A stretch of DNA of 64,000 nucleotides from a virus (lineage: Duplodnaviria > Caudoviricetes), in IMG/VR virus record IMGVR_UViG_3300037310_000564, positions 1 through 64,000 of that record, one strand, 5' to 3'. Under the pieces are notes generated by a model, which did not search any database, had not been told where the DNA came from, and was given only the letters and a program-made list of their open reading frames with translations. The translations under genes were made by a program, and so were the position numbers. Positions within the stretch are counted from its first letter, which is position 1, and each line of letters opens with the position of its first letter. Below are positions 1 to 64,000 of this stretch, piece after piece.

Positions 1-2371
1 CCAGTTCAAAAAGCGTATTCCTGGCTTCGGCTGTCCCAGTAATATAAAAAGGATATGCGCTACCATCGACTCCTGGAGCATATGGGGAATTGGTGTGGAT
101 ATATTGCACCACACTGCCAATACTGTGCGAAAATTTAAATTTATAGGCTGGATCTATAAGTATTTGATTTGATCCAGGATTTTCAATTACTGCAAAAAAC
201 CGAATTGGCCCTTCAAAAGTATCTTTCCCATAATCAATAACAATATTTCCGGTCTGCGGAAGCTCTGTACCATCAGACGCCACTGTTGAATTAACCAGCA
301 AAGTTGAGAGGTTATCTCCCTGCAGAATAGTTTGGGTGGTACTAACCGCAATTTTGGAAACCGTGACGGTAGCTTGTTCACCGTCTGGGTCGTATATATA
401 AGGCCCAACATATTCTGGGTTTGAAGAAATTTGGGAATGAAGCATTGTGGCAGTAAGGCCGCTAAATACCCGCTCCGCATTATGAGTGGAGGTTTTATTT
501 AAAAAGTAAGATATTGTGCCGCCAAAAGATGCACTTCTGCGTCCAGAAACGGCTGTGATGATTGTTCCGCTTGGACCAACTCCTAATCCGGCAGAAAAGT
601 CCACCCTTACGCCGGACACACCCTTAACTTCCAATAACCTAAAGCGCAGTTGTTGTGCCAAATACGCCGAAACATCTGTTCCACCAAATGTATTGAAGCG
701 AAATAACATCCCTTCCACAAATACCGCCGCCTCTGCTGGTGTGGCAAAATCCATAAAGAAATCAGCACCATTAGCTTGAAAGGCGCTATATTGCTCAACT
801 GTCACTGGACCAAATGCCACGCCAGAATAAACCTTATCTACGCCTGAAGAGTCCTTAATGCGAAACAGGACTTCATTCTTATTAAGGACCTTAACCACAA
901 ACTGTTCTTTGTTGAGGTCGGTATTAAGAATGTTGCCGCTGGAAACAGCTCCTGATAAGGTGAATCCCCAGAAATTATCTAATCCATGGCTATAATTAGG
1001 GAAAGTCAAAATAAAATCAGAAGAGTCAACATTGCAAAAAATTGGATCGGTACCAACAACTGTTGCGGTGGTGTATGGAAGAATGGATAAGGATGGGTCA
1101 CCAGTCTCTAATGTGTAGGTTGGCTGAGTAAGACTGGAATCAACCAGTGTTGTGCCATAATAAGGCTTCCTAAAATCATACCGAAAGAAAGAATTTTTTA
1201 ATACAAACCTGTTAACGCCATCAGGCTTATCAGCGTCGGTTCCAAGTTGGATTTTAATAGTGTTACGGGTAAAGTCCAATACCTGAGACTCAGCTCCATG
1301 TAAGTGCGCAGAACCAACCAAGAATCTTCTACCCAAAGGAGGAACAGCAGGCACCGTGAGAGTGATCGTCGAATCGTCCGTCTCGCTTGTAAACGCAAAC
1401 TCATCCCTGTCATAAATAAGTGCAAACTCCTGAGAGGTTATGACCAAATTATTATTTGCTACAGTGAGTGAAGCAGATAGATAATCGAACGCGTCATTCC
1501 TGATTACAAAATAGTCATACCCAACGTCTACTAGCTGATATGACCCATTAAGCAAACTAAAATTAAATGCCCCATCTGTCAATCCTCGAATGGTGAGCAA
1601 ATCCCCAGCCCTAGACTTGAACACTTCCGGGTTTGTGCCAACGCCATTCCACGTAAATGTAGTTACATCAGATAAAACTGATGTTTTGGTGATATTCCAA
1701 ACACTGCCGGCTAAAATGTTTGTATCTGATATTGTTGGGAATTTTAATAAATTTTGAAGGGATCCACCAGCAATTCGTATTTTAGAAACGCTACCGCTGG
1801 TATTAGATGTAATACGCAAAAAATACTGACTAGTCGACTTATCCACAAACTCATCTGCTAGCACTAATGATTGGTTGCTGTTTATTACAGCAGCAATTTC
1901 TGCAGGAGTTACTTGTGTTAAATCAGCTACTTGTCCAGACAAAACCGAAATTGTTACCAACCCAGACTCAGTCTCAAAAATGATATTGTCGCCATTAACC
2001 AAGGAGTATGGTCCTGGGAGTGCCGACACAAAACCGGCCCTTGTTCTTTCTCCCAAATAGAAGGCCTTGATTAGGTCGTCTAAGGTATTCCTTACCTGTT
2101 TAGGATTGGATACCATAATAGGCACTAGCGCTCGGTAAGCTCTAATGTCCAAGCCGCTATTGGCAGGCATGGTAAAGCCTTCCTGCTCACCCAACTGAAT
2201 CAAAAACCTACCGGTGGCTGTCTGTAAAAACAGCTGATCAATACAGGCCTGCGCCAACTCTTCCAGCTCTTGAACATTGGCATTAATTGCATTGATAATG
2301 GCCGGAATGTTTTTACCAGTGGTATTTAGCCAATCCGGCGGTAAGTATTTTTTAATATCGTGGACTGTCAT
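1..2371 (-). CDS. Baseplate wedge subunit (P2 gpI / T4 gp7-like position), 3'-truncated by window edge
   Basis: Not in the ORF track. ATG at 2371 gives MTVHDIKKYLPPDWLNTTGKNIPAIINAINANVQELEELAQACIDQLFLQTATGRFLIQLG..., and the same frame is still open at the window start (I read both ends, not every codon between). It lies directly downstream of the baseplate-J-like gene; the N-terminal '..QLFLQTATGRFL..LG' pattern is typical of gpI-like wedge proteins. Confidence 0.7.
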   Translation of the reverse strand, partial: MTVHDIKKYLPPDWLNTTGKNIPAIINAINANVQELEELAQACIDQLFLQTATGRFLIQLGEQEGFTMPANSGLDIRAYRALVPIMVSNPKQVRNTLDDLIKAFYLGERTRAGFVSALPGPYSLVNGDNIIFETESGLVTISVLSGQVADLTQVTPAEIAAVINSNQSLVLADEFVDKSTSQYFLRITSNTSGSVSKIRIAGGSLQNLLKFPTISDTNILAGSVWNITKTSVLSDVTTFTWNGVGTNPEVFKSRAGDLLTIRGLTDGAFNFSLLNGSYQLVDVGYDYFVIRNDAFDYLSASLTVANNNLVITSQEFALIYDRDEFAFTSETDDSTITLTVPAVPPLGRRFLVGSAHLHGAESQVLDFTRNTIKIQLGTDADKPDGVNRFVLKNSFFRYDFRKPYYGTTLVDSSLTQPTYTLETGDPSLSILPYTTATVVGTDPIFCNVDSSDFILTFPNYSHGLDNFWGFTLSGAVSSGNILNTDLNKEQFVVKVLNKNEVLFRIKDSSGVDKVYSGVAFGPVTVEQYSAFQANGADFFMDFATPAEAAVFVEGMLFRFNTFGGTDVSAYLAQQLRFRLLEVKGVSGVRVDFSAGLGVGPSGTIITAVSGRRSASFGGTISYFLNKTSTHNAERVFSGLTATMLHSQISSNPEYVGPYIYDPDGEQATVTVSKIAVSTTQTILQGDNLSTLLVNSTVASDGTELPQTGNIVIDYGKDTFEGPIRFFAVIENPGSNQILIDPAYKFKFSHSIGSVVQYIHTNSPYAPGVDGSAYPFYITGTAEARNTLFEL

Positions 2372-2376
2372 ACCGC

Positions 2377-5300
2377 TTATCCAACCGAAATGCTTTCTGT
2401 GATGTCTAGTACCAATGCTTTTTCGTTATCTGCCACAACAATCCTGTCGTCCGTTGCTGCCGGCAATGTGCTAATAATCGTAACACTAAACACACCAGGA
2501 AGAGATTGAACGACACGAACAATCTCAGAAAGCACAACCGGCTTACCTTCTCCCAATGAATTTATGTAGTTAGCAACGGTGGACTGAATCAACTCTGAAA
2601 TACTATTCAAGGTAACACCGTCTTTTGGCCTAACTTGCAAATCCATTTGAATGCTGCGGATAATTGGTGGCAATACCTCCACCTGGGCTCCGGCCGCCTT
2701 AACGCCTGGATATAGCACAGTATTTGTGGGCAATCCATCGATGATCCTGTGAGCTTCCTGCACTAGCCCGGCATAGACTTTATATCCATCAATGCCTTGA
2801 AATGTTTGCTCTAAATACCCGGCTTTTCCAAAAACTTCAATTTGCGTTCCAAAGGTATCAGAAAATTTAGAGTCAGCAATTTTTGGTACTAAAAACACTT
2901 CTGCATGAGCAGGATTGAGTGGCGACACTGCTTGGCCAGACACATGCCTTATTACTTCAAAAGGAGTTCCTTCAACAAAACCAATCGATTTGTCATTCGA
3001 TCCAACCAGAAATGAATTAATGTGGGTATTGCTGCTATCTGTCACAGAGATTGGGGCATTAGGGAACACAAAATCCACATAAGGACATATATTGGCCGCC
3101 AAAGCCGTTCCTGATGTAGTGGTGTGTGGCAAAGCTGCGCCAGTATAATCTATTCCTTGATAGCCAATTTTGGAAATCTCCCATGATCCAAAGAACGATG
3201 AGTTAAACCATTGAGAGTTAACGGAAGGTGTTGAAATCCTTAGCCTATCGCCAATTCTAACACATTCGCTAGCCAAAATTCTAACAGATCGAGTAATACC
3301 ATTGTTTAATGGTCCAACTCGCCACTTACGATCCCCGGTGCCACCATTGGCCAAATTATTGGTATCTAAAATCTCATCTTGCCCATCTGGGTTATAAAAA
3401 ATAATATGGTTTCTGCCGTTATGGGCGACAATCCTGAATGTTCCTGTGTTGGCGGCATCAAAACCTTCAGATAACACCAAAAAGTCGTCAGTACCAACAC
3501 TCATCATGTCTAGCTTCATGTCATCCGTGGCCTCGGTGGAGGAGTTCTGCATCCACAATGACATGAAGCCGCTTCCCAAAGCCTTTATTAAGAAATAGGC
3601 CTGATTGTTATTAATGATTGAGTCAAAAGAAGTGCCTTCTTGGTGATTTGTCCTAATATTCTTTTCATTCCAAACACTTGGCAAAAACACCAAATCAGTC
3701 GCCGCACCAACCGTAATTGTAGAAAAATTGGTGATACTTGGAGCTAAGATCACAATATTATTGTCATTAATAACATGAACAACAGGGAATCCTAAATACT
3801 CTGGTTTGGTTCCATCGGTTAATCCCGTGACTGGTATTTCCTTGCAGCGATGATCGATTGTAAAGTTGGTGGCCAATGGTTGAATATACATCTGATCACC
3901 AACACGGGCCGCCAATTTGCCAGTACCTGCACCACCACCGGCTTGAGCTGAAGTTACCTGAACTAGTCCACTGCCTAAGTTAGTAAATTGAATGGTGTTG
4001 TTAACGCCTAATGGCTCTGTTTGAGATGGGCCCATGCCATTTCTCAAAAAGATCAATCTTCCTGTGTTGTTATCAACCCTAATATATTTTAAGGCCGTTG
4101 TTTGTCGGAAAAATGTGTTTATTTCCGTGGTGTTAGATGTAGTAATGCTGGCACCTGTTGGCGTTACTCGATACGGCCTTTGAATTTCTGACGCAATTTG
4201 GTTTTTCAGCTTAATCATTGCGTTTTTCACAACAGCCTTGGCATCAGCATTTAAAACACTGACTATAATCGCATTCTCATTGGAGGTGGCATTCCCCAGT
4301 ACCGCCGAGGATATTTTGTTGGCAGTTACGCCGGTAATTTTGACACCGCCAGTCGATCCATCCTGCTTACTGCTGATTTGCAAAACATCATCAGACTGAA
4401 TTCTCTCTATATTAGAGAGCAAGCTTAATGACGAGGCGGCATTAAAACTAAGCCACCTAGCCAAAGTTTTGGTGTTAGTGGGCACAATATAGACCACTTC
4501 ATTAATTGGCGTATATGAAGTGCCGGATGCCTCTGCTGTTGTTGGATAAATAGAATCAACACTTTGAACAGTGGCCTTAATATTGTTTAATGAGGCGTTG
4601 GAAGAGTCATATTGCCAAATACCGGCTGATCCTGAGTATTTACATCCAAATGCATGATGAGAAAACGCTCCAGAAATGTCTGATCCGGTATAGGCCGAGG
4701 CGGCAGGATAAATTTCGTAGGTAGCCTTTGCAATAAAGGTGGTGGCCAAGCTAGATCCGGTGGCTGTTGCCGTGGCTACTGGGAATGATGGATTGTAGTC
4801 ATTAATGGCCGTAGCTAATTCTGTTAAGGTTTTGTCTACTAAATCCCATGACCTTACCGGTGCAGAGGCGGCATTAAAGAGTGCAGAAGGGGCAAGACCA
4901 CCAGATCCTGGTGCCTTAATAGTAACTGATCCACCAGACACTGAGGTTAGGTTGCCTGAAGCGGCTGGAGAGGCGGCTGAGGCGTTGTAATTAAAAGTGT
5001 TTACGTTGATTACGGTAATTGCGGCTCCAGTCACAGAAAGATTGGACGCCGAAATGCCACCAATTGCAGAAGCGGTGGATACGTTAATTAAATCATTGGT
5101 TTGGAATCCGTGTGAAGTTTGTACTAACTGCACTACAGTTGATCCGTTGGTCGTTGTTGCAGCAACGCTTGCATAATTGACTACTGGTCGGTCAATTAAA
5201 TCTATAATGCCGCCGCCAGTAGCTGTGGCAGCTGCACCGGCCACATAAGAGAAAGTGTTGGCGTCAATGCGTGTTATGGCCGTGTTTGACTGGGATAGGT

Positions 5301-8300
5301 CAATGGCTGAAATACCACCAATAGCGGTGGAGGTGGTGACGTTGACCAAGTTTCCAGTCTGAAGACCATGTCCTGCAAATATCACTGTGACAACTGAGCT
5401 TAGGTTTGTTGTGTTACCAGATGCACTATTTAAAGTAATGGCTGGTCGAGTTACCGTACTGATGGTTCCCGTGTTGGATGGTGCGGAAGCGGATGCTATG
5501 TAGCTAAAATTATTGGCGTCAATAAAAGTTATGGCAGTACCAAGCTGTGAAAGGTTGGCAAATGGAATGCCGCCAATGTCAGCTCCCGCAATTACATCGA
5601 CAAGATCGCCGCTAAGGAATCCGTGCCCAACCTGAGCAACCGATACGACGTTACTACCTGGGGTTGTGGTGGCAACTGGGTTGGCCCAAGTATTATACGT
5701 AGAAGAGAGTATCTTATAAGAGCTTGATAATGCTGAGCTTCCTGAGATGTTCAGTATATTGCCTGCCTGATACACCAATCCAGCATTGAATGATCCACCG
5801 GCCGTAATTCGCCAATCATATAGTGTGCCGGATGCAGTCGCCACGATTTTATATGATCCTGTGGACAGTAGTGATCCAGCTATTAAGGATTGTGAAGGCA
5901 ATGAAACAATGAGGTTTAATCTCGCTACATTATTGAGAAAATCATTAGAATGAGAAATAACAAAATCAGCAACGTCAGGTTCGGCAGCATACTGAACCAT
6001 CATTCTGAGTTGATGTGCCGCTCCATAGCTAGTTGACCGCAACACAACAACACGATCCGAAACGTCTTCACGATACAAACCAACAGACTTAGTGAGGATT
6101 TTAAAATCAGAGAAGTCAAAGGCCTTATAAACACTGGTATTGTCAAAGAACGGTTTATCGGAATCGTCAGGATCTTTTAATCTGAAAGAAATAACTTGAC
6201 CCTTTCCGGATCCGGCAATGGAATCAATATCTTGTATTTTTGCAATTTTAGAAAGCTGTATTGCAACAGTTTTGTCGATCGGGTTTAGGTCAAGCTCTAA
6301 AACCAATTTGTCGTGGTTGTTTATACCTAAGTCCCTAAACCTTAACCCATAATTGGCATACCTATTTAATGTGTCAGGGCTGGTTTGTTCTGTGTCTGAA
6401 GTGTTTAATGGCCTAATGGAGTCAGTGCCTGACAATATGCCAGTGTAAGGTGATGCCACCTGGTTATTATAAACACGGGCAGAAAGTCCGGACGCTCTTC
6501 CGGTCAGCCACATGTGCTGAAAACCTTCAGGATATGCACCGGAAAATGACGTTGGTTGATTTATGGCCGGATTGGCAGCGGCATCCAATATGTCCGTAAG
6601 ATCTTTATCAATTTTAAGATATGTCCTGGTTGGATAGCCACTTAAAGATGATGTTGGCAATGGAATGTCCGTAACAACCGGCTGCCCTGCTTGAGTATAG
6701 CCACTGCTACTAAAAGCCGCATGGGCTTGGATGCTCGAGGCTACTCCTGTGTCAATTAGGTCATCGGCCGTTCCCACTGTTGCCAATACCGCCACTGTGC
6801 CGTTTTCATAATCACCAGAGCGAATTTCTGCTTGTTGGGGAGATAACTTAATAGCGTAACCACCAGCAATTGCAGAGTTTATTGCAGACACCACTTGATC
6901 AACAGTGGCGGTACTAATAGCGCCAAAATCAACTAGTTGTGGCTGGGATGTAGATCTGAAGAGGTTAATCATGTCGGCCGTAATAGATTGTGCCGCCGAT
7001 AAAAGAGGCGTCCATCCAACCAGTTGTGGACTAGACACTTCAAATTCTATCCAAGTGTCAGCAATGTACACCAATGAGTCAATGGTCCCTGTTGCCGGCA
7101 CAGGAGGGAAGGTGCCCATTGCCGCTAATGCGCGGAATCTATAGGCATTGATGCTGGTGACTTCAATGGGGGCGGCAGTAACAGACAGATTGGCATTAGA
7201 GATGGCCGCAAACCCGGTAGTCACAGTTGTATTGATTAAGGCTCCGGAAGAAAATCCGTGGTTACTTTGAGTAACAATAATGATATTTGTTCCAGTATTG
7301 GCCAACAAACCTGAAGACGCGGAAGTGGCGGCGGCCAAAGCAGTATACTGAAACGTCCCAGAACTAAGAACTGTGACAGGCACGTTGCTGACAGACAGGT
7401 TGGCTCCAGAGATACCGCCAATGGCTGTTGCTGTAGATACTGAAATCAAATCACCAGTTTGTAGTGTGTGATCTGTCCAAGTTACCGTAACTATTGATGA
7501 ATCTTTTTTTGTGGCTGCGGTCAGAGATGCGGCAGTATAACCGGTTGCTCCAGAAAGGGCTGTATAAGTTTGGTTAGTGGCAAATTTATGGTTGCCCACT
7601 GCCTTTATTCTGTAAAATCCCTCAACATCTGAGGTCCATGACGGTACTGCCGTGGTGTCTTTAATCAAATACAACCAGTCACCAACCTCAGCATTCTCAA
7701 AAACATCTACGGCATTGCATGATAAGCGAATAATATTACTGGCATTTACTGCGTCAGGGAGTGATGGAGTAAAGGTGGAGCTGGATGGCACAACAACTTC
7801 TCTAATTGCAAACTGTCCATCAAAACCCAATACCATTCTGGCATTACCAACTGCGGCTGATGAGGACAGTGTGTAAAGTCCAGTCGAAGCTTTGTTTGTT
7901 CTTAAAAATGCCCTGGTCGATCTATTGCCAATTTCAATTGTTGATCCTGAGTCGGGTTTTTCAGACAGGTTGATTTCGCCGGTAAATCGATTTAATTTAA
8001 AGTTTTTTGCAAACCCTGTGTCTTTAAGGATTCCACCGGCCGTGGAAGGGAGCCACATTTTAGTTGCGCCAACCCATCCAGCTGGTGTCCCGTCAGCTTT
8101 TGTTTCCAATATCTCTAATGATCCTGAAGGACTAAATGTTTGGTACGTACTCCAAACCAAAATTTGGCCTGATACGGTGAATTTAACACCCGCAATTTTG
8201 CGAGAAAGTACTGTGGCCCATTGAGTGATTGTTGCTGTTGTGATGTTGCTGGAAAATTCAGTAAAGTCAGCATCTACAATGGTTATAGTCTGAATGACGC

Positions 8301-9843
8301 CATCCACGGAAACTCTCACATTCGTGAGATCTCCAGAGTTAAATGTCCAAGCGTTGCGCTCTCGGGTTGATAATGTGGCTGTATGTCCACGAAAAGATTG
8401 TAGTTTTGAGTTAATGTATAAAAATATGGGCCGTAGTTCTGCAGTTGGAAGTCCCAAAATGGTTTGGAGATCCCCGAGCTCAATTCGCATTATTTCTGCG
8501 TTACCGGACAAATCAATGGCCGCGATCCTTTTGCCACCATCTAAAGTCCGAAAACCAATAATATTACTTTGACTGTTTAGATCACGAACCACCTCATATG
8601 CGGTGGCGCTATTTAAGTTTTTATAATTACTGGCATTTATTTGGTATGTCTCAACAACCTCATCCAAATGCATCACAATAGTTTGACCATCAGTCAAAAC
8701 AAAAGGGCCACTATTGCTCCCTTCTGCCACCGAGGCGGTCATTGGTGATTGAGCAGATCTAAATCTTGTTTCCTGTCCAGAGGCAGACTGTAATAACAAT
8801 TCATAACTTTGAGTTAGAAAGGTTGGCTCTAGGCCCACACCATCATCTATATATATACGAGCCAGATCACCAGCCTCAACCGGAGGCAACAATACAGAGG
8901 ACTGGATTGTTCTGCCGGTAGAAGGGTCAGACGCGCCCTGAATGGCTGCCAACAAGGCGGCACTGGTTCCTCTAGATAGAGTGGCGGGATAAGTCTTAAT
9001 TCTTTGCCGCAGATCTTCGTCGTTTTCTGAGGATCGCCCGTTAGTAAAACTGGTAACGTTAGTGACTGTGGCACCAGCAAAGGGCTCTGAGTTAAATGAC
9101 TTGATTGCTCCGGCCAATACATTGCCGGCCTCTCCTGTTTGTGTACACACAACCGGCACATCAACTTCTGACTCACCATCAAACAAAGTCGCTGCCTGGG
9201 TTGTGGTGAACTGAATGGCAGGACTTTCAGAGTTGGCAGGTACCAAAATAGTAGTTCCTGCGTCCACTACGCGGTCACCACCCTGGGCCACAACCACCAA
9301 ATCAGAATGTAAGTGTGATTTGGTTAGAGGATTGGAAAGGGTTAGGGTCCAGAACGAGCCATTGTTGGTAACAGAGCTGTAAGGGATTGGGCCTTCAAAA
9401 CGATCCACTGTTCCTCGGGCTAAATAAATGCTGCCAACAGATGGGAATGATTCAGCATTTTCAACAAACAAACTGGAAGACCCAGCAAACGGGGCGGGCT
9501 TTCCTGCATATAGTTTAGAGGATATTTTGCTAAAGCCGCTACCAATTCTTACTAAGTTTGCAGAGGCCCTTGCCGGCTTTCTGCCAACGCCACCTTCACC
9601 ATTAGGAAGCTTAATAGATTCGGCCTTTTGATCTAACTGATTGCCTGTTAGGTTCTCTAAAGCGGTCGACTGAAGGATTTTTAATTGCGACACCGCCAAT
9701 TGATAATGTGTCTGGGAAATAGCCTCAAATAGAGTAGCGGCATTACTGCCGGCGGCGAAGTCAGTAATGTCAGAATTATTCTTAAGTGCTCTAATTAACT
9801 GCCCTAAATACTGCTCTCTAGATTTAATAATAACATCAGCCAT
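2377..9843 (-). CDS. Giant baseplate J-like wedge protein (2488 aa) with a roughly 2000-aa internal insertion
   Basis: N-terminal baseplate-J pattern (DFAAGSNAATLFEA, LDQKAE, VVCTQTGEAGNV, NGRSSENDEDLRQRI) and C-terminal J domain (IQMDLQVRPKDG...NYINSLGEGKPVVLSEIVRVVQSLPGV). Confidence 0.85.
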   Translation of the reverse strand: MADVIIKSREQYLGQLIRALKNNSDITDFAAGSNAATLFEAISQTHYQLAVSQLKILQSTALENLTGNQLDQKAESIKLPNGEGGVGRKPARASANLVRIGSGFSKISSKLYAGKPAPFAGSSSLFVENAESFPSVGSIYLARGTVDRFEGPIPYSSVTNNGSFWTLTLSNPLTKSHLHSDLVVVAQGGDRVVDAGTTILVPANSESPAIQFTTTQAATLFDGESEVDVPVVCTQTGEAGNVLAGAIKSFNSEPFAGATVTNVTSFTNGRSSENDEDLRQRIKTYPATLSRGTSAALLAAIQGASDPSTGRTIQSSVLLPPVEAGDLARIYIDDGVGLEPTFLTQSYELLLQSASGQETRFRSAQSPMTASVAEGSNSGPFVLTDGQTIVMHLDEVVETYQINASNYKNLNSATAYEVVRDLNSQSNIIGFRTLDGGKRIAAIDLSGNAEIMRIELGDLQTILGLPTAELRPIFLYINSKLQSFRGHTATLSTRERNAWTFNSGDLTNVRVSVDGVIQTITIVDADFTEFSSNITTATITQWATVLSRKIAGVKFTVSGQILVWSTYQTFSPSGSLEILETKADGTPAGWVGATKMWLPSTAGGILKDTGFAKNFKLNRFTGEINLSEKPDSGSTIEIGNRSTRAFLRTNKASTGLYTLSSSAAVGNARMVLGFDGQFAIREVVVPSSSTFTPSLPDAVNASNIIRLSCNAVDVFENAEVGDWLYLIKDTTAVPSWTSDVEGFYRIKAVGNHKFATNQTYTALSGATGYTAASLTAATKKDSSIVTVTWTDHTLQTGDLISVSTATAIGGISGANLSVSNVPVTVLSSGTFQYTALAAATSASSGLLANTGTNIIIVTQSNHGFSSGALINTTVTTGFAAISNANLSVTAAPIEVTSINAYRFRALAAMGTFPPVPATGTIDSLVYIADTWIEFEVSSPQLVGWTPLLSAAQSITADMINLFRSTSQPQLVDFGAISTATVDQVVSAINSAIAGGYAIKLSPQQAEIRSGDYENGTVAVLATVGTADDLIDTGVASSIQAHAAFSSSGYTQAGQPVVTDIPLPTSSLSGYPTRTYLKIDKDLTDILDAAANPAINQPTSFSGAYPEGFQHMWLTGRASGLSARVYNNQVASPYTGILSGTDSIRPLNTSDTEQTSPDTLNRYANYGLRFRDLGINNHDKLVLELDLNPIDKTVAIQLSKIAKIQDIDSIAGSGKGQVISFRLKDPDDSDKPFFDNTSVYKAFDFSDFKILTKSVGLYREDVSDRVVVLRSTSYGAAHQLRMMVQYAAEPDVADFVISHSNDFLNNVARLNLIVSLPSQSLIAGSLLSTGSYKIVATASGTLYDWRITAGGSFNAGLVYQAGNILNISGSSALSSSYKILSSTYNTWANPVATTTPGSNVVSVAQVGHGFLSGDLVDVIAGADIGGIPFANLSQLGTAITFIDANNFSYIASASAPSNTGTISTVTRPAITLNSASGNTTNLSSVVTVIFAGHGLQTGNLVNVTTSTAIGGISAIDLSQSNTAITRIDANTFSYVAGAAATATGGGIIDLIDRPVVNYASVAATTTNGSTVVQLVQTSHGFQTNDLINVSTASAIGGISASNLSVTGAAITVINVNTFNYNASAASPAASGNLTSVSGGSVTIKAPGSGGLAPSALFNAASAPVRSWDLVDKTLTELATAINDYNPSFPVATATATGSSLATTFIAKATYEIYPAASAYTGSDISGAFSHHAFGCKYSGSAGIWQYDSSNASLNNIKATVQSVDSIYPTTAEASGTSYTPINEVVYIVPTNTKTLARWLSFNAASSLSLLSNIERIQSDDVLQISSKQDGSTGGVKITGVTANKISSAVLGNATSNENAIIVSVLNADAKAVVKNAMIKLKNQIASEIQRPYRVTPTGASITTSNTTEINTFFRQTTALKYIRVDNNTGRLIFLRNGMGPSQTEPLGVNNTIQFTNLGSGLVQVTSAQAGGGAGTGKLAARVGDQMYIQPLATNFTIDHRCKEIPVTGLTDGTKPEYLGFPVVHVINDNNIVILAPSITNFSTITVGAATDLVFLPSVWNEKNIRTNHQEGTSFDSIINNNQAYFLIKALGSGFMSLWMQNSSTEATDDMKLDMMSVGTDDFLVLSEGFDAANTGTFRIVAHNGRNHIIFYNPDGQDEILDTNNLANGGTGDRKWRVGPLNNGITRSVRILASECVRIGDRLRISTPSVNSQWFNSSFFGSWEISKIGYQGIDYTGAALPHTTTSGTALAANICPYVDFVFPNAPISVTDSSNTHINSFLVGSNDKSIGFVEGTPFEVIRHVSGQAVSPLNPAHAEVFLVPKIADSKFSDTFGTQIEVFGKAGYLEQTFQGIDGYKVYAGLVQEAHRIIDGLPTNTVLYPGVKAAGAQVEVLPPIIRSIQMDLQVRPKDGVTLNSISELIQSTVANYINSLGEGKPVVLSEIVRVVQSLPGVFSVTIISTLPAATDDRIVVADNEKALVLDITESISVG
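4985..7500 (-). repeat. Five ~55-aa beta-rich repeats (V-x-V-x3-H-[GT]-x3-G-[DAN]-L...GGIS..NLS) inside the baseplate-J-like protein
   Basis: Two copies at about 7140-7500 and three at about 4985-5660, read from the translation (e.g. VTVTWTDHTLQTGDLISV, VSVAQVGHGFLSGDLVDV, VTVIFAGHGLQTGNLVNV, VQLVQTSHGFQTNDLINV). Confidence 0.8.
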
Positions 9844-9925
9844 TTAGCACACCTTAGGTGATATTAACAATAAGCCAATGTTATTTTAACGTGATCGCAT
9901 GAGTTAGGAAAGCGGAGTTGATTAA

Positions 9926-9979
9926 TTATTGCCTATGGTCCGTGGCGTGGCTACAAATTCTAATTAAAAACCAATCCAT
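9926..9979 (-). CDS. Possible 17-aa small ORF (MDWFLIRICSHATDHRQ)
   Basis: Strong Shine-Dalgarno GGGGAG 5 nt before ATG 9979, just downstream of the mini-gene array. Confidence 0.3.
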   Translation of the reverse strand: MDWFLIRICSHATDHRQ

Positions 9980-10013
9980 AGACGCTCCCCAACAATAAAC
10001 AAATCTTAAATTT

Positions 10014-10241
10014 TCACTGCATATTCCTTATGCGATCCTCAATCTGATTTCCAATCTGATTCCTAATCTGATTCCCAACCTGATCCCAAACCTGATCCCT
10101 AATCTGATTCCCAACCTGATCCCAAACCTGATACCTAATCTGGTCCCAAACCTGATACCTAACCTGATCCCAAACCTGATCCATGACTCGCAAATTGGCC
10201 TGATGCCATACTTTAACTTTTTGTTTTTGTTTAGTTTTCAT
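10014..10241 (-). CDS. QVWD-repeat mini-protein, array unit 17 (last)
   Basis: MKTKQKQKVKVW leader plus xQ[VI][WRG] repeats; ends RNMQ*. Confidence 0.85.
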   Translation of the reverse strand: MKTKQKQKVKVWHQANLRVMDQVWDQVRYQVWDQIRYQVWDQVGNQIRDQVWDQVGNQIRNQIGNQIEDRIRNMQ

Positions 10242-10441
10242 TTGCTATTCCTAATCTGATTTCCAATCTGATCCCTAACCTGACCCCTAACCTGATCCCC
10301 AACCTGATGACAAATCTGATCACAAGCCTGATTCCAAAACTGATCCCAAACCTGATCCCAAGCCTGATCCCAAACCTGGCTCCAAACTTTCGATTTGGCC
10401 CGATCCCATACTTTAACTTTTTGTTTTTGTTTAGTTTTCAT
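10238..10441 (-). CDS. QVWD-repeat mini-protein, unit 16
   Basis: Constant leader, repeats, ATGA overlaps. Confidence 0.85.
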   Translation of the reverse strand: MKTKQKQKVKVWDRAKSKVWSQVWDQAWDQVWDQFWNQACDQICHQVGDQVRGQVRDQIGNQIRNSK

Positions 10442-10665
10442 TTGCGATTCTTTATGTGATCCTTCATCTTAGCCCTAACCTGAACCCCAACCCGCTCCCA
10501 AACCTGATCCCTAATCTGATCCCAAGTCGGATACCCAACCTGATTCTTAACCTGCTCCCAAACCTGATTCTTAACCTGCTCCCAAACCTGATCCCAAACT
10601 TGATACCTAGCTTGAAAACTGGCCCGATCCCACACTTTAACTTTTTGTTTTTGTTTATTTTTCAT
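10438..10665 (-). CDS. QVWD-repeat mini-protein, unit 15
   Basis: Constant leader, repeats, ATGA overlaps. Confidence 0.85.
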   Translation of the reverse strand: MKNKQKQKVKVWDRASFQARYQVWDQVWEQVKNQVWEQVKNQVGYPTWDQIRDQVWERVGVQVRAKMKDHIKNRK

Positions 10666-10919
10666 TTGCGATTCTTTATGTGATCTCTAATCTGAGCCCC
10701 AACCTGACCCCTAACCTGAGTCCAAGCCAGGGCCCAAACCTGATCCCTAATCTGATCCCTAATCTGATCCCCAACCTGATCCATAATCTGATCCATAATC
10801 TGATCCCAAGCCTGATTCCAAAACTGATCCAAAACCTGATCCCAAACCTGATCCCCAACCCGATCTATAACGTGATGTTTGGCCCGATCCCATACTTTAA
10901 CTTTTTGTTTTTTCTTCAT
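10662..10919 (-). CDS. QVWD-repeat mini-protein, unit 14
   Basis: Constant leader, repeats, ATGA overlaps. Confidence 0.85.
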   Translation of the reverse strand: MKKKQKVKVWDRAKHHVIDRVGDQVWDQVLDQFWNQAWDQIMDQIMDQVGDQIRDQIRDQVWALAWTQVRGQVGAQIRDHIKNRK

Positions 10920-11119
10920 TTATGATTCCTTATGTGATCCTTCATCTTAGCCCTAACCTGATCCCAAACCTGATCCCTAATCTGATCAAAAACCCAATTC
11001 TTAACCTGATCCACAGTCTGATCCCAAACCTGAATCCAAACCTGATCCCTAACCCGATCTATAACGCGATGTTTGGCCCGATACCACACTTTAACTTTTT
11101 GTTTTTGTTGATTTTTCAT
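10916..11119 (-). CDS. QVWD-repeat mini-protein, unit 13
   Basis: Constant leader, repeats, ATGA overlaps. Confidence 0.85.
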   Translation of the reverse strand: MKNQQKQKVKVWYRAKHRVIDRVRDQVWIQVWDQTVDQVKNWVFDQIRDQVWDQVRAKMKDHIRNHK

Positions 11120-11302
11120 TTGTGATTCCTTATGTGATCCTCAACCTAATTTGCGATTCCTAATCTGACGCCAAACCTGATCCGCAACCCGATCCCAAAC
11201 CTGATTCTTAACCCGATCCACAGTCTGCTCCCAAACCTAATCATAAACTCGTTGTTGGACACGATCCAACACTTTAACTTTTTGTTTTTGTTTAGTTTTC
11301 AT
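11116..11302 (-). pseudogene. Broken QVWD-repeat unit 12 (nonsense codon plus out-of-frame tail)
   Basis: ATG 11302 gives MKTKQKQKVKVLDRVQQRVYD then TAG at 11237-11239 where unit 1 has CAG. The normal DHIRNHK*-type tail at 11116-11140 is out of frame with the start. Confidence 0.85.
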
Positions 11303-11520
11303 TTGCTATTCCTAATCTGATTTCCAATCTGATCCCTAACCTGACCCCTAACCTGATCCCCAACCTGATGACAAATCTGATCACAAGCCTGATTCCAAAC
11401 CCGGCCACTAATCTGAATCCAAAACTGATCCTTAGCCCGATCCCTAATCTGATTCCAAAACTGATCCCTAACTTGATGTTTGGCCCGATCCCATGCTTTA
11501 ACTTTTTGCTTTGTTTTCAT
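11299..11520 (-). CDS. QVWD-repeat mini-protein, unit 11
   Basis: Constant leader, repeats, ATGA overlaps. Confidence 0.85.
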   Translation of the reverse strand: MKTKQKVKAWDRAKHQVRDQFWNQIRDRAKDQFWIQISGRVWNQACDQICHQVGDQVRGQVRDQIGNQIRNSK

Positions 11521-11765
11521 TTGTGATTCCTTATGCGATCCTTAATCTGAACCCTAATCTGATCCCGAATCTGATCAAAAACCCGATTCCTAACCTGATC
11601 CACGGTCTGATCCCAAACCCGATTCCAAACCTGAGTCCAAGCCGGATCAGACTGGGGCATAGCCTGATACCAAATCTGACCTCCAGCCAGATCCCAAGCC
11701 TGCTCACTAACTCGCGATCTGGCCTGATACCATACTTTAACTTTTTGTTTTTGCTTTGTTTTCAT
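11517..11765 (-). CDS. QVWD-repeat mini-protein, unit 10
   Basis: Constant leader, repeats, ATGA overlaps. Confidence 0.85.
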   Translation of the reverse strand: MKTKQKQKVKVWYQARSRVSEQAWDLAGGQIWYQAMPQSDPAWTQVWNRVWDQTVDQVRNRVFDQIRDQIRVQIKDRIRNHK

Positions 11766-11965
11766 TTATGATTCCTTATGTGATCCTTAATCTGATCCCC
11801 AACCTGACCCCTAACCTGATTCCAAACCTGCTCCCCAACCTGATTCCAAACCTGATTCCAAACCCGGCCCCTAACCTGATTCCTAACCTGATGCCCAACA
11901 CAATTCATAACCCGCAACTTGGCTAGGTCCCATGCTTTAACTTTTTGTTTTTGTTTATTTTTCAT
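11762..11965 (-). CDS. QVWD-repeat mini-protein, unit 9
   Basis: Constant leader, repeats, ATGA overlaps. Confidence 0.85.
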   Translation of the reverse strand: MKNKQKQKVKAWDLAKLRVMNCVGHQVRNQVRGRVWNQVWNQVGEQVWNQVRGQVGDQIKDHIRNHK

Positions 11966-12177
11966 TTGTGATTCCTAATCTGATTTCCAATCTGATCCCA
12001 TACCTGACCCCTAACCTGAGCCCCAGCCTGATCCCAAACCTGATCCCAAACCTTAAACCAAAACTGATCCATAACCTGCTCCCAAACCTGATCCCTAAAC
12101 TGATCCATGGCCTGCCGAAAAACTCGCGATCTGGCTTGATGCCATACTTTAACTTTTTGTTTTTGTTTAGTTTTCAT
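11962..12177 (-). CDS. QVWD-repeat mini-protein, unit 8
   Basis: Constant leader, repeats, ATGA overlaps. Confidence 0.85.
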   Translation of the reverse strand: MKTKQKQKVKVWHQARSRVFRQAMDQFRDQVWEQVMDQFWFKVWDQVWDQAGAQVRGQVWDQIGNQIRNHK

Positions 12178-12413
12178 TTGTGATTCTTTATGTGACCCTT
12201 CATCTTAGCCCAAACCTGCTCCCCAACCTGACCCCTAATCTGACGCCAAACCTGATCCCTAATCTGATCCCAAGCCTGATCCCAATCCGGATACCAAACC
12301 TGATTCTTAACCTGCTCCCAAACCTGATCCATAACATGATTCCAAACAGGATCTATAACTCGATGTTTGGCCCGATCCCATACTTTAACTTTTTGTTTTT
12401 GTTTAGTTTTCAT
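12174..12413 (-). CDS. QVWD-repeat mini-protein, unit 7
   Basis: Constant leader, repeats, ATGA overlaps. Confidence 0.85.
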   Translation of the reverse strand: MKTKQKQKVKVWDRAKHRVIDPVWNHVMDQVWEQVKNQVWYPDWDQAWDQIRDQVWRQIRGQVGEQVWAKMKGHIKNHK

Positions 12414-12613
12414 TTACAATTCCTTATGTGATAGCTAATCTGATCCTTAATCTGATTCCCAACCTGACCCCTAACCTGATCCCAAACCTGCTCCCCAACC
12501 CGATCCCAAACCCAGCCCCTAACCTGATCCTCAACCGGATCCCAAACCTGATACCAAACTTGCGATCTGGCCCGATCCCATACTTTAACTTTTTGTTTTT
12601 GTTTAGTTTTCAT
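12410..12613 (-). CDS. QVWD-repeat mini-protein, unit 6
   Basis: Constant leader, repeats, ATGA overlaps. Confidence 0.85.
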   Translation of the reverse strand: MKTKQKQKVKVWDRARSQVWYQVWDPVEDQVRGWVWDRVGEQVWDQVRGQVGNQIKDQISYHIRNCK

Positions 12614-12825
12614 TTGTGATTATTTATGTGATCTCTAATCTGACGCCAAACCTGATCCCAAACCTGATTAATAACCTGATCCCAAACCTGAATCCAAACC
12701 TGATCCCCAACCTGAACCCTAATCTGGTCCCAAGCCTGATCCTCAACCTGATCCCTAACCTGATCCCTAACTCGAAAATTGGCCTGATCCCACACTTTAA
12801 CTTTTTGTTTTTGTTTAGTTTTCAT
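12610..12825 (-). CDS. QVWD-repeat mini-protein, unit 5
   Basis: Constant leader, repeats, ATGA overlaps. Confidence 0.85.
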   Translation of the reverse strand: MKTKQKQKVKVWDQANFRVRDQVRDQVEDQAWDQIRVQVGDQVWIQVWDQVINQVWDQVWRQIRDHINNHK

Positions 12826-13064
12826 TTGCGATTCCTTATGCGATCCTCAATCTGATTCCTAACCTGAGCCCTAATCTGACCCCTAAGAACCTGATTCCAA
12901 ACCTGCTCCTCAGCCTGATTCCAAACCTGCTTCAAAACTTGAACCCAAACCGGGATCCAATCATAATCCCAAATAATATCTTTTGTCTGATCCCAAACCT
13001 GGCGCCTAACTTGAAAACCGACCCGATCCCATACTTTAACTTTTTGTTTTGGCTTTGTTTTCAT
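12822..13064 (-). CDS. QVWD-repeat mini-protein, unit 4
   Basis: Constant leader, repeats, ATGA overlaps. Confidence 0.85.
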   Translation of the reverse strand: MKTKPKQKVKVWDRVGFQVRRQVWDQTKDIIWDYDWIPVWVQVLKQVWNQAEEQVWNQVLRGQIRAQVRNQIEDRIRNRK

Positions 13065-13300
13065 TTGTGATTCTTTATGCGATCCTCAATCTGATTTCCA
13101 ATCTGATCCCAAACCTGATTCTTAACCTGCTCCCAAACCTGATCCTCAACCTGATCCCTGGCCTGGACCCAGACCTGCTCCCAAACCTGAGTCCTACCCT
13201 GATCCCAAACCTGATCCCTAATCTGACAATGAGCATGAGCCATAACTCGCAATCTGTCCCGACCCCAGACTTTAACTTTTTGTTTTTGCTGTGTTTTCAT
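13061..13300 (-). CDS. QVWD-repeat mini-protein, unit 3
   Basis: Constant leader, repeats, ATGA overlaps. Confidence 0.85.
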   Translation of the reverse strand: MKTQQKQKVKVWGRDRLRVMAHAHCQIRDQVWDQGRTQVWEQVWVQARDQVEDQVWEQVKNQVWDQIGNQIEDRIKNHK

Positions 13301-13536
13301 TCATGATTCCTTGTGTTATCCTTCATCTTAGCCCTAACCTGCTCCCAAACCCGATTCCTAATCTGACTTCCAATCTGATTCCTAACCTGAATCCAAACCT
13401 GATCCCCAACCTGAACCCTAATCTGGTCCCAAGCCTGATTCCTAACCTGATACCCAACCTGATCCTCAACCTGATACCTAACTCGAAAATTGGCCCGACC
13501 CCATACTTTAACTTTTTGTTTTTGTTTAGTTTTCAT
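13297..13536 (-). CDS. QVWD-repeat mini-protein, unit 2
   Basis: Constant leader, repeats, ATGA overlaps. Confidence 0.85.
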   Translation of the reverse strand: MKTKQKQKVKVWGRANFRVRYQVEDQVGYQVRNQAWDQIRVQVGDQVWIQVRNQIGSQIRNRVWEQVRAKMKDNTRNHE

Positions 13537-13760
13537 TTGCGATTCCTTATGTTTATGTGATCTCTAATCTGACGCCAAACCTGATCCCAAACCTGATACC
13601 CAACCTGAGCCCTAACCTGCTCCCAAACCTGATCCCTAGCCTGATTCATAACCTGATCCCTAATCTGATCCCCAACCTGATTCTTAACCTGCTCCCAAAC
13701 CTGATCATAAACTCGTTGTTGGACACGATCCCATGCTTTAACTTTTTGTTTTGTTTTCAC
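13533..13760 (-). CDS. QVWD-repeat mini-protein, unit 1 (first)
   Basis: Likely GTG start at 13760 (or 13763) after GAAAGG, aligning with the paralogue leaders. The ORF track extends it to 13793. Confidence 0.8.
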   Translation of the reverse strand: MKTKQKVKAWDRVQQRVYDQVWEQVKNQVGDQIRDQVMNQARDQVWEQVRAQVGYQVWDQVWRQIRDHINIRNRK

Positions 13761-13842
13761 CACACAATGCCTTTCCGTATTCGTTTGATCCATAATACGA
13801 AATATAAATAAACAGCACAGGCCATACCCTGGGTCGATTATT

Positions 13843-13870
13843 TTATCGTCATATTGCTGGAAAAACTTTA
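13843..13870 (-). promoter_or_regulatory. sigma28 (FliA)-like promoter upstream of the mini-gene array
   Basis: Minus strand reads TAAAGTTT-N12-GACGATAA, one base longer than the consensus spacer with one mismatch in the -10. It overlaps a GATAAAAT late-type motif. Confidence 0.6.
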
Positions 13871-13871
13871 A

Positions 13872-15416
13872 TTAGCTAATAAAGCTGAGTGGTAATGGTT
13901 GGGTAGAGCCGGCAATCGTAATTAGCAGAGAGACAGCAATGCCTGTTCCTGTGGTTGAAACTTTGGCAATTTCCACTGCTCTATAACGACCATCCTGCAG
14001 CAAAGACTCTCTTAATAGTTGGCCAAAAATGACAGCCTCATTTGTAGATCCAAAAAAGCGGCTGCCAATGTCTACCGTAACACCATAATTAGGGTGGAAA
14101 GGTAGATCGCCACGTATGGTTTTCAGCGCATTTAAGGCCGCCTGTTTAACAGCGGGGAGACCGGCAACAAGGCGGAAATTGCCGCCGGCATCTATAGACA
14201 GGTCATTCTTTTCATCGCGAGCAAAATCCACGCCAAACTGTAATAAAGCCAAATCTAGGCGCCTCAAATCGTCCCGTGATGGTGTTGGAATAGAGGAGCT
14301 TATTTCACTAGCATCACGGGATGGGATCAAAATAAACTGTCCAGGCCGGGTGGTGCCTGGTTGATAAATCCTAACAAACCCTCCCTCAGAGGGCTTAAAT
14401 CTGTTAATGTCTTGATTTCCTGACAAAAACAAAATTAGTGTGCCATTGTCATTGGCAATAACTCGGTCAACGATCCTGGTTTCTTCACGGTATCTATGGC
14501 TGCCAATACCAATTTTAGTCCCCACCGGCACATCAGACTTTCTGGAATCAGAGATAATTAGGTTATTGGATGCTGCAGGAGCCAACAATGGAAACTTTTC
14601 GCCAACCAAATCAATATATGGTGGCTGTAAATTATTAACCGTCACCAACTCCAACCAATATTGTTGGTCGCCCATGTATTTTAATGCCATATGTTCCAAA
14701 GAAATCTCAAACAATTTAGGCACATATGACACAAAAGTATCATCAAATGTAATTTTGGAGGCTGGATTGATAGTTTGCTTGGTTAAGGCCAAAACATTGG
14801 GAGGCCTTTTTTGAGATTCCTTTAAGAAGTAAATAAGGGAATCAATAAAAGCGTGCGTTTCGTTGATCTGGTCGATATCCTCCAAATCAGCAATGGTTGC
14901 TGAGCGCTGCTTGGCTTTTGTTTGCAATCCCAATAACTTGGCAGCATCCTCATCACCTAAGCCAATAATTTGGGCACGGTCAGCAGCATCATATCGCAAA
15001 AACCTTTGCATATTCTGAAAGTCTTCAATATCAAGCTTCTGAATCCTCTCAATTTCTTGGTTTTTGTAAATTAGTTCATCAGGGGATAATGAAAGGCTAG
15101 ATAACAAGATTAAATCTAAAAAAGGCTGAACATTAAGAAAATTGTTAATTTGATTTAGGGGGTTAGTGGTATTTCCTAACTTATAGCTATTAATAAAACG
15201 CTCAAAATCTTCAAACTTACGCAATAACACCTCATCACCATTGGAAATTTCCATAAATGATTCTGAGAATGAGCTCCAATTAGTTACAATCCATGTCCAC
15301 CTATTTTGCGCCAAAACCTGAAAGTCTCCCAAAGATAATGGGGAGTTAGATAATAGTTTGGTATAGGTGTTAGCATCAGTTATAACTTGATATAAATTTG
15401 TATAAATATTGGCCAT
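13872..15416 (-). CDS. Baseplate protein: LysM-like (gp53-like) region fused to a C-terminal gp25-like domain
   Basis: SLEHMALKYMGDQQYWLELVTVNNLQPPY (LysM-like); DLSIDAGGNFRLVAGLPAVKQA...RGDLPFHPNYG...LLQDGRY (GPW/gp25-like). Confidence 0.75.
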   Translation of the reverse strand: MANIYTNLYQVITDANTYTKLLSNSPLSLGDFQVLAQNRWTWIVTNWSSFSESFMEISNGDEVLLRKFEDFERFINSYKLGNTTNPLNQINNFLNVQPFLDLILLSSLSLSPDELIYKNQEIERIQKLDIEDFQNMQRFLRYDAADRAQIIGLGDEDAAKLLGLQTKAKQRSATIADLEDIDQINETHAFIDSLIYFLKESQKRPPNVLALTKQTINPASKITFDDTFVSYVPKLFEISLEHMALKYMGDQQYWLELVTVNNLQPPYIDLVGEKFPLLAPAASNNLIISDSRKSDVPVGTKIGIGSHRYREETRIVDRVIANDNGTLILFLSGNQDINRFKPSEGGFVRIYQPGTTRPGQFILIPSRDASEISSSIPTPSRDDLRRLDLALLQFGVDFARDEKNDLSIDAGGNFRLVAGLPAVKQAALNALKTIRGDLPFHPNYGVTVDIGSRFFGSTNEAVIFGQLLRESLLQDGRYRAVEIAKVSTTGTGIAVSLLITIAGSTQPLPLSFIS

Positions 15417-15422
15417 TTAGCA

Positions 15423-16373
15423 TTACCCATTTTTTTTTCTGAAAAAATAATTCGTTAAGTTCTTCATTGTGGTTGGACTAATAGTGACTACCTCTTTTAA
15501 GTCACCATTAGGACCAAAACGATCTATGGCCTTTTGAGATTCGGAGACGCTCTTAACATCCCACGCCTTTAAGTTGATGTTATACCTTATAAGCATTGGA
15601 TTTTGCACAGATTGTTGAAATTGAGGGTCTTGCAATATGCAACGCCACTCCTGTCCTGTTTTATAATTCCTAAATACCATCCGGAGATTTGGGTTTTGTT
15701 CTTTGGCCTTAGAATAAGCAAAGAAAAACCTTTGCATCTCTAGCGCTTCTGTAAAACCATTACTGTCTTGTGTAACTGCCGAAGCATTATAAGGAATGTT
15801 TGGTAGCAAGGCAGCATTTACTGTACTGGCCGTCCCTGAAACAGCTCCAACTATGTCACCATCCTTAGCAGAATCAAGTATGTCAATTGATTTTCCCAAA
15901 ACACCACCAACCTTAGAGATGGCCTGTTGCACACCTGCCAACGGCCCCGATAATAGACCAGTAGTGGATATTTTGTCCCTAAATTGTGTGGCAACCTCTT
16001 TTCTTAAGTCCTCGTCCCCGGCGGCACGACTAATGGCCGTTCCTGTGGTTCCGGACATTGAAATGAGCCAAAACACATTGGAGCCAGTTTCCTCCACAAC
16101 ACCGCCTAATGTGGCTGTGGCTTGGGAGGCTGTTACTTGCTTAACTACGTAAGATTGTGGAGGAATTGGTAAAGTATAGTAAAATTTTTCAGGGCCGCCC
16201 TCAACAATGAATTGATATGCAAAAACTTTATACCAATCCTCGCCGGTAAACTCCCATGGCTTAGAGCCTAATAGTTTATAAATTCCGGTCTCAGAGCTTG
16301 GTGTGATGGCTCCATTGACTAAGTTCTTTAAATCTTTGAATTTTTTACTTAAATTATCAACTGAAACTGCCAT
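15423..16373 (-). CDS. Putative baseplate/tail-tube initiator protein
   Basis: Position in the baseplate cluster; YTLPIPPQS and QQSVQNPMLIRYNINLKAW resemble tube-initiator folds. Confidence 0.5.
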   Translation of the reverse strand: MAVSVDNLSKKFKDLKNLVNGAITPSSETGIYKLLGSKPWEFTGEDWYKVFAYQFIVEGGPEKFYYTLPIPPQSYVVKQVTASQATATLGGVVEETGSNVFWLISMSGTTGTAISRAAGDEDLRKEVATQFRDKISTTGLLSGPLAGVQQAISKVGGVLGKSIDILDSAKDGDIVGAVSGTASTVNAALLPNIPYNASAVTQDSNGFTEALEMQRFFFAYSKAKEQNPNLRMVFRNYKTGQEWRCILQDPQFQQSVQNPMLIRYNINLKAWDVKSVSESQKAIDRFGPNGDLKEVVTISPTTMKNLTNYFFRKKNG

Positions 16374-16468
16374 TTGTGCCCAAGCCCTATAAAATGATCC
16401 ATTTTCATTTTAACAACGAAGGGATTGATTCACAGGAAATTCTGTATTATGACTCATGCTCACGCTTC

Positions 16469-17098
16469 TTATAAAATTGTCCCGCCAGTTCCTGCTCCTA
16501 ATGTTATTGGGCCGCCACCAGCAGAACATAGGCCCGACACTACTGCTAAATTTACCGTAGCATTATCCATGACATGCTTCACAATAGCGTCAGACATCTT
16601 TTGCAGCTCCGGGCTGGCCGAAGCCTGGCCAATGCCGGCAGCCCAAAGTTTGGCCATACCACTGCCTGATAGGCCGCCAATCTTGCCGCCGGCACCAACA
16701 CCAACCAAAGGGCCTGGAGTAGTTGGCGTATTGGCACACGCTCCAGTTATCTGGCCGGCCGTAAAGGAAACTGTTCCTGTTAGGAAGTGAGCGGCCATGC
16801 CATTGGCCATTCCCAAAACTTGAGGAGTTGGTGGCCCAAAAGCTAAAGCTAAAAAAGGCATGAAGGCGGCAGGGATTAACACAATCATTCCTCCGCTACC
16901 CTCGCCTGCAATAAGGGGTCCGCCTGATGGTGGTGCCGTACCGGTAATTGTGCCGGGCAGAAAGCTTACAATCCCGGTTTGCAAAAAACTCACAATAGCC
17001 GTAGCAAACTGCAGATTGACCACGGCGGTATCTTCGCTGCCTTGCCCCGCTGCCTCTTTTATTTCATCCGCCAGTTTTGATGGATTAAGTGGCATCAA
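16469..17098 (-). CDS. Gly/Ala-rich baseplate protein, possibly the spike tip
   Basis: Overlaps the end of the spike gene by 4 nt; internally duplicated Gly-rich halves. Confidence 0.45.
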   Translation of the reverse strand: MMPLNPSKLADEIKEAAGQGSEDTAVVNLQFATAIVSFLQTGIVSFLPGTITGTAPPSGGPLIAGEGSGGMIVLIPAAFMPFLALAFGPPTPQVLGMANGMAAHFLTGTVSFTAGQITGACANTPTTPGPLVGVGAGGKIGGLSGSGMAKLWAAGIGQASASPELQKMSDAIVKHVMDNATVNLAVVSGLCSAGGGPITLGAGTGGTIL

Positions 17099-18342
17099 AT
17101 ACCGCCCTTAATAGATTCTAGTTTTGCCTTAAGCTGTGCTAAGGTTGTGGTTGCTTTGACAAAATCAGCAACATTTATGGGCGGTGAGGTGGGATATCCC
17201 AAATTTCCAAGCACAGTGAGCGCCTGAATAGCGATCAGTGTATCGTTAAGTACCGCCATTAATTGAACCACACTATCCACTAATTCCGCCGACTTTCCCC
17301 CCATCCCAACCTTGCCTTTACCCAGCTTTATGGTGGCGCCGGACGCTTCAATTGTGGCGCTCCCATTTACCGAAATGGTCCAATCTTTTCCAACAGACTC
17401 TTCGAGTTTGCCGCTAATTTCATTGGTGTTATTGCCGGAAATCTTATTTTCAACATCTTTACTAACACTAACTACCTGATTTCCTGAAACATTTACTTCA
17501 AAATCCTTTTCAACCACATCGGTGCGCGTTCCATCAGAAGTCAAAAGCAACTCATTACGTGCCCGTAAGGTGGCTGACTTGTCGTCTTTATTGAGAGTTA
17601 ATGATTCATTGTCTGGATCACCAATAGAGGGGATTGCCTCTTCATCGACTGACGATAGACCATTATTATTAAGAGAAATGGTTTTGGCTGTGCGGTCAAT
17701 CTCAATCATTTGACCTTCATGGTCACGAACCCTAAAAATGCCTTCAGAGAGCATCTCAATGATTGTTGTTTCGGTTTCGTCCTTTGGAGTAAGTGCTGGA
17801 TTGTCCACGCCAAGAGCAGAAGTCAAGGAAGATGCCAATCCCGTTAAGGCGGAAAGTCCTCCGGAGTCAGTCCCTGTGTACTTAACTTCTGGCGCTCCTT
17901 TGTGGATGATTTGAAGCTGCCCATCCTCATCAATGGTAATTCTAACACCTAAATATTGAAAAACAGCCTGTGGTTTTAGTGATTTAGCTTCGCTGCCAAC
18001 AATTTCTTTAGTTTGGTTGGGGTGTGGGTGAAAGCCAATTATCATAGGTCGCAAAAATGAGCCACCAAGGAATGCTATAAGAACGCGGTCCCCAATACGC
18101 GCATTTTCATTTTTTTGAGATGTGTAGTTAATTTTATTGCCAGAATCAGAGGAGGCCCTGGCTCGGTGTTGAAAAAAATCACCAATGCCGCCAAACATTG
18201 TGCAGCACTCAACATTATCCACAATTAATTGCTGACTATTTCCCAAATGAATTAGGCATTTATATCGTACAAAAGGGACTGGGCTTTCATTTTGCTCCAC
18301 TACCTCTTGAATCTCGCCTTCATAAATAAACGGTAATTCCAT
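17095..18342 (-). CDS. Baseplate central spike (gpV/gp5/VgrG-like)
   Basis: N-terminal OB-fold-like region (IGDRVLIAFLGGSFLRPMIIG) and C-terminal beta-helix repeats (VNVSGNQVVSVSKDVENKISGN). Confidence 0.8.
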   Translation of the reverse strand: MELPFIYEGEIQEVVEQNESPVPFVRYKCLIHLGNSQQLIVDNVECCTMFGGIGDFFQHRARASSDSGNKINYTSQKNENARIGDRVLIAFLGGSFLRPMIIGFHPHPNQTKEIVGSEAKSLKPQAVFQYLGVRITIDEDGQLQIIHKGAPEVKYTGTDSGGLSALTGLASSLTSALGVDNPALTPKDETETTIIEMLSEGIFRVRDHEGQMIEIDRTAKTISLNNNGLSSVDEEAIPSIGDPDNESLTLNKDDKSATLRARNELLLTSDGTRTDVVEKDFEVNVSGNQVVSVSKDVENKISGNNTNEISGKLEESVGKDWTISVNGSATIEASGATIKLGKGKVGMGGKSAELVDSVVQLMAVLNDTLIAIQALTVLGNLGYPTSPPINVADFVKATTTLAQLKAKLESIKGGI

Positions 18343-18353
18343 AAATACTCACT

Positions 18354-20273
18354 TTAAGACAAAAATGACCCAGAATTTCCCAGCAAGTTCTTGGGAAGGG
18401 ATGGAATGTTGCCAAGCAAGTTGCTGATTGGTGAAGATTTGTCTGACTGTTGTGGCAAATTAATCAAATCCCCCAATGATTCCGGTGGTATATAAAATAA
18501 CACACCCGATCCCAAATCCAAAAACATTACCCTGGATAGGGCCACGGTCATGACCGTTTCCTCTAATCCATTAGGCAACACCCTAAACGATACCGAAATG
18601 TTTTCAATATGTCCAACAAAATCATTCTTGCCAAAAGTAAAATGCAAATTAAAACCAATAGTTAAGGCTATTGAAGGATCCTTGATAATTAGTGTGGCGG
18701 AGGGCTGTTTATAATTAAATGCCTGCCATGCCTTAATAACAGCATTGGCTGTTTTAACCCATTCCTCTAATCCAATCCCAGATTTGTCATGGGCTGTTGA
18801 AAGAGATACCGGATTGTACTGTGAGGCAGCGTCCAATTGTTGACCGCCAAACCGACGCACATGCTTATCTAAACGAAAACGGGAAAAGGAAGCAACTGAT
18901 TGTTCCAGTTCATGCCGTCCAGCCATTGATTGTGGAGCAAAAGTAAAGTAATTCGGGGAGTTAAGCATTGTTCTTTGAAAGGATATCTTCTGGATATACT
19001 CAGAAGGAATAAAGATTCGGGGAATGTGATCGTATCGCGTCCAGTTCTTCTGAAGCAGAGCTCCTTCCTTTGCATCAAGCTCGAATTTAGCCGGATTGTT
19101 GACTATAACGGATGGCAAAAAGGGTTTATCTCGCACAAATAAAACAGGACGTACAGTTAGTGCTCCATTAGACTCTTCATAAAGCAAATCTGTGAAAGTT
19201 TCGTGAAAAAGTGAATCAACATACTGACTTAACAAACTCCAAATTGAAGTTGTTCCAAGGCTGGCCAACAAACCACTACCAGGAGCTAAAGGTCTAACAT
19301 CACTCTCTTTGGCAAATTTTTGCTTAAATTCCTCAATCTCCCCTGTGCCAAAGACGCCATCCCAAGACTCAATTGACCTATGCTCATCAGTTTGCACTCC
19401 ACTAATGACATCCAACAGCCCTCTACCGGAATTTGTTTGAAAGGGATTAAGGGGATTGTCGACTGAATACCCTAGACGCTTTAGTAAGGCGTCTGGGATA
19501 CTTGGCATGGAGACACCCAGCTGTGAAAAATTACCGGCCTTTAGTGCCTTAACCGTATCTACCATGTCTTTTTGATTAATACAGCCAACTAAGGACAATA
19601 TAACTTGCGCAAATTCAAAGCAATTAAAGGTTTTTGACACAATATTATTTAAGGTTTTGGCGGGAGACTCACCCGTAATGGCTTTAATCATTCCGGCCGC
19701 GCCAGAAATATCCTTTTTGACAGCGTCCGCAAAACTGCCCACATCAAACTTAACTGGAGTGGTTAGCATTGATGCCCATGATCGGATTCCAATGCTGTTT
19801 TGTTGCGCAACAAGACCATTTTCTAGTGTTACATAGTCCACATTGATGGTGTGGATTTGTCCAAAGAACTTAATTAGGTGTTTTTCCGAATTATTTGTGG
19901 CTGTTACAATTGATGAAATCAAAACCCATGTACCCTCAACTACCGCCTTAGGCAATGGACCGACCATGGTCATTGTGCATGGGTGTTCCGGCGTTCCCTT
20001 TGACCTTTCAAAATTAAGTGAGGTAATTCCATTTTGGATATATTGTGTTTTATCATCGCCAGCAAACCCTTGTTCTTGCAGCTGTTTTTTGATTTTGGCG
20101 ACATTTGAGTTTTTAGAGCCCACCACCTGAATTGGCAAAATATTATTAATGCTGGGTCGAATTGGGCCAGGAATACCGGGGGGCAACGTGATTTCCTGGT
20201 CGTCCAGCGGATCGGCCTTTTCATATGGATAAAACTCAACTATCCAATTTTGTTTTGTTGATACTGTTGTCAT
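18354..20273 (-). CDS. Baseplate hub protein (gp27/gpD-like)
   Basis: Sits between tape measure and spike. Contains ITSLNFERSKG and C-terminal IGFNLHF...VGHIENISVSF, a hub-like pattern. Confidence 0.65.
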   Translation of the reverse strand: MTTVSTKQNWIVEFYPYEKADPLDDQEITLPPGIPGPIRPSINNILPIQVVGSKNSNVAKIKKQLQEQGFAGDDKTQYIQNGITSLNFERSKGTPEHPCTMTMVGPLPKAVVEGTWVLISSIVTATNNSEKHLIKFFGQIHTINVDYVTLENGLVAQQNSIGIRSWASMLTTPVKFDVGSFADAVKKDISGAAGMIKAITGESPAKTLNNIVSKTFNCFEFAQVILSLVGCINQKDMVDTVKALKAGNFSQLGVSMPSIPDALLKRLGYSVDNPLNPFQTNSGRGLLDVISGVQTDEHRSIESWDGVFGTGEIEEFKQKFAKESDVRPLAPGSGLLASLGTTSIWSLLSQYVDSLFHETFTDLLYEESNGALTVRPVLFVRDKPFLPSVIVNNPAKFELDAKEGALLQKNWTRYDHIPRIFIPSEYIQKISFQRTMLNSPNYFTFAPQSMAGRHELEQSVASFSRFRLDKHVRRFGGQQLDAASQYNPVSLSTAHDKSGIGLEEWVKTANAVIKAWQAFNYKQPSATLIIKDPSIALTIGFNLHFTFGKNDFVGHIENISVSFRVLPNGLEETVMTVALSRVMFLDLGSGVLFYIPPESLGDLINLPQQSDKSSPISNLLGNIPSLPKNLLGNSGSFLS

Positions 20274-23200
20274 GGTTTAGACCTAATATCTTTCGGAACA
20301 AGCTCTTTTTTATCTGCATCTAACCAAATACGCATGTCAGCCCAGTTCTCGATACGGACAGACTGAATTTTAGACTCCATTATCTCAGTGTTCAGGGACA
20401 TATTACGTGCTAAGGTTAATGTATTGATATCCTTCATACTTTCTTCCGCAGCTTGCAGGAATGATGTGTCGCCGTCCTTTTGTGCCTGTGCAATCGCCTT
20501 TTGGGTGATTCTTGTTCCCTTCAGGCTTTCTTTTCCGGCCGCTTTTGCCGCCTGCTCTGAAATAGAAAAGGCATTTCCGCCAGCATCAAGGAAGTCACTG
20601 TATACTTTAGAAGTTGGAGTTACACGCTCCACGGTTGTTGTGAAGTCTGCCAAAACTTTATTCAAGAATTCTCTACGATTCCTAATGGCAGGATCAACGC
20701 CTTTGGCTTTACCAAGTTTCAAATCCTTGTCCAGCCTTTCGATATCTCCAGACGAAAACAAATCCTTGCCGGCATCATCTTTTAGACCTGAAGCGTATAC
20801 CATGGCAGCCGCCGAAGCTGAGTCCGCCCCCATGTCTAATCCAGCACCTATTGCTCCGGAACGATTAACAAATTCCTGCAGAAGAGCTTGTCGTTTTTTT
20901 GGATCTTTTTCGTTTTTTAACCTCTCTGCCCACGCCTTAGATGTAGTCCCTAACCCGCCGCCTTCAATGGCACTCATTAAGGATCCGGTCTCAGACAGGT
21001 TCATAGACTTAAGACGTTCAATAAGAGTTTTTTTATCCCCGCCGCCTGCCGCCAACAACCTGCGGGTCTCTGGAGACATGTTTTGACCTGTCTCTAATTG
21101 TTTAATCATGTCCATTCGTTGTATGATGTTTGTGTCAGCCACGGCAGCAAAGCCTGAATTCAAATCAAAGCCTGCCGCTGAAGCCGCTGCGGCCTTGACC
21201 ATCCCCGGAAGACCCGAAAGACGTCCGGAATATCCCGACAATCCCTGAATGCCACGCGCTGCCGCCTGAAGGTCGAGGTCATTGCCTTTACCGCCGCCTG
21301 CCGCCAATGATAAGTTAGATAGCAATCCTGAAGTTAGGCCTGTTGTTGCTTTCGATGCTTCCATTAAGTCCGCAGCAATATTAACAAAACGGGACGCCCT
21401 GGACTTGTCAAAACCAGCAGAAACGGCGTCAGAAAACATTGAGGTTAACATCTTAATATTGTTTTGATTTCCGGTTGTAGCATTAAGCTTAGCCAAGTTT
21501 TGGAGTTGTTGGTCAAAATTGCCATATCCTGACAAAGAAAGCATGGACATTTGGGTAAAGTCTTCTGAGTTGGCTATTTTGTCAAAACCCAATACAGAGG
21601 TAATTCTGTTCTTTCTGCTCATCCCCTCAGCTTCAGAAAGGCCAAACTTAGAATAAGCGGTTGATAATCTTGAGACTTCTGTGGGGACATCATATTCTTT
21701 GCTGAGGACTCCGGCTACCTGCCCGCGTTCCATTGTAAGTAGTCTTTGTTGCTTATAAATACGATCATAAGCATCCATTTGAGCATCACTAAACACCCGT
21801 CTGGAAACGGCAGACAAACCATCCAGACCATCCTTCTTAGTCCTAGGGTCGTTAGCCATGGCGCTGTATTTGGCAAAATCTCTATAATTTGAATCTTTGG
21901 CTTCAAGGTCGTTAAGCTTAGATATTTTAACCTCCAAAGCCTCTAATTTCGCCACGTTAGGATCGTTGTTGGCTCGGGCCTTATTTAAGATGTCCTCCCG
22001 TGATCCGCGCTCAGCTTTTGCCTGCTGAATATCTTGGAAGCTTTTAGAGCCATACTTATTTAGAGACATTAATTCACTTTGTGCAGAGGCAGCGTATCGA
22101 CCCCCAACCATTTCAACACCTTGAGTTTGCGCCTGCATCATGGCCTGAAACTCTTTAAGTGCCAGTAAGGTATATGGATTTTTCTTAACCTCAGCTTCCA
22201 TATATTGATCGGCTCTTTGTTGAAGGTCGCTGACAATCCCTCCTTGTGCGGCTTTTTGTGCCATGGCCGCTCGACGTTGCCAATCAGGTCCATACATTAA
22301 CTCACCAGCAGCGCCGGTTAGGCCAGATCCAAGCCCACCAGTAAGGGCCGTGTAAGGATTTTTTATATAATCGGATATGCCACTGGACGCACTATTAATA
22401 ACCGAGGCAGCTCCTAAGCCAAGCCCGGCAAGCGCACCAGGTACATTTCCAACCACGGCGCCTATCGCTGTGGCGCCCGCAGTCTTAAGAACGCCCTCAG
22501 CGACATTTCCAATAGATCCAAATATATGGCCTAAGCGGTCCTTTTCTTTTAAATCGATATTCTCTTGAACATCTCGATTGGCCAAATCCAAAGCATTTTG
22601 GTATCCACGTGTGCCAATGTTTGTAAACTCTCGACTTGGCTGTAATAAATTGGCCCGGTATTTCAATATGTTTTCAGGATTGGTCATGTCATTGGCGTCA
22701 AGAACTTGCTGGGCATATCTCTGAATAATGTCAGCCTTAGCTTGATCGGCGGCTATTTGCTTATCTATAGTTGCACTACCCATGGCAGTATAAGTGCTGA
22801 AACCAGCCTGAACCGCAGATCCAGCTACCACAACTCCTGCGGTGGCTAAACCAAGCATACGATTCAATACAGCGGCTTTAGCTGGACTATCATCTTTATT
22901 GGTGCCACCACCATCCCCGCCGGATTGTTTTATAATTTCTTTTGCCTGAGTTTGAGTTTGGTCTAAGCGTCCAATAGCATTGACCAAATTTCTCATGGCA
23001 TTTGTTTTTTCGCTCTCAGAAGCCGTCTCAGACTGGGAAACCTCTTGATAGTTTTTAGTTGCCTCGTCCAACTTTTCTGTGTTTTGGGCAATAGCAAGCT
23101 GTAACGTCTTTAGGTGATTGCCTAAAATGGTGGAAACATTGTCATTTTTTGACGCAAAGGCTTTAATCGCACTTTCAATTTTGCTACCGCCTTCGCCTAA

Positions 23201-23905
23201 GATGGAGGAGGTTGCTCCCCTGACCTTTACCAGGTCAGTGATGCCGTAGCCAATTCCAGAAAAATCATGGGACGATGCCACTGTTCGCGTTGGCTGTGCT
23301 GCTTTTCTTTTCTCAACAGCTATACCCAAATCATCTTTTATTGATGCAGCTAAATACTCGGGATCCATCCCAGAAACATATTCTGAAGCGGACGATGCCA
23401 CTGTTCGCGTTGGCTGTGCTGCTTCTCTTTTCTCAACAGCTATGCCCAAATCATCTTTTATTGATGCAGCCAAATACTCGGGATCCATCCCAGAAACATA
23501 TTCCGAGGCTTTCGACAAAAACTGCTGTTTTCGTTTTTGGTCATCAAGAGAAATCGTATGCAAGCCCATTCCGGGCGCAACCAAAATGCCGCGACCAGGC
23601 TTAAACACAAGATTATTATTGGAACCGACCATAACATCTGGGTTGATTGTGGCCGTCGCCTTTTTAAAATTAGCTTCGGCCTGAGAGGCTAAATGTTGGG
23701 TATATACCTCTTGTGCAGACACTCCTTGTGGTGTCATGTACTCAATGCGCGAATTTTGCTGAGCAACTTTTGATCCAAGACCGTCTGACAAAGAACCGAG
23801 CATGCCAAATAAAGAGGATGCGACGCTTTGCAATCCCTTCATTGCCTCGGACAAAGAATTAACATCACTGACGGTAGTGCGTAGGTTCTTTTGGATCTCG
23901 GCCAT
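20270..23905 (-). CDS. Tape measure protein
   Basis: About 1210 aa, Ala/Gly-rich and helical, upstream of the hub. Likely ATG at 23905 after GGAG (track start 23926). Confidence 0.8.
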   Translation of the reverse strand: MAEIQKNLRTTVSDVNSLSEAMKGLQSVASSLFGMLGSLSDGLGSKVAQQNSRIEYMTPQGVSAQEVYTQHLASQAEANFKKATATINPDVMVGSNNNLVFKPGRGILVAPGMGLHTISLDDQKRKQQFLSKASEYVSGMDPEYLAASIKDDLGIAVEKREAAQPTRTVASSASEYVSGMDPEYLAASIKDDLGIAVEKRKAAQPTRTVASSHDFSGIGYGITDLVKVRGATSSILGEGGSKIESAIKAFASKNDNVSTILGNHLKTLQLAIAQNTEKLDEATKNYQEVSQSETASESEKTNAMRNLVNAIGRLDQTQTQAKEIIKQSGGDGGGTNKDDSPAKAAVLNRMLGLATAGVVVAGSAVQAGFSTYTAMGSATIDKQIAADQAKADIIQRYAQQVLDANDMTNPENILKYRANLLQPSREFTNIGTRGYQNALDLANRDVQENIDLKEKDRLGHIFGSIGNVAEGVLKTAGATAIGAVVGNVPGALAGLGLGAASVINSASSGISDYIKNPYTALTGGLGSGLTGAAGELMYGPDWQRRAAMAQKAAQGGIVSDLQQRADQYMEAEVKKNPYTLLALKEFQAMMQAQTQGVEMVGGRYAASAQSELMSLNKYGSKSFQDIQQAKAERGSREDILNKARANNDPNVAKLEALEVKISKLNDLEAKDSNYRDFAKYSAMANDPRTKKDGLDGLSAVSRRVFSDAQMDAYDRIYKQQRLLTMERGQVAGVLSKEYDVPTEVSRLSTAYSKFGLSEAEGMSRKNRITSVLGFDKIANSEDFTQMSMLSLSGYGNFDQQLQNLAKLNATTGNQNNIKMLTSMFSDAVSAGFDKSRASRFVNIAADLMEASKATTGLTSGLLSNLSLAAGGGKGNDLDLQAAARGIQGLSGYSGRLSGLPGMVKAAAASAAGFDLNSGFAAVADTNIIQRMDMIKQLETGQNMSPETRRLLAAGGGDKKTLIERLKSMNLSETGSLMSAIEGGGLGTTSKAWAERLKNEKDPKKRQALLQEFVNRSGAIGAGLDMGADSASAAAMVYASGLKDDAGKDLFSSGDIERLDKDLKLGKAKGVDPAIRNRREFLNKVLADFTTTVERVTPTSKVYSDFLDAGGNAFSISEQAAKAAGKESLKGTRITQKAIAQAQKDGDTSFLQAAEESMKDINTLTLARNMSLNTEIMESKIQSVRIENWADMRIWLDADKKELVPKDIRSKP
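23271..23510. repeat. 120-bp tandem duplication within the tape measure gene
   Basis: 23271-23390 vs 23391-23510 differ at 6 positions; it encodes two 40-aa copies of SEYVSGMDPEYLAASIKDDLGIAVEKR[EK]AAQPTRTVASS. Confidence 0.95.
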
Positions 23906-23954
23906 TAAAAACTCCAAATAAAACAATAACCTACGTTATTTTAGCATTTTTTGC

Positions 23955-24257
23955 TTAGTCAAAGCTTTTGATAAAGTCTGGAGAAACCATCGCTATTGCG
24001 CCATCAGAGTGGTTCTTGAGGATAAAAATCAAGGCCGGTCCTTGGGGGGTTTGTAAAAGCGACGACCCAATTAAAGATGCCTTATTTACCGCCTTGGTAG
24101 CTCCAGTTAACTGGATGCCCGACGGAGTTTTGTCCGCTTCCCAGGTGAGTGTGCTTAGTAGCGGTGATTTGCTAATCCTATCAAGTATTTGGTCGATTTT
24201 GGCGGACAATTCCGCTACTTCCCTTTTAATTTCATTAAGTTGGTCTAAATTTGACAT
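23955..24257 (-). CDS. Hypothetical protein
   Basis: GGAG RBS; N-terminal coiled-coil. Confidence 0.7.
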   Translation of the reverse strand: MSNLDQLNEIKREVAELSAKIDQILDRISKSPLLSTLTWEADKTPSGIQLTGATKAVNKASLIGSSLLQTPQGPALIFILKNHSDGAIAMVSPDFIKSFD

Positions 24258-24266
24258 AAAAACTCC

Positions 24267-24953
24267 TTAATTATGCTCAACACTTAATCTGTCATAGATG
24301 TTTGGTAATGTTCCACCAACCATTCCCCATTCTATATCAGGAATGAATTTATCAATAGTACTAAGATAATCGGAATTAATCATCTGTGATGTTGTTTGGA
24401 AGCACATCACGCCATGCTTATGCCTATTGATCATGGATTGGTGCTTACTACACTCACCGATGAAAATAAAAAACATAACATCCTGTTTTTGATTGAGAAT
24501 GTTAAGCACGGCAGTAGTAATTGGCAAAAACAAATCATCCCGAATAAGGCTGGGGGATCCGGGCAAACTGCACGCCAAACTCATTGGCATCATTAAGATA
24601 TTTTGCCTGGCCCAGCCCAAAAAGGAGGTGTGTTTTGGATTAATTCGCCGCCCTGTCCTTTTATGGACAGACAAAAGAATATCCTTCCCCTCATCTGAAA
24701 TGGAAAATGAATTGTCTGGACCGCCAAAGAAAAGAAAGTCTCTACCATAACTGCTGAATCTGGCTGATGCTTTTGGCTTATCAAAAACAAAAACCACACG
24801 CACTTTGGAAAATTCGGTTGCGGTAAAGCATGTGAACAAATAATCCTTATGTGGAATGCATCCGCGAGGAATTGATATTCCTCCGGATATTAATTGTTTA
24901 AGCGTGGCATTCCAACTAGAGTTGGGCATCGTTTTGCCTGTCGTTAAAAGCAA
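24267..24953 (-). CDS. Uracil-DNA glycosylase (family 1 Ung)-like protein with degenerate catalytic motifs
   Basis: Collinear with Ung: PHKDYLFTCFTATEFSKVRVV, GWARQNILMM, ITTAVLNILNQKQDVMFFIFIG, PDIEW. GQDPY is replaced by FDKPK and HPSP is absent. The start may be ATG 24929. Confidence 0.7.
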   Translation of the reverse strand: MLLTTGKTMPNSSWNATLKQLISGGISIPRGCIPHKDYLFTCFTATEFSKVRVVFVFDKPKASARFSSYGRDFLFFGGPDNSFSISDEGKDILLSVHKRTGRRINPKHTSFLGWARQNILMMPMSLACSLPGSPSLIRDDLFLPITTAVLNILNQKQDVMFFIFIGECSKHQSMINRHKHGVMCFQTTSQMINSDYLSTIDKFIPDIEWGMVGGTLPNIYDRLSVEHN

Positions 24954-24979
24954 TCTGCAAAAGCAACTTCTTGATTTTT

Positions 24980-25216
24980 CTAATCTTTTCTGAAGTCCTG
25001 ATCTTCGTTTTCTGTTCTTTGTTGATCCTGTGGCCGCTCAGATTTATAATTTTTAGCTCTTTTTTCATCAATTTCCTCGTTCACAATGGCTGCCATAAAC
25101 GATGCCACAACAATAGCCGTAGACCATAAAATAGGCAAATCGGTTCTTTGATTAACAAAAAGCACTAACAGACCAGTAACCAAGCCCGTCAAAAAATAAT
25201 AAACCTTAAGTATCAT
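24980..25216 (-). CDS. Small membrane protein (2 TM)
   Basis: Two hydrophobic segments and a charged tail. Confidence 0.65.
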   Translation of the reverse strand: MILKVYYFLTGLVTGLLVLFVNQRTDLPILWSTAIVVASFMAAIVNEEIDEKRAKNYKSERPQDQQRTENEDQDFRKD

Positions 25217-25240
25217 ATAAATGCCCTTTGTGGCAACAGC

Positions 25241-25783
25241 TTAATTTGCCAGGAGATATTTTTCTCCCAGTTCGCAAATAAAGCTCCGATAGTTGAAATT
25301 ATTAATAGATATTACTGATCGCAAACAATCAACAAATAACATGCCATCAATAATTAACTTACCTTCTGGTTGCTCATTCTGGGATGGAGAGCCGTAAACA
25401 ATAGACATCCTGTTGAGGTGATTCTCAAAATTACTATAAAGTTCGTCACTTGTATTGTCCCGAACCTTATTAAGGCTTTCGTTTTTTGAAACTTCATCAG
25501 CAAACCATAATACAAATGGAGGATTATCAGTGAAACCAACAACCAGAGCAGCGTACAATAGGTGCTCATCATTGAAGGATAGGCCTTCGCTGTTACGCAC
25601 CAAAAATTCATGGCTCAAATAGAAAACTGCATCGTCAGTAGTGGCAATTCTAGGTCCGCTTCCTTTCCCAGTCATATCACCAGCATATAACACACCTCTG
25701 TCAAAACGTTTTTTCCAAGCTGATCGTGTTCCAAAAATGCTTTTTGAGGCTCTGGCTAATAGCTCTTTTTGTCGATATTGCAT
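25241..25783 (-). CDS. Hypothetical protein
   Basis: GGAG RBS before ATG; 180-aa ORF within the operon. Confidence 0.7.
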   Translation of the reverse strand: MQYRQKELLARASKSIFGTRSAWKKRFDRGVLYAGDMTGKGSGPRIATTDDAVFYLSHEFLVRNSEGLSFNDEHLLYAALVVGFTDNPPFVLWFADEVSKNESLNKVRDNTSDELYSNFENHLNRMSIVYGSPSQNEQPEGKLIIDGMLFVDCLRSVISINNFNYRSFICELGEKYLLAN

Positions 25784-25825
25784 GCACTATCTCCATCTGG
25801 CGAATAAGTTTAGATTTTTGGCAAT

Positions 25826-26164
25826 TTAAGGTTGTGTTTCTTGAGCTAAAGTAGGATCTTTCACTTTCATAATTTCATTATTAAGAGCAAAAACTGGAGC
25901 TTTGTCCAATAAAGACAGGCCGTTATTTTCCCACCAACCAACATCTGGCGAACTTATGATATGAAATGTTATAAAAGCCAACATGTAATAAAACTCAATG
26001 TCTGGGGGAGAAGTAAGCCCTCTAGTATAAGTCCCGGCCAACCTTAAGGCATCTGAGCGCTCCTGAAGGTTGAGATAGGGCTTAATCTGAAAGGCACCAG
26101 TATATTGATGGCCCGTCTCTTCGCCCTTAGTGTTCACATCAATCCATTTTGGTTCATTATTCAT
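25826..26164 (-). CDS. Putative tail assembly chaperone
   Basis: YTGAFQIKPYL...SSPDVGWWENNGLSLLDKAPVFALNNEI resembles myophage chaperones found between tube and tape-measure genes. Confidence 0.55.
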   Translation of the reverse strand: MNNEPKWIDVNTKGEETGHQYTGAFQIKPYLNLQERSDALRLAGTYTRGLTSPPDIEFYYMLAFITFHIISSPDVGWWENNGLSLLDKAPVFALNNEIMKVKDPTLAQETQP

Positions 26165-26543
26165 TGGTCACACCCTTATCTTTTGGCTGTATAAACTCGC
26201 CAGTTTGAAAGAATTCATGAGCATTTTGCATAAACTGATCATTTTCGGGACTTAGGTCAGCAAAAAGATCCTCACCAGACTCCGCGAAGGCCTTTAATGA
26301 CTCAGACACTTCAGAGGTTTTATCGCCTACAGACTTTAGCAACTCTAGCTCAAATATAAGATCGTCCAGTGTTCGTTGTGAGAAATAGCTGTCAAAAAAC
26401 GGGATGTTATATGCCTGACTAAGCCTAAACCTCAACACATTAATGAAATCATCATCATTTTCAACAAGGCCGTCCTTGATCCTTTGAGCTTTCTTTTGCA
26501 TTAGTTCAATTCGTTGCTGGATGAAAGTTTCAAGATGGATCAT
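26157..26543 (-). CDS. Putative tail assembly chaperone partner
   Basis: RLSQAYNIPFFDSYFSQRTLDDLIFE motif; position after the tube genes. Confidence 0.45.
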   Translation of the reverse strand: MIHLETFIQQRIELMQKKAQRIKDGLVENDDDFINVLRFRLSQAYNIPFFDSYFSQRTLDDLIFELELLKSVGDKTSEVSESLKAFAESGEDLFADLSPENDQFMQNAHEFFQTGEFIQPKDKGVTNE

Positions 26544-26569
26544 ATGAGCCTCAACTGATAGTCTCGGTG

Positions 26570-26598
26570 ATTAGATCACAACTCTAACAAAAAGTCAA
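26570..26598 (-). promoter_or_regulatory. sigma70-like promoter
   Basis: TTGACT-17-TCTAAT with extended TG, upstream of 26543. Confidence 0.6.
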
Positions 26599-26639
26599 GT
26601 ATTTTTTAATTGGGCTATTGATTAATGTGATGTGTGGAA

Positions 26640-27272
26640 TTAAACTAGTCCGCCGGTGACATCTGAGACTAAATTGCGAGCGGCGTTTGCAAATCCTGCC
26701 ACCTTACCAGTTATGCTGTAGGGCTTAAAGGCTTGGCTGACATAGTGTTGATATGAGATTCCAATAAATTTAGCTGAAATATTAGTGACTTGATTCATTG
26801 AGATTTGAGGGGACACCTCCACAAACATCCCCTTGGAGAAAAAGAGGGATGTCCCTATAGAATCCAACACTTGCATCTCAACCATAGGAGCATGAACAGC
26901 GGTGGCCATGATGGGTATGAGGTGATCAACCTCAGGTCCTTTGGTGGGGTCCATGAATTTTGACATAGATGCCTGTATCATACAGGTGCCCATGTCTATA
27001 TCCCATCCAAAAACGGTATCGATTGTGTGTAATACTGTGGGGTTATAATTAATGGACCACCTAAAGTCCATACAAACAGCGATTGGCTTGCCACCAATCT
27101 TTAGCAAGGATCGAGCTCCGGTGGAATAATAAGGAAGGATTCCTGAGCCCTCATTTAGATGGCTCAGGGGATTTAACATCTTATCTATTTGATCACGGAA
27201 TTTCTCTGCCTTGGCTTCATGCCGTCCTGAGCCATACCCGGCTGTTTTTCCTGGTTTTTCAGGCGTAGACAC
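26640..27272 (-). CDS. Tail tube-like protein (paralogue 3)
   Basis: TGARSLLKIGGKPIAVCMDFRWSINY tube-like N-terminus; likely GTG start at 27272 after GGAG (track start 27317). Confidence 0.65.
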   Translation of the reverse strand: MSTPEKPGKTAGYGSGRHEAKAEKFRDQIDKMLNPLSHLNEGSGILPYYSTGARSLLKIGGKPIAVCMDFRWSINYNPTVLHTIDTVFGWDIDMGTCMIQASMSKFMDPTKGPEVDHLIPIMATAVHAPMVEMQVLDSIGTSLFFSKGMFVEVSPQISMNQVTNISAKFIGISYQHYVSQAFKPYSITGKVAGFANAARNLVSDVTGGLV

Positions 27273-27318
27273 AAAAAACTCCAAAATTAAATAGAAAAGT
27301 GAGAAAGAAAGTCGCAAA

Positions 27319-27975
27319 TTAGCCTTGTCGCGACGTACTATCCATTTTAAATTGTGTATCAGTTGCCCCTAAATGGGTTGCCAACAAGCCTCGGAAATTC
27401 ATGGGAACGTTGACTATTTGCCCCAATGAGATGTTGGCATTTCTGCCCGTAAATCTCACTTTTTGTACCTGCAGCCAACCTACTTCCGTCAAAGCATTAT
27501 TGGCCACATCCGGAACTTTCATGTTTACCTGAATGTCAAAAGTGCGTGACAACAAAATACTATCTGGATCTAAGTGCCTAAAAAGACTATTTTGGTTCAG
27601 GATTGCGTTCGAAATACCAGATCCGGGGTTTGATCCAGCCAATTCAGTACCAGTAACGTCTGTAAAAGCCGTTTTGGCTGCAGGCGATCCACCAACAGCG
27701 GAACTAACACGATCCAAGGTGTTGGCGGCATCTGTTGCCGTGGCTGTCAACTCTGCAGCCACCGATGCCGTAATTAGCCTTTGAACTTGCAATGTTCCAG
27801 TTATAACAGAGAGCATCGTCCTCTCAAGTGTAATTGGTCTATAGGAACCAAACACATATATAGGACGAACCTCAACGTTAACACTAATATTCAATCCTAA
27901 TGCATACGCAACCAGCTTTTGATCAACATAAAGTTTGATACGCGGAGCGGTTGCAAATAATGGGCTTTGAGCCAT
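27319..27975 (-). CDS. Tail tube-like protein (paralogue 2)
   Basis: TAPRIKLYVDQKLVAYALGLNISVNVEVRPIYVFGSY; ATG 27975 after GGGAGA (track start 28038). Confidence 0.65.
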   Translation of the reverse strand: MAQSPLFATAPRIKLYVDQKLVAYALGLNISVNVEVRPIYVFGSYRPITLERTMLSVITGTLQVQRLITASVAAELTATATDAANTLDRVSSAVGGSPAAKTAFTDVTGTELAGSNPGSGISNAILNQNSLFRHLDPDSILLSRTFDIQVNMKVPDVANNALTEVGWLQVQKVRFTGRNANISLGQIVNVPMNFRGLLATHLGATDTQFKMDSTSRQG

Positions 27976-27994
27976 GATAAAAAATCTCCCTTTA

Positions 27995-28537
27995 TTAACC
28001 GACCTGGTGGTCGCGTACTTTGATTGCCAAAAATCCAATCTGGTGCTGGACTAACTGAGCTGACTGTATAGACACATTAAAGCTATTAATGACAGCGTCT
28101 TCTATAGTGTATGAAGGCACGGCCGGAACAGGCATTTTTGTAACCGGGTCAAACTTCTTTTCATACACAACAATATCTATTGTCCTAGAAATCATAAACA
28201 GAATTGGATTAAAACTTCCTGGTAATAACAGGGAGTTACCATCAGACCCATCAGCCCCTTGATTGGCATTGGTGACCCGGGAGGGGCCTAGACCGGTTGC
28301 ACTGCCAGCGCCAATGGCATTGGCCGCTCCGGTAGAATAAGCGGTTATAACCAAACTTCCCCTGGCAATGTAACTGAGTGGCTCATCGGCATCGTATGAA
28401 TAAGAGCCAATTCCACCAACTTCGCCATGGGCCACATCATCACTAAAATTCAAACTGGTTCCATACGCAAGTATGGTATTTCCCAATTTGATCTCCAGGT
28501 TTGATCCTGAAGAAAAACTGTTAATAAAACCTGCCAC
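27995..28537 (-). CDS. Tail tube protein (paralogue 1)
   Basis: SGSNLEIKLGNTILAYGTSLNFSDDVAHGEVGGIGSY; GAGGAG RBS. Confidence 0.7.
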   Translation of the reverse strand: MAGFINSFSSGSNLEIKLGNTILAYGTSLNFSDDVAHGEVGGIGSYSYDADEPLSYIARGSLVITAYSTGAANAIGAGSATGLGPSRVTNANQGADGSDGNSLLLPGSFNPILFMISRTIDIVVYEKKFDPVTKMPVPAVPSYTIEDAVINSFNVSIQSAQLVQHQIGFLAIKVRDHQVG

Positions 28538-28594
28538 TTAAATTCTCCTCTGAGGGTTAGAGAGTACGCCTCACTGGTTGTTTTCATTCCCAAC

Positions 28595-28623
28595 TTGACA
28601 AAAAGATGGGATTGTGATACCTA
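28595..28623 (+). promoter_or_regulatory. sigma70-like promoter
   Basis: TTGACA-17-TACCTA with a TG extension; the -10 is imperfect. Confidence 0.45.
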
Positions 28624-28646
28624 TATATTTTAACAGAGGAGGTGCC

Positions 28647-28880
28647 ATGAAAAAGGGCGATTTCATAACAACTAGATGTGGGGTTGGTGGAGTGGTGGCC
28701 TCTGTAGCCCCATGGCCGCTTAAATATTTTTTAAAATATCCGGTTAGGGTAACACTGGACTTTATGGGATATGGCACCACATGCAAATACACATTGAATG
28801 GAAAATATTCAACAAGTGGTTATAACATATCAAGCCTAGATATTATCGAAGTTATCACACCTTCACAAAAATACTATTAA
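28647..28880 (+). CDS. Hypothetical protein
   Basis: GGAGG RBS before ATG 28647 (track start 28614). Confidence 0.65.
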   Translation: MKKGDFITTRCGVGGVVASVAPWPLKYFLKYPVRVTLDFMGYGTTCKYTLNGKYSTSGYNISSLDIIEVITPSQKYY

Positions 28881-28897
28881 AATCAAAAGGATAAGCA

Positions 28898-29395
28898 ATG
28901 CATGTCATTAAATTTATTAAAACGCAGACCTGCCCATTTGATCAAACCCCAGTCAGAGCCCACGATTCAGATCTGGGATATGACTTGGTGGCTTGCGACA
29001 TTGATTATATAGATGCGTCCGGTATCAGCTACCCATCCTACCAGACAGGGTGTGTTCAGTTGCGAGTCTGTTTTGGGGTTGCAATGGAAATACCTGATTG
29101 TTTGGGAGGTTTTATATTTCCACGATCTTCTATTAAAAACTACCCATTCCTCCTGACTAACTCAGTTGGCGTAATTGATCCACACTATAGAGGCGAAATT
29201 AAAGCGTTTTTTCACATAACCACCCCACAAGCAGAATGTCTTTCCCGCACATTTAATGTTGGCGAAAGATGCGCACAATTGGTATTTTTTGAGCGACCAA
29301 AGACACAAATGGAGCAATGTGACCAATTAACCCCCTCTAAAAGAGGTAGTGGCGGATATGGATCTTCAGGAACTGGGCAAATTACAAGGCAATAA
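28898..29395 (+). CDS. dut: Trimeric dUTPase
   Basis: All five motifs: LGYDL, PRSS, GVIDPHYRGEI, GERCAQLV, RGSGGYGSSG. Confidence 0.95.
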   Translation: MHVIKFIKTQTCPFDQTPVRAHDSDLGYDLVACDIDYIDASGISYPSYQTGCVQLRVCFGVAMEIPDCLGGFIFPRSSIKNYPFLLTNSVGVIDPHYRGEIKAFFHITTPQAECLSRTFNVGERCAQLVFFERPKTQMEQCDQLTPSKRGSGGYGSSGTGQITRQ

Positions 29396-29985
29396 TGATG
29401 ATTTTTTTCTCAAGTGATAGTCATTTTTTCCACCATAACATCATTTCTTACTGTGACAGGCCCTTTTCCTCCAAAGAGCATATGAACGAGGTTATGGTCC
29501 AAAGATGGAATGAGAGTATAGGTCCTGACGACACCATTTACTATTTGGGGGATTTTAGCCTGTCATTTATGGCAGTAGAGAAGATTATGCCCAAGCTAAA
29601 TGGAATCAAGTACTTAATTCCAGGCAACCATGACCTATGCCATTCTTTCAACAAAAAGAGCCGAAAGCCAGAAAACCTTCTTATGTGGAAACAAAAGTAT
29701 CAAGACCATGGATGGATTGTATTGCCGGAACGTGTAGACATAGACCTGCCTGGTATTGGTAATATTCAAATGTGCCACCACCCTTTTATGGAAAACAATG
29801 TGGGTGATTTTGTTGACAAATATGCCAAATGGAGACCGCAGGATGATGGTAGGTGGCTATTATGTGGACATATTCATGAGAAATGGCTTACCAAAGGCCG
29901 ACAGATCAATGTTGGTGTTGATGTTTGGGACTTCCGACCCGTTAGTTTAACGCAAATAGTCGACATTATTAACTTTTCCTTATAA
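29395..29985 (+). CDS. Calcineurin-like metallophosphoesterase
   Basis: SDSHF, LGD, GNHD, CHHP, GHIH. Confidence 0.9.
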   Translation: MMIFFSSDSHFFHHNIISYCDRPFSSKEHMNEVMVQRWNESIGPDDTIYYLGDFSLSFMAVEKIMPKLNGIKYLIPGNHDLCHSFNKKSRKPENLLMWKQKYQDHGWIVLPERVDIDLPGIGNIQMCHHPFMENNVGDFVDKYAKWRPQDDGRWLLCGHIHEKWLTKGRQINVGVDVWDFRPVSLTQIVDIINFSL

Positions 29986-30013
29986 ATCTCCCAAAGAAAA
30001 TCTCCCAAAGAAA

Positions 30014-30043
30014 AAACCCACCTTTGAGGATTAAGGTGGGTTT
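30014..30043 (-). terminator. Intrinsic terminator between the convergent phosphoesterase and sheath genes
   Basis: AAACCCACCTT-8-AAGGTGGGTTT stem with a U-tract on the minus strand. Confidence 0.85.
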
Positions 30044-30068
30044 AAGTAACGAGGAGGTGATCTATTGT

Positions 30069-32873
30069 TTAGATAGAACGAACTGCTTCAACATCGATGG
30101 TGATCGCTTCAAGCGATTCAGCAGGGGTGATCTGCACTTTGGCTTTGTATTGATTACCCAGAGATACCACAGACAGAACTTTGAAAGAAATCAAGGCTCC
30201 GGAACTAACAAACGCTGACAGGCCAGACTCAATGTCGGTTTGAACCAGGGCAGGGGAAACGTTTGTTGTCCTGCTTCCAATTCTGTTATCCAAAATTGCT
30301 TGTAGGGTGTCGCGAACTTCATCGGTTACAAACAACACACTGGCCCTTTCCCAAACCCATCCTTCTGGATCTAGGGTCCTGGATCTGGTGGTTAGGTCTG
30401 GAGACTCCAACCGAACACCAACTCCGCGAACACTTCGGAATACCAACAAACCAGCCTTAATGGCAGCTTCAAGGTGAGACTGGTCGTCTGGGTTAAAGTC
30501 TGGCACTTGGCTATCACTGAACAAGCTGAGCTGTCCAATGTGATAAGCGCTTGATAAGTTGAATGGTTTTCGGAGCATTGGCTCGCCTAATGCAGCTTGA
30601 GCTCGACCAGCAGCCATCACACAAGCAGCCATCCAAGGCAAGAAGTTTTTAGCTTCGCCGGCACCATCCAGTGCACTATGTCTCTCAAAGGCCATTTGGC
30701 ATCTTTCAAAACCAAGCTCGCCCGCTTTTTGCTGCGCATCATCAAAAGATCCGTCAAAAGATACCATTGCAAATCGATACTTACGCTCAAAGTCGTTGCT
30801 GGCAGACGCAACGTGGGCCTTAGCAGCAGCATTAATTGAGTCGATGCTGTATGAGCTATCAACATCAGTGAGACCGTCTGCAATGTCATATTGAGCATCA
30901 CGGCTAAACAGAGGCACAACAAACCGAACGTCAATTTTGCTAGCGGCATCCAAACCAGCTTGGACTGAAGCGCTTGAGGTAGAGCCAATAACCGCTCCAG
31001 AAAGGAATCCGGCAGCAGACTCTGCGTTAGGTAGGCCGGCTTTAAGAACCAAAGTTCCTTCAATGAAGCTTAAGAATCCGGTATTATTGTCGAAAAAGGT
31101 CTTCCAGTCATAATAGTCTTTTTTGAGTTTGCCGTTGTAAGCGGAGGCGGCATGAGCAGAAAGAATGCCTACACCAGAAACCATGTCCAAGACAGTAGTT
31201 GGAAGTGTCTTAAACCGTGAATCCAAAACTCTTGCAAAAACGCCGGATTGTGTATTGAGGAAGTCTGCCAAATCCTGTAGGGTTTTGTATTTTAAGGTTT
31301 TTAATGAAATTGTGGTGCCGGCACCTGTTGGTACGATGGTCATAGTCCTAGTTGCATCGATGCTTACAACGGCAGCGGTTGCACCAGCCAAGTAAAAGCC
31401 GATCTCTAGTGCGGTTTCCCCACCAATTAGAGTGGCTGGGAAAACAGATCCGTCAGTAGAGCGGGAAGCCTCTACTTTTACTTTTCTTTCTGCGGATGAG
31501 TCAATTCGCTTCCCAACAACACTGGAAGATACAAAACCAGGAGCGAAGGTGAGGACATCATCAGCGCCATTGAGGGATACTGAAGTAACCGCTTCGGTAG
31601 TTAAGCCGGTGAAAAGATGGGCCAAAGTTAGAGATTGAGCATTGGCTGCCTCAACCACAAACAACCCAACATTCTTAAGGGTTGCACCTTGAAGTAAAGA
31701 ACCTCGTTGAATACGCACAACATCACCAACTTTAGGTACTGACGTCATGGAGCCGCCAGAGAAGGTAACGGCCAATTTGCCAGCTGAAGGTACGGTGGCT
31801 GCCACGGTGGCAACGGCGGCGGTAGCTGAAGATAGGGCTTTAACCAAATCAGCATCGCGCACCAACATTCCAAGGGCAAGCTTGTCGCCGGTATTTTCTG
31901 CAATCTCTAGAGTGGCTGCAGATCCGGTAATAGTAGTAGCGGTAACAGTCAACACCACAGGAGCATTGATTTTAAGGTCAGCGGCTGGAAGTGTAATCCC
32001 GGTGAGCACCGCTAATGCTACGGCGTTGGCTTCGTTGGCCTTAAGTTGCTTAAGGACAAGAGTGGTGGTAGTGAGGGACACTACAATGAATGATCCGGCG
32101 TTTTGGTTAGATCCGCCAGAGATGGCGAGTGCGGTATCAATCCAGCACACATCGCCGACTTGGATAGAGGAGGTATCAAAAGTGGCAGTGCCTGATGCAC
32201 GGGTAATGGTTAATTGGTCATTAGATACAGCGGTATCAACAGTCATTGGGCCAGAAGTAATAGTGGTCCTGGCAGCTCCACCGGTTACAGAAAGACCGGA
32301 TACTGCGCCTAAGGCGGTTACAAAGTCAGAGGCCAACCCTTCGGCGGCAACGGCAAGAGCCCCGGTTACAACGCCATTAACTGACACTCGGAAAGATCGG
32401 GCAGAAGGAGATGGGAGATAAAGCACTGTTTTAGTTGGCTTTGTTTCTGCCTGTCCGTTTTTGATTTGTGATTTAATAAGATTGCCGGCTTCACCATATC
32501 GAGCAGCGGCCAACTTACCAAAATTAGTAGGGGAGGAGATGTCCTTTTCTGCGCGAGTAGAGTTGTTGGTTTTGTAAACAAACAAAGACTCTATTCTGCC
32601 AGGAAATGCGTTGGATGGTTGGTTGGTAAACATTGCCCTAGCGGCATCAACAATTGGCCCGGCTTTGTAAAAATCACGAACTTCATCAAAGCTAGTAAAT
32701 GCCATACCCCTAAGATCAAGTAATGATCCTGGGACTCCCTCTTCTGCCTCACCCAAAATAACCGCTGATCTTCCCGTAGGTGCTGGATTAGGCAAAGATC
32801 CTTGAACCTTAAAGGTAGAGTAAACACCAGGAATAACGGCAGCGGCGCCATTAATGTTATAAGACAAGGTCAT
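30069..32873 (-). CDS. Tail sheath protein
   Basis: IPGVYSTFKV N-terminus, ILGEAEEG, and C-terminal ERASVLFVTDEVRDTL...ITPAESLEAITI. ATG 32873 after GAGGAG (track start 32951). Confidence 0.9.
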   Translation of the reverse strand: MTLSYNINGAAAVIPGVYSTFKVQGSLPNPAPTGRSAVILGEAEEGVPGSLLDLRGMAFTSFDEVRDFYKAGPIVDAARAMFTNQPSNAFPGRIESLFVYKTNNSTRAEKDISSPTNFGKLAAARYGEAGNLIKSQIKNGQAETKPTKTVLYLPSPSARSFRVSVNGVVTGALAVAAEGLASDFVTALGAVSGLSVTGGAARTTITSGPMTVDTAVSNDQLTITRASGTATFDTSSIQVGDVCWIDTALAISGGSNQNAGSFIVVSLTTTTLVLKQLKANEANAVALAVLTGITLPAADLKINAPVVLTVTATTITGSAATLEIAENTGDKLALGMLVRDADLVKALSSATAAVATVAATVPSAGKLAVTFSGGSMTSVPKVGDVVRIQRGSLLQGATLKNVGLFVVEAANAQSLTLAHLFTGLTTEAVTSVSLNGADDVLTFAPGFVSSSVVGKRIDSSAERKVKVEASRSTDGSVFPATLIGGETALEIGFYLAGATAAVVSIDATRTMTIVPTGAGTTISLKTLKYKTLQDLADFLNTQSGVFARVLDSRFKTLPTTVLDMVSGVGILSAHAASAYNGKLKKDYYDWKTFFDNNTGFLSFIEGTLVLKAGLPNAESAAGFLSGAVIGSTSSASVQAGLDAASKIDVRFVVPLFSRDAQYDIADGLTDVDSSYSIDSINAAAKAHVASASNDFERKYRFAMVSFDGSFDDAQQKAGELGFERCQMAFERHSALDGAGEAKNFLPWMAACVMAAGRAQAALGEPMLRKPFNLSSAYHIGQLSLFSDSQVPDFNPDDQSHLEAAIKAGLLVFRSVRGVGVRLESPDLTTRSRTLDPEGWVWERASVLFVTDEVRDTLQAILDNRIGSRTTNVSPALVQTDIESGLSAFVSSGALISFKVLSVVSLGNQYKAKVQITPAESLEAITIDVEAVRSI

Positions 32874-33123
32874 AAAAAATATCTCCTCAAAACGGACTAA
32901 ATAACCAAATGTCTGTTGAATTTTACCATGTATGAAAAAAAAAGACAGCAACCCGTTATGAATTTTATCATTTTTGTAATGTCCTGATTTTATTGAAAAC
33001 TATTTAATTGAAGGAAAGGGCCTAATAAAGTAAAATAAACAATGATGTTTTGTCTTTTTTCAGTAAAAATAATATCTTAAGAAATACATCGCACAAAACC
33101 AACAAACAACACAGGGACTGAGT

Positions 33124-33861
33124 ATGGCAAGGATAAATAAGGATCGGATTGATAGGTTTTTCGATTATAGCTTAGATAGCGACAGCAGGACAATATATTT
33201 GGGATGTGCGGCTTACTGCGATTCAGGAGATGGTAATGGCGTTGACTTCTATATGACAGAGCGTTTAATTAAAGGACTTCATTTGCTGGAATCAGCAGCT
33301 CCCAACGGAGACCAGCCCATTACCATTATTGCAAATAGTCCTGGAGGCTCATGGTTTCATGGAATGGCCCAGTATGGTGCAATAAAGAATTGTCGAAACC
33401 AGGTCATTATTAAAATGTATGGCCATGCAATGAGTATGGGTTCTATTATTCCCCAGGCTGCGGACGAGCGCCTTATTGATGCCAATGCCTCCTTCATGAT
33501 CCATTATGGAAGCGATGCTTTTCATGGCCACTCAAAAATAATGTCCAAGGTGGGCGATATTGGCAAAAAAATCAACCACATGATGGAAAACATCTATCTT
33601 GACCGTATGATGGAAAAGGATGAAGAAATGACACAAGCGGGGTTTCCAGACCATATGGAGATTACGCTGTCCGAAATCATTCATCACCAACAAGAGATGG
33701 ATTATCCAAAACCCCCCAAGCCCAAGTATCGACTCTCAAAAGAGCCGACTAAAAGACGAGAAGAAGTTAGAAAAATACTAAAAGAATTGCTCAATTTTGA
33801 CAGTTACTTAAGTGCTCAAGAGGCTGTCGACCTTGGTTTTGCGGACGAAATTATATTGTAG
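33124..33861 (+). CDS. clpP: ClpP-like serine protease (cytoplasmic)
   Basis: NSPGG, AMSMGS (Ser), FMIHY (His), DSYLSAQEAVDLGFADEI (Asp). Confidence 0.88.
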   Translation: MARINKDRIDRFFDYSLDSDSRTIYLGCAAYCDSGDGNGVDFYMTERLIKGLHLLESAAPNGDQPITIIANSPGGSWFHGMAQYGAIKNCRNQVIIKMYGHAMSMGSIIPQAADERLIDANASFMIHYGSDAFHGHSKIMSKVGDIGKKINHMMENIYLDRMMEKDEEMTQAGFPDHMEITLSEIIHHQQEMDYPKPPKPKYRLSKEPTKRREEVRKILKELLNFDSYLSAQEAVDLGFADEIIL

Positions 33862-33864
33862 TTT

Positions 33865-34062
33865 ATGATGGATCAAATATCACCACCCAAAGACCTACAA
33901 AAAGCACTAGAGGCTATCGATCAACTCCCTGACGACTGGTTTGGTAATGAAGAGGCTAGTTTCGAAGATCTCCTTGATATTTTTGACATTTCCACGCCAC
34001 AGCACTATTTTGATGGCGATGTGTTGGTTTCCGACTCACTATCGGAAGACGACGGAGCATAA
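33865..34062 (+). CDS. Small acidic hypothetical protein
   Basis: Follows clpP by 3 nt. Confidence 0.5.
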   Translation: MMDQISPPKDLQKALEAIDQLPDDWFGNEEASFEDLLDIFDISTPQHYFDGDVLVSDSLSEDDGA

Positions 34063-34811
34063 GCCTGAATCACCAATGGGCACTCACTTCCCCTCATCTC
34101 CAATAAAGACCCCTGATCATCCTCTCGCTCAATAATTTTGGTAGTTTTGATTAATTCTTTGTCACAGCGCAAAGATATGACTTTGTGAGCCAAATTGGCC
34201 TTGACGGCAGCGCTACCATACCAATACAAATTGTTATTTAAGAGAGCTAAATAGGCATCAAGACTCATGTTTAGTATTTTTGCCTGCTTGGCCAATAATG
34301 GCTTTTCCACACTTTCAATTATGGATGTTGTATAGGATAGGTATTTTTCATGACCACCAACGGCCACAAGACTAACTCTGTGGTGCATTAGTTCGGAAAA
34401 CTCCAATACAAACCGATGCTTACATTCCATAAACAAAACAAAGGCAGACGATGCGGCCCGCAAAGCCACGCAAGTAAATTCTTTTCCAGAAGACCTCATG
34501 GCCCAAATAAGAGAGATTAGTGCATCCAAGTCTCCGCCCGGGGAATCCAAAATCAATAGTGATGGAGAATCAGGATCTAAAATTTGCATCGAAGCATTGC
34601 TCAGCTCTGAAGAGAAAGGCTTTATGTCAGAGACAATACTAATAAAATTGCCTTTTGATAGCTGAATAACATTGTTGGCATCAGGCATAACTGCAGCGGG
34701 CTTATTAACGACAGGCGTCTCGCCCCCGGCAATAGCAACAACAATATGGAAAACACCAAACACCAGGGTTAACAATAAGAGGCCCATGTGCCAAAAACGA
34801 TATTTTTTCAT
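34005..34811 (-). CDS. ClpP-like protease with an N-terminal signal/membrane anchor
   Basis: MKKYRFWHMGLLLLTLVFGVFHIVVAIA, then DSPGG, AASSA (Ser) and LMHH (His). ATG 34811 after GGAG (track start 34838). Confidence 0.78.
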   Translation of the reverse strand: MKKYRFWHMGLLLLTLVFGVFHIVVAIAGGETPVVNKPAAVMPDANNVIQLSKGNFISIVSDIKPFSSELSNASMQILDPDSPSLLILDSPGGDLDALISLIWAMRSSGKEFTCVALRAASSAFVLFMECKHRFVLEFSELMHHRVSLVAVGGHEKYLSYTTSIIESVEKPLLAKQAKILNMSLDAYLALLNNNLYWYGSAAVKANLAHKVISLRCDKELIKTTKIIEREDDQGSLLEMRGSECPLVIQAYAPSSSDSESETNTSPSK

Positions 34812-34850
34812 CTTTTGCTCCAACCTATAAAAATACAAAGACTCAATGAT

Positions 34851-34878
34851 ATTATCGGCCTTTTTCTAAAAAACTTTA
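34851..34878 (-). promoter_or_regulatory. Perfect sigma28 (FliA) consensus promoter
   Basis: Minus strand reads TAAAGTTT-tttagaaaaag(11)-GCCGATAA, about 40 nt upstream of ATG 34811. Confidence 0.85.
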
Positions 34879-34888
34879 GTCAATAAAA

Positions 34889-34912
34889 AACCCCCTGATA
34901 TATCAGGGGGTT
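34889..34912 (-). terminator. Terminator after the major capsid gene
   Basis: Perfect palindrome AACCCCCTGATATATCAGGGGGTT with a U-tract on the minus strand; a second hairpin TCCCGG-5-CCGGGA at 34929-34945. Confidence 0.85.
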
Positions 34913-34961
34913 AGTATGCCATAATGTATCCCGGTTTTGCCGGGACCTTATTGTGACACTA

Positions 34962-36485
34962 TTACTGATCTACTCCGCGTCGTTTTTGGAACACGTTATC
35001 AATCACAGAAAAAGAACGAGGAGCTTGAACCATACAAGCAAAGTAGCTTACGAACAAGGTCTGTAATGCAAGACCGTTACGGCCAAGCTCAAGCTTGTTC
35101 ATCATGCTGTTAGAACCAATGGTCAACATTTTTGCCCTGTTTTTGTCTTTTGGAACCAACAACATAGAGCAAAGACCTGGAAGCAACCGACCAGCATCGC
35201 GGAAAATGGTTGAGCCACCGTTTGACTTCATGATATTGCCAATGAACATTTCTGTTCCAGCCAAGCCAGAAGTTTCCACTGGAGTGCGGAATACCGCGTA
35301 GTATTCAACCTCAGCGCTATTGGTGATGGTCACATCTATTGGGAAGTTGTCTTGGCCTGCACCAACAGTGATCGAAGTGGCGGTAGATGCCAAAGATCGT
35401 CCATTGATGTTAATAGCCTGAACTCGGTATCGGAAAACGTTGCCAGCAACAAATCCGGAACCAACCGCTGCACCGCCCATAGCCGTAGAGTGGGCAGGAG
35501 TGCTTGGCAAAGGACCAGAAGAGGTTGCCGAAGTAGCATTAGGGAAATCTCGTAGGTATTTGAACCTATTAGCGATCAAGGTAATGGTGCCGGCGCAAGT
35601 ATCAATTGGTAATCCGCCGTGCTCATCATTAGTAACAGCAGCTCCACGGATTGCAAAAGGAGTATTGATATCTCCACGCTCTACTGGGAAGAAAGTAGCC
35701 CTAAATGCTTGCAAAGCAGAAGAGGTGGTATGACCTTCTGCAACTCGATTTCCATTGTCCCTAACGGCTGTTACATAAGTATCAAGACTTTCTCGACCGA
35801 TAGCAGCGCCGCGTTGGTCAAAAACCACGCCTCGTGAAGCTTGTGTTGCTTCCCAGTCTTGTGGGATACCTCTAGCAGAGGCGTTACCTTCACGAACATT
35901 GGCTTGGATACCTCGAATAGAACGAAGCCGGCTATTCACGGAAGCAGCAACCATTGGATCGATGGCACCAGAAGAATCCATGAAGTAGTCGCCACCATGA
36001 TAAAAGTCACGCTCCATTTGTTGTGACATCAATAGAGCTGCATCTCGCTCATTTTCTTCTTCAACATCAATGGCATAACCATTAAGGTCATTTATCATTT
36101 CAGTCATGTGGCCAATAGTTTTGGCGGTTCCGTACACTTTTAGAACCTCAGAAACCATCATGTACTGAGAGCTAACTTCTGCAGGCATGAAATTTTCAAA
36201 ACCAGCTAAGTCATGGTCACCCAAGCCGATTTTGATGCGATAGTGATGAACTGAGCCCCTAACTGCTTGAGTTGGGATGTCTTTGATCAACAAAAAGTCT
36301 TTGTCTTCGATCGTAATAGATCGAATCACTTCATCCAAGCTATCAATGGTCAATGCGGCTTGACCTACACGACCACCCACTTCTAAGTTTTGATAACCAG
36401 CGCTTGGCCAAGATTTGGCGAGGGTGTCCATCGCCGTTTTTGCTTGTTGGATAAGATCCAACGAGAGATTTTTTAATGCTGACAT
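34962..36485 (-). CDS. Major capsid protein (HK97 fold, Twort/Herelle-like type) with an Ig/FN3-like insertion
   Basis: LAKSW...AALTIDSLDEVIRSIT...IKDIPTQAVRGSVHHY; strong terminator downstream; FRYRVQAININGRS FN3-like segment. Confidence 0.85.
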   Translation of the reverse strand: MSALKNLSLDLIQQAKTAMDTLAKSWPSAGYQNLEVGGRVGQAALTIDSLDEVIRSITIEDKDFLLIKDIPTQAVRGSVHHYRIKIGLGDHDLAGFENFMPAEVSSQYMMVSEVLKVYGTAKTIGHMTEMINDLNGYAIDVEEENERDAALLMSQQMERDFYHGGDYFMDSSGAIDPMVAASVNSRLRSIRGIQANVREGNASARGIPQDWEATQASRGVVFDQRGAAIGRESLDTYVTAVRDNGNRVAEGHTTSSALQAFRATFFPVERGDINTPFAIRGAAVTNDEHGGLPIDTCAGTITLIANRFKYLRDFPNATSATSSGPLPSTPAHSTAMGGAAVGSGFVAGNVFRYRVQAININGRSLASTATSITVGAGQDNFPIDVTITNSAEVEYYAVFRTPVETSGLAGTEMFIGNIMKSNGGSTIFRDAGRLLPGLCSMLLVPKDKNRAKMLTIGSNSMMNKLELGRNGLALQTLFVSYFACMVQAPRSFSVIDNVFQKRRGVDQ

Positions 36486-36594
36486 TTGATAATATTCCTA
36501 TAAAAAATAAAAAATAGTGCCGGACTGACACAATAAAAATTTTAACACAATAAAATAGTGTAATTTCGCCGCGTTGTCGGTCGTCTGAACAAAC

Positions 36595-36623
36595 TTGACA
36601 AATCATTATTAAAACAATAAAAT
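36595..36623 (+). promoter_or_regulatory. sigma70 promoter
   Basis: TTGACA-17-TAAAAT. Confidence 0.85.
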
Positions 36624-36643
36624 CAACATGATGGAGGGTGTCT

Positions 36644-37420
36644 ATGGCCAACAAGCCAACGAAAAAGTCTAAATTTTGCGTGTTTTGTCAAACTCACCAC
36701 AAAATAAGCGCAAAATTCTGGTATATAACCCAAACAAAGAAAGGATACCAGGCACTTAAATGCAAGGCACAAAAAAGAGAAATAAATTCAAGGTATTACT
36801 CACAAAGAGTCGCATTCTTGGTAGAGCGGAGAAGGAAGCAATATCAATCTCGCGGACTAGAGGCCGGCAACATCAAAAAAAGACAGTCACACACAATCTC
36901 CTGGCAAGAATTATTGACCAGGGCTGGGCTGTCACCAAGAATCCCTGAAAATTCCGAAATTCTACAGATAGCCAAAATTAGCATATCTTTAGGAATATCA
37001 ATACTTTACCGCAAATACTATCCAAAAAATATCAAAAATGTATATGCTCATCAGTGCTTTCTGGGCACCGTGACAAAAAAGACGGCCCGCAGCTTTATTG
37101 AGGAGTATGGATTTTATGCCTATCAGACCAACAAAAGACATATGGGCTTGTTTTATGGTAGAGATTTGGTTATGCTATTTGTCTTGGTGGACCATCCAGA
37201 TGGTGTGGAGGTCATTAATACTGTTCAACATGCCATGTACTGCGTAATTGGCGGAATTGACAAACTAATTCTTAATATGGCAATAGTTAAAATTCATAAG
37301 CCCAATCCATTGATGGGAATTGTTATCAATGAAGGACTTCTGCATGACCACCATTTCATTAATCTATTGACTTTTTTTGAAAAACCTCGTAACTTAAAAT
37401 TAACTGAGTGTGATGATTAA
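36644..37420 (+). CDS. Degenerate Hef-like homing-endonuclease-family protein
   Basis: N-terminal CxxC...C. C-terminal VYAHQC...KKTARSFIEE...GLFYGRDLV...YCVIGGIDKLI resembles the C-terminal domain of Hef-like proteins; the nuclease motif is not evident. Confidence 0.5.
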   Translation: MANKPTKKSKFCVFCQTHHKISAKFWYITQTKKGYQALKCKAQKREINSRYYSQRVAFLVERRRKQYQSRGLEAGNIKKRQSHTISWQELLTRAGLSPRIPENSEILQIAKISISLGISILYRKYYPKNIKNVYAHQCFLGTVTKKTARSFIEEYGFYAYQTNKRHMGLFYGRDLVMLFVLVDHPDGVEVINTVQHAMYCVIGGIDKLILNMAIVKIHKPNPLMGIVINEGLLHDHHFINLLTFFEKPRNLKLTECDD

Positions 37421-37438
37421 TAATATTAAGGAGTTACA

Positions 37439-38440
37439 ATGTCTGAAGAATCAAAACCCTTTTTCCGACTAATCAAAAAAACAACACTAGCAAACATGGC
37501 GGAGGGAGATACCATCTCCTCTTCTGATTTATGCCTTCAGGATGATAACTGCCTATATCAATTTAAGTATATTGATGATGCTAAGCCCAAACAGACCATT
37601 ATTACTCCTGGATTTTTTGTACTAGAAGAAGGCGATGACGGACTGTACCTCAATAAGGCTGAATATAATCACCACGAAATTGTAACCGATGTGATCAATA
37701 CGCAATTAATATCAAATGAAATCGGCATTTTAAAGAAAAAAATGGAAAGCTTTAAGAAAAGAAAAATTGATCCTGTTCGCAAGGTATTGTGTTGCTCTAA
37801 GCCCGGACAAGGAAAAACTGCCGCTTTGTTATATTGCGCTCACCAAGAGATAACCACTAACCCTGGGTGTGTGGTTATTGTTTGGCCTACCAGTAGCATC
37901 AAAGCATCAAGAGTCGCCTCTTTCTTTAATAACCGAAGTGTATATGACCCTTCATGTAATTTTCTGATCTTTCTTATGGAGGATATTGGAGGTCTATCTC
38001 ATGAGGGGCACTCAGGACCAAGACATGCCAGCCCTGAGTTGTTGGAAATTCTGGAAGGGGTTAGGAAAATATTCAAACTGCCTACCGTAATTTGTGCCAC
38101 CACAAACTACCCAGAAAATTTACCAGAAACATTGGGGGACCGATATGGGAGATTTGACACAACCATTGAATTACAATCACCAAATCATGATAACCAACTA
38201 AAAATACTGGAATTTTATTTGCAGAGACCGACAACCGAAGAAGAAAAACAAGCAATGAAAAGAAGGGAAGTAAGGGATTTTTCTATTGCCCACATTAAAA
38301 AAATAGGAATAGATTCAGACCTTTATGACAAAACAGTCGAGGAAATGATAAATGATATTATCAATCACAGGAAGCGATTCAAGAACAATTTCGAGTCACA
38401 GAAAAAAAGTAATTTTGGGTTTGGTATAGATGACAATTAA
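37439..38440 (+). CDS. AAA+ ATPase
   Basis: Walker A SKPGQGKT, Walker B FLMED, sensor ATTNYPE, and DRYGRFD arginine finger. Confidence 0.9.
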   Translation: MSEESKPFFRLIKKTTLANMAEGDTISSSDLCLQDDNCLYQFKYIDDAKPKQTIITPGFFVLEEGDDGLYLNKAEYNHHEIVTDVINTQLISNEIGILKKKMESFKKRKIDPVRKVLCCSKPGQGKTAALLYCAHQEITTNPGCVVIVWPTSSIKASRVASFFNNRSVYDPSCNFLIFLMEDIGGLSHEGHSGPRHASPELLEILEGVRKIFKLPTVICATTNYPENLPETLGDRYGRFDTTIELQSPNHDNQLKILEFYLQRPTTEEEKQAMKRREVRDFSIAHIKKIGIDSDLYDKTVEEMINDIINHRKRFKNNFESQKKSNFGFGIDDN

Positions 38441-39282
38441 ACACCAACAAACCAACAATTAACACTTTGCACAAAATGAGACTTAAATGCCTGACTTTGT
38501 GCCATTTTTTTCGCTTCAAGGTTAGCTATGCGCTCAGACAAAGTTTGAGAAATATTTAGCTGCGATGATTGCGACACACCATCAATCCCAACCACCACAC
38601 CATTAGTAGGAAACAATACCGGCAAAACATCAACCAACATTCTCCATGTAGCCCAGCTCTCTATAAGGTCGGCCACCATATATGGCAAATGGTCATGTGG
38701 GAATCCCGCCTTATAAATGATCTGTATTGACTCAGGACGATAGGTATTGGTGTATCCAACCAAACCGCCTGGCCCAAAGCCCGTGGGTATGGAAGTGTTT
38801 GAATTTACATAATATGTCCCAGAATATCCTGAGCCAGGCAAAATATTGACTTTATTTTGCCTAAGGGATAGCCATGATGGAGGGATTTGCTGAACTTTAT
38901 AGTTATCCTGAGTATTTACATGTGCGTATTTATACTCATAAGAAATAATTTGTGTTGCCGGCCATTGAGGCAGCTGATGTCCTGAAAAACGACGGTCTTG
39001 ATCTGGGTACCAATCTTCGGAATGAAAGTGCTGAACTTCAGACAAATTACACCCAAGAGACATCTCAATCTCTACAACAGCAGAATTCAATGCCTTAGCC
39101 GCCAACTCCATCGGTATGACTTCTCCAGTTAGCGGGAGTGTCTTAGGGATTCCTAATAGAGCTGAATCATAAACTGATTTTGGCGTAGGGAATGAGGTAA
39201 AGCGCTTAAAGCTGCCCTCAATTGACATTTCCTCAGCAAACAGTGGATACTGATGAAATGGATGTGACTTATAATCCTGCAT
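38437..39282 (-). CDS. Head-tail adaptor/neck protein
   Basis: IQIIYKAGF..LP..VADLI...GIDGVSQS pattern; located in the head-tail cluster. Confidence 0.65.
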   Translation of the reverse strand: MQDYKSHPFHQYPLFAEEMSIEGSFKRFTSFPTPKSVYDSALLGIPKTLPLTGEVIPMELAAKALNSAVVEIEMSLGCNLSEVQHFHSEDWYPDQDRRFSGHQLPQWPATQIISYEYKYAHVNTQDNYKVQQIPPSWLSLRQNKVNILPGSGYSGTYYVNSNTSIPTGFGPGGLVGYTNTYRPESIQIIYKAGFPHDHLPYMVADLIESWATWRMLVDVLPVLFPTNGVVVGIDGVSQSSQLNISQTLSERIANLEAKKMAQSQAFKSHFVQSVNCWFVGV

Positions 39283-39283
39283 T

Positions 39284-39709
39284 TTAGAATCCTGGTGATG
39301 TAAGTTGTCGAGATATCAAGTGGTTTTGGACCCATACAGTCGTGGTCCCACTTTCCACCAACTGAAACTTTACCGTCCCTGATAGTATCTTAGTGGATTC
39401 ATCGGCAGTTAAAGCAAAGCTTAGCATGGATCGATCACTGGTATTAAAGGCTGCTATTTTAGTGATTGATTGTGCTGTATTGGTTGGTACTCCAAAAGAG
39501 ACAGAATTCGAAATTAAGTCCGCTCTTTGGAAAATAACACTAAGCGCTGATCCTGAGGCAGCGATATAACGACGCTCCCCCAGGCTGTCGGAAATCAGTA
39601 GTTGAAACCATAGCGTCACAGCGTTAGGAACAGTAATTTTCCAACTTTCTTGTGGCGCAAAAAAGTTTGGCGCTGAAATAACATCTAGTGGTTGTGCGAT
39701 AAAAGTCAT
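39284..39709 (-). CDS. Hypothetical structural protein
   Basis: Beta-rich 141 aa in the head operon. Confidence 0.6.
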   Translation of the reverse strand: MTFIAQPLDVISAPNFFAPQESWKITVPNAVTLWFQLLISDSLGERRYIAASGSALSVIFQRADLISNSVSFGVPTNTAQSITKIAAFNTSDRSMLSFALTADESTKILSGTVKFQLVESGTTTVWVQNHLISRQLTSPGF

Positions 39710-39724
39710 AATAATCTCACTTGC

Positions 39725-41218
39725 TTAGTCTTTAACGACTGTTTTCTTGGCCTTAGGTTCGGTTTGTTTTTTATAAGCCATGATGAACATTTTGACCATG
39801 TCACATAAGCGATGATCAGGGCCTGTGCTTGACAAGGCTTCTTGATCTTTGGTAATATCGTCATCTTTTTTAAGCTTTGTCTTCCATACGGGCTCTGATT
39901 TTGGTGATGATAAATCCTTATAATTAATCACATTTTTTGAAGCTGTTGGTTTTATGGAGCTCATATCTTTGTAATTAAGTGTTGGCGTCATGTCGTGAAA
40001 CAGTTGTTTATCACCCTTGGCAGAAAGAGGGTCGATACCTTTAACCCTGGGAGAATCTGACTTTTTCAATTCCACTGTATGAGCCTGAGACGCAACTTCT
40101 TGAGTCTTATTTCTGACCCTTTCTTTTGGAGCCTCGTTTTTGATATTGCCGGAATGGTCCCAAACAACAAACCCAGATTTGTCGGATTTACCCTCTCCCT
40201 TGGCCTTTAAACCAACAACCTTTCCACCCTTCTCATCCAAGAACCTAAGGTCGTGTTCATCCCCTGAGATGACAGGAAATCCATGCCATTCCTTGGGCAA
40301 CTCCTTTCCACCAAAAACCACAGCAGCATTATGGCCATGAGAAAGGACCTTCTTTACCATATGCTCGTTGGATTCAGACCTTGAAAATGTAAGATGGTAA
40401 TTTGGATGATTATTTTTCATAACCCGATCAGGTCTTTTAGTGTAATCATAGAACTGAACATTAGGAAAAGCCTCAAAAATGTTTTTACCACCAAGGTGTG
40501 GCAATTGCATTTTTTCCCACGCGAGATCAGACGTTCCGTTTAACCTAACCACAGGAATTGCACCCGCTTGATCAGCCGCACTAACAGTTTTGTGGATGTC
40601 ATTCAGCAAATCTGTAAAAAAACCATGAGGATCTTGGACTAGCCTCTTTGTTTTTTGAATCCTGGCCTTTTGAATGGTATTGATAGGAGCATCCTCGGTA
40701 AACATTCCGCCACGACCAGCTGTATTTAAGCAAGCGTCTTTACAGCCATCTGATGCTGCCATACATACATTCCCAACACCGGCCAACGATGACGGTGCAA
40801 GGTGGAGAATTGCTGAGACATAGCCACCAACATGTGCATTTTTTGCCGTTTTGGCATTACTTTCCATGTTGGTAAGTATTTTATAACTTGGCGATATTGC
40901 AGCAGTTCTTTTAGGAGGAGTGTATGGTTTAGCTGAATTTTCTTGACTAAGCCTGTCCTGAACAGAATCTTCAATAAATTTGCGTTGTTGCATTTCTTTA
41001 ATTGGATTGTCCGCCTTTTGAAGGGGGCTTTGATGCAACTTCCGTTTTAGATACTCTTCTAGTAAGAGCTCCATCATCAAATCTTTATGCGACAACTCAG
41101 GATCATGCCATGGCTCTTTTGGAGCTAGGATCATCGGGATGAGTTTTTTTAAAATCTCTTGCACTAGAATGCTCCAGTAAAACGTTCTGATTGGCCCAGC
41201 GTGAATAAAAATCGCCAC
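39725..41218 (-). CDS. Head-module protein containing a Gp88-like (radical-SAM-like, CX6CX3C) domain
   Basis: LAPSSLAGVGNVCMAASDGCKDACLNTAGRG, VRLNGTSD, QFYDYTK, NYHLTFSRSE, GDEHDLRFLD, VGLKAKG. True start uncertain. Confidence 0.75.
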   Translation of the reverse strand: MAIFIHAGPIRTFYWSILVQEILKKLIPMILAPKEPWHDPELSHKDLMMELLLEEYLKRKLHQSPLQKADNPIKEMQQRKFIEDSVQDRLSQENSAKPYTPPKRTAAISPSYKILTNMESNAKTAKNAHVGGYVSAILHLAPSSLAGVGNVCMAASDGCKDACLNTAGRGGMFTEDAPINTIQKARIQKTKRLVQDPHGFFTDLLNDIHKTVSAADQAGAIPVVRLNGTSDLAWEKMQLPHLGGKNIFEAFPNVQFYDYTKRPDRVMKNNHPNYHLTFSRSESNEHMVKKVLSHGHNAAVVFGGKELPKEWHGFPVISGDEHDLRFLDEKGGKVVGLKAKGEGKSDKSGFVVWDHSGNIKNEAPKERVRNKTQEVASQAHTVELKKSDSPRVKGIDPLSAKGDKQLFHDMTPTLNYKDMSSIKPTASKNVINYKDLSSPKSEPVWKTKLKKDDDITKDQEALSSTGPDHRLCDMVKMFIMAYKKQTEPKAKKTVVKD

Positions 41219-41337
41219 ATTAATTTTATCAAAGCGGGGAGCATTATAAAAAGAAAAAGGATTTGCTCAGTACAAGCAAATCCTTAAAAACAAACAACAA
41301 AGGCACAAATGAGTGGCTGACCAAATCAGCCCATCAT

Positions 41338-42066
41338 TTATTTTTTCTCAGGAATTTTAAGCCCAAGAGTTTGGATGTGCTGAACAATCGCAGCAACCTC
41401 TTCATCGGTCCGGCATCGAGCAACCTTGGCCAACAATCCAGAATTGACTTTAAGGTTCCCGTTTCGCTGTTCGTTTAACAAAAACTTACTTACATCAGAT
41501 TTTGCTAACTTTTCAGCCATTGGGGGATTTTTTTCTCGAACAACCACTTCAGATGAATTAGATGCTGGCATTTGGGTTTTCAAGTTGACTGTTGGTTTGG
41601 CAACAGGAGCAGGAGCAGCAATGGATTTTTCCAATTTTTGCTCAAGTTTTTCAACTTGTTTCGCCAATGCACCAATGGATTTCATGAGCATGTCATAGTT
41701 TTTATCCATTGGGGCAGCGCCTGCAGCAGCAGACTTTCGCTTTTCCATCTCTGCCACAAAGGTATCGATAAGCTTTTGAAGGTCTTCGTCAGACATTGAA
41801 GCCATGTGGGCTGCCATGTCTGCCATAGGATCTTCTTTTGCTTCATCGTGTGGGGCAGGAGCTTCACCCTCTGGAGCAGGAGCAGGAGCGGGAGCTTCAC
41901 CTTCTGGAGCAGGAGCGGGAGCTTCAGGGGAAGGAGCAGGAGCTTCTTTATCCTCGTCTTCCTTGTCTATTGCCGACTTAGCTAATTTTTCAATTTCACC
42001 CAAGGTATCAATGACCGCACCTATTACTTCTTGGTAAGATGCTGGTTTTTTGTTTTTAGTTGTCAT
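41338..42066 (-). CDS. Putative capsid scaffolding protein
   Basis: Acidic/Pro-rich with a coiled coil and four L-x-K-S sites; located in the head module. Confidence 0.6.
   Translation of the reverse strand: MTTKNKKPASYQEVIGAVIDTLGEIEKLAKSAIDKEDEDKEAPAPSPEAPAPAPEGEAPAPAPAPEGEAPAPHDEAKEDPMADMAAHMASMSDEDLQKLIDTFVAEMEKRKSAAAGAAPMDKNYDMLMKSIGALAKQVEKLEQKLEKSIAAPAPVAKPTVNLKTQMPASNSSEVVVREKNPPMAEKLAKSDVSKFLLNEQRNGNLKVNSGLLAKVARCRTDEEVAAIVQHIQTLGLKIPEKK
41846..41946. repeat. APAP(EGE) coding microrepeats in the scaffold gene
   Basis: Repeated GGAGCAGGAGC / GGAGCTTCACC units. Confidence 0.85.
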
Positions 42067-42095
42067 GGCGGTTTCCCTCTAATTTTGTTTAACTA

Positions 42096-42608
42096 TTAGA
42101 TCCCACCGACATAAGATACGCCACCATAAGGTGCGTACAAGCCAGCAGAGGTAAAGGATGCGTCAGCCACTCCGCCATTCACACCTTGTAGAACAGGCTC
42201 AGTATCGTTGGCACAATAAAAAAGCTCGTAAGGTGCGCCATTTTGACCAAGCAAAACATGTTGAAGCACTCGCTGGAACTTATGTTGAGTACCAGTATAG
42301 TCTTCTGGGGTTTCAAAATAAACTTTAAAAGAACTTGAACCATCAATGAATTGACCAGCTCGATGTGATTGTGTGCGGTAAGCATCACCACCAACAACTC
42401 CAGGCTCAGCCAAAAGGATTACCCTTCGGTTATTGTCTGCCCAGGTAGAGCTGTCCAGATCTAGAACAGCGGCAACTTTGCCAATGTTGGCACCTGCAGT
42501 TACCGTACCTTGCCATACGATGATATCGGATAGCGCGATCGTGGCACCTGTAAGCCTTTTAAGTTGATCAGGCAAGGTTTTGATAAACGATTGTAATCGC
42601 GTAGACAT
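42096..42608 (-). CDS. Hypothetical structural protein
   Basis: GGAG RBS; in the head operon. Confidence 0.6.
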   Translation of the reverse strand: MSTRLQSFIKTLPDQLKRLTGATIALSDIIVWQGTVTAGANIGKVAAVLDLDSSTWADNNRRVILLAEPGVVGGDAYRTQSHRAGQFIDGSSSFKVYFETPEDYTGTQHKFQRVLQHVLLGQNGAPYELFYCANDTEPVLQGVNGGVADASFTSAGLYAPYGGVSYVGGI

Positions 42609-42654
42609 TTGTAAAACTCCAAAAAGAAAAAAGTAATATACCCTTTGTTTATTG

Positions 42655-43134
42655 TTATGGCTTGATGTAAGCCAACATAACCCTAATTTTACCAGCAGTT
42701 AAGGCGGCGCCAGCAATCACAACTTCCAAATTTCCACCATTGACGGTTTTAATTGGTAAGCCTGTTTGAGCATCCAAGCCGGTTAAGGATGCGTCGTTAA
42801 ATGCTGTTGCGGCTTTTAATACATCTGATCCTACCTCAATTGCCACCGTGGCAGCGCCGCCGGATGTTAGTGAGGTGAGAGCATCTGTATATAATTGAGT
42901 CACAATAGATCCTGCTGGCAAACTTTTACCCAAACTGATAGTGCCTACTGCTCCACCCATAGATGCAAAATCATAAGTCGCTTCAATCATTACCAATTTA
43001 GATGCATAGGCAACATCTAAAGCGTCGCCCAACATAGGGTTGGACTTGGTCAGAGGCAGCCCTGGCAGCCGAAGAGCTATTTGCGTATCAGCAAATTTGT
43101 TTAGTATTGACTTTATGTTTGCTGGAAGGCTCAT
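42655..43134 (-). CDS. Putative head decoration protein
   Basis: ATYDFAS..GAVGTISLG..LPAGSIV...TSGGAATVAI...AALTAGKIRV, a decoration-like beta-sandwich. Confidence 0.55.
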   Translation of the reverse strand: MSLPANIKSILNKFADTQIALRLPGLPLTKSNPMLGDALDVAYASKLVMIEATYDFASMGGAVGTISLGKSLPAGSIVTQLYTDALTSLTSGGAATVAIEVGSDVLKAATAFNDASLTGLDAQTGLPIKTVNGGNLEVVIAGAALTAGKIRVMLAYIKP

Positions 43135-43276
43135 TTTTTATCTCCACCCTTATGCTTTAAAAAGGTAACTATGTATTTTAACTGAAAGAATCCTAACAAA
43201 CATGGTGCGCAATAAAGACGCACGACTGCGAAGATTCGGCACAATGAAGATTTTATCATAAGCAAGAACTTTGAAG

Positions 43277-43303
43277 TTAAGTTTTTTGGAATAATGCCGA
43301 TAG
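43277..43303 (+). promoter_or_regulatory. sigma28-like promoter
   Basis: TTAAGTTT-N11-GCCGATAG. Confidence 0.7.
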
Positions 43304-43361
43304 TGAGATTATTACACGGGCAATGGATGGACAACACTTTAACAGAATGGATAGACAAAGA

Positions 43362-43460
43362 ATGAAAACAGCAATTACCGCTTATGCATTAATGGCTCTG
43401 TCAGTTATGGCTGGGTATTTTTTAGCCTATGGTGTCTATGTGACATTTTTAACACCATAG
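43362..43460 (+). CDS. 32-aa hydrophobic peptide
   Basis: Not in the track; MKTAITAYALMALSVMAGYFLAYGVYVTFLTP, downstream of a sigma28-like site. An in-frame ATG at 43323 is also possible. Confidence 0.45.
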   Translation: MKTAITAYALMALSVMAGYFLAYGVYVTFLTP

Positions 43461-43473
43461 GCGCATTTAGGAT

Positions 43474-45345
43474 TTATTTGATAGGACAGGCCCCGCCCTC
43501 ACAATCATCAACAGAAGATGCCCCAGATAAAAACATAGCCTCAACATCCACTTCTTTCAGTTTGCTGCTTTTCTCCTCAAACACTTCTTTGGTAATAGCT
43601 TCCCATGGTGCCTGTTTGAACCCATGGTCATTATGACACAGAAAAGAAATGGTTTTTAGTTTGCTGTAATTATCTGCAAGCCATTGTTTTATAAAAGGAA
43701 TTTCTTCTTTTCGATAATAAACCGTCACGGAAACGGCTTGGTCAGACCAACACTCTTGGGCCATAAGCAAGGTATCGAGCTGTTTTTGCAAAGTCCATCC
43801 CTCGTCTACACAAGGAACAACATCTGGAACTTGTTCATAAAAATCAAATACTTGAGTATTGTGATTAAGAGATCCATCAAACTTAACCTCGGGTTCGCTA
43901 TAATATCCGGCCGCCTTCAGGATCGGAACAAGGCGGTCGTTTGATGCCAACCTTACTCGCTGGATCATATACCGAGAATATCCACCATGGATACCAGCCG
44001 ACCATAAATGATCAAAAACCTTACTTAAGGTCCCGCTTGGCTTAATCACAGTAGTCCGAATGGATTCAGGTTGGTTAAGTTGCTTAGAATATTCGTAATT
44101 TTCCTTTTGAATGACTTTGTATACCCTATCAAGAACCTGTTTATTGAACAGGTCTGGTCTAGCCAGACATCCTGTTATGCCAACGCCCACTCTTTGATTT
44201 TTAGAAATGATGGCATGGCAGTTCTCGTGATGGTAGTTTTCCAAGGCCACCCTTTTTGCATAACGGAAACCTAGTGTGGCCGCCAGCTCAAAATCCACGA
44301 CCGAATTTAGATTTGGTAGGGAGATCTCAAAAAGATTGCAACTTTCTCCATCCTCTAAGGTTGCTTCGGCACATGGATTAACCCCAACAGCATCATCATT
44401 CTTTAGTTCACCCATCCTTCCATATTTTTGCATATTCTTTCGGTTACATAGTCCAATAGGCTCTCCATTTAAATAAGATTCCCAAAACAGGGGATGGAGA
44501 TCTTCAACGTTCTCAGCAACTACGCTCCAGTTGCCCATGGCTCTTTCTGTAGGAAGGGTTCCAAGATCCCACCTTTTACACTTCAGGTATTCTTTATCCC
44601 ATGGATCTCCTAGGAGGAGGAGTGCTGATCTGCGTATGTTTCCTGAAACGATCAGCTCGCCGGTGCAGCAAATCAAGTCGGCGACATCAATGGGTCGTAA
44701 ATGTTTTTTCCCCCTGGCTTGCAAAATTCTACACACCTTTTCAACAAAAAGATGCATGGCCATTGGCCCTGAAGATACGCCACCAAATCCTTTTATAGGC
44801 TCGCCGGCGCCCCGAATACATACCGTGCTATATGAGAAGCTTTTCCCTGTAATAAAGAAAGATTCCAAAATCTTCTTTGTGAGCTCACACCAACCCTCTC
44901 GGGAGTCAGGGACAATAAAGTCAGCGTCCTTGGTGTTCTTCAAAACAACATTAACACCAGGCTTCACTTTTTTAATTTTGGAAACAAAGCGGTGCTCCAC
45001 CGATGCACCAATCCCACCCCCAAGCATCAAAAGATCTTCAATTGTGACCAGCTTGAAAATATCATCCATAGAAAAATACCAACAATTACATAAGGCTGCT
45101 CCGCCCAAACGACTATGAGTTGTGGTGCCCGACATCCACAGACCGCGTCCAGCGGGCGTACCTTTACGTTTCATCATCAGGTCTGTAAGCAGTTCCCGCT
45201 CATTGATAAAAATATGGTCTGGGTTGCTGGTATTTCCTGCCACGACCCTTTTAGTCATTTGCTCCCAGTTCTCAAAGTATCCATTGTCATTTCTTGAATA
45301 CGTCCTTGCAAACACAAATTTGGCAAAATTAGACCACTGAGTCAT
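43474..45345 (-). CDS. nrdJ: Class II (adenosylcobalamin-dependent) ribonucleotide reductase
   Basis: FARTYSR, PAGRGLW, LCNCW, GNIRRSA, NPCAE, TTVIKPSGT and C-terminal CEGGACPIK. Confidence 0.92.
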   Translation of the reverse strand: MTQWSNFAKFVFARTYSRNDNGYFENWEQMTKRVVAGNTSNPDHIFINERELLTDLMMKRKGTPAGRGLWMSGTTTHSRLGGAALCNCWYFSMDDIFKLVTIEDLLMLGGGIGASVEHRFVSKIKKVKPGVNVVLKNTKDADFIVPDSREGWCELTKKILESFFITGKSFSYSTVCIRGAGEPIKGFGGVSSGPMAMHLFVEKVCRILQARGKKHLRPIDVADLICCTGELIVSGNIRRSALLLLGDPWDKEYLKCKRWDLGTLPTERAMGNWSVVAENVEDLHPLFWESYLNGEPIGLCNRKNMQKYGRMGELKNDDAVGVNPCAEATLEDGESCNLFEISLPNLNSVVDFELAATLGFRYAKRVALENYHHENCHAIISKNQRVGVGITGCLARPDLFNKQVLDRVYKVIQKENYEYSKQLNQPESIRTTVIKPSGTLSKVFDHLWSAGIHGGYSRYMIQRVRLASNDRLVPILKAAGYYSEPEVKFDGSLNHNTQVFDFYEQVPDVVPCVDEGWTLQKQLDTLLMAQECWSDQAVSVTVYYRKEEIPFIKQWLADNYSKLKTISFLCHNDHGFKQAPWEAITKEVFEEKSSKLKEVDVEAMFLSGASSVDDCEGGACPIK

Positions 45346-45385
45346 ACAACCCCTCAACTAAGTTTTTAATATTATTAAGAAATCT

Positions 45386-45715
45386 TTATTTATCTTGATT
45401 TGATACAGCCCAACCACGGTGCCCGCAGCCCAAACAATTAATCATCCTTTTGGACAACAAGACGAATGAATGGACATTATACACACCACAACCTGGACAT
45501 GTCAACTTCTCTGCCTCATTGTCTTTTTTAGCAAAAAGACCGGCAGTCACACCATCCACATAAGCGGCATCCTCATCCACTTCCGCTTCATACATACTAT
45601 TTTCAAAACGCAACAACTGTTTTCGTAAGTGTGCGTTTTCTCTTTTTAATTTTGAATTTTGCTTTCGTAATTCGCGCATTTGTCGGGTTTCCATTTTTTG
45701 CTCAACGGTCTGCAA
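45386..45715 (-). CDS. Coiled-coil / zinc-ribbon hypothetical protein
   Basis: CPGC...CLGC. Confidence 0.65.
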   Translation of the reverse strand: MQTVEQKMETRQMRELRKQNSKLKRENAHLRKQLLRFENSMYEAEVDEDAAYVDGVTAGLFAKKDNEAEKLTCPGCGVYNVHSFVLLSKRMINCLGCGHRGWAVSNQDK

Positions 45716-45839
45716 GGCGCAAACTCCATGGTAAGAGGGTGAAGGGATAAGACGCCATCACAAAATATTTTATCACTGTTTGGCGTACAATCATCACTCA
45801 TAATCATGGATAACACACTGTTTTAATTACAAAATTCAT

Positions 45840-45860
45840 AACTGGCTAATTAGCCGGTTT
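45840..45860. terminator. Palindromic hairpin after 45867
   Basis: GGCTAATTAGCC core with AT-rich flanks. Confidence 0.5.
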
Positions 45861-45866
45861 ATTTTT

Positions 45867-46214
45867 TTAAACTTTGGCGCCCCAGCGACGAAATACGGCT
45901 AAGCATTCAGAAACTGTGCCTGATCCTGAAAACCCCATAGATTTCGCCTCGGCCAAAATGCCAGGAAACCATCTTTCTTGGAACCCAGGAATGAACCTTC
46001 TGGCGGCATCGTGGAGGTCCAACACCTGCTCAGGGACAGGATCGGGAACGACAGCCGGTTGTGGTTGCGGCGCCACATCCGCGACTGGCTCTTCAGACTC
46101 AAAAATGTCCCATGCATCAGAGCTAATCTCATCACCCAGCGGCAGCGTATCCTCTATAGCCGAAGCTGACGTTTTTATTTCTCTTGGTTCTTTCTTTTTA
46201 GCCATTTGTACCAC
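45867..46214 (-). CDS. Hypothetical protein
   Basis: In the neck operon. Confidence 0.6.
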   Translation of the reverse strand: MVQMAKKKEPREIKTSASAIEDTLPLGDEISSDAWDIFESEEPVADVAPQPQPAVVPDPVPEQVLDLHDAARRFIPGFQERWFPGILAEAKSMGFSGSGTVSECLAVFRRWGAKV

Positions 46215-46378
46215 CCTAATGAAACAATATTTGATGATTCTTCAGTGTCAACATCCTCATCACGATCAATGTCATAATAAGGAATTAACTCCACTAGACC
46301 CTCTTCATCCTCACCCAAAACATACTCCGGGAAAACCTCTAAAGCAAAGTATTTCTTTTTTTTGCTATAAAAATCCAT
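46175..46378 (-). CDS. Acidic hypothetical protein
   Basis: Follows 46382 by 3 nt. Confidence 0.5.
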   Translation of the reverse strand: MDFYSKKKKYFALEVFPEYVLGEDEEGLVELIPYYDIDRDEDVDTEESSNIVSLGWYKWLKRKNQEK

Positions 46379-46381
46379 ACA

Positions 46382-47278
46382 TTAGCCAAGAGGAACATCG
46401 GATTTACCAGGAGATGTGGCAATCCACTCAATTGTCATTCTGCTAGTACGATCCGTTGCGTTTCTTTCTCCCTCAATCCAAGCATCGACGAACAAACCAC
46501 TGATACTGATCATTGACTCAAACCGCATTAGGTCAGTGTCCACTAACTGACAAGCAGAATAAGAAAAAGTTGGATTATACAATCCATAACTAATTAATTG
46601 CATTCGTGATCTTTTTAAAATATACCTAGTCATGACTGAATATAAACGATGCACTGAAGGATCGCCGTGGGTAAGCAAAGAGAGGGACACCTGAACATCA
46701 TCCATTGACTGCCCAACATCACCGACCACACCTGACACATCACTAAAAGTGCTCCATCCCCTAAGATCAGTTCCTTCTGGCACAACATCCCTTAAACATA
46801 TCATGTAGTTAGAGGTTGTTTTGACCAGCCCAACAATCACGGATGAAAATTGATGATTTCCAATAAACTGCCCAATCCACACGGTTTTTTCTAAATTATA
46901 GGACAAGGGCACAATCAGGCCATCTCTTTCAGCCGTAAATCCCTGGGCCGTAAATGAGGAATACGTGGTGGCGCTGCCCTGCAACTCAGCTATTTCTTGG
47001 GAATACCCAACATCCCCAATGAACTGTTCTTTCTCCCTGCCTTGGGCCTGTACGGCCAAAGAAATTTGATCCTCAGCCTTTAGCTCATGATAAGGGCCAA
47101 TGTAAATCCTATTATTCTTAATAAATTCAACACTTTCTTTAAAAATATGCTCAGAAACCATCAGCGGGCATGACTGATACCCACCTAAAGCAAATCGAAT
47201 ATGGTGTGGATTTTTGGAAACAAAATCAAAACCATCCCTAAGTGTCTGAATTACAATTAAATCAACAATACCAATCAT
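46382..47278 (-). CDS. Putative tail terminator/completion protein
   Basis: VSLSLLTHGDPSVHRLYSVMTRYIL pattern; neck cluster. Confidence 0.5.
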   Translation of the reverse strand: MIGIVDLIVIQTLRDGFDFVSKNPHHIRFALGGYQSCPLMVSEHIFKESVEFIKNNRIYIGPYHELKAEDQISLAVQAQGREKEQFIGDVGYSQEIAELQGSATTYSSFTAQGFTAERDGLIVPLSYNLEKTVWIGQFIGNHQFSSVIVGLVKTTSNYMICLRDVVPEGTDLRGWSTFSDVSGVVGDVGQSMDDVQVSLSLLTHGDPSVHRLYSVMTRYILKRSRMQLISYGLYNPTFSYSACQLVDTDLMRFESMISISGLFVDAWIEGERNATDRTSRMTIEWIATSPGKSDVPLG

Positions 47279-48027
47279 AAATCCCCCAACTTGTCCACTT
47301 CAGCCTTAATATAAGAATCCAGCAAGGTGTCCATGTTTTGTTCTAGCCACCTATCAACCGTTCTCATTATTCTCTTTTCTTCAATTCCGGGATGTTCCCA
47401 TTTGGAAACAGAAAGCGGATTTTCAGACATGGTCCTGAACATCATATACTGCCATGGCTTGTTCTTTTTGGTGGCCATTTCTTGAGCAGAATCAAAAACC
47501 CTAACCCTATGCAGTCCTTGCAAAAATGGATCTCCATGGATAACTTGCTGAGATTCCACCAACTTACCAGACACCCTAGACTTAAGTTGTCGTATTCCAA
47601 ACTTAGGGGCAGCCAGAACCTCATTAATTCGTTTTTGGTAAAAAGCGCCCTTGTCAGTTCCCTTATGATCAGGATTACCAACCTTCGCAGACAAAGGGAT
47701 GGCCATATACCGATATCCCTGCTTAGATATTTTTGCCTTGGGGGACTTTAAATGGCCTTGCTTTAAACTAAACCCGGAGACACCCTTCTCAAGGGCATTG
47801 GCTAGCCAATCATCCTTATCAATATCCACAACTAGAACATAATCATCCAACTTAACAGACACTTTTGACATATAATGGTCTTTAGTATCGTGTAATACTT
47901 TGGCAGCCTCTCGGTCTATTTGCTGACGAGTCAATATAGGCAATACCTGAATAAAGTTGTGAACACCGGTCTTAACGGCATCCACATACTCTACCATAAA
48001 ATCAATTGTGTCTTTTAAGTCCTTCAT
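47275..48027 (-). CDS. Neck protein (HK97 gp10-like)
   Basis: LANALEKG...YRYMAIPL...FRTMSEN...WEHPG. Confidence 0.55.
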   Translation of the reverse strand: MKDLKDTIDFMVEYVDAVKTGVHNFIQVLPILTRQQIDREAAKVLHDTKDHYMSKVSVKLDDYVLVVDIDKDDWLANALEKGVSGFSLKQGHLKSPKAKISKQGYRYMAIPLSAKVGNPDHKGTDKGAFYQKRINEVLAAPKFGIRQLKSRVSGKLVESQQVIHGDPFLQGLHRVRVFDSAQEMATKKNKPWQYMMFRTMSENPLSVSKWEHPGIEEKRIMRTVDRWLEQNMDTLLDSYIKAEVDKLGDL

Positions 48028-48028
48028 T

Positions 48029-48913
48029 TTACTCTTCTATTTGAAACTCAGGCAATTCAGGCTCACCAATTACGCCCCCAGCCATTTGCATCTCTTCACG
48101 CACAATTTCCCTAACACGAGCCTCAATCTTTTTATCCAAAGAACGATCAAGGCAAGCTGACCAAATCTTTTTAAAAACATCCTCACCAGGAGTAATCATC
48201 TCGTCATCAGAAATGTCCAACTCATGGTGACTTAAGCCAGACGCTTTAAGCAATGAGGTCATAAAAGTTAAGGCATCTTCAGATTTCACAAGAGGTTCTG
48301 CCGTCTCTTGATCAGACATCCCCTCAAGCTGCTTGGAATATTCATGAGCATGACTAGAAAGCTCCCACAATCTTTTGCAAGTATCTGACATTAAACCGTT
48401 TTTATCCAAAAGCCTAAAATCACGATCTGAAACCTGACCATGTAAAATTGCATGCACTAAATCTTTGTCATGTACTTCAAGAGGCCTACTAGGTAGGCTG
48501 TCTAACCATAATGGTTTACCATCAAGAGTAGTCTTATTGTGGCAGTCATAGCAACGACCATCCTTGCCTTCATAAAAAAGAATTTTGGAAGGATCTGGCT
48601 TACCACCCTCACCTATTCCGTAATAGGCCTTAGTATGAATCAAATCTGGCTCGGCATTATCATCCTCAATCTCAGACTCTTCCGGCACAGAAGGTGGGAC
48701 AGAATCAACACCAGACCCATTGGATGGGGCATTTTCAACCGCATTACCTTCCTCAACATCCCCATCCCCCAAATCAACTTCCCCATTCAAAAACTTCATC
48801 AAATCCTCTAAGGAAGGTGTTCGGCCAAGCTTATGGGTAGCTACCGTCACATAAGAGCTAAGCACCTTCTGAAGCTCTTTTTGTTGGTCTTTGTTCTGAA
48901 TCTTAATAGTCAT
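48029..48913 (-). CDS. Acidic hypothetical virion-module protein
   Basis: In the neck operon; contains an LVKS site. Confidence 0.6.
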   Translation of the reverse strand: MTIKIQNKDQQKELQKVLSSYVTVATHKLGRTPSLEDLMKFLNGEVDLGDGDVEEGNAVENAPSNGSGVDSVPPSVPEESEIEDDNAEPDLIHTKAYYGIGEGGKPDPSKILFYEGKDGRCYDCHNKTTLDGKPLWLDSLPSRPLEVHDKDLVHAILHGQVSDRDFRLLDKNGLMSDTCKRLWELSSHAHEYSKQLEGMSDQETAEPLVKSEDALTFMTSLLKASGLSHHELDISDDEMITPGEDVFKKIWSACLDRSLDKKIEARVREIVREEMQMAGGVIGEPELPEFQIEE

Positions 48914-48950
48914 ACATAAATCCCTAATTTAACTAAACTAATTCTAAAAA

Positions 48951-49799
48951 TTAAGTTCCACCCGTTGAATTGTTTGAGTCAGGATATTCGGAATAGTCCG
49001 GCAAAGCCAACCAATCCAACAAATCCGCCTCCTCACTTATATTTGATGGCTTAGCCACAAACTGCTGCGACACATAAGTAGCATCCCTGGGAGATCCACC
49101 ATGACCAATCTCATTACTTGGAACCATCCTTAAGGAGTGTAGCATGTTTTGCACCACATAAATCGGTGTATGCCAATAAACAATACTTAAAATGGGTGGT
49201 TTTCCTAATTCTATTACTGGTTTACGTCCATTATCACGCCACTGTACCATGCCATTATCAACATCAAAATCAAACCCTTGCTGAAAAGAAGTAACTCCAT
49301 CTGTCAAATAGTCCACTCCCAAACATCGATACTTAAGTTTTAAAACCCCCGTAACATGATAGGGAACTTTCTCTTTCATTTTATCAGTCAAAGTAGGTAT
49401 AACTATCAGATCTCTATGAGAAATATGAACTTGTTCCTTATCACCATCAAAATAATGACCAGTTACATTCATTAATACACTGCCAATTCCCCAAATGCCC
49501 TGAGCATTAAGGCGATCTTCAATCTTAAACTGCTGAGGTATAACACCAAGCTTACGGGCAGAGTAGTAGATTAATCCTCTCTTTGCTCCCTGAGTATTAG
49601 GATCAACAGGCATACCCATGTAATCTTGTTCAGGAAAATAGGCTCCTGAATAATGAATGGCATCAAAAGACTTGGTCTCTAAAAGGTTATTTATACCAGA
49701 AATATTAAAACTAGCCACTGGGGCTTTACCTGGAATAGGCCCTAACCCAATAAGTCCTGTTTTGCTGTTCCTGTCCTTTAGAGGTGGTCTATTTGTCAT
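48951..49799 (-). CDS. Putative head-closure/neck protein
   Basis: First gene of the neck operon; GFDFDVDNGMVQW...ILSIVYWHTPIYVV pattern. Confidence 0.5.
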   Translation of the reverse strand: MTNRPPLKDRNSKTGLIGLGPIPGKAPVASFNISGINNLLETKSFDAIHYSGAYFPEQDYMGMPVDPNTQGAKRGLIYYSARKLGVIPQQFKIEDRLNAQGIWGIGSVLMNVTGHYFDGDKEQVHISHRDLIVIPTLTDKMKEKVPYHVTGVLKLKYRCLGVDYLTDGVTSFQQGFDFDVDNGMVQWRDNGRKPVIELGKPPILSIVYWHTPIYVVQNMLHSLRMVPSNEIGHGGSPRDATYVSQQFVAKPSNISEEADLLDWLALPDYSEYPDSNNSTGGT

Positions 49800-49877
49800 T
49801 TAACTAAACTCTCTTAGGTTTCTTCCCAATCACTTTCAAATTTTATCTTAATACTCTCTATCAGCACAACTCACATC

Positions 49878-50255
49878 TCACATCTTATTCCTATCTATAT
49901 TCTCCTAATGGCGATAATTTATAATGACCTGATGATAGTCCGAGAAAATCATTGATAAAAAAGTATCCCCTAAAGGTTTTTTTAAAAATATCCGATAAGA
50001 GTATTAGCTTTCTTGTTGTACTCCTGAAAGGGGCAGAGAAAGCACTTTCGCCTGGTCTTCCGAGGTTGGATCACCTAATTCATTTTGGGTGGTCCTTTTT
50101 TTATTCCTCTCAAGTCTATCGCCTTGGCACTCTGTTAAGGTCCATGGTGCCTATGGTAACATTGCCTCACCTTCACATCTTATTCCTATCTATATTCTCC
50201 TAATGGCGATAATTTATAATGACCTGATGATAGTCCGAGAGAATCATTGCTAAAA
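49878..50255. repeat. Two 83-bp direct repeats (49878-49960 and 50173-50255), candidate replication origin
   Basis: Only 2 mismatches, 295-bp period, in the non-coding gap upstream of the Rep-like gene. Confidence 0.9.
49971..49998 (+). promoter_or_regulatory. sigma28-like promoter between the direct repeats
   Basis: TAAAGGTT-N12-TCCGATAA. Confidence 0.55.
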
Positions 50256-50391
50256 TGTTGTTCAGGACTGGCATAAGCCACTTTTTGGGTTATGATCTAG
50301 TAATCTAACTATATACAAACCCTCACCAATATGGCAAAATACAGTCTGGGAAATTTGTTTTTGTCTTTTGTTGTTTCTGCCAAGGATATTG

Positions 50392-52500
50392 ATGTTTTAC
50401 GTTAAACCTAAAAGAAAAAAACGACATGAAAAAGGTCTAGAGAAGTTAGTCCAACAGAAGAGTTTGCCTGAAGACTTCCCCCTTAAAGAGATTTGGGAAT
50501 CAGAGGTTAGTAGTGGTGATAATACTTATGGCACCCCTTATCTGTTTAAGCCAATATCTTTAGTTCAGCCACAAAAAGACCCTAAAACAGCAAAACCATT
50601 GTCAGAATTAGGATTTGAGTATACTTGTGTACGCAAATATACCACTACTTCTGGTAGGGTATACAGCACCCATTACTATAGAAAAGTCAAAAAGAGATCT
50701 GCCAAAGAAATAGAAGCTGACCAAAACAACAAGAGCCCTACTAGGTTAGTAAAGCCTAGATGGCATCAGGTACCCGCTCATCCCAATAGTGTCTTTCTGC
50801 CTATAGATAGTAGCAAGATTTATCAAGCCATGGCTAAGACTAACTTTTTTCTTAAGCATTATCAAGACATGAGATTTACCATCAGCTCACGCAGAGATGC
50901 TTGTATTGATGGCAATACTGGACCGAGATGGTCCAATGTTTCTGTACAGACCTTCCAAAAAGCAGTAGTAAACGTCCCGGACTTACAGGCCTGGGCCTTT
51001 TTTACCAAATGGGCAATTAAGGTTCCTGAAGCCAAGGATAGTGCAGAAGAGTTGTATGACTCTTTCACGGGATACCACAATGACTATCCAACCATGGTTC
51101 CTAATAACCATGAGTATTATGTTGTTGATATTGATGATCACCCAACATACAAACAACCAACCGATATTGTTGAAGATTTTGAAAATAGAAGTGTGCCAAT
51201 GCCAATTATCATTGCGCAGACTGGTCCATGTAATTTCCATCTATTGTTTTGGTTCCCTAAAAGGGAAGGTGTTCTTGGTACCCATCAGAATAGAGTGTTC
51301 TTTTGTTCCAAAATAGCTGGAATGGTTAAGTTTCCTAAGACCGACAAGGAAGCTGAACAGGAGTTAATTAAAAGGGGCATTGATTACAGGCACTTAAGTA
51401 ATGGGTACTTTCAGCCTAAAATTAGAATGGCTGGAATTACCAAAAGAAAAGAAAATAAAGATCCTTATTTGGTTCATTGGTTTTTTACAGGATCTTTAAA
51501 TAAAAACAATCACTTAGGGGAAGAAGTTTATTTAGGGTGGGATAGTTTCTATCATAATTTGGATAATATGGTTCTTAATCCTGCCAGGCCAGCCAAACTC
51601 CTTTATCCTAGGGCCAATATCGATAATCCAGACTTAACCCCTGATGAAAGGGATCGATTAGCAGCAAAAGTTGCACAACGCCACTTAGACAATATTCATA
51701 TGCTTATGGAAGAGGCTAAAACAGCAGATGCTGAAAGGTATGAAGAAATTGTCCAACATATTGAAAATTCACAAACAATCATCAAAGAACGCATTGAACA
51801 AGAAATAGAGGCTAAGGCAAAAAAACAAAGGCAAAAGCGCACTCTACAAAAGGAAAAAAAAGAAAACAAATGGAAGACTTATATTGGACCAATAGCCAAG
51901 TCCATAAGAAACGCTGGTCTTTTTCAAACCAAAAACGCTCACATTATTGCCTCACACCTTACCCAACATTTGGGCTTCCTATTTAGGAAAAATTGCTTTT
52001 TACATCAAAGCTTTATGGCGAAAGAGACGGGACTTGAGCAGCCATATTGCTCACTTGCTCTCAAGAAATTAGTTCAAAGCGGATATTTGGTTGTTATTAA
52101 AGAGACTAAGATAGTTATAGATAGTGCTGGCTTGTGTAGAAAGACACCTAAGGTTTATGGAATTGGTCCACGACTGCAAAAAGTAATTGATCAGGTAGAT
52201 GAGAGGCTTTCCAAAGAAAAGCCAAAAGAGTTTGTTAAAAAACAAAAAGAAAATTACGATGTTGAGGCTCCATACCAAGACGGGAAGGCCAACGAACACA
52301 TCATGGCCGATGCTCGTCACTTTATTAAACATCTGGAGATGTCTCCATTGGAGGCGGCAACCAAGATAATTAAAAAGCAGGAAGTGCGACCACGACATAA
52401 GCGACGGTCTTATAGAGAAATCATGAGAATGTGTGAGAAATACCTCTTTTTTCTTAAGGAGTATCGCAAAGATAGGCCATTTCTTTGCCCCTCAGGATAG
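50392..52500 (+). CDS. Rep-like protein: AEP/primase-polymerase-like domain plus C-terminal winged HTH
   Basis: YVVDIDD and AQTGPCNFH (AEP motifs I/II-like); QSFMAKETGLEQPYCSLALKKLVQSGYL (wHTH). ATG 50392 after AAGGA (track start 50368). Confidence 0.6.
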   Translation: MFYVKPKRKKRHEKGLEKLVQQKSLPEDFPLKEIWESEVSSGDNTYGTPYLFKPISLVQPQKDPKTAKPLSELGFEYTCVRKYTTTSGRVYSTHYYRKVKKRSAKEIEADQNNKSPTRLVKPRWHQVPAHPNSVFLPIDSSKIYQAMAKTNFFLKHYQDMRFTISSRRDACIDGNTGPRWSNVSVQTFQKAVVNVPDLQAWAFFTKWAIKVPEAKDSAEELYDSFTGYHNDYPTMVPNNHEYYVVDIDDHPTYKQPTDIVEDFENRSVPMPIIIAQTGPCNFHLLFWFPKREGVLGTHQNRVFFCSKIAGMVKFPKTDKEAEQELIKRGIDYRHLSNGYFQPKIRMAGITKRKENKDPYLVHWFFTGSLNKNNHLGEEVYLGWDSFYHNLDNMVLNPARPAKLLYPRANIDNPDLTPDERDRLAAKVAQRHLDNIHMLMEEAKTADAERYEEIVQHIENSQTIIKERIEQEIEAKAKKQRQKRTLQKEKKENKWKTYIGPIAKSIRNAGLFQTKNAHIIASHLTQHLGFLFRKNCFLHQSFMAKETGLEQPYCSLALKKLVQSGYLVVIKETKIVIDSAGLCRKTPKVYGIGPRLQKVIDQVDERLSKEKPKEFVKKQKENYDVEAPYQDGKANEHIMADARHFIKHLEMSPLEAATKIIKKQEVRPRHKRRSYREIMRMCEKYLFFLKEYRKDRPFLCPSG

Positions 52501-52509
52501 TATCCCTTA

Positions 52510-52538
52510 TTGACATTCCCCAAAAAAACAGATAGAGT
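52510..52538 (+). promoter_or_regulatory. sigma70 promoter of the replication operon
   Basis: TTGACA-17-TAGAGT. Confidence 0.75.
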
Positions 52539-52601
52539 TTTAAAAGTTCCCCATTCAGGGGTAAACACTTAATTCTTTTACTCTTTTCCAAAGAGATTGC
52601 C

Positions 52602-53261
52602 ATGTTATCATCCAAAGACGGTCTAATCCATGTAGACCAGACCAATGATTTGTCTAAGATTGTTTTTCCTCAAGCGGCCTGGTCTGTAATCAACATTCCC
52701 ACCGATGAAGCAGAGGCGCGCGACTTACAAGAACGCCTGTACAATTCTTTTTCCTCTAGGCACTTAGTGCTTGGCCTGTTTAGGCACAAAAAGAATGAAA
52801 AGCCAGCAGCTCTTCGCAACATTAAGAGCCTGTTTCATATCTACGATTACATCACCCTGTCATATGAAAAGGCAACAGGAAGTAGTAATGGCTTATTGTC
52901 CCTGTCTGAATGGGCCGTTATCCTTTATAAGGGACAGTCTCCTGATGGGGAAAAGACGCAATGGTTTGCCGAGGCTGGCCACAGGGCAGCTGCGAACATA
53001 TGGGCATTGGGACAGCAAGAGCATGAGCCATTTGCGCCAACTTACCAACGGTTTTCTTGGGAAGCAAATTTAATGATGCTCTCTCTTGCCAAACCTCTAG
53101 AAACCGTTAAGTTTATTTATGCCACAGGGTGGCAACAGTCAGAATTACCAAGCATCTTTGGTTTTTGTCAGGCACACAATGTAAGTGTGCAATTATACAC
53201 AAAAACTATCGAAGAGGCTAAAAAAGTCATTACGTTGTATGAGGGCAAACAGAATGGATAA
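52602..53261 (+). CDS. Hypothetical protein, faint DNA-methyltransferase-like features
   Basis: SEWAVILYKG and NIW patterns; no DPPY or FxGxG motif. Confidence 0.55.
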   Translation: MLSSKDGLIHVDQTNDLSKIVFPQAAWSVINIPTDEAEARDLQERLYNSFSSRHLVLGLFRHKKNEKPAALRNIKSLFHIYDYITLSYEKATGSSNGLLSLSEWAVILYKGQSPDGEKTQWFAEAGHRAAANIWALGQQEHEPFAPTYQRFSWEANLMMLSLAKPLETVKFIYATGWQQSELPSIFGFCQAHNVSVQLYTKTIEEAKKVITLYEGKQNG

Positions 53262-54867
53262 AGAGTTTAAAACAGTTAAGGTTGGTCAGGAAGCTAGGGA
53301 TGAGCTGGTGAAGGCTTTGGGGTTAATAGCTAGTGCCGTTGGCAGCACTCTGGGGCCTGGAGGTAGGCCATGGGGGTTTGATAAGAAAAGCATTTATGGG
53401 AAACTATCCCCAACCTGGTCTAAAGACGGGTTGACGGTTTTGCGGTCGCTATGGTTTTCTGATCCGGCCGTACAGGCTGTGCTGCATTATTGCAAACAGG
53501 CATCCAATAATTCAGTTTTAGCCTCAGGGGATGGATCAACCTCAAGCATTATTTTGGCGTCTGCAGTGGCAAACGCCATTCACCAACTTCAAAAGAAAAA
53601 AATTGGATCGCCACAGGCCAAAGCAAGGCAATTAGAGATTGAGGCGGAGCATGCCATTGAGGCTATTAAGAAAGATGCAATTAAGTCTGATGAGGCTGTT
53701 CGGTCAGTAGCACTTACTAGCTCTAATGGGGATGAGGAGCTTACTAATGTGGTTATGGAAGCTATTGGCTATACATCCGCTTATGGAACCTTGCATGTAG
53801 AAAAAAACCCAGCAACATCAACTCGATACAGCATACATAGACAAGATGGGTATGGCAATGTTGGTGGCTATCAATACAATTTGGTCGTGGCAGGTACTGC
53901 GGATCAAAAAGCGGCTTCGTTTGCCCCTATTGTATGGGCCAATCCTATTGTGGCGCTTTTTAATGGCAATATGTTACTAAAAGAGCAGTTAGATCCAATA
54001 CTTAAAGCATGGGGTGGATCAAAAGCGCCACTGCTGATTGTTGCTTATGATGTATCCGATGAACTCATGAATAAAATCATGATTTTAAACAGAACAGTGG
54101 TTCCTCAGGGTGGATATCCGGCTTTTGTAGTTAAGCCAAAACTAACTGCTGAAATGTATTCACAATTACAAATACTTAAAGATATTGCGTCTTATTGCGG
54201 CATTGATGATAAGTACCTAATTGATGGTGGCACCTATAAAAATGTTGATGCCACATTTTTTGGCACCTGTAAGAGCGTAACCATAACTCCAAATTCGACC
54301 ATGTTTATGGGTCGTTCAAATGACCATTGGGTAGAAAAGCGGGTAGCTCAAAATAACTCCATCATTGCGGCGGCCAAAACCGACTTTGATCGTCAATTCA
54401 CATCATTGAGAAATGCTGAATTGGCTGAGGGTTTAGTTAGGATTGAGATTGGCGGCGGTACATTGCCGGATTTGTGCGAAAGAGCGGATCGTTTTGATGA
54501 TGCCTCTAAGGCTGCGCAAGCATGCCTTAAGTCCGGCGCTCTACCTGGTGGCGGCCTGTCTTATATCAGGGCAGGGCAGCTAGCCAACGTCAGCCCGGAG
54601 CTATTTGGTGCACTTTCTAAAATACACACAACCGTCATGGAGAATTATGACACCAACAAAACCATTTCCGTGCCCATAGACGGCGTTAGTGGTTTTAGGA
54701 TTGGGAAAAATGGCGTAGAGTTTGGTTTAGCTACCGATCTTAAAGTCCTGGACTCGGTGGAGACAGTTGTGGGAGTGATCCGCAATGGTGTGGCACTGGG
54801 ATGCAACATAGCCACATTGGGTGGATACGCCTTCAGAGATTTGAGTCGGGATGAAGAGGAGGCGTAA
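53254..54867 (+). CDS. groEL: Phage GroEL-like chaperonin
   Basis: TLGPGG, KDGLTV, GDGSTSS, ALPGGG; ATG 53254 overlaps the previous gene end (track start 53185). Confidence 0.88.
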   Translation: MDKEFKTVKVGQEARDELVKALGLIASAVGSTLGPGGRPWGFDKKSIYGKLSPTWSKDGLTVLRSLWFSDPAVQAVLHYCKQASNNSVLASGDGSTSSIILASAVANAIHQLQKKKIGSPQAKARQLEIEAEHAIEAIKKDAIKSDEAVRSVALTSSNGDEELTNVVMEAIGYTSAYGTLHVEKNPATSTRYSIHRQDGYGNVGGYQYNLVVAGTADQKAASFAPIVWANPIVALFNGNMLLKEQLDPILKAWGGSKAPLLIVAYDVSDELMNKIMILNRTVVPQGGYPAFVVKPKLTAEMYSQLQILKDIASYCGIDDKYLIDGGTYKNVDATFFGTCKSVTITPNSTMFMGRSNDHWVEKRVAQNNSIIAAAKTDFDRQFTSLRNAELAEGLVRIEIGGGTLPDLCERADRFDDASKAAQACLKSGALPGGGLSYIRAGQLANVSPELFGALSKIHTTVMENYDTNKTISVPIDGVSGFRIGKNGVEFGLATDLKVLDSVETVVGVIRNGVALGCNIATLGGYAFRDLSRDEEEA

Positions 54868-54872
54868 CAGCC

Positions 54873-55139
54873 GTGTTGAGGTATTTTAAATGTCTTTGTT
54901 GTCAAAACCCGGTCACTGTGCTAGGTTTTGTGAGTGAAGTGTCTGAGAGGTTCCCCCAACATAAATGGGGGAAACCAGAACCAGTTAATTTTGTTACTGT
55001 TTTGTCGACAAACACTTATATGAATATCCCCTTGTTGGATAGTTGGGAACAATTAGATACGAAAACATCCGAAAATATAATTGATGCAGAGCGGACGGCT
55101 GACCTTAAAGCATACTCAGAGGCGATAAAACACTCCTAA
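54873..55139 (+). CDS. Small Cys-containing hypothetical protein
   Basis: CLCCQ near the N-terminus; within the operon. Confidence 0.55.
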   Translation: MLRYFKCLCCQNPVTVLGFVSEVSERFPQHKWGKPEPVNFVTVLSTNTYMNIPLLDSWEQLDTKTSENIIDAERTADLKAYSEAIKHS

Positions 55140-55148
55140 GGACTTGAC

Positions 55149-56570
55149 ATGACTGAAAAATCACACATAGTCTCGAAGTATGAAGCTTCGAGCTTAGCGG
55201 CGGGTTTTTGCCTTTTGGTAGAAAAGGGTAAAGTACAAGACTATAAAAAACAATTTGAAAACCCGCATTTTTTAAGTAGTGATGTTAGGCCATTAGCAAA
55301 GGGGTTGATTGTAGCTCTTCATGCGGTGACTAAGGATATTTCCAAAATCCCCAGCTTTCCAACGATTGACCAGGCCGTTAAGAACTTTAGCCTTGAAACC
55401 CCCAATAAAGATTATGAATTTTTTAAAAATGCCATTAATAATGACACAGAATTACTGCAAAAAAGAAAAGATGATGGATATATTGATGTGTTTATTCAAT
55501 ATATGCAACTTATGGTTATTGCTAATAATTCTAAATTTTTGGCCAGTAAGTATGGGGTTGGGGATTACGAGTCATGCCTAAATATTTTGGAACAAACTGC
55601 CTCAGAAATGACTCGGCTTAAGGCTGCGGAATTCCAAAGATTTGATATTCGTAATTACTATGATGTTATGGATAAGGAGTGGAAAGACAGGCAGATGGGC
55701 ATTATTAAAACCACCCTGTTTCTTTCCAGCCAAACAACTCAAGGCGGTAGGGAATTTGACGAAGCAATTGGAGGCGGACTGGAAAGACAGACTTTAAATG
55801 TTTTTATTGCCGCCACTGGCGGTGGAAAATCAGTCATGGCCCATCACATTTTGGTACGCTGTATTAAGCAGAAAATCCATGCACATATTACCGTAGTGGA
55901 AGATCGAGAAAAATCCTTCTTTTCTAAGTTAATGTCAGCACTTACTGGAATTGAAGCCAGTAGGATTAAGCAGCATTTTGGCTCTTTAACCATAGAAGAG
56001 CGCGGAAAGATAAAACAAGCCATTGCGGATGTGGAAACGTACATAACGATCGATTTTTGTTATTCTTATGGCATTGATCAGATACACCAAATCAAACTCG
56101 AAGCAGATGAGGAAAAGCGCAGATTAGGTCTGCCTGTGCCGGCAGTAGACATTGTGGACTACACCGGCCATATCGCAAAATACAGCAAAGGGGATAAAAA
56201 ACACGAACAAATGCATCTGGCCTATAGCGCCAGAAAGGATTTTGCGCTAAAGTACGATAAAATCTGCGTAGACTTTGCGCAAGTAAATCGCGAAGGCGGA
56301 AAAAGACACAGGGACAGCGAAACATTGGGCATCACGGATTTGGCAGGATCTTACGACTTATCTCAAGTATGTGATTTAATTATATCTATTAATCGCAGTG
56401 AAAAAGATAAGGCAGACAATCAAGCCGTTCTCTCTCTAGAGAAGACAAGGGACGGGGTTGGTCGTAAATTTATTGTTAAAACAAATTTTGCGTCAATGCA
56501 GTACCTTACAGATCAAGTTATGGACTACAAAGCTTTCACCGTCAACAAACAATCAATCAGCATCAGATAA
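55149..56570 (+). CDS. dnaB: Replicative helicase (DnaB/SF4)
   Basis: AATGGGKS, IVDY, FAQVNREG, DLAGSYDLSQVCD, EKTRDG. Confidence 0.88.
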   Translation: MTEKSHIVSKYEASSLAAGFCLLVEKGKVQDYKKQFENPHFLSSDVRPLAKGLIVALHAVTKDISKIPSFPTIDQAVKNFSLETPNKDYEFFKNAINNDTELLQKRKDDGYIDVFIQYMQLMVIANNSKFLASKYGVGDYESCLNILEQTASEMTRLKAAEFQRFDIRNYYDVMDKEWKDRQMGIIKTTLFLSSQTTQGGREFDEAIGGGLERQTLNVFIAATGGGKSVMAHHILVRCIKQKIHAHITVVEDREKSFFSKLMSALTGIEASRIKQHFGSLTIEERGKIKQAIADVETYITIDFCYSYGIDQIHQIKLEADEEKRRLGLPVPAVDIVDYTGHIAKYSKGDKKHEQMHLAYSARKDFALKYDKICVDFAQVNREGGKRHRDSETLGITDLAGSYDLSQVCDLIISINRSEKDKADNQAVLSLEKTRDGVGRKFIVKTNFASMQYLTDQVMDYKAFTVNKQSISIR

Positions 56571-56583
56571 GAAGGAGTTTTAA

Positions 56584-57747
56584 GTGACGACTAAAAATAA
56601 ACAAACAAATGACCCGAAGGTTGTGGATGGTGTGGTGTGGACCAAGCAGATGATTTTTAAGCTTGGGCATTTGCGCCTTAAAAAAGAGATGAGCTTTGCG
56701 GAAATTGGTGAATATTTGGGCTTTTCTGAATCTGCTGTTAAAAATGCTTATTACCGAGCTGTTGCCAAAGGTTATATGCCACAACTAGGCTTAACAAAAG
56801 AGATTCCTGACAGCCACCAACTCAAAAGAGTGTCCACTAATTACGATAGCGATGGCAAACTAAGGCAGCAATGGGTAATCCAAGTACCTAAAATGGAGCA
56901 CATAAAGAAATTTATGGACGCGGCCTTGGATGTTTTATCATCCAGAATGCCCGATAATGTTGTGAAGCCGGTTATTCCAGCTCCTCAATACGACCCAACT
57001 AAAGTTGCCGTATACCCAATAGGGGACGCCCATTTTGGCTTATTGTCATGGGGAGAAGAGACCGGCGAGGATTATGACCTAAAAATTGCCCAGAGATTGT
57101 ATAAAGAGGTATTTAGTACCTTGATTAACAACTCCCCAAGTTGCGGCACTGCGGTGCTGGTAAACGTAGGTGACTGGTTTCATTGCGAAAACACGAAGGG
57201 CATTACAGAAAGGTCTGGCCACCATTTGGATAAAGATAGTCGTTACGACAAAATGGTTAGGATTGGGCTTCAAGTCCAGGTAATGCTCATCGAAACCCTT
57301 AGAAAAAAACACAAACATGTTCATGTCATTAATGCTAAAGGAAACCATGATGAAACCATGGCCACTTGGCTCAATCAGGCACTAGCACTAAGATATAAAG
57401 GGGAAAAAAACATATCTGTCGATACTAAGCCTGGAGCCTTTTCCTTTTTTAGGTTTGGAAAGAATTTGATTGGCGTAACCCACGGATTAATTAAAAAAGA
57501 GCGATTACTTGGGGTTATGGCAGCACACAAAGACTGGAGTGCAACAAAATATCGCATTTGGCTAACTGGCCATATTCACCATAAAACGGTCATAGAGGAT
57601 GGCGGACTGACCATAGAGTCTTTCAATACCCTAACAGCAAAAGACGCATATACGGTTGAAAATGGATATATTGCAAAACGCAACACTTCGTGTATTATCT
57701 TTGATAAGGAGCGTGGTGAAGTAATGCGCCTCACCATTAACCTATAA
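56584..57747 (+). CDS. HTH-fused calcineurin-like metallophosphoesterase
   Basis: SFAEIGEYLGFSESAVKN HTH; GDAHFG, VGD, GNHD, THG, GHIHH. Confidence 0.85.
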   Translation: MTTKNKQTNDPKVVDGVVWTKQMIFKLGHLRLKKEMSFAEIGEYLGFSESAVKNAYYRAVAKGYMPQLGLTKEIPDSHQLKRVSTNYDSDGKLRQQWVIQVPKMEHIKKFMDAALDVLSSRMPDNVVKPVIPAPQYDPTKVAVYPIGDAHFGLLSWGEETGEDYDLKIAQRLYKEVFSTLINNSPSCGTAVLVNVGDWFHCENTKGITERSGHHLDKDSRYDKMVRIGLQVQVMLIETLRKKHKHVHVINAKGNHDETMATWLNQALALRYKGEKNISVDTKPGAFSFFRFGKNLIGVTHGLIKKERLLGVMAAHKDWSATKYRIWLTGHIHHKTVIEDGGLTIESFNTLTAKDAYTVENGYIAKRNTSCIIFDKERGEVMRLTINL

Positions 57748-57762
57748 CTTTTTGGAGTTTTT

Positions 57763-58242
57763 ATGAGTAAATTATGTTGGTTATTCTTTATCTTACTAAC
57801 GCTTTTTGGGTGTGTTTCTGCAAATCCAACACCACCAAAGGATGATGTCCTATCCCACTCTGAGGTGATTTGGTTTTTGTCACATTCTTCTGGTATTGGC
57901 TCTGTCAATACTGTTAAAAATAACAATTTAGGCCCTGATGCTTGTGAATCCTATTTGTTGGAAATTCATGATGTTGCCAAAATTGCTGATGTGCCATTTT
58001 ATATTGGGATTCAGAATCCAGCATTTATTATTGCACTCTCGATCAAGCCGCTATCTGGTTCTTCTTTCTTTGCGGATGGTTATGTTTTTACAGGGGATCG
58101 TGACAAAGCAGTAATAAAGCTGTTTGGTGGCCAAAAATATGACACGTGCTTCGAAAGCACTCCAGACCATACAGCCATAGACAGAAATAAGCCATTACGT
58201 GTTTACCGCGTTTCAGGAAAGGTCAATGCCAATGAAAAATAA
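57763..58242 (+). CDS. Lipoprotein
   Basis: Lipobox LFGC after a hydrophobic stretch. Confidence 0.7.
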   Translation: MSKLCWLFFILLTLFGCVSANPTPPKDDVLSHSEVIWFLSHSSGIGSVNTVKNNNLGPDACESYLLEIHDVAKIADVPFYIGIQNPAFIIALSIKPLSGSSFFADGYVFTGDRDKAVIKLFGGQKYDTCFESTPDHTAIDRNKPLRVYRVSGKVNANEK

Positions 58243-58570
58243 TTACACCACAGCGCTAGTATTGTTATTTGTACTATCTGTTATTAACATGACTGGAATT
58301 ATTATGGTTGGAGTAGACATTAACCATAAAACATCTGAATTATTCAGAATTATGGACATGATGGACATGAAATTCTCCAGAATAGAAAAGTTAATGAATG
58401 ACACGTCCAAGTCCACCCAGGAGGCCCAAACAAGCACGGAAGACAGAATTAATACTCTAAATGAAAACCTCCACTCTTTGCACCAAGACATCCTCACCAC
58501 ATTAGAGCCTGAAAATTTTAAAATGATGGTGTATGATGGGTGTAAACCAGCCAAATCATTCAAAAAATAA
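58226..58570 (+). CDS. Membrane-anchored coiled-coil protein
   Basis: N-terminal TM helix; AGGAAAGG RBS. Confidence 0.65.
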   Translation: MPMKNNYTTALVLLFVLSVINMTGIIMVGVDINHKTSELFRIMDMMDMKFSRIEKLMNDTSKSTQEAQTSTEDRINTLNENLHSLHQDILTTLEPENFKMMVYDGCKPAKSFKK

Positions 58571-58576
58571 AAACTC

Positions 58577-58604
58577 TTAAGTTTTTAAGTAGATTTGCCG
58601 ATAA
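58577..58604 (+). promoter_or_regulatory. sigma28-like promoter
   Basis: TAAG-N15-GCCGATAA. Confidence 0.75.
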
Positions 58605-58636
58605 GTAATTGAGACTTCACCTTATTGGGGGGCTTT

Positions 58637-59404
58637 ATGTTTCAATTATTTATCGTTTTTTTGGTATTGGCTATATCATGCCGACCATCGCCTTGGCAAG
58701 TAAACATATCTGACTCAGATCTGACCAGGAAGCACATGGAAGCTCTATACAAAATTGACAAAAAAACACCTCTTGTTTTTGCAATTATTGGCGATACCCA
58801 AGCCGTTCCTGAATCTTTTTATCAATCTATTCAATATCTTAATGAACGTGACGACCTACATTTTATAGCCATTGCTGGAGATCTAACAGACGTTGGTTGG
58901 AGCGCCGAATGGGACATCCTTGGAAAAATCATTAAAAAAAGCAGGGTTCCGGTTTTTACAGTGGTGGGAAATCACGATGGACTGAATTATGGCAAAAAAA
59001 TTTACAAAAAGATGTTTGGTCCATTAAATTACTGGTTTGAGTATAACGGCTATCGTTTTGTGTTCTGGAACAACAATAGTTATGAATGGGAAAATGAAGT
59101 TGATATTGGGTGGTTAGAGGAAAGTATTACACCCAACTCTATTGTATTTGCACATCAGCCCCCAAACAGCAAAGCATTACCAATAGAGGCTGAGCAACGA
59201 TGGTTGGTGGCTCGTCAGAAAGCTGTAATGTCTTTACATGGCCACACACACAAAGAGCAAAACCCGGGGAATCGAGTTTATGTGGTGGGCAGAGTGCCGG
59301 AATATGCAATTGTCTCAATTAATGGCCGGGCCGTGTCTATTGAGAATTGTAAGCCACAAGACAAGCATATTTGTAAACAGGCGGTATCATATGAAAATCA
59401 GTAA
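58637..59404 (+). CDS. Lipoprotein calcineurin-like phosphoesterase
   Basis: Lipobox AISC; IGD, AGD, GNHD, AHQP, HGHTH. Confidence 0.85.
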   Translation: MFQLFIVFLVLAISCRPSPWQVNISDSDLTRKHMEALYKIDKKTPLVFAIIGDTQAVPESFYQSIQYLNERDDLHFIAIAGDLTDVGWSAEWDILGKIIKKSRVPVFTVVGNHDGLNYGKKIYKKMFGPLNYWFEYNGYRFVFWNNNSYEWENEVDIGWLEESITPNSIVFAHQPPNSKALPIEAEQRWLVARQKAVMSLHGHTHKEQNPGNRVYVVGRVPEYAIVSINGRAVSIENCKPQDKHICKQAVSYENQ

Positions 59405-59903
59405 AATAATTGCAACAATAGGTTTGTTTTCGGCACCATTGACATCCAATCTGGCACTGGGAATGGAAAATTTGTACTGCTCGGCACAGAGCGGCGCCTT
59501 TTTGGGAGCCCTGTCACTTGGGTGCGGTTTGTATGAGCGGCACTATCAGTTATTTTTCATGAGGGCTTATACGCCACCGATTATTGTGTCTGACTATCCA
59601 ATTCATACTTTTGGTTTAAAAAGCTCCTTAAAATTCAGTAACTTATATATCGGAACCTCTATTTTATACAACACAGACAACAAAAACACCTTTGCCAAAT
59701 TGCCTGACAAATACCCTGCAAAATACTATCCCCTCACCGGGATTAGGACAGTTCCACATTTGGGGATAATCCTTTCTGACTCGAATTTTGTAGAAGTGGG
59801 AACTGTAGATTATCTTTTAGAACTAAGAGTCAGAAATTCCCAATATATTCAGTACTATGACGTTATTTCTATTGGCATAGGACACACCTTTTTGGCCAAA
59901 TAG
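59391..59903 (+). CDS. Secreted / outer-membrane beta-rich protein
   Basis: Signal peptide MKISKIIATIGLFSAPLTSNLALG, amphipathic beta strands, C-terminal GIGHTF (track start 59238). Confidence 0.6.
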   Translation: MKISKIIATIGLFSAPLTSNLALGMENLYCSAQSGAFLGALSLGCGLYERHYQLFFMRAYTPPIIVSDYPIHTFGLKSSLKFSNLYIGTSILYNTDNKNTFAKLPDKYPAKYYPLTGIRTVPHLGIILSDSNFVEVGTVDYLLELRVRNSQYIQYYDVISIGIGHTFLAK

Positions 59904-59962
59904 TTGCGCCACTGCCAATAAGCTGTTATTGTCTCCATGTCTAATTTAGGTATGGAGATTGT

Positions 59963-60940
59963 ATGATCCTATGTGTTGGCGACGCTCACTATAAGAAAAA
60001 CAATGCTTTATTGACGGATATGTTTCAGCAAGAGCTGCTAATGCTGATCGAGCAAAGGAAAATAAAAAACATAGTACTTTTAGGGGATTACCATGATTCA
60101 TGGGACATGATCTCCTCCCCGGTCCTGAACAGGTTATTTAATTTTTTCGTTGAATTAAGTACCGTGACCAATGTTTATTATGTCGTCGGCAATCACGACC
60201 TTATTAACAATAACCAATTTTGCTCTGAAGAACATTTTTTTAATTCTTTCAAGACCATTCCCAATGTTTTCATTATTGATAAGCCAGTGACATATATGGT
60301 TGGAGATGTATTGGCTGCTTTTATTCCTTTTGTGGTGGATGGGAAATTTAATGAGGCATTGCAGCAAATTAATCAAAAATATCACATACTTTTCACCCAC
60401 AATGAATTCAGTGGTGCAATAATGGGCAGTTTAGTCAGCACCTCTGCCAACTCATGGCCAATTACCAACCCACTTTTGGTGTCTGGCCATATTCACACCA
60501 AACAGTGGCTACAAAAAAACTTGTATTATCCAGGAGTTCCGTACGACATCCATTTTGAAAATGAAGACTCAGCTGACAAAACCGTGTCTATACTCACCAC
60601 CAACCAAAGAGGATTTGACGTCGAGGAAATTTGTCTTGGATTGCCCACAAAAAGAATCTTGAAGATGACCATTCAGGAATTTGAGTCGCACAAATGGAAT
60701 GAAAAAACACTCTCTTCCATAAAAGTCCTGGTTTCTGGAACGCAGGAAGATCTAACGGCATTAAGCAAAAGGATGAAAAACATCCCCAAAAACATTAAAG
60801 TGGTGTTTACTCCAATTAACTCCACATCCCAGCAAAGAGAAAAAAGAGCTGTTTCTTTTATCGACTCTTTGATGGAACTGACACAAACAGAGTCTGAAGA
60901 GATTAGGGATTTAGTTAAACAGGTGGTGGATGAGACATGA
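59963..60940 (+). CDS. SbcD/Mre11/gp47-like nuclease
   Basis: GDAH, LGD, GNHD, THNE, SGHIH; coupled to the SbcC-like gene. Confidence 0.88.
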   Translation: MILCVGDAHYKKNNALLTDMFQQELLMLIEQRKIKNIVLLGDYHDSWDMISSPVLNRLFNFFVELSTVTNVYYVVGNHDLINNNQFCSEEHFFNSFKTIPNVFIIDKPVTYMVGDVLAAFIPFVVDGKFNEALQQINQKYHILFTHNEFSGAIMGSLVSTSANSWPITNPLLVSGHIHTKQWLQKNLYYPGVPYDIHFENEDSADKTVSILTTNQRGFDVEEICLGLPTKRILKMTIQEFESHKWNEKTLSSIKVLVSGTQEDLTALSKRMKNIPKNIKVVFTPINSTSQQREKRAVSFIDSLMELTQTESEEIRDLVKQVVDET

Positions 60941-63099
60941 TCCACCTAAATCTAAAAAAATTCAAGCAATTTAGTGACTTATCCATAGAATTACCCGAAA
61001 CTGGCTTAGTCATGCTTTCAGGGCCTTCTGGTGCGGGCAAAACATCAGTCTTTGAGGCCATGCGGGAAGCGTTGTGGGGAGATGGGGATGATGTTCAACC
61101 ATGGGGCAGCACAAAGAGTTGTGTTGAATTGAAGGCATGGGGACTTAACATCACACGATCACGTGGCTCTAGGTCTTTGTTGGTAAATGGTAAGCCAGAC
61201 GCTCAAGGGGAAGAGCTAATTGAAAATGCTTTAAGAATGGATGTTCATGAATTCATGGCCAGTTCCTATATACAACAAAAGCAGAAAAACTCTCTTTTAT
61301 CACTAACCCCGGCAGAACAATTAAGGTTTGTGCAGCGGTTAGTGGCTGGTTCAGTGGACCCTGAGCTGTTTAGGTCCAAACTTGCTGTAATTAAGCAACA
61401 GGTGGATGCTGCGCTGGATGCTATGAAATGGCAACAGGCCAAAATGGAAAGTGAAAAAGAGTCTTTGCAAAATCAGGTTGGTGTGTTGTTAATTCAACTG
61501 AATGCCACAGTCACACCAAATGGTATGACGGATGAACAAATTATTAATAATTACAATATGTTGAATAAGGCAAATGAAGAGATCTTAGCCTGCTCTAAAA
61601 CGATTGCGCAGCTATCTGCGGCAATTCAGCAAAATCACTTCAACAAAACGCAAAAAAACAATCTTAACAACAGAAGGGTGGAACTGTTAGACTCTATTGC
61701 CAAAAAACAACAAACGCTCCAAACTCTTCAGCAAAAAATCAATAAAAGGGATGACTTAGAGCAAAAATTGATTGAAAATACTCACCAAAAAGAACAATAT
61801 CAAAAGGTAATTGAGTTTTGGCATTGGAATGAAAAAAAAGACAGCTTCGTTACCTCTTTGGGATTGGAGCTGGGAGGATCTACTGTTGGCGATGCATTAC
61901 AGAGATCAATCCAGGAACTCGAGAATAGACATGGTGCTTACCAGCAGAGCGCCCGAGACCTCTCGCGTACAGTGGATCTAATGCAGCTCAACAAAGGTAG
62001 CCATTCCTGCCCAGAGTGCGGCACTGCCTTGGGTATCGACAAGGGGAACATTGTCAAAAAAACAGCATTTGATCATGCGATGTTTCAGGCCAAGACCGAT
62101 GAATTGTCCGCTCTAACAACTAAAATCACTAAGACCGGCGATGAGATTAGGGTGCGGCAATCTCATCTTATTCAATATAATGATTTAATAGGAATTTATA
62201 AAAACCTTTTAGTAAAAAAAGCCACCATTCCGAAAGAAGAGGCGCAAAAACAAATCCAATTCCTTTCCCAGGAAAATGAAAAAATAACTAATATTCTTGA
62301 GGATGTGCGGGCAAATTCAAAAGCCATCAGTTTATTAGATGACGACTTAACAGTTTTTGCTAAAAAGGTGGCCGAAATTGATTCTGAGATTTCTGCCATT
62401 GGACAGATCGATGAGTCTTCCATGTTGGCCGAAAAGGAGGCGATGGATAATAAGCTTAAGGATTGGCACTCTATTAAGTTGACAGTTTTTAATGCCGCCG
62501 AAGACTTTCAAAATTGGAGCCAAACAAAGGCCAAAAAAGAAAGCATAGAAATGACCGTTAAGTCATTAAACCACACGATTCAACAAAAAGAACGGGATAT
62601 TCAAGCACTTAGCATAGATATAAAAAAACAGGCAGCAAAGGCCGGAGCCTGTAGGCGATTATTGGACCTAAGCAAACAAGCCTCCATGATGGCCATTAAT
62701 CATTTGCTTGAAGAAATCAACTTTTACGCCACCACGACTCTTTCTGGCTTCTTTCCCTCTGAGGGAACATCCATCCGATTAAGAAACTCATACGAAACGC
62801 AAAAAGGTGAGCAAAAACCAAAAATTAGCTTAGAGATATTCCACAAAGGACAAACACCTAAGAAGCTTTCCTCCTTATCCGGAGGGGAGGAATCAAGGGT
62901 GACTTTGGCTTTTCAGATGGCCCTGTCTGAGCTATATAACTCTCCAATATTATTAGTAGATGAAGGATTTGTAGGCCTACCTTTGGAACAAAAACTGGAA
63001 TGCCTTGAGATGCTTAAGCCAATATCCCAAAAGAAATTGGTTTGTGTAATTGAGCATGGCATGCCTGAGCACGTTTTTGACCAAATAATCTATATCTAA
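60937..63099 (+). CDS. SbcC/Rad50/gp46-like ATPase
   Basis: GPSGAGKT, coiled coils with a CPEC hook, LSGGE, LLVDEG. Confidence 0.92.
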   Translation: MIHLNLKKFKQFSDLSIELPETGLVMLSGPSGAGKTSVFEAMREALWGDGDDVQPWGSTKSCVELKAWGLNITRSRGSRSLLVNGKPDAQGEELIENALRMDVHEFMASSYIQQKQKNSLLSLTPAEQLRFVQRLVAGSVDPELFRSKLAVIKQQVDAALDAMKWQQAKMESEKESLQNQVGVLLIQLNATVTPNGMTDEQIINNYNMLNKANEEILACSKTIAQLSAAIQQNHFNKTQKNNLNNRRVELLDSIAKKQQTLQTLQQKINKRDDLEQKLIENTHQKEQYQKVIEFWHWNEKKDSFVTSLGLELGGSTVGDALQRSIQELENRHGAYQQSARDLSRTVDLMQLNKGSHSCPECGTALGIDKGNIVKKTAFDHAMFQAKTDELSALTTKITKTGDEIRVRQSHLIQYNDLIGIYKNLLVKKATIPKEEAQKQIQFLSQENEKITNILEDVRANSKAISLLDDDLTVFAKKVAEIDSEISAIGQIDESSMLAEKEAMDNKLKDWHSIKLTVFNAAEDFQNWSQTKAKKESIEMTVKSLNHTIQQKERDIQALSIDIKKQAAKAGACRRLLDLSKQASMMAINHLLEEINFYATTTLSGFFPSEGTSIRLRNSYETQKGEQKPKISLEIFHKGQTPKKLSSLSGGEESRVTLAFQMALSELYNSPILLVDEGFVGLPLEQKLECLEMLKPISQKKLVCVIEHGMPEHVFDQIIYI

Positions 63100-63131
63100 T
63101 CCAATAAATTCCAATGCTTATGTATTAGTTG

Positions 63132-63158
63132 TAAAGTTTTTCCCAAAAAGGCCGATAA
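63132..63158 (+). promoter_or_regulatory. Perfect sigma28 (FliA) consensus promoter
   Basis: TAAAGTTT-ttcccaaaaag(11)-GCCGATAA. Confidence 0.85.
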
Positions 63159-63215
63159 GGTTAATGGTAGTTGGTTGAAGTCACTTAAACTGGCTTTTTA
63201 AAACAGGGGGGTTAT

Positions 63216-63428
63216 GTGTATGTAAAAAAAGCCAAATTTATTCTGAGGATGGCATTTATTAGGCAGTGGGCTATTCCGGATCTCATTGAGATTTATTACC
63301 CGGATCTTTCGCTGGACGAAAAATGCCAAATTTTGGACGAAGTGGAAAAATTAACATTTGGAGCAATGAATCATGAAAACTCTTACAACTATTGCATTAA
63401 CGATGTGTGCGGCAATTTCTTGCACTAA
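63216..63428 (+). CDS. Small hypothetical protein
   Basis: GGGGG RBS; first ORF after the sigma28 site. Confidence 0.55.
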   Translation: MYVKKAKFILRMAFIRQWAIPDLIEIYYPDLSLDEKCQILDEVEKLTFGAMNHENSYNYCINDVCGNFLH

Positions 63429-64000
63429 TTCTCAGGAGTTAGACCAAGCAACTAAGAAAATAGAGCAACTGGTAAAACAAAACAAAGAACTTCAGGGAAG
63501 GGTGGACAACCTAAACTTTATTAACACCATTCCTTTGTCCGAGATTGTGCTGCATACTTTGCAGGCCTGTAACACCAAACAATCTGAGGCAATGATTAAT
63601 TATTACTCAGAAATGATTCCGCGCGTTTTAGAAAAACGCATTCCAAATGACCGATATGGCCAAATGTCTTTATTGTCAATGTTTTGCAAAGAGTCGGGAT
63701 TTAATCCTCAAGCCCAATCCCCAACTGGTCCAAAAGGTTTGGGTCAAGTGGCCAAGGCGGCTTTTCATGAAGGTCTATCACGATGTGGCCTGCCGGCGGC
63801 CAAAGACGATGATGTTTGGGTCCCAGAGCTAAATGTAACTGCTGCGGCTTGCTATTTTCAGCACCTATTGACGTTAGCTGGACCGGGGCGATATACTGTG
63901 GCCATGGCGGCATACAACCAAGGACCTAACTCCGAAGCTGTTAAAAACCTCCAAAAACACGGGAACTTACGTGGAGAAGAGCCAACAGCCTATGTATCTG
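63373..64000 (+). CDS. Lipoprotein lytic transglycosylase (SLT domain), truncated by window end
   Basis: Not in the track. MKTLTTIALTMCAAISC lipobox, then a coiled coil, then KESGFNPQAQSPTGPKGLGQV and AMAAYNQG; frame open to 64000. Confidence 0.85.
   Translation, partial: MKTLTTIALTMCAAISCTNSQELDQATKKIEQLVKQNKELQGRVDNLNFINTIPLSEIVLHTLQACNTKQSEAMINYYSEMIPRVLEKRIPNDRYGQMSLLSMFCKESGFNPQAQSPTGPKGLGQVAKAAFHEGLSRCGLPAAKDDDVWVPELNVTAAACYFQHLLTLAGPGRYTVAMAAYNQGPNSEAVKNLQKHGNLRGEEPTAYVS

Follow-up and report, generated by a model that had tools for sequence, protein, structure and literature searches.

Does a tailed phage carry a class of promoters in the consensus of the flagellar sigma factor, which genes do they serve, and which sigma factor would read them? 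The phage studied here (G000) is an uncultured freshwater phage, and the runs on record that contain the stretch are all DNA runs, from freshwater and groundwater. Sigma-28, called FliA in E. coli and Salmonella and SigD in Bacillus, reads the class 3 flagellar promoters, whose consensus is TAAAGTTT-N11-GCCGATAA. A first-pass annotation had described six intergenic sites of this kind, two perfect and four near-perfect, in the window, that is the whole stretch of 64,000 nucleotides that was analysed.

Sites with the flagellar promoter consensus

All six sites are present at the places described, except that the perfect site on the minus strand begins at position 34852 and not at 34851. By scanning the entire 80.7-kb contig with TAAAGTTT-N11/12-GCCGATAA and allowing at most two mismatches we obtained seven matches, six inside the window and one beyond:

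13843..13870, minus strand: P1, TAAAGTTT-N12-GACGATAA, 1 mismatch; adjoins the stop of the baseplate gene 13872-15416
34852..34878, minus strand: P2, 0 mismatches
43277..43303, plus strand: P3, TTAAGTTT-N11-GCCGATAG, 2 mismatches
49971..49998, plus strand: P4, TAAAGGTT-N12-TCCGATAA, 2 mismatches; flanked by two 83-bp direct repeats
58577..58604, plus strand: P5, TTAAGTTT-N12-GCCGATAA, 1 mismatch
63132..63158, plus strand: P6, 0 mismatches
77768-77794 of the genome (outside the window), plus strand: seventh site, 2 mismatches

At every site the -35 box deviates from TAAAGTTT and the -10 box from GCCGATAA by no more than one mismatch, CGATA being invariant, and the spacer is N11 at four sites and N12 at three. 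Each site is co-oriented with a gene or RNA downstream. In the enrichment test that had been proposed together with the sites, seven distinct sites were observed, whereas 0.13 are expected genome-wide as judged from 30 dinucleotide-shuffled versions of the genome (spacer 10–12, at most two mismatches; Poisson P ~1e-10). The non-coding DNA, as defined after dropping three doubtful small ORFs, makes up 6% of the genome and contains all seven; when this DNA alone is shuffled, the expectation is 0.013 sites, and no more than 1 site turned up in any of 2000 shuffles. At the level of three mismatches four extra distinct sites appear, every one intragenic, in line with the chance level of 3.6. Thus, the motif is not equally frequent inside genes.

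Sites of the same type are found in related IMG/VR contigs. G001, G002, and G004 have 4–6 each, G138 has 6, G005 has 8, and G006, a complete 162.7-kb IMG/VR genome with ∼40% protein identity to G000, has 17, and a reversed-pattern control yields 0–1 sites in these genomes. Most sites of G005 and G006 are followed by GGAGG and an ATG 18–40 nt downstream. When the G006 sites with a counterpart in G005 are compared, the motif is kept in seven out of eight, the lost one being an intragenic chance hit. Among the sites chosen because the motif is matched in both genomes, identity amounts to 95% in the boxes, 77% in the spacers, and 67% in the flanks. These comparisons support a real and conserved class of predicted promoters with the sigma-28 consensus. 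The sites in G000 share both boxes and the spacing with class 3 flagellar promoters; two of them match at 16/16 positions, and none of the seven lacks the CGA core. Unlike those promoters, they are located on a phage genome, and the units they head are non-flagellar genes and a candidate small RNA.

Units downstream of the sites

The following features are found next to the sites within the window:

10014..13793, minus strand: array of 16 mini-genes headed by P1 (from the ORF list); an insertion
34879..34912, minus strand: intrinsic terminator of the major capsid gene (hairpin of -17.4 kcal/mol and T-run), directly upstream of P2
34005..34811, minus strand: membrane-anchored ClpP-like protease, first gene past P2 (Pfam CLP_protease 1.1e-7; N-terminal hydrophobic helix)
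43323..43460, plus strand: peptide of 45 aa, 19 nt past P3, with a membrane helix at its C-terminus
50004..50102, plus strand: candidate small RNA of ∼98 nt from P4, ending with hairpin 50068-50095 and U7
58637..59404, plus strand: lipoprotein metallophosphoesterase with lipobox LAISC (Pfam Metallophos 7e-15), first gene of the P5 cassette
59391..59903, plus strand: secreted partner protein with signal peptide, second gene of the P5 cassette
63373..64000, continuing to 64053, plus strand: lipoprotein lytic transglycosylase with lipobox AISC (Pfam SLT 9.5e-14), past P6

The first mini-gene of the array starts with an ATG 49 nt downstream of P1. As the baseplate genes flanking the array are directly adjacent in the relatives G002, G004, and G006 (gap of 61–209 nt), the array is an insertion. 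At P2 only 12 nt lie between the strong terminator and the start of the site, and the relative G001 has a promoter at the equivalent place right behind its capsid gene (26467-26494). The ClpP-like protease likely starts at ATG 34811, with GGAG 40 nt past the -10 box of P2. P3 sits within a doubtful 75-aa TTG ORF and is antisense to the minus-strand genes around it; the 45-aa peptide downstream belongs to no Pfam family.

P4 had been assigned to the repeat/Rep region. Instead, it most likely drives an RNA of ∼98 nt with an intrinsic terminator and not the Rep gene. The predicted fold of this candidate RNA has a minimum free energy of -36.1 kcal/mol (z = -3.3; 0 of 200 shuffles as good), and the RNA matches no Rfam family.

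In the homologues of the metallophosphoesterase the lipobox cysteine is nearly invariant, and the closest named bacterial homologues are from Oligoflexia. The partner protein is homologous to the gene immediately 3′ of the phosphoesterase in Oligoflexus and at other bacterial loci. Judged from these homologies, the two-gene P5 cassette is by descent a captured bacterial operon. A weak terminator is located at ∼64080 behind the transglycosylase gene and a clear one at the end of the P4 RNA; no clear terminator was seen behind the P5 cassette or the mini-gene array.

The sites had been suggested to serve an accessory and largely envelope-directed gene set. For G000 this appears to be correct, as the sites head accessory cassettes and five of the seven first genes have a signal peptide, a lipobox, or a membrane helix, compared with 8 of 91 others (Fisher p = 3e-4, calculated post hoc). 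Nevertheless, the bias is local: only about 1 in 17 site-headed genes of G005 and G006 is envelope-directed, and most are small cytoplasmic genes of early type. In G006, sites also precede genes located immediately before the capsid gene.

The arrangement is reminiscent of the morons of tailed phages, which are units of promoter, gene, and terminator inserted between core genes. Classic morons have been described in temperate phages and have sigma-70 promoters. P1 and the array together show two characteristics of morons, an own promoter and absence from the same junction in relatives, here in three of them. Furthermore, P2 lies behind a terminator, the P6 unit ends with a weak terminator, and P5 heads the captured operon. 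In contrast to classic morons, the units of G000 have sigma-28-type promoters, and they sit in a phage of a presumably virulent type, an Mx1-like myovirus.

Which sigma factor would read the sites

We suggest, with a probability of about 0.7, that the sites are true sigma-28 (FliA/SigD) promoters which are most likely read by the host sigma-28 holoenzyme and which act as private promoters of inserted cassettes. The host factor is the best reading because no sigma-70-family domain was found in the genomes carrying the motif and the relatives carrying a sigma-like protein have no sites. In the genomes G000–G006 and G138, searches for Sigma70_r2, r4, r4_2, TIGR02937, or a FliA-like ORF gave no hit; for G000 the search covers 80.7 kb, ∼49% of the genome, G006 is complete, and a very divergent sigma factor or a protein retargeting the RNA polymerase would escape the Pfam and NCBIfam models. 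The same searches detect the weak sigma-like proteins of the Myxococcus phage Mx1 (OR576727.2; E = 2e-10) and of the complete 158.6-kb contig G139 (E = 7e-8). Both of these have the sigma-like gene and 0 sites, and G006, G005, and G138 show the opposite pattern with sites and no sigma gene (comparison of eight genomes). A FlgM-like anti-sigma factor was not found, and the 80.7 kb of phage DNA encode no flagellar gene, FliA, or FlgM.

The first-pass annotation had also considered that the phage encodes its own sigma28-like factor. Such a gene, located in the missing half of the genome or too divergent to be recognised, appears rather unlikely to us, although it is the strongest of the alternatives. 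The contig is only ∼49% complete, so the gene could sit in the other half, and the distant relatives Mx1 and G139 carry their sigma-like protein near the packaging genes. However, neither the 80.7 kb nor the three larger motif-bearing relatives, including the complete G006, lend support to this idea, and the sigma-bearing genomes have no motif sites at all. In addition, a factor that recognises the exact bacterial consensus at the -35 and the -10 box alike would be expected to have retained FliA-like regions 2 and 4, by which the searches should pick it up. Scans of metagenome and viral data with the helicase encoded at the end of the contig gave no match and the missing half was not recovered; a contig scan with a tail-sheath alignment gave no match either.

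A 387-aa protein of G000 (56584-57747) has a helix-turn-helix resembling sigma region 4 and was considered as a candidate. It was rejected, as only this N-terminal helix-turn-helix is present and region 2 is lacking. By sequence the protein matched no solved sigma structure, it has no homologue in G006, and it belongs to a widespread HTH-phosphoesterase family with more than 590 members in many phages and bacteria.

Alternatively, the sites could be host promoters that came in along with host genes and regulate nothing for the phage. In favour of this, at least one of the units downstream (phosphoesterase plus partner) descends from a bacterial operon, and several units resemble morons with own promoter and terminator. 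We nevertheless regard this explanation as improbable: with up to 4 mismatches allowed, no sigma-28-like site is present in the 400 nt upstream of the bacterial homologues of the P5 operon, promoters of this type also precede phage-specific genes (the array, the small early-type genes, and the genes preceding the capsid gene in G006), and G005 and G006 show conservation of the sites. Least probable of all is a binding site of another protein, for example a regulator of the phage or a different alternative sigma factor, with a coincidental likeness to sigma-28, considering the two 16/16 matches, the spacing fixed at 11–12 bp, the invariant CGA core, the promoter-like distance to ribosome-binding site and ATG, and the chance expectation of 0.013–0.13.

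Returning to the host sigma-28 holoenzyme, the cassettes inserted into or between the core operons would each have a private promoter. The units served would be the mini-gene array, the membrane ClpP-like protease behind the capsid terminator, the 45-aa membrane peptide, the lipoprotein phosphoesterase operon, the lipoprotein lytic transglycosylase, a unit of small proteins, ThyX, and helicase, and the short terminated RNA beside the 83-bp repeats. We infer from the sequences that host sigma-28 RNA polymerase starts transcription at the sites, and likewise the timing. If the sites are cassette promoters read by sigma-28, expression of the units should rise and fall with the free sigma-28 available in the infected cell, i.e. 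with the motile state, and in a Bdellovibrio-like host it would take place in the attack or free-swimming state. A tie of phage expression to the motile state of the host is plausible.

A wider scenario is more tentative, and we would rather bet against it than for it. A clade of large freshwater myoviruses, distantly related to Mx1, might have given up the sigma factor of the family and might run early-type genes, envelope cassettes, and an RNA beside origin-like repeats from the flagellar sigma-28 of motile Bdellovibrionota-like hosts, in which sigma-28 governs the entire free-swimming or attack programme; phage expression would then be gated by the life-cycle state of the host.

Comparison to known systems and the host

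According to the textbooks, phage transcription makes use of the housekeeping sigma factor of the host, a phage sigma factor, or a phage RNA polymerase. If true, reliance of a promoter class of large tailed phages on the motility sigma factor of the host would be a different strategy, one that couples phage expression to the swimming of the cell. In the full-text literature we came across no description of a sigma-28-dependent promoter class in a lytic phage. Phage-encoded sigma systems are known, for example, gp28 and gp34 of SPO1 and gp55 of T4. The phage described here would share with SPO1, T4, and Mx1 a dedicated non-sigma-70 promoter class across a large phage genome, but no sigma gene was found in the motif-bearing genomes and the relatives which have one lack the motif. 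If our reading is true, the motif would also be a sequence signature for host prediction, as hosts must be flagellated and hold sigma-28, and it would help to recognise accessory cassettes in the genomes of uncultured phages and supply ready-made test promoters.

A FliA-dependent invertible promoter has been described at prophage csrA-tldR loci (bioRxiv 10.1101/2025.07.22.666180). In both cases a sigma-28-dependent promoter, here a predicted one, lies on phage-derived DNA. However, the csrA-tldR case concerns a single promoter and flagellin remodelling in prophages, whereas the clade of G000 has a genome-wide class in large myoviruses.

The link between FliA and attack-phase transcription in Bdellovibrio, which had been invoked for the sites, is well founded: in Bdellovibrio bacteriovorus 92 of 140 TSS-mapped attack-phase promoters have a FliA-like TTAAG-N16-CCGATA box (PMC3627812), and FliA-type promoters head surface proteins, proteases, and small RNAs and not only flagellar genes (PMC3627812). 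P3 and P5 likewise read TTAAG, P5 with the N16 geometry. In contrast to the chromosomal and TSS-mapped regulon of Bdellovibrio, the sites described here are phage-borne and predicted from the sequence, and the host hint given by one cassette of G000 points to Oligoflexia and not to Bdellovibrio.

This closeness of the P5 cassette to Oligoflexia (Bdellovibrionota) is a weak hint as to the host. In 131 genomes of the Oligoflexus phylum the CRISPR-like repeat of the phage is absent (up to 3 mismatches), the lipoprotein 57763-58242 has no homologue, and BLAST of window positions 20001-40000 gave short chance-level hits and a 94-nt match to the phosphoesterase motif. The GlpX of G006 (54% identity at best) and the taxa in the ESM Atlas are uninformative on the host.

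Five Oligoflexia genomes that hold the closest cassette homologues all encode a true FliA (288 bits). They contain 20–40 matches to the consensus compared with 8–16 for the control, and the best matches precede genes of lipoproteins and secreted proteins. The upstream regions of flagellin in these genomes match the consensus poorly (4–7 mismatches) and some are sigma-54-like, so that they allow no comparison with host promoters. A T-run and CC behind the -35 box, to which we gave no weight as evidence, are common to the phage and the Oligoflexia sites, the two sets that were compared.

The promoter sites and their conservation

The phage contig from IMG/VR has 80,707 bp with a GC content of 42% and is ~49% complete according to CheckV; its initial 64 kb make up the window. 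Within the window it carries the genes of a contractile-tail virion (sheath, baseplate, major capsid protein, and ClpP-type prohead protease), and its replication block encodes a DnaB-like helicase, a GroEL-like protein, SbcCD, DNA polymerase III alpha, a RecA-like protein, a primase, and the thymidylate synthase ThyX. The gene of the latter is split by an intein (Intein_splicing, 3.4e-15) and lies beyond the window at genome positions 78097–79446 (L024:16097–17446). Myxococcus phage Mx1 is the sole GenBank phage with detectable similarity (capsid 21%, sheath 28% identity), and the DNA runs containing the window stretch are from freshwater and groundwater only.

The first-pass annotation had claimed six sigma-28-type (FliA/SigD) promoter sites. 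All are present in the window and a seventh, P7, was found outside it.

Sigma-28-type promoter sites of the phage contig
P1, 13843–13870, minus strand: heads a 16-gene mini-array
P2, 34852–34878, minus strand: begins 12 nt past a strong capsid-gene terminator and heads a membrane-anchored ClpP-like protease
P3, 43277–43303, plus strand: antisense to the neighbouring genes, points into a 45-aa membrane peptide
P4, 49971–49998, plus strand: in a strand-switch region, between 83-bp direct repeats (49878–49960 and 50173–50255)
P5, 58577–58604, plus strand: heads a lipoprotein metallophosphoesterase and its secreted partner
P6, 63132–63158, plus strand: heads a lipoprotein lytic transglycosylase, with a weak terminator after
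P7, 77768–77794, plus strand: heads a 96-aa protein, ThyX, and a helicase

With spacers of 10–12 and at most two mismatches, these seven distinct sites compare with 0.13 expected from dinucleotide shuffles (Poisson P ~1e-10) and with 0.013 when only non-coding DNA is shuffled. All seven lie within the non-coding 6% of the genome, where two of them fall in doubtful TTG open reading frames that we did not accept as genes. Sites with three mismatches are as frequent as expected by chance, and every one of them is intragenic. Consensus sigma-70 promoters are no commoner than the sigma-28-type sites (four intergenic with up to two mismatches). The initial observation is confirmed, and its interpretation is supported in part.

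Relatives were recovered by protein-guided scans of IMG/VR. The contigs G001, G002, G003, and G004 are related in the structural module (sheath identity 45–61%), and G005, G006, and G138 are more distant, each with ~42% identity in polymerase III alpha. G006 has terminal repeats, is 100% complete, and its gene order is syntenic with the phage contig. The motif is found in every one of these relatives but G003, a 9.5-kb fragment, and the reversed pattern as a control gave 0–1 matches.

Motif sites in the related contigs
G001, G002, and G004: 4–6 sites each
G005 (110 kb): 8 sites
G006 (162,747 bp): 17 sites
G138 (122 kb): 6 sites

The G005 and G006 sites have the sequence cTAAAGTT(T/A)-N11/12-nnCGATAA, typically with GGAGG and ATG 18–40 nt 3′ of the site. 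Eight G006 sites, selected from G006 alone, have a counterpart position in G005, and the motif is kept in seven of them; the single exception is intragenic with no gene downstream and is a chance hit. Sequence identity in the seven pairs that retain the motif is 95% for the boxes, 77% for the spacers, and 67% for the 40-nt flanks. As these pairs were ascertained on both genomes matching, it is the unbiased count of 7/8 that carries the weight.

Sigma-28 promoters as such are textbook knowledge. We found no paper in which promoters of the sigma-28 type are described as a class in large tailed phages. Single phage-borne cases are known, for example an invertible FliA-dependent promoter at prophage csrA-tldR loci (bioRxiv 10.1101/2025.07.22.666180).

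The probable sigma factor reading the sites

The sites could be read by the sigma-28 of the host or by a factor encoded by the phage itself, and both had been considered in the first-pass annotation. Six-frame searches with Sigma70_r2, r4, r4_2, TIGR02937, and a FliA model derived from five Oligoflexia sequences revealed no sigma factor in the phage contig (~49% complete), in G001–G006, or in G138, and FlgM was not found in the phage contig, G001, G002, G005, or G006. The method is sensitive enough, as it detects the weak putative sigma encoded by Mx1 (E = 4e-5 and 2e-10) as well as a similar sigma-like protein of 360 aa in G139, a complete relative of 158.6 kb (E = 7e-8). The distribution of sigma genes and motif is complementary across these genomes: Mx1 and G139 have a sigma-like gene and zero motif sites, whereas G005, G006, and G138 have motif sites and no detected sigma gene. 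In addition, tblastn with the Mx1 sigma gave no homologue in the phage contig or in G001–G006.

The single sigma-like match in the window is a 387-aa protein (56584–57747, plus strand), in which an N-terminal, sigma region-4-like helix-turn-helix (PF08281, 27.5 bits) is fused to a metallophosphoesterase. We rejected it as a sigma factor: it consists only of these two parts, is one of >590 members of a widespread family with this make-up, and is without a homologue in G006. This large family is unstudied, with members in phage contigs, Pseudomonas, Lysobacter, and Microvirga, some of them annotated as 'oxidoreductase'.

A reader of the exact bacterial consensus in both boxes should keep FliA-like regions 2 and 4. 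Thus, we suggest, with a probability of about 0.68, that the sites are read by the host sigma-28; the main reservation is the missing half of the phage genome.

Genes and a candidate small RNA downstream of the sites

G002, G004, and G006 have the corresponding baseplate-gene junction without P1 and its array, and the homologues of the P2 protease in G006 and Mx1 are located in the replication block. The P2 protease (34005–34811, minus strand) converges with the prohead protease (33124–33861, plus strand), both having the ClpP fold. A hot spot of accessory genes on the opposite strand separates the tail genes from the sheath gene (28614–29985, plus strand; 9439–16610 in G001); it contains a dUTPase and a phosphoesterase in the phage contig, and lipoprotein and membrane protein genes headed by sigma-28 sites in G001 and G002.

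The site-headed genes had been described as largely envelope-directed. This holds for the phage contig, where an N-terminal hydrophobic or lipobox signal is found in 5/7 first genes versus 8/91 other genes (p = 3e-4, post hoc). In G005 and G006, however, most site-headed genes encode small cytoplasmic proteins and the bias is not seen; therefore it belongs to the insertions of this phage and not to the promoter class.

P4 had been described as pointing into the repeat/Rep region, in which the Rep-like gene is 370 nt away. Instead, we read it as the promoter of a candidate small RNA: ~98 nt of well-folding sequence come after it (50004–50102, plus strand; z = −3.3), with an 11-bp hairpin and U7 at the end as an intrinsic terminator. 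The stretch has no Rfam match; the putative RNA could act in regulation or as an origin primer.

The P5 cassette and possible hosts

P5 lies in the middle of an island (57763–59903, plus strand) encoding four consecutive envelope proteins: a lipoprotein (lipobox LFGC), a membrane protein, the lipoprotein phosphoesterase, and the secreted partner. The last two genes are a conserved bacterial gene pair, likewise adjacent in bacterial genomes, and the cassette derives from bacteria. Its closest named homologues are from Oligoflexus and Pseudobacteriovorax (35–39% identity). A maximum-likelihood tree places the phage protein in a well-supported clade (SH-aLRT 99) with five Oligoflexia, seventeen unnamed metagenome proteins, and one contig of a Polynucleobacter-labelled bin, apart from 73 mostly Bacteroidota sequences. 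Upstream of the bacterial copies there is no sigma-28 site, so the P5 promoter came from the phage.

Direct host tests for this phage were all negative. The Oligoflexia genomes holding cassette homologues all encode FliA and have 20–40 consensus matches versus 8–16 in the control; the best consensus matches precede genes for secreted proteins, lipoproteins, and a DUF4423 protein. In Bdellovibrio sigma-28 globally regulates the swimming phase (PMC3627812), and the Oligoflexia promoter pattern fits this published picture, the lead to these bacteria being based on one gene pair. In three Oligoflexus genomes (L135, L136, and L142) the gene of the DUF4423 orthologue (~285 aa) is preceded by a sigma-28 promoter that matches the consensus perfectly or near-perfectly; most flagellin genes of these genomes are without one, and some have sigma-54-like TGGCA boxes. 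Unusual auxiliary genes are found in G006, namely for a GlpX fructose-1,6-bisphosphatase (1.6e-111; L029:18299–19201), a deoxyhypusine synthase (L031:6939–7901), and a heptosyltransferase-like protein (L030:12958–13887), the last of which suggests a Gram-negative host.
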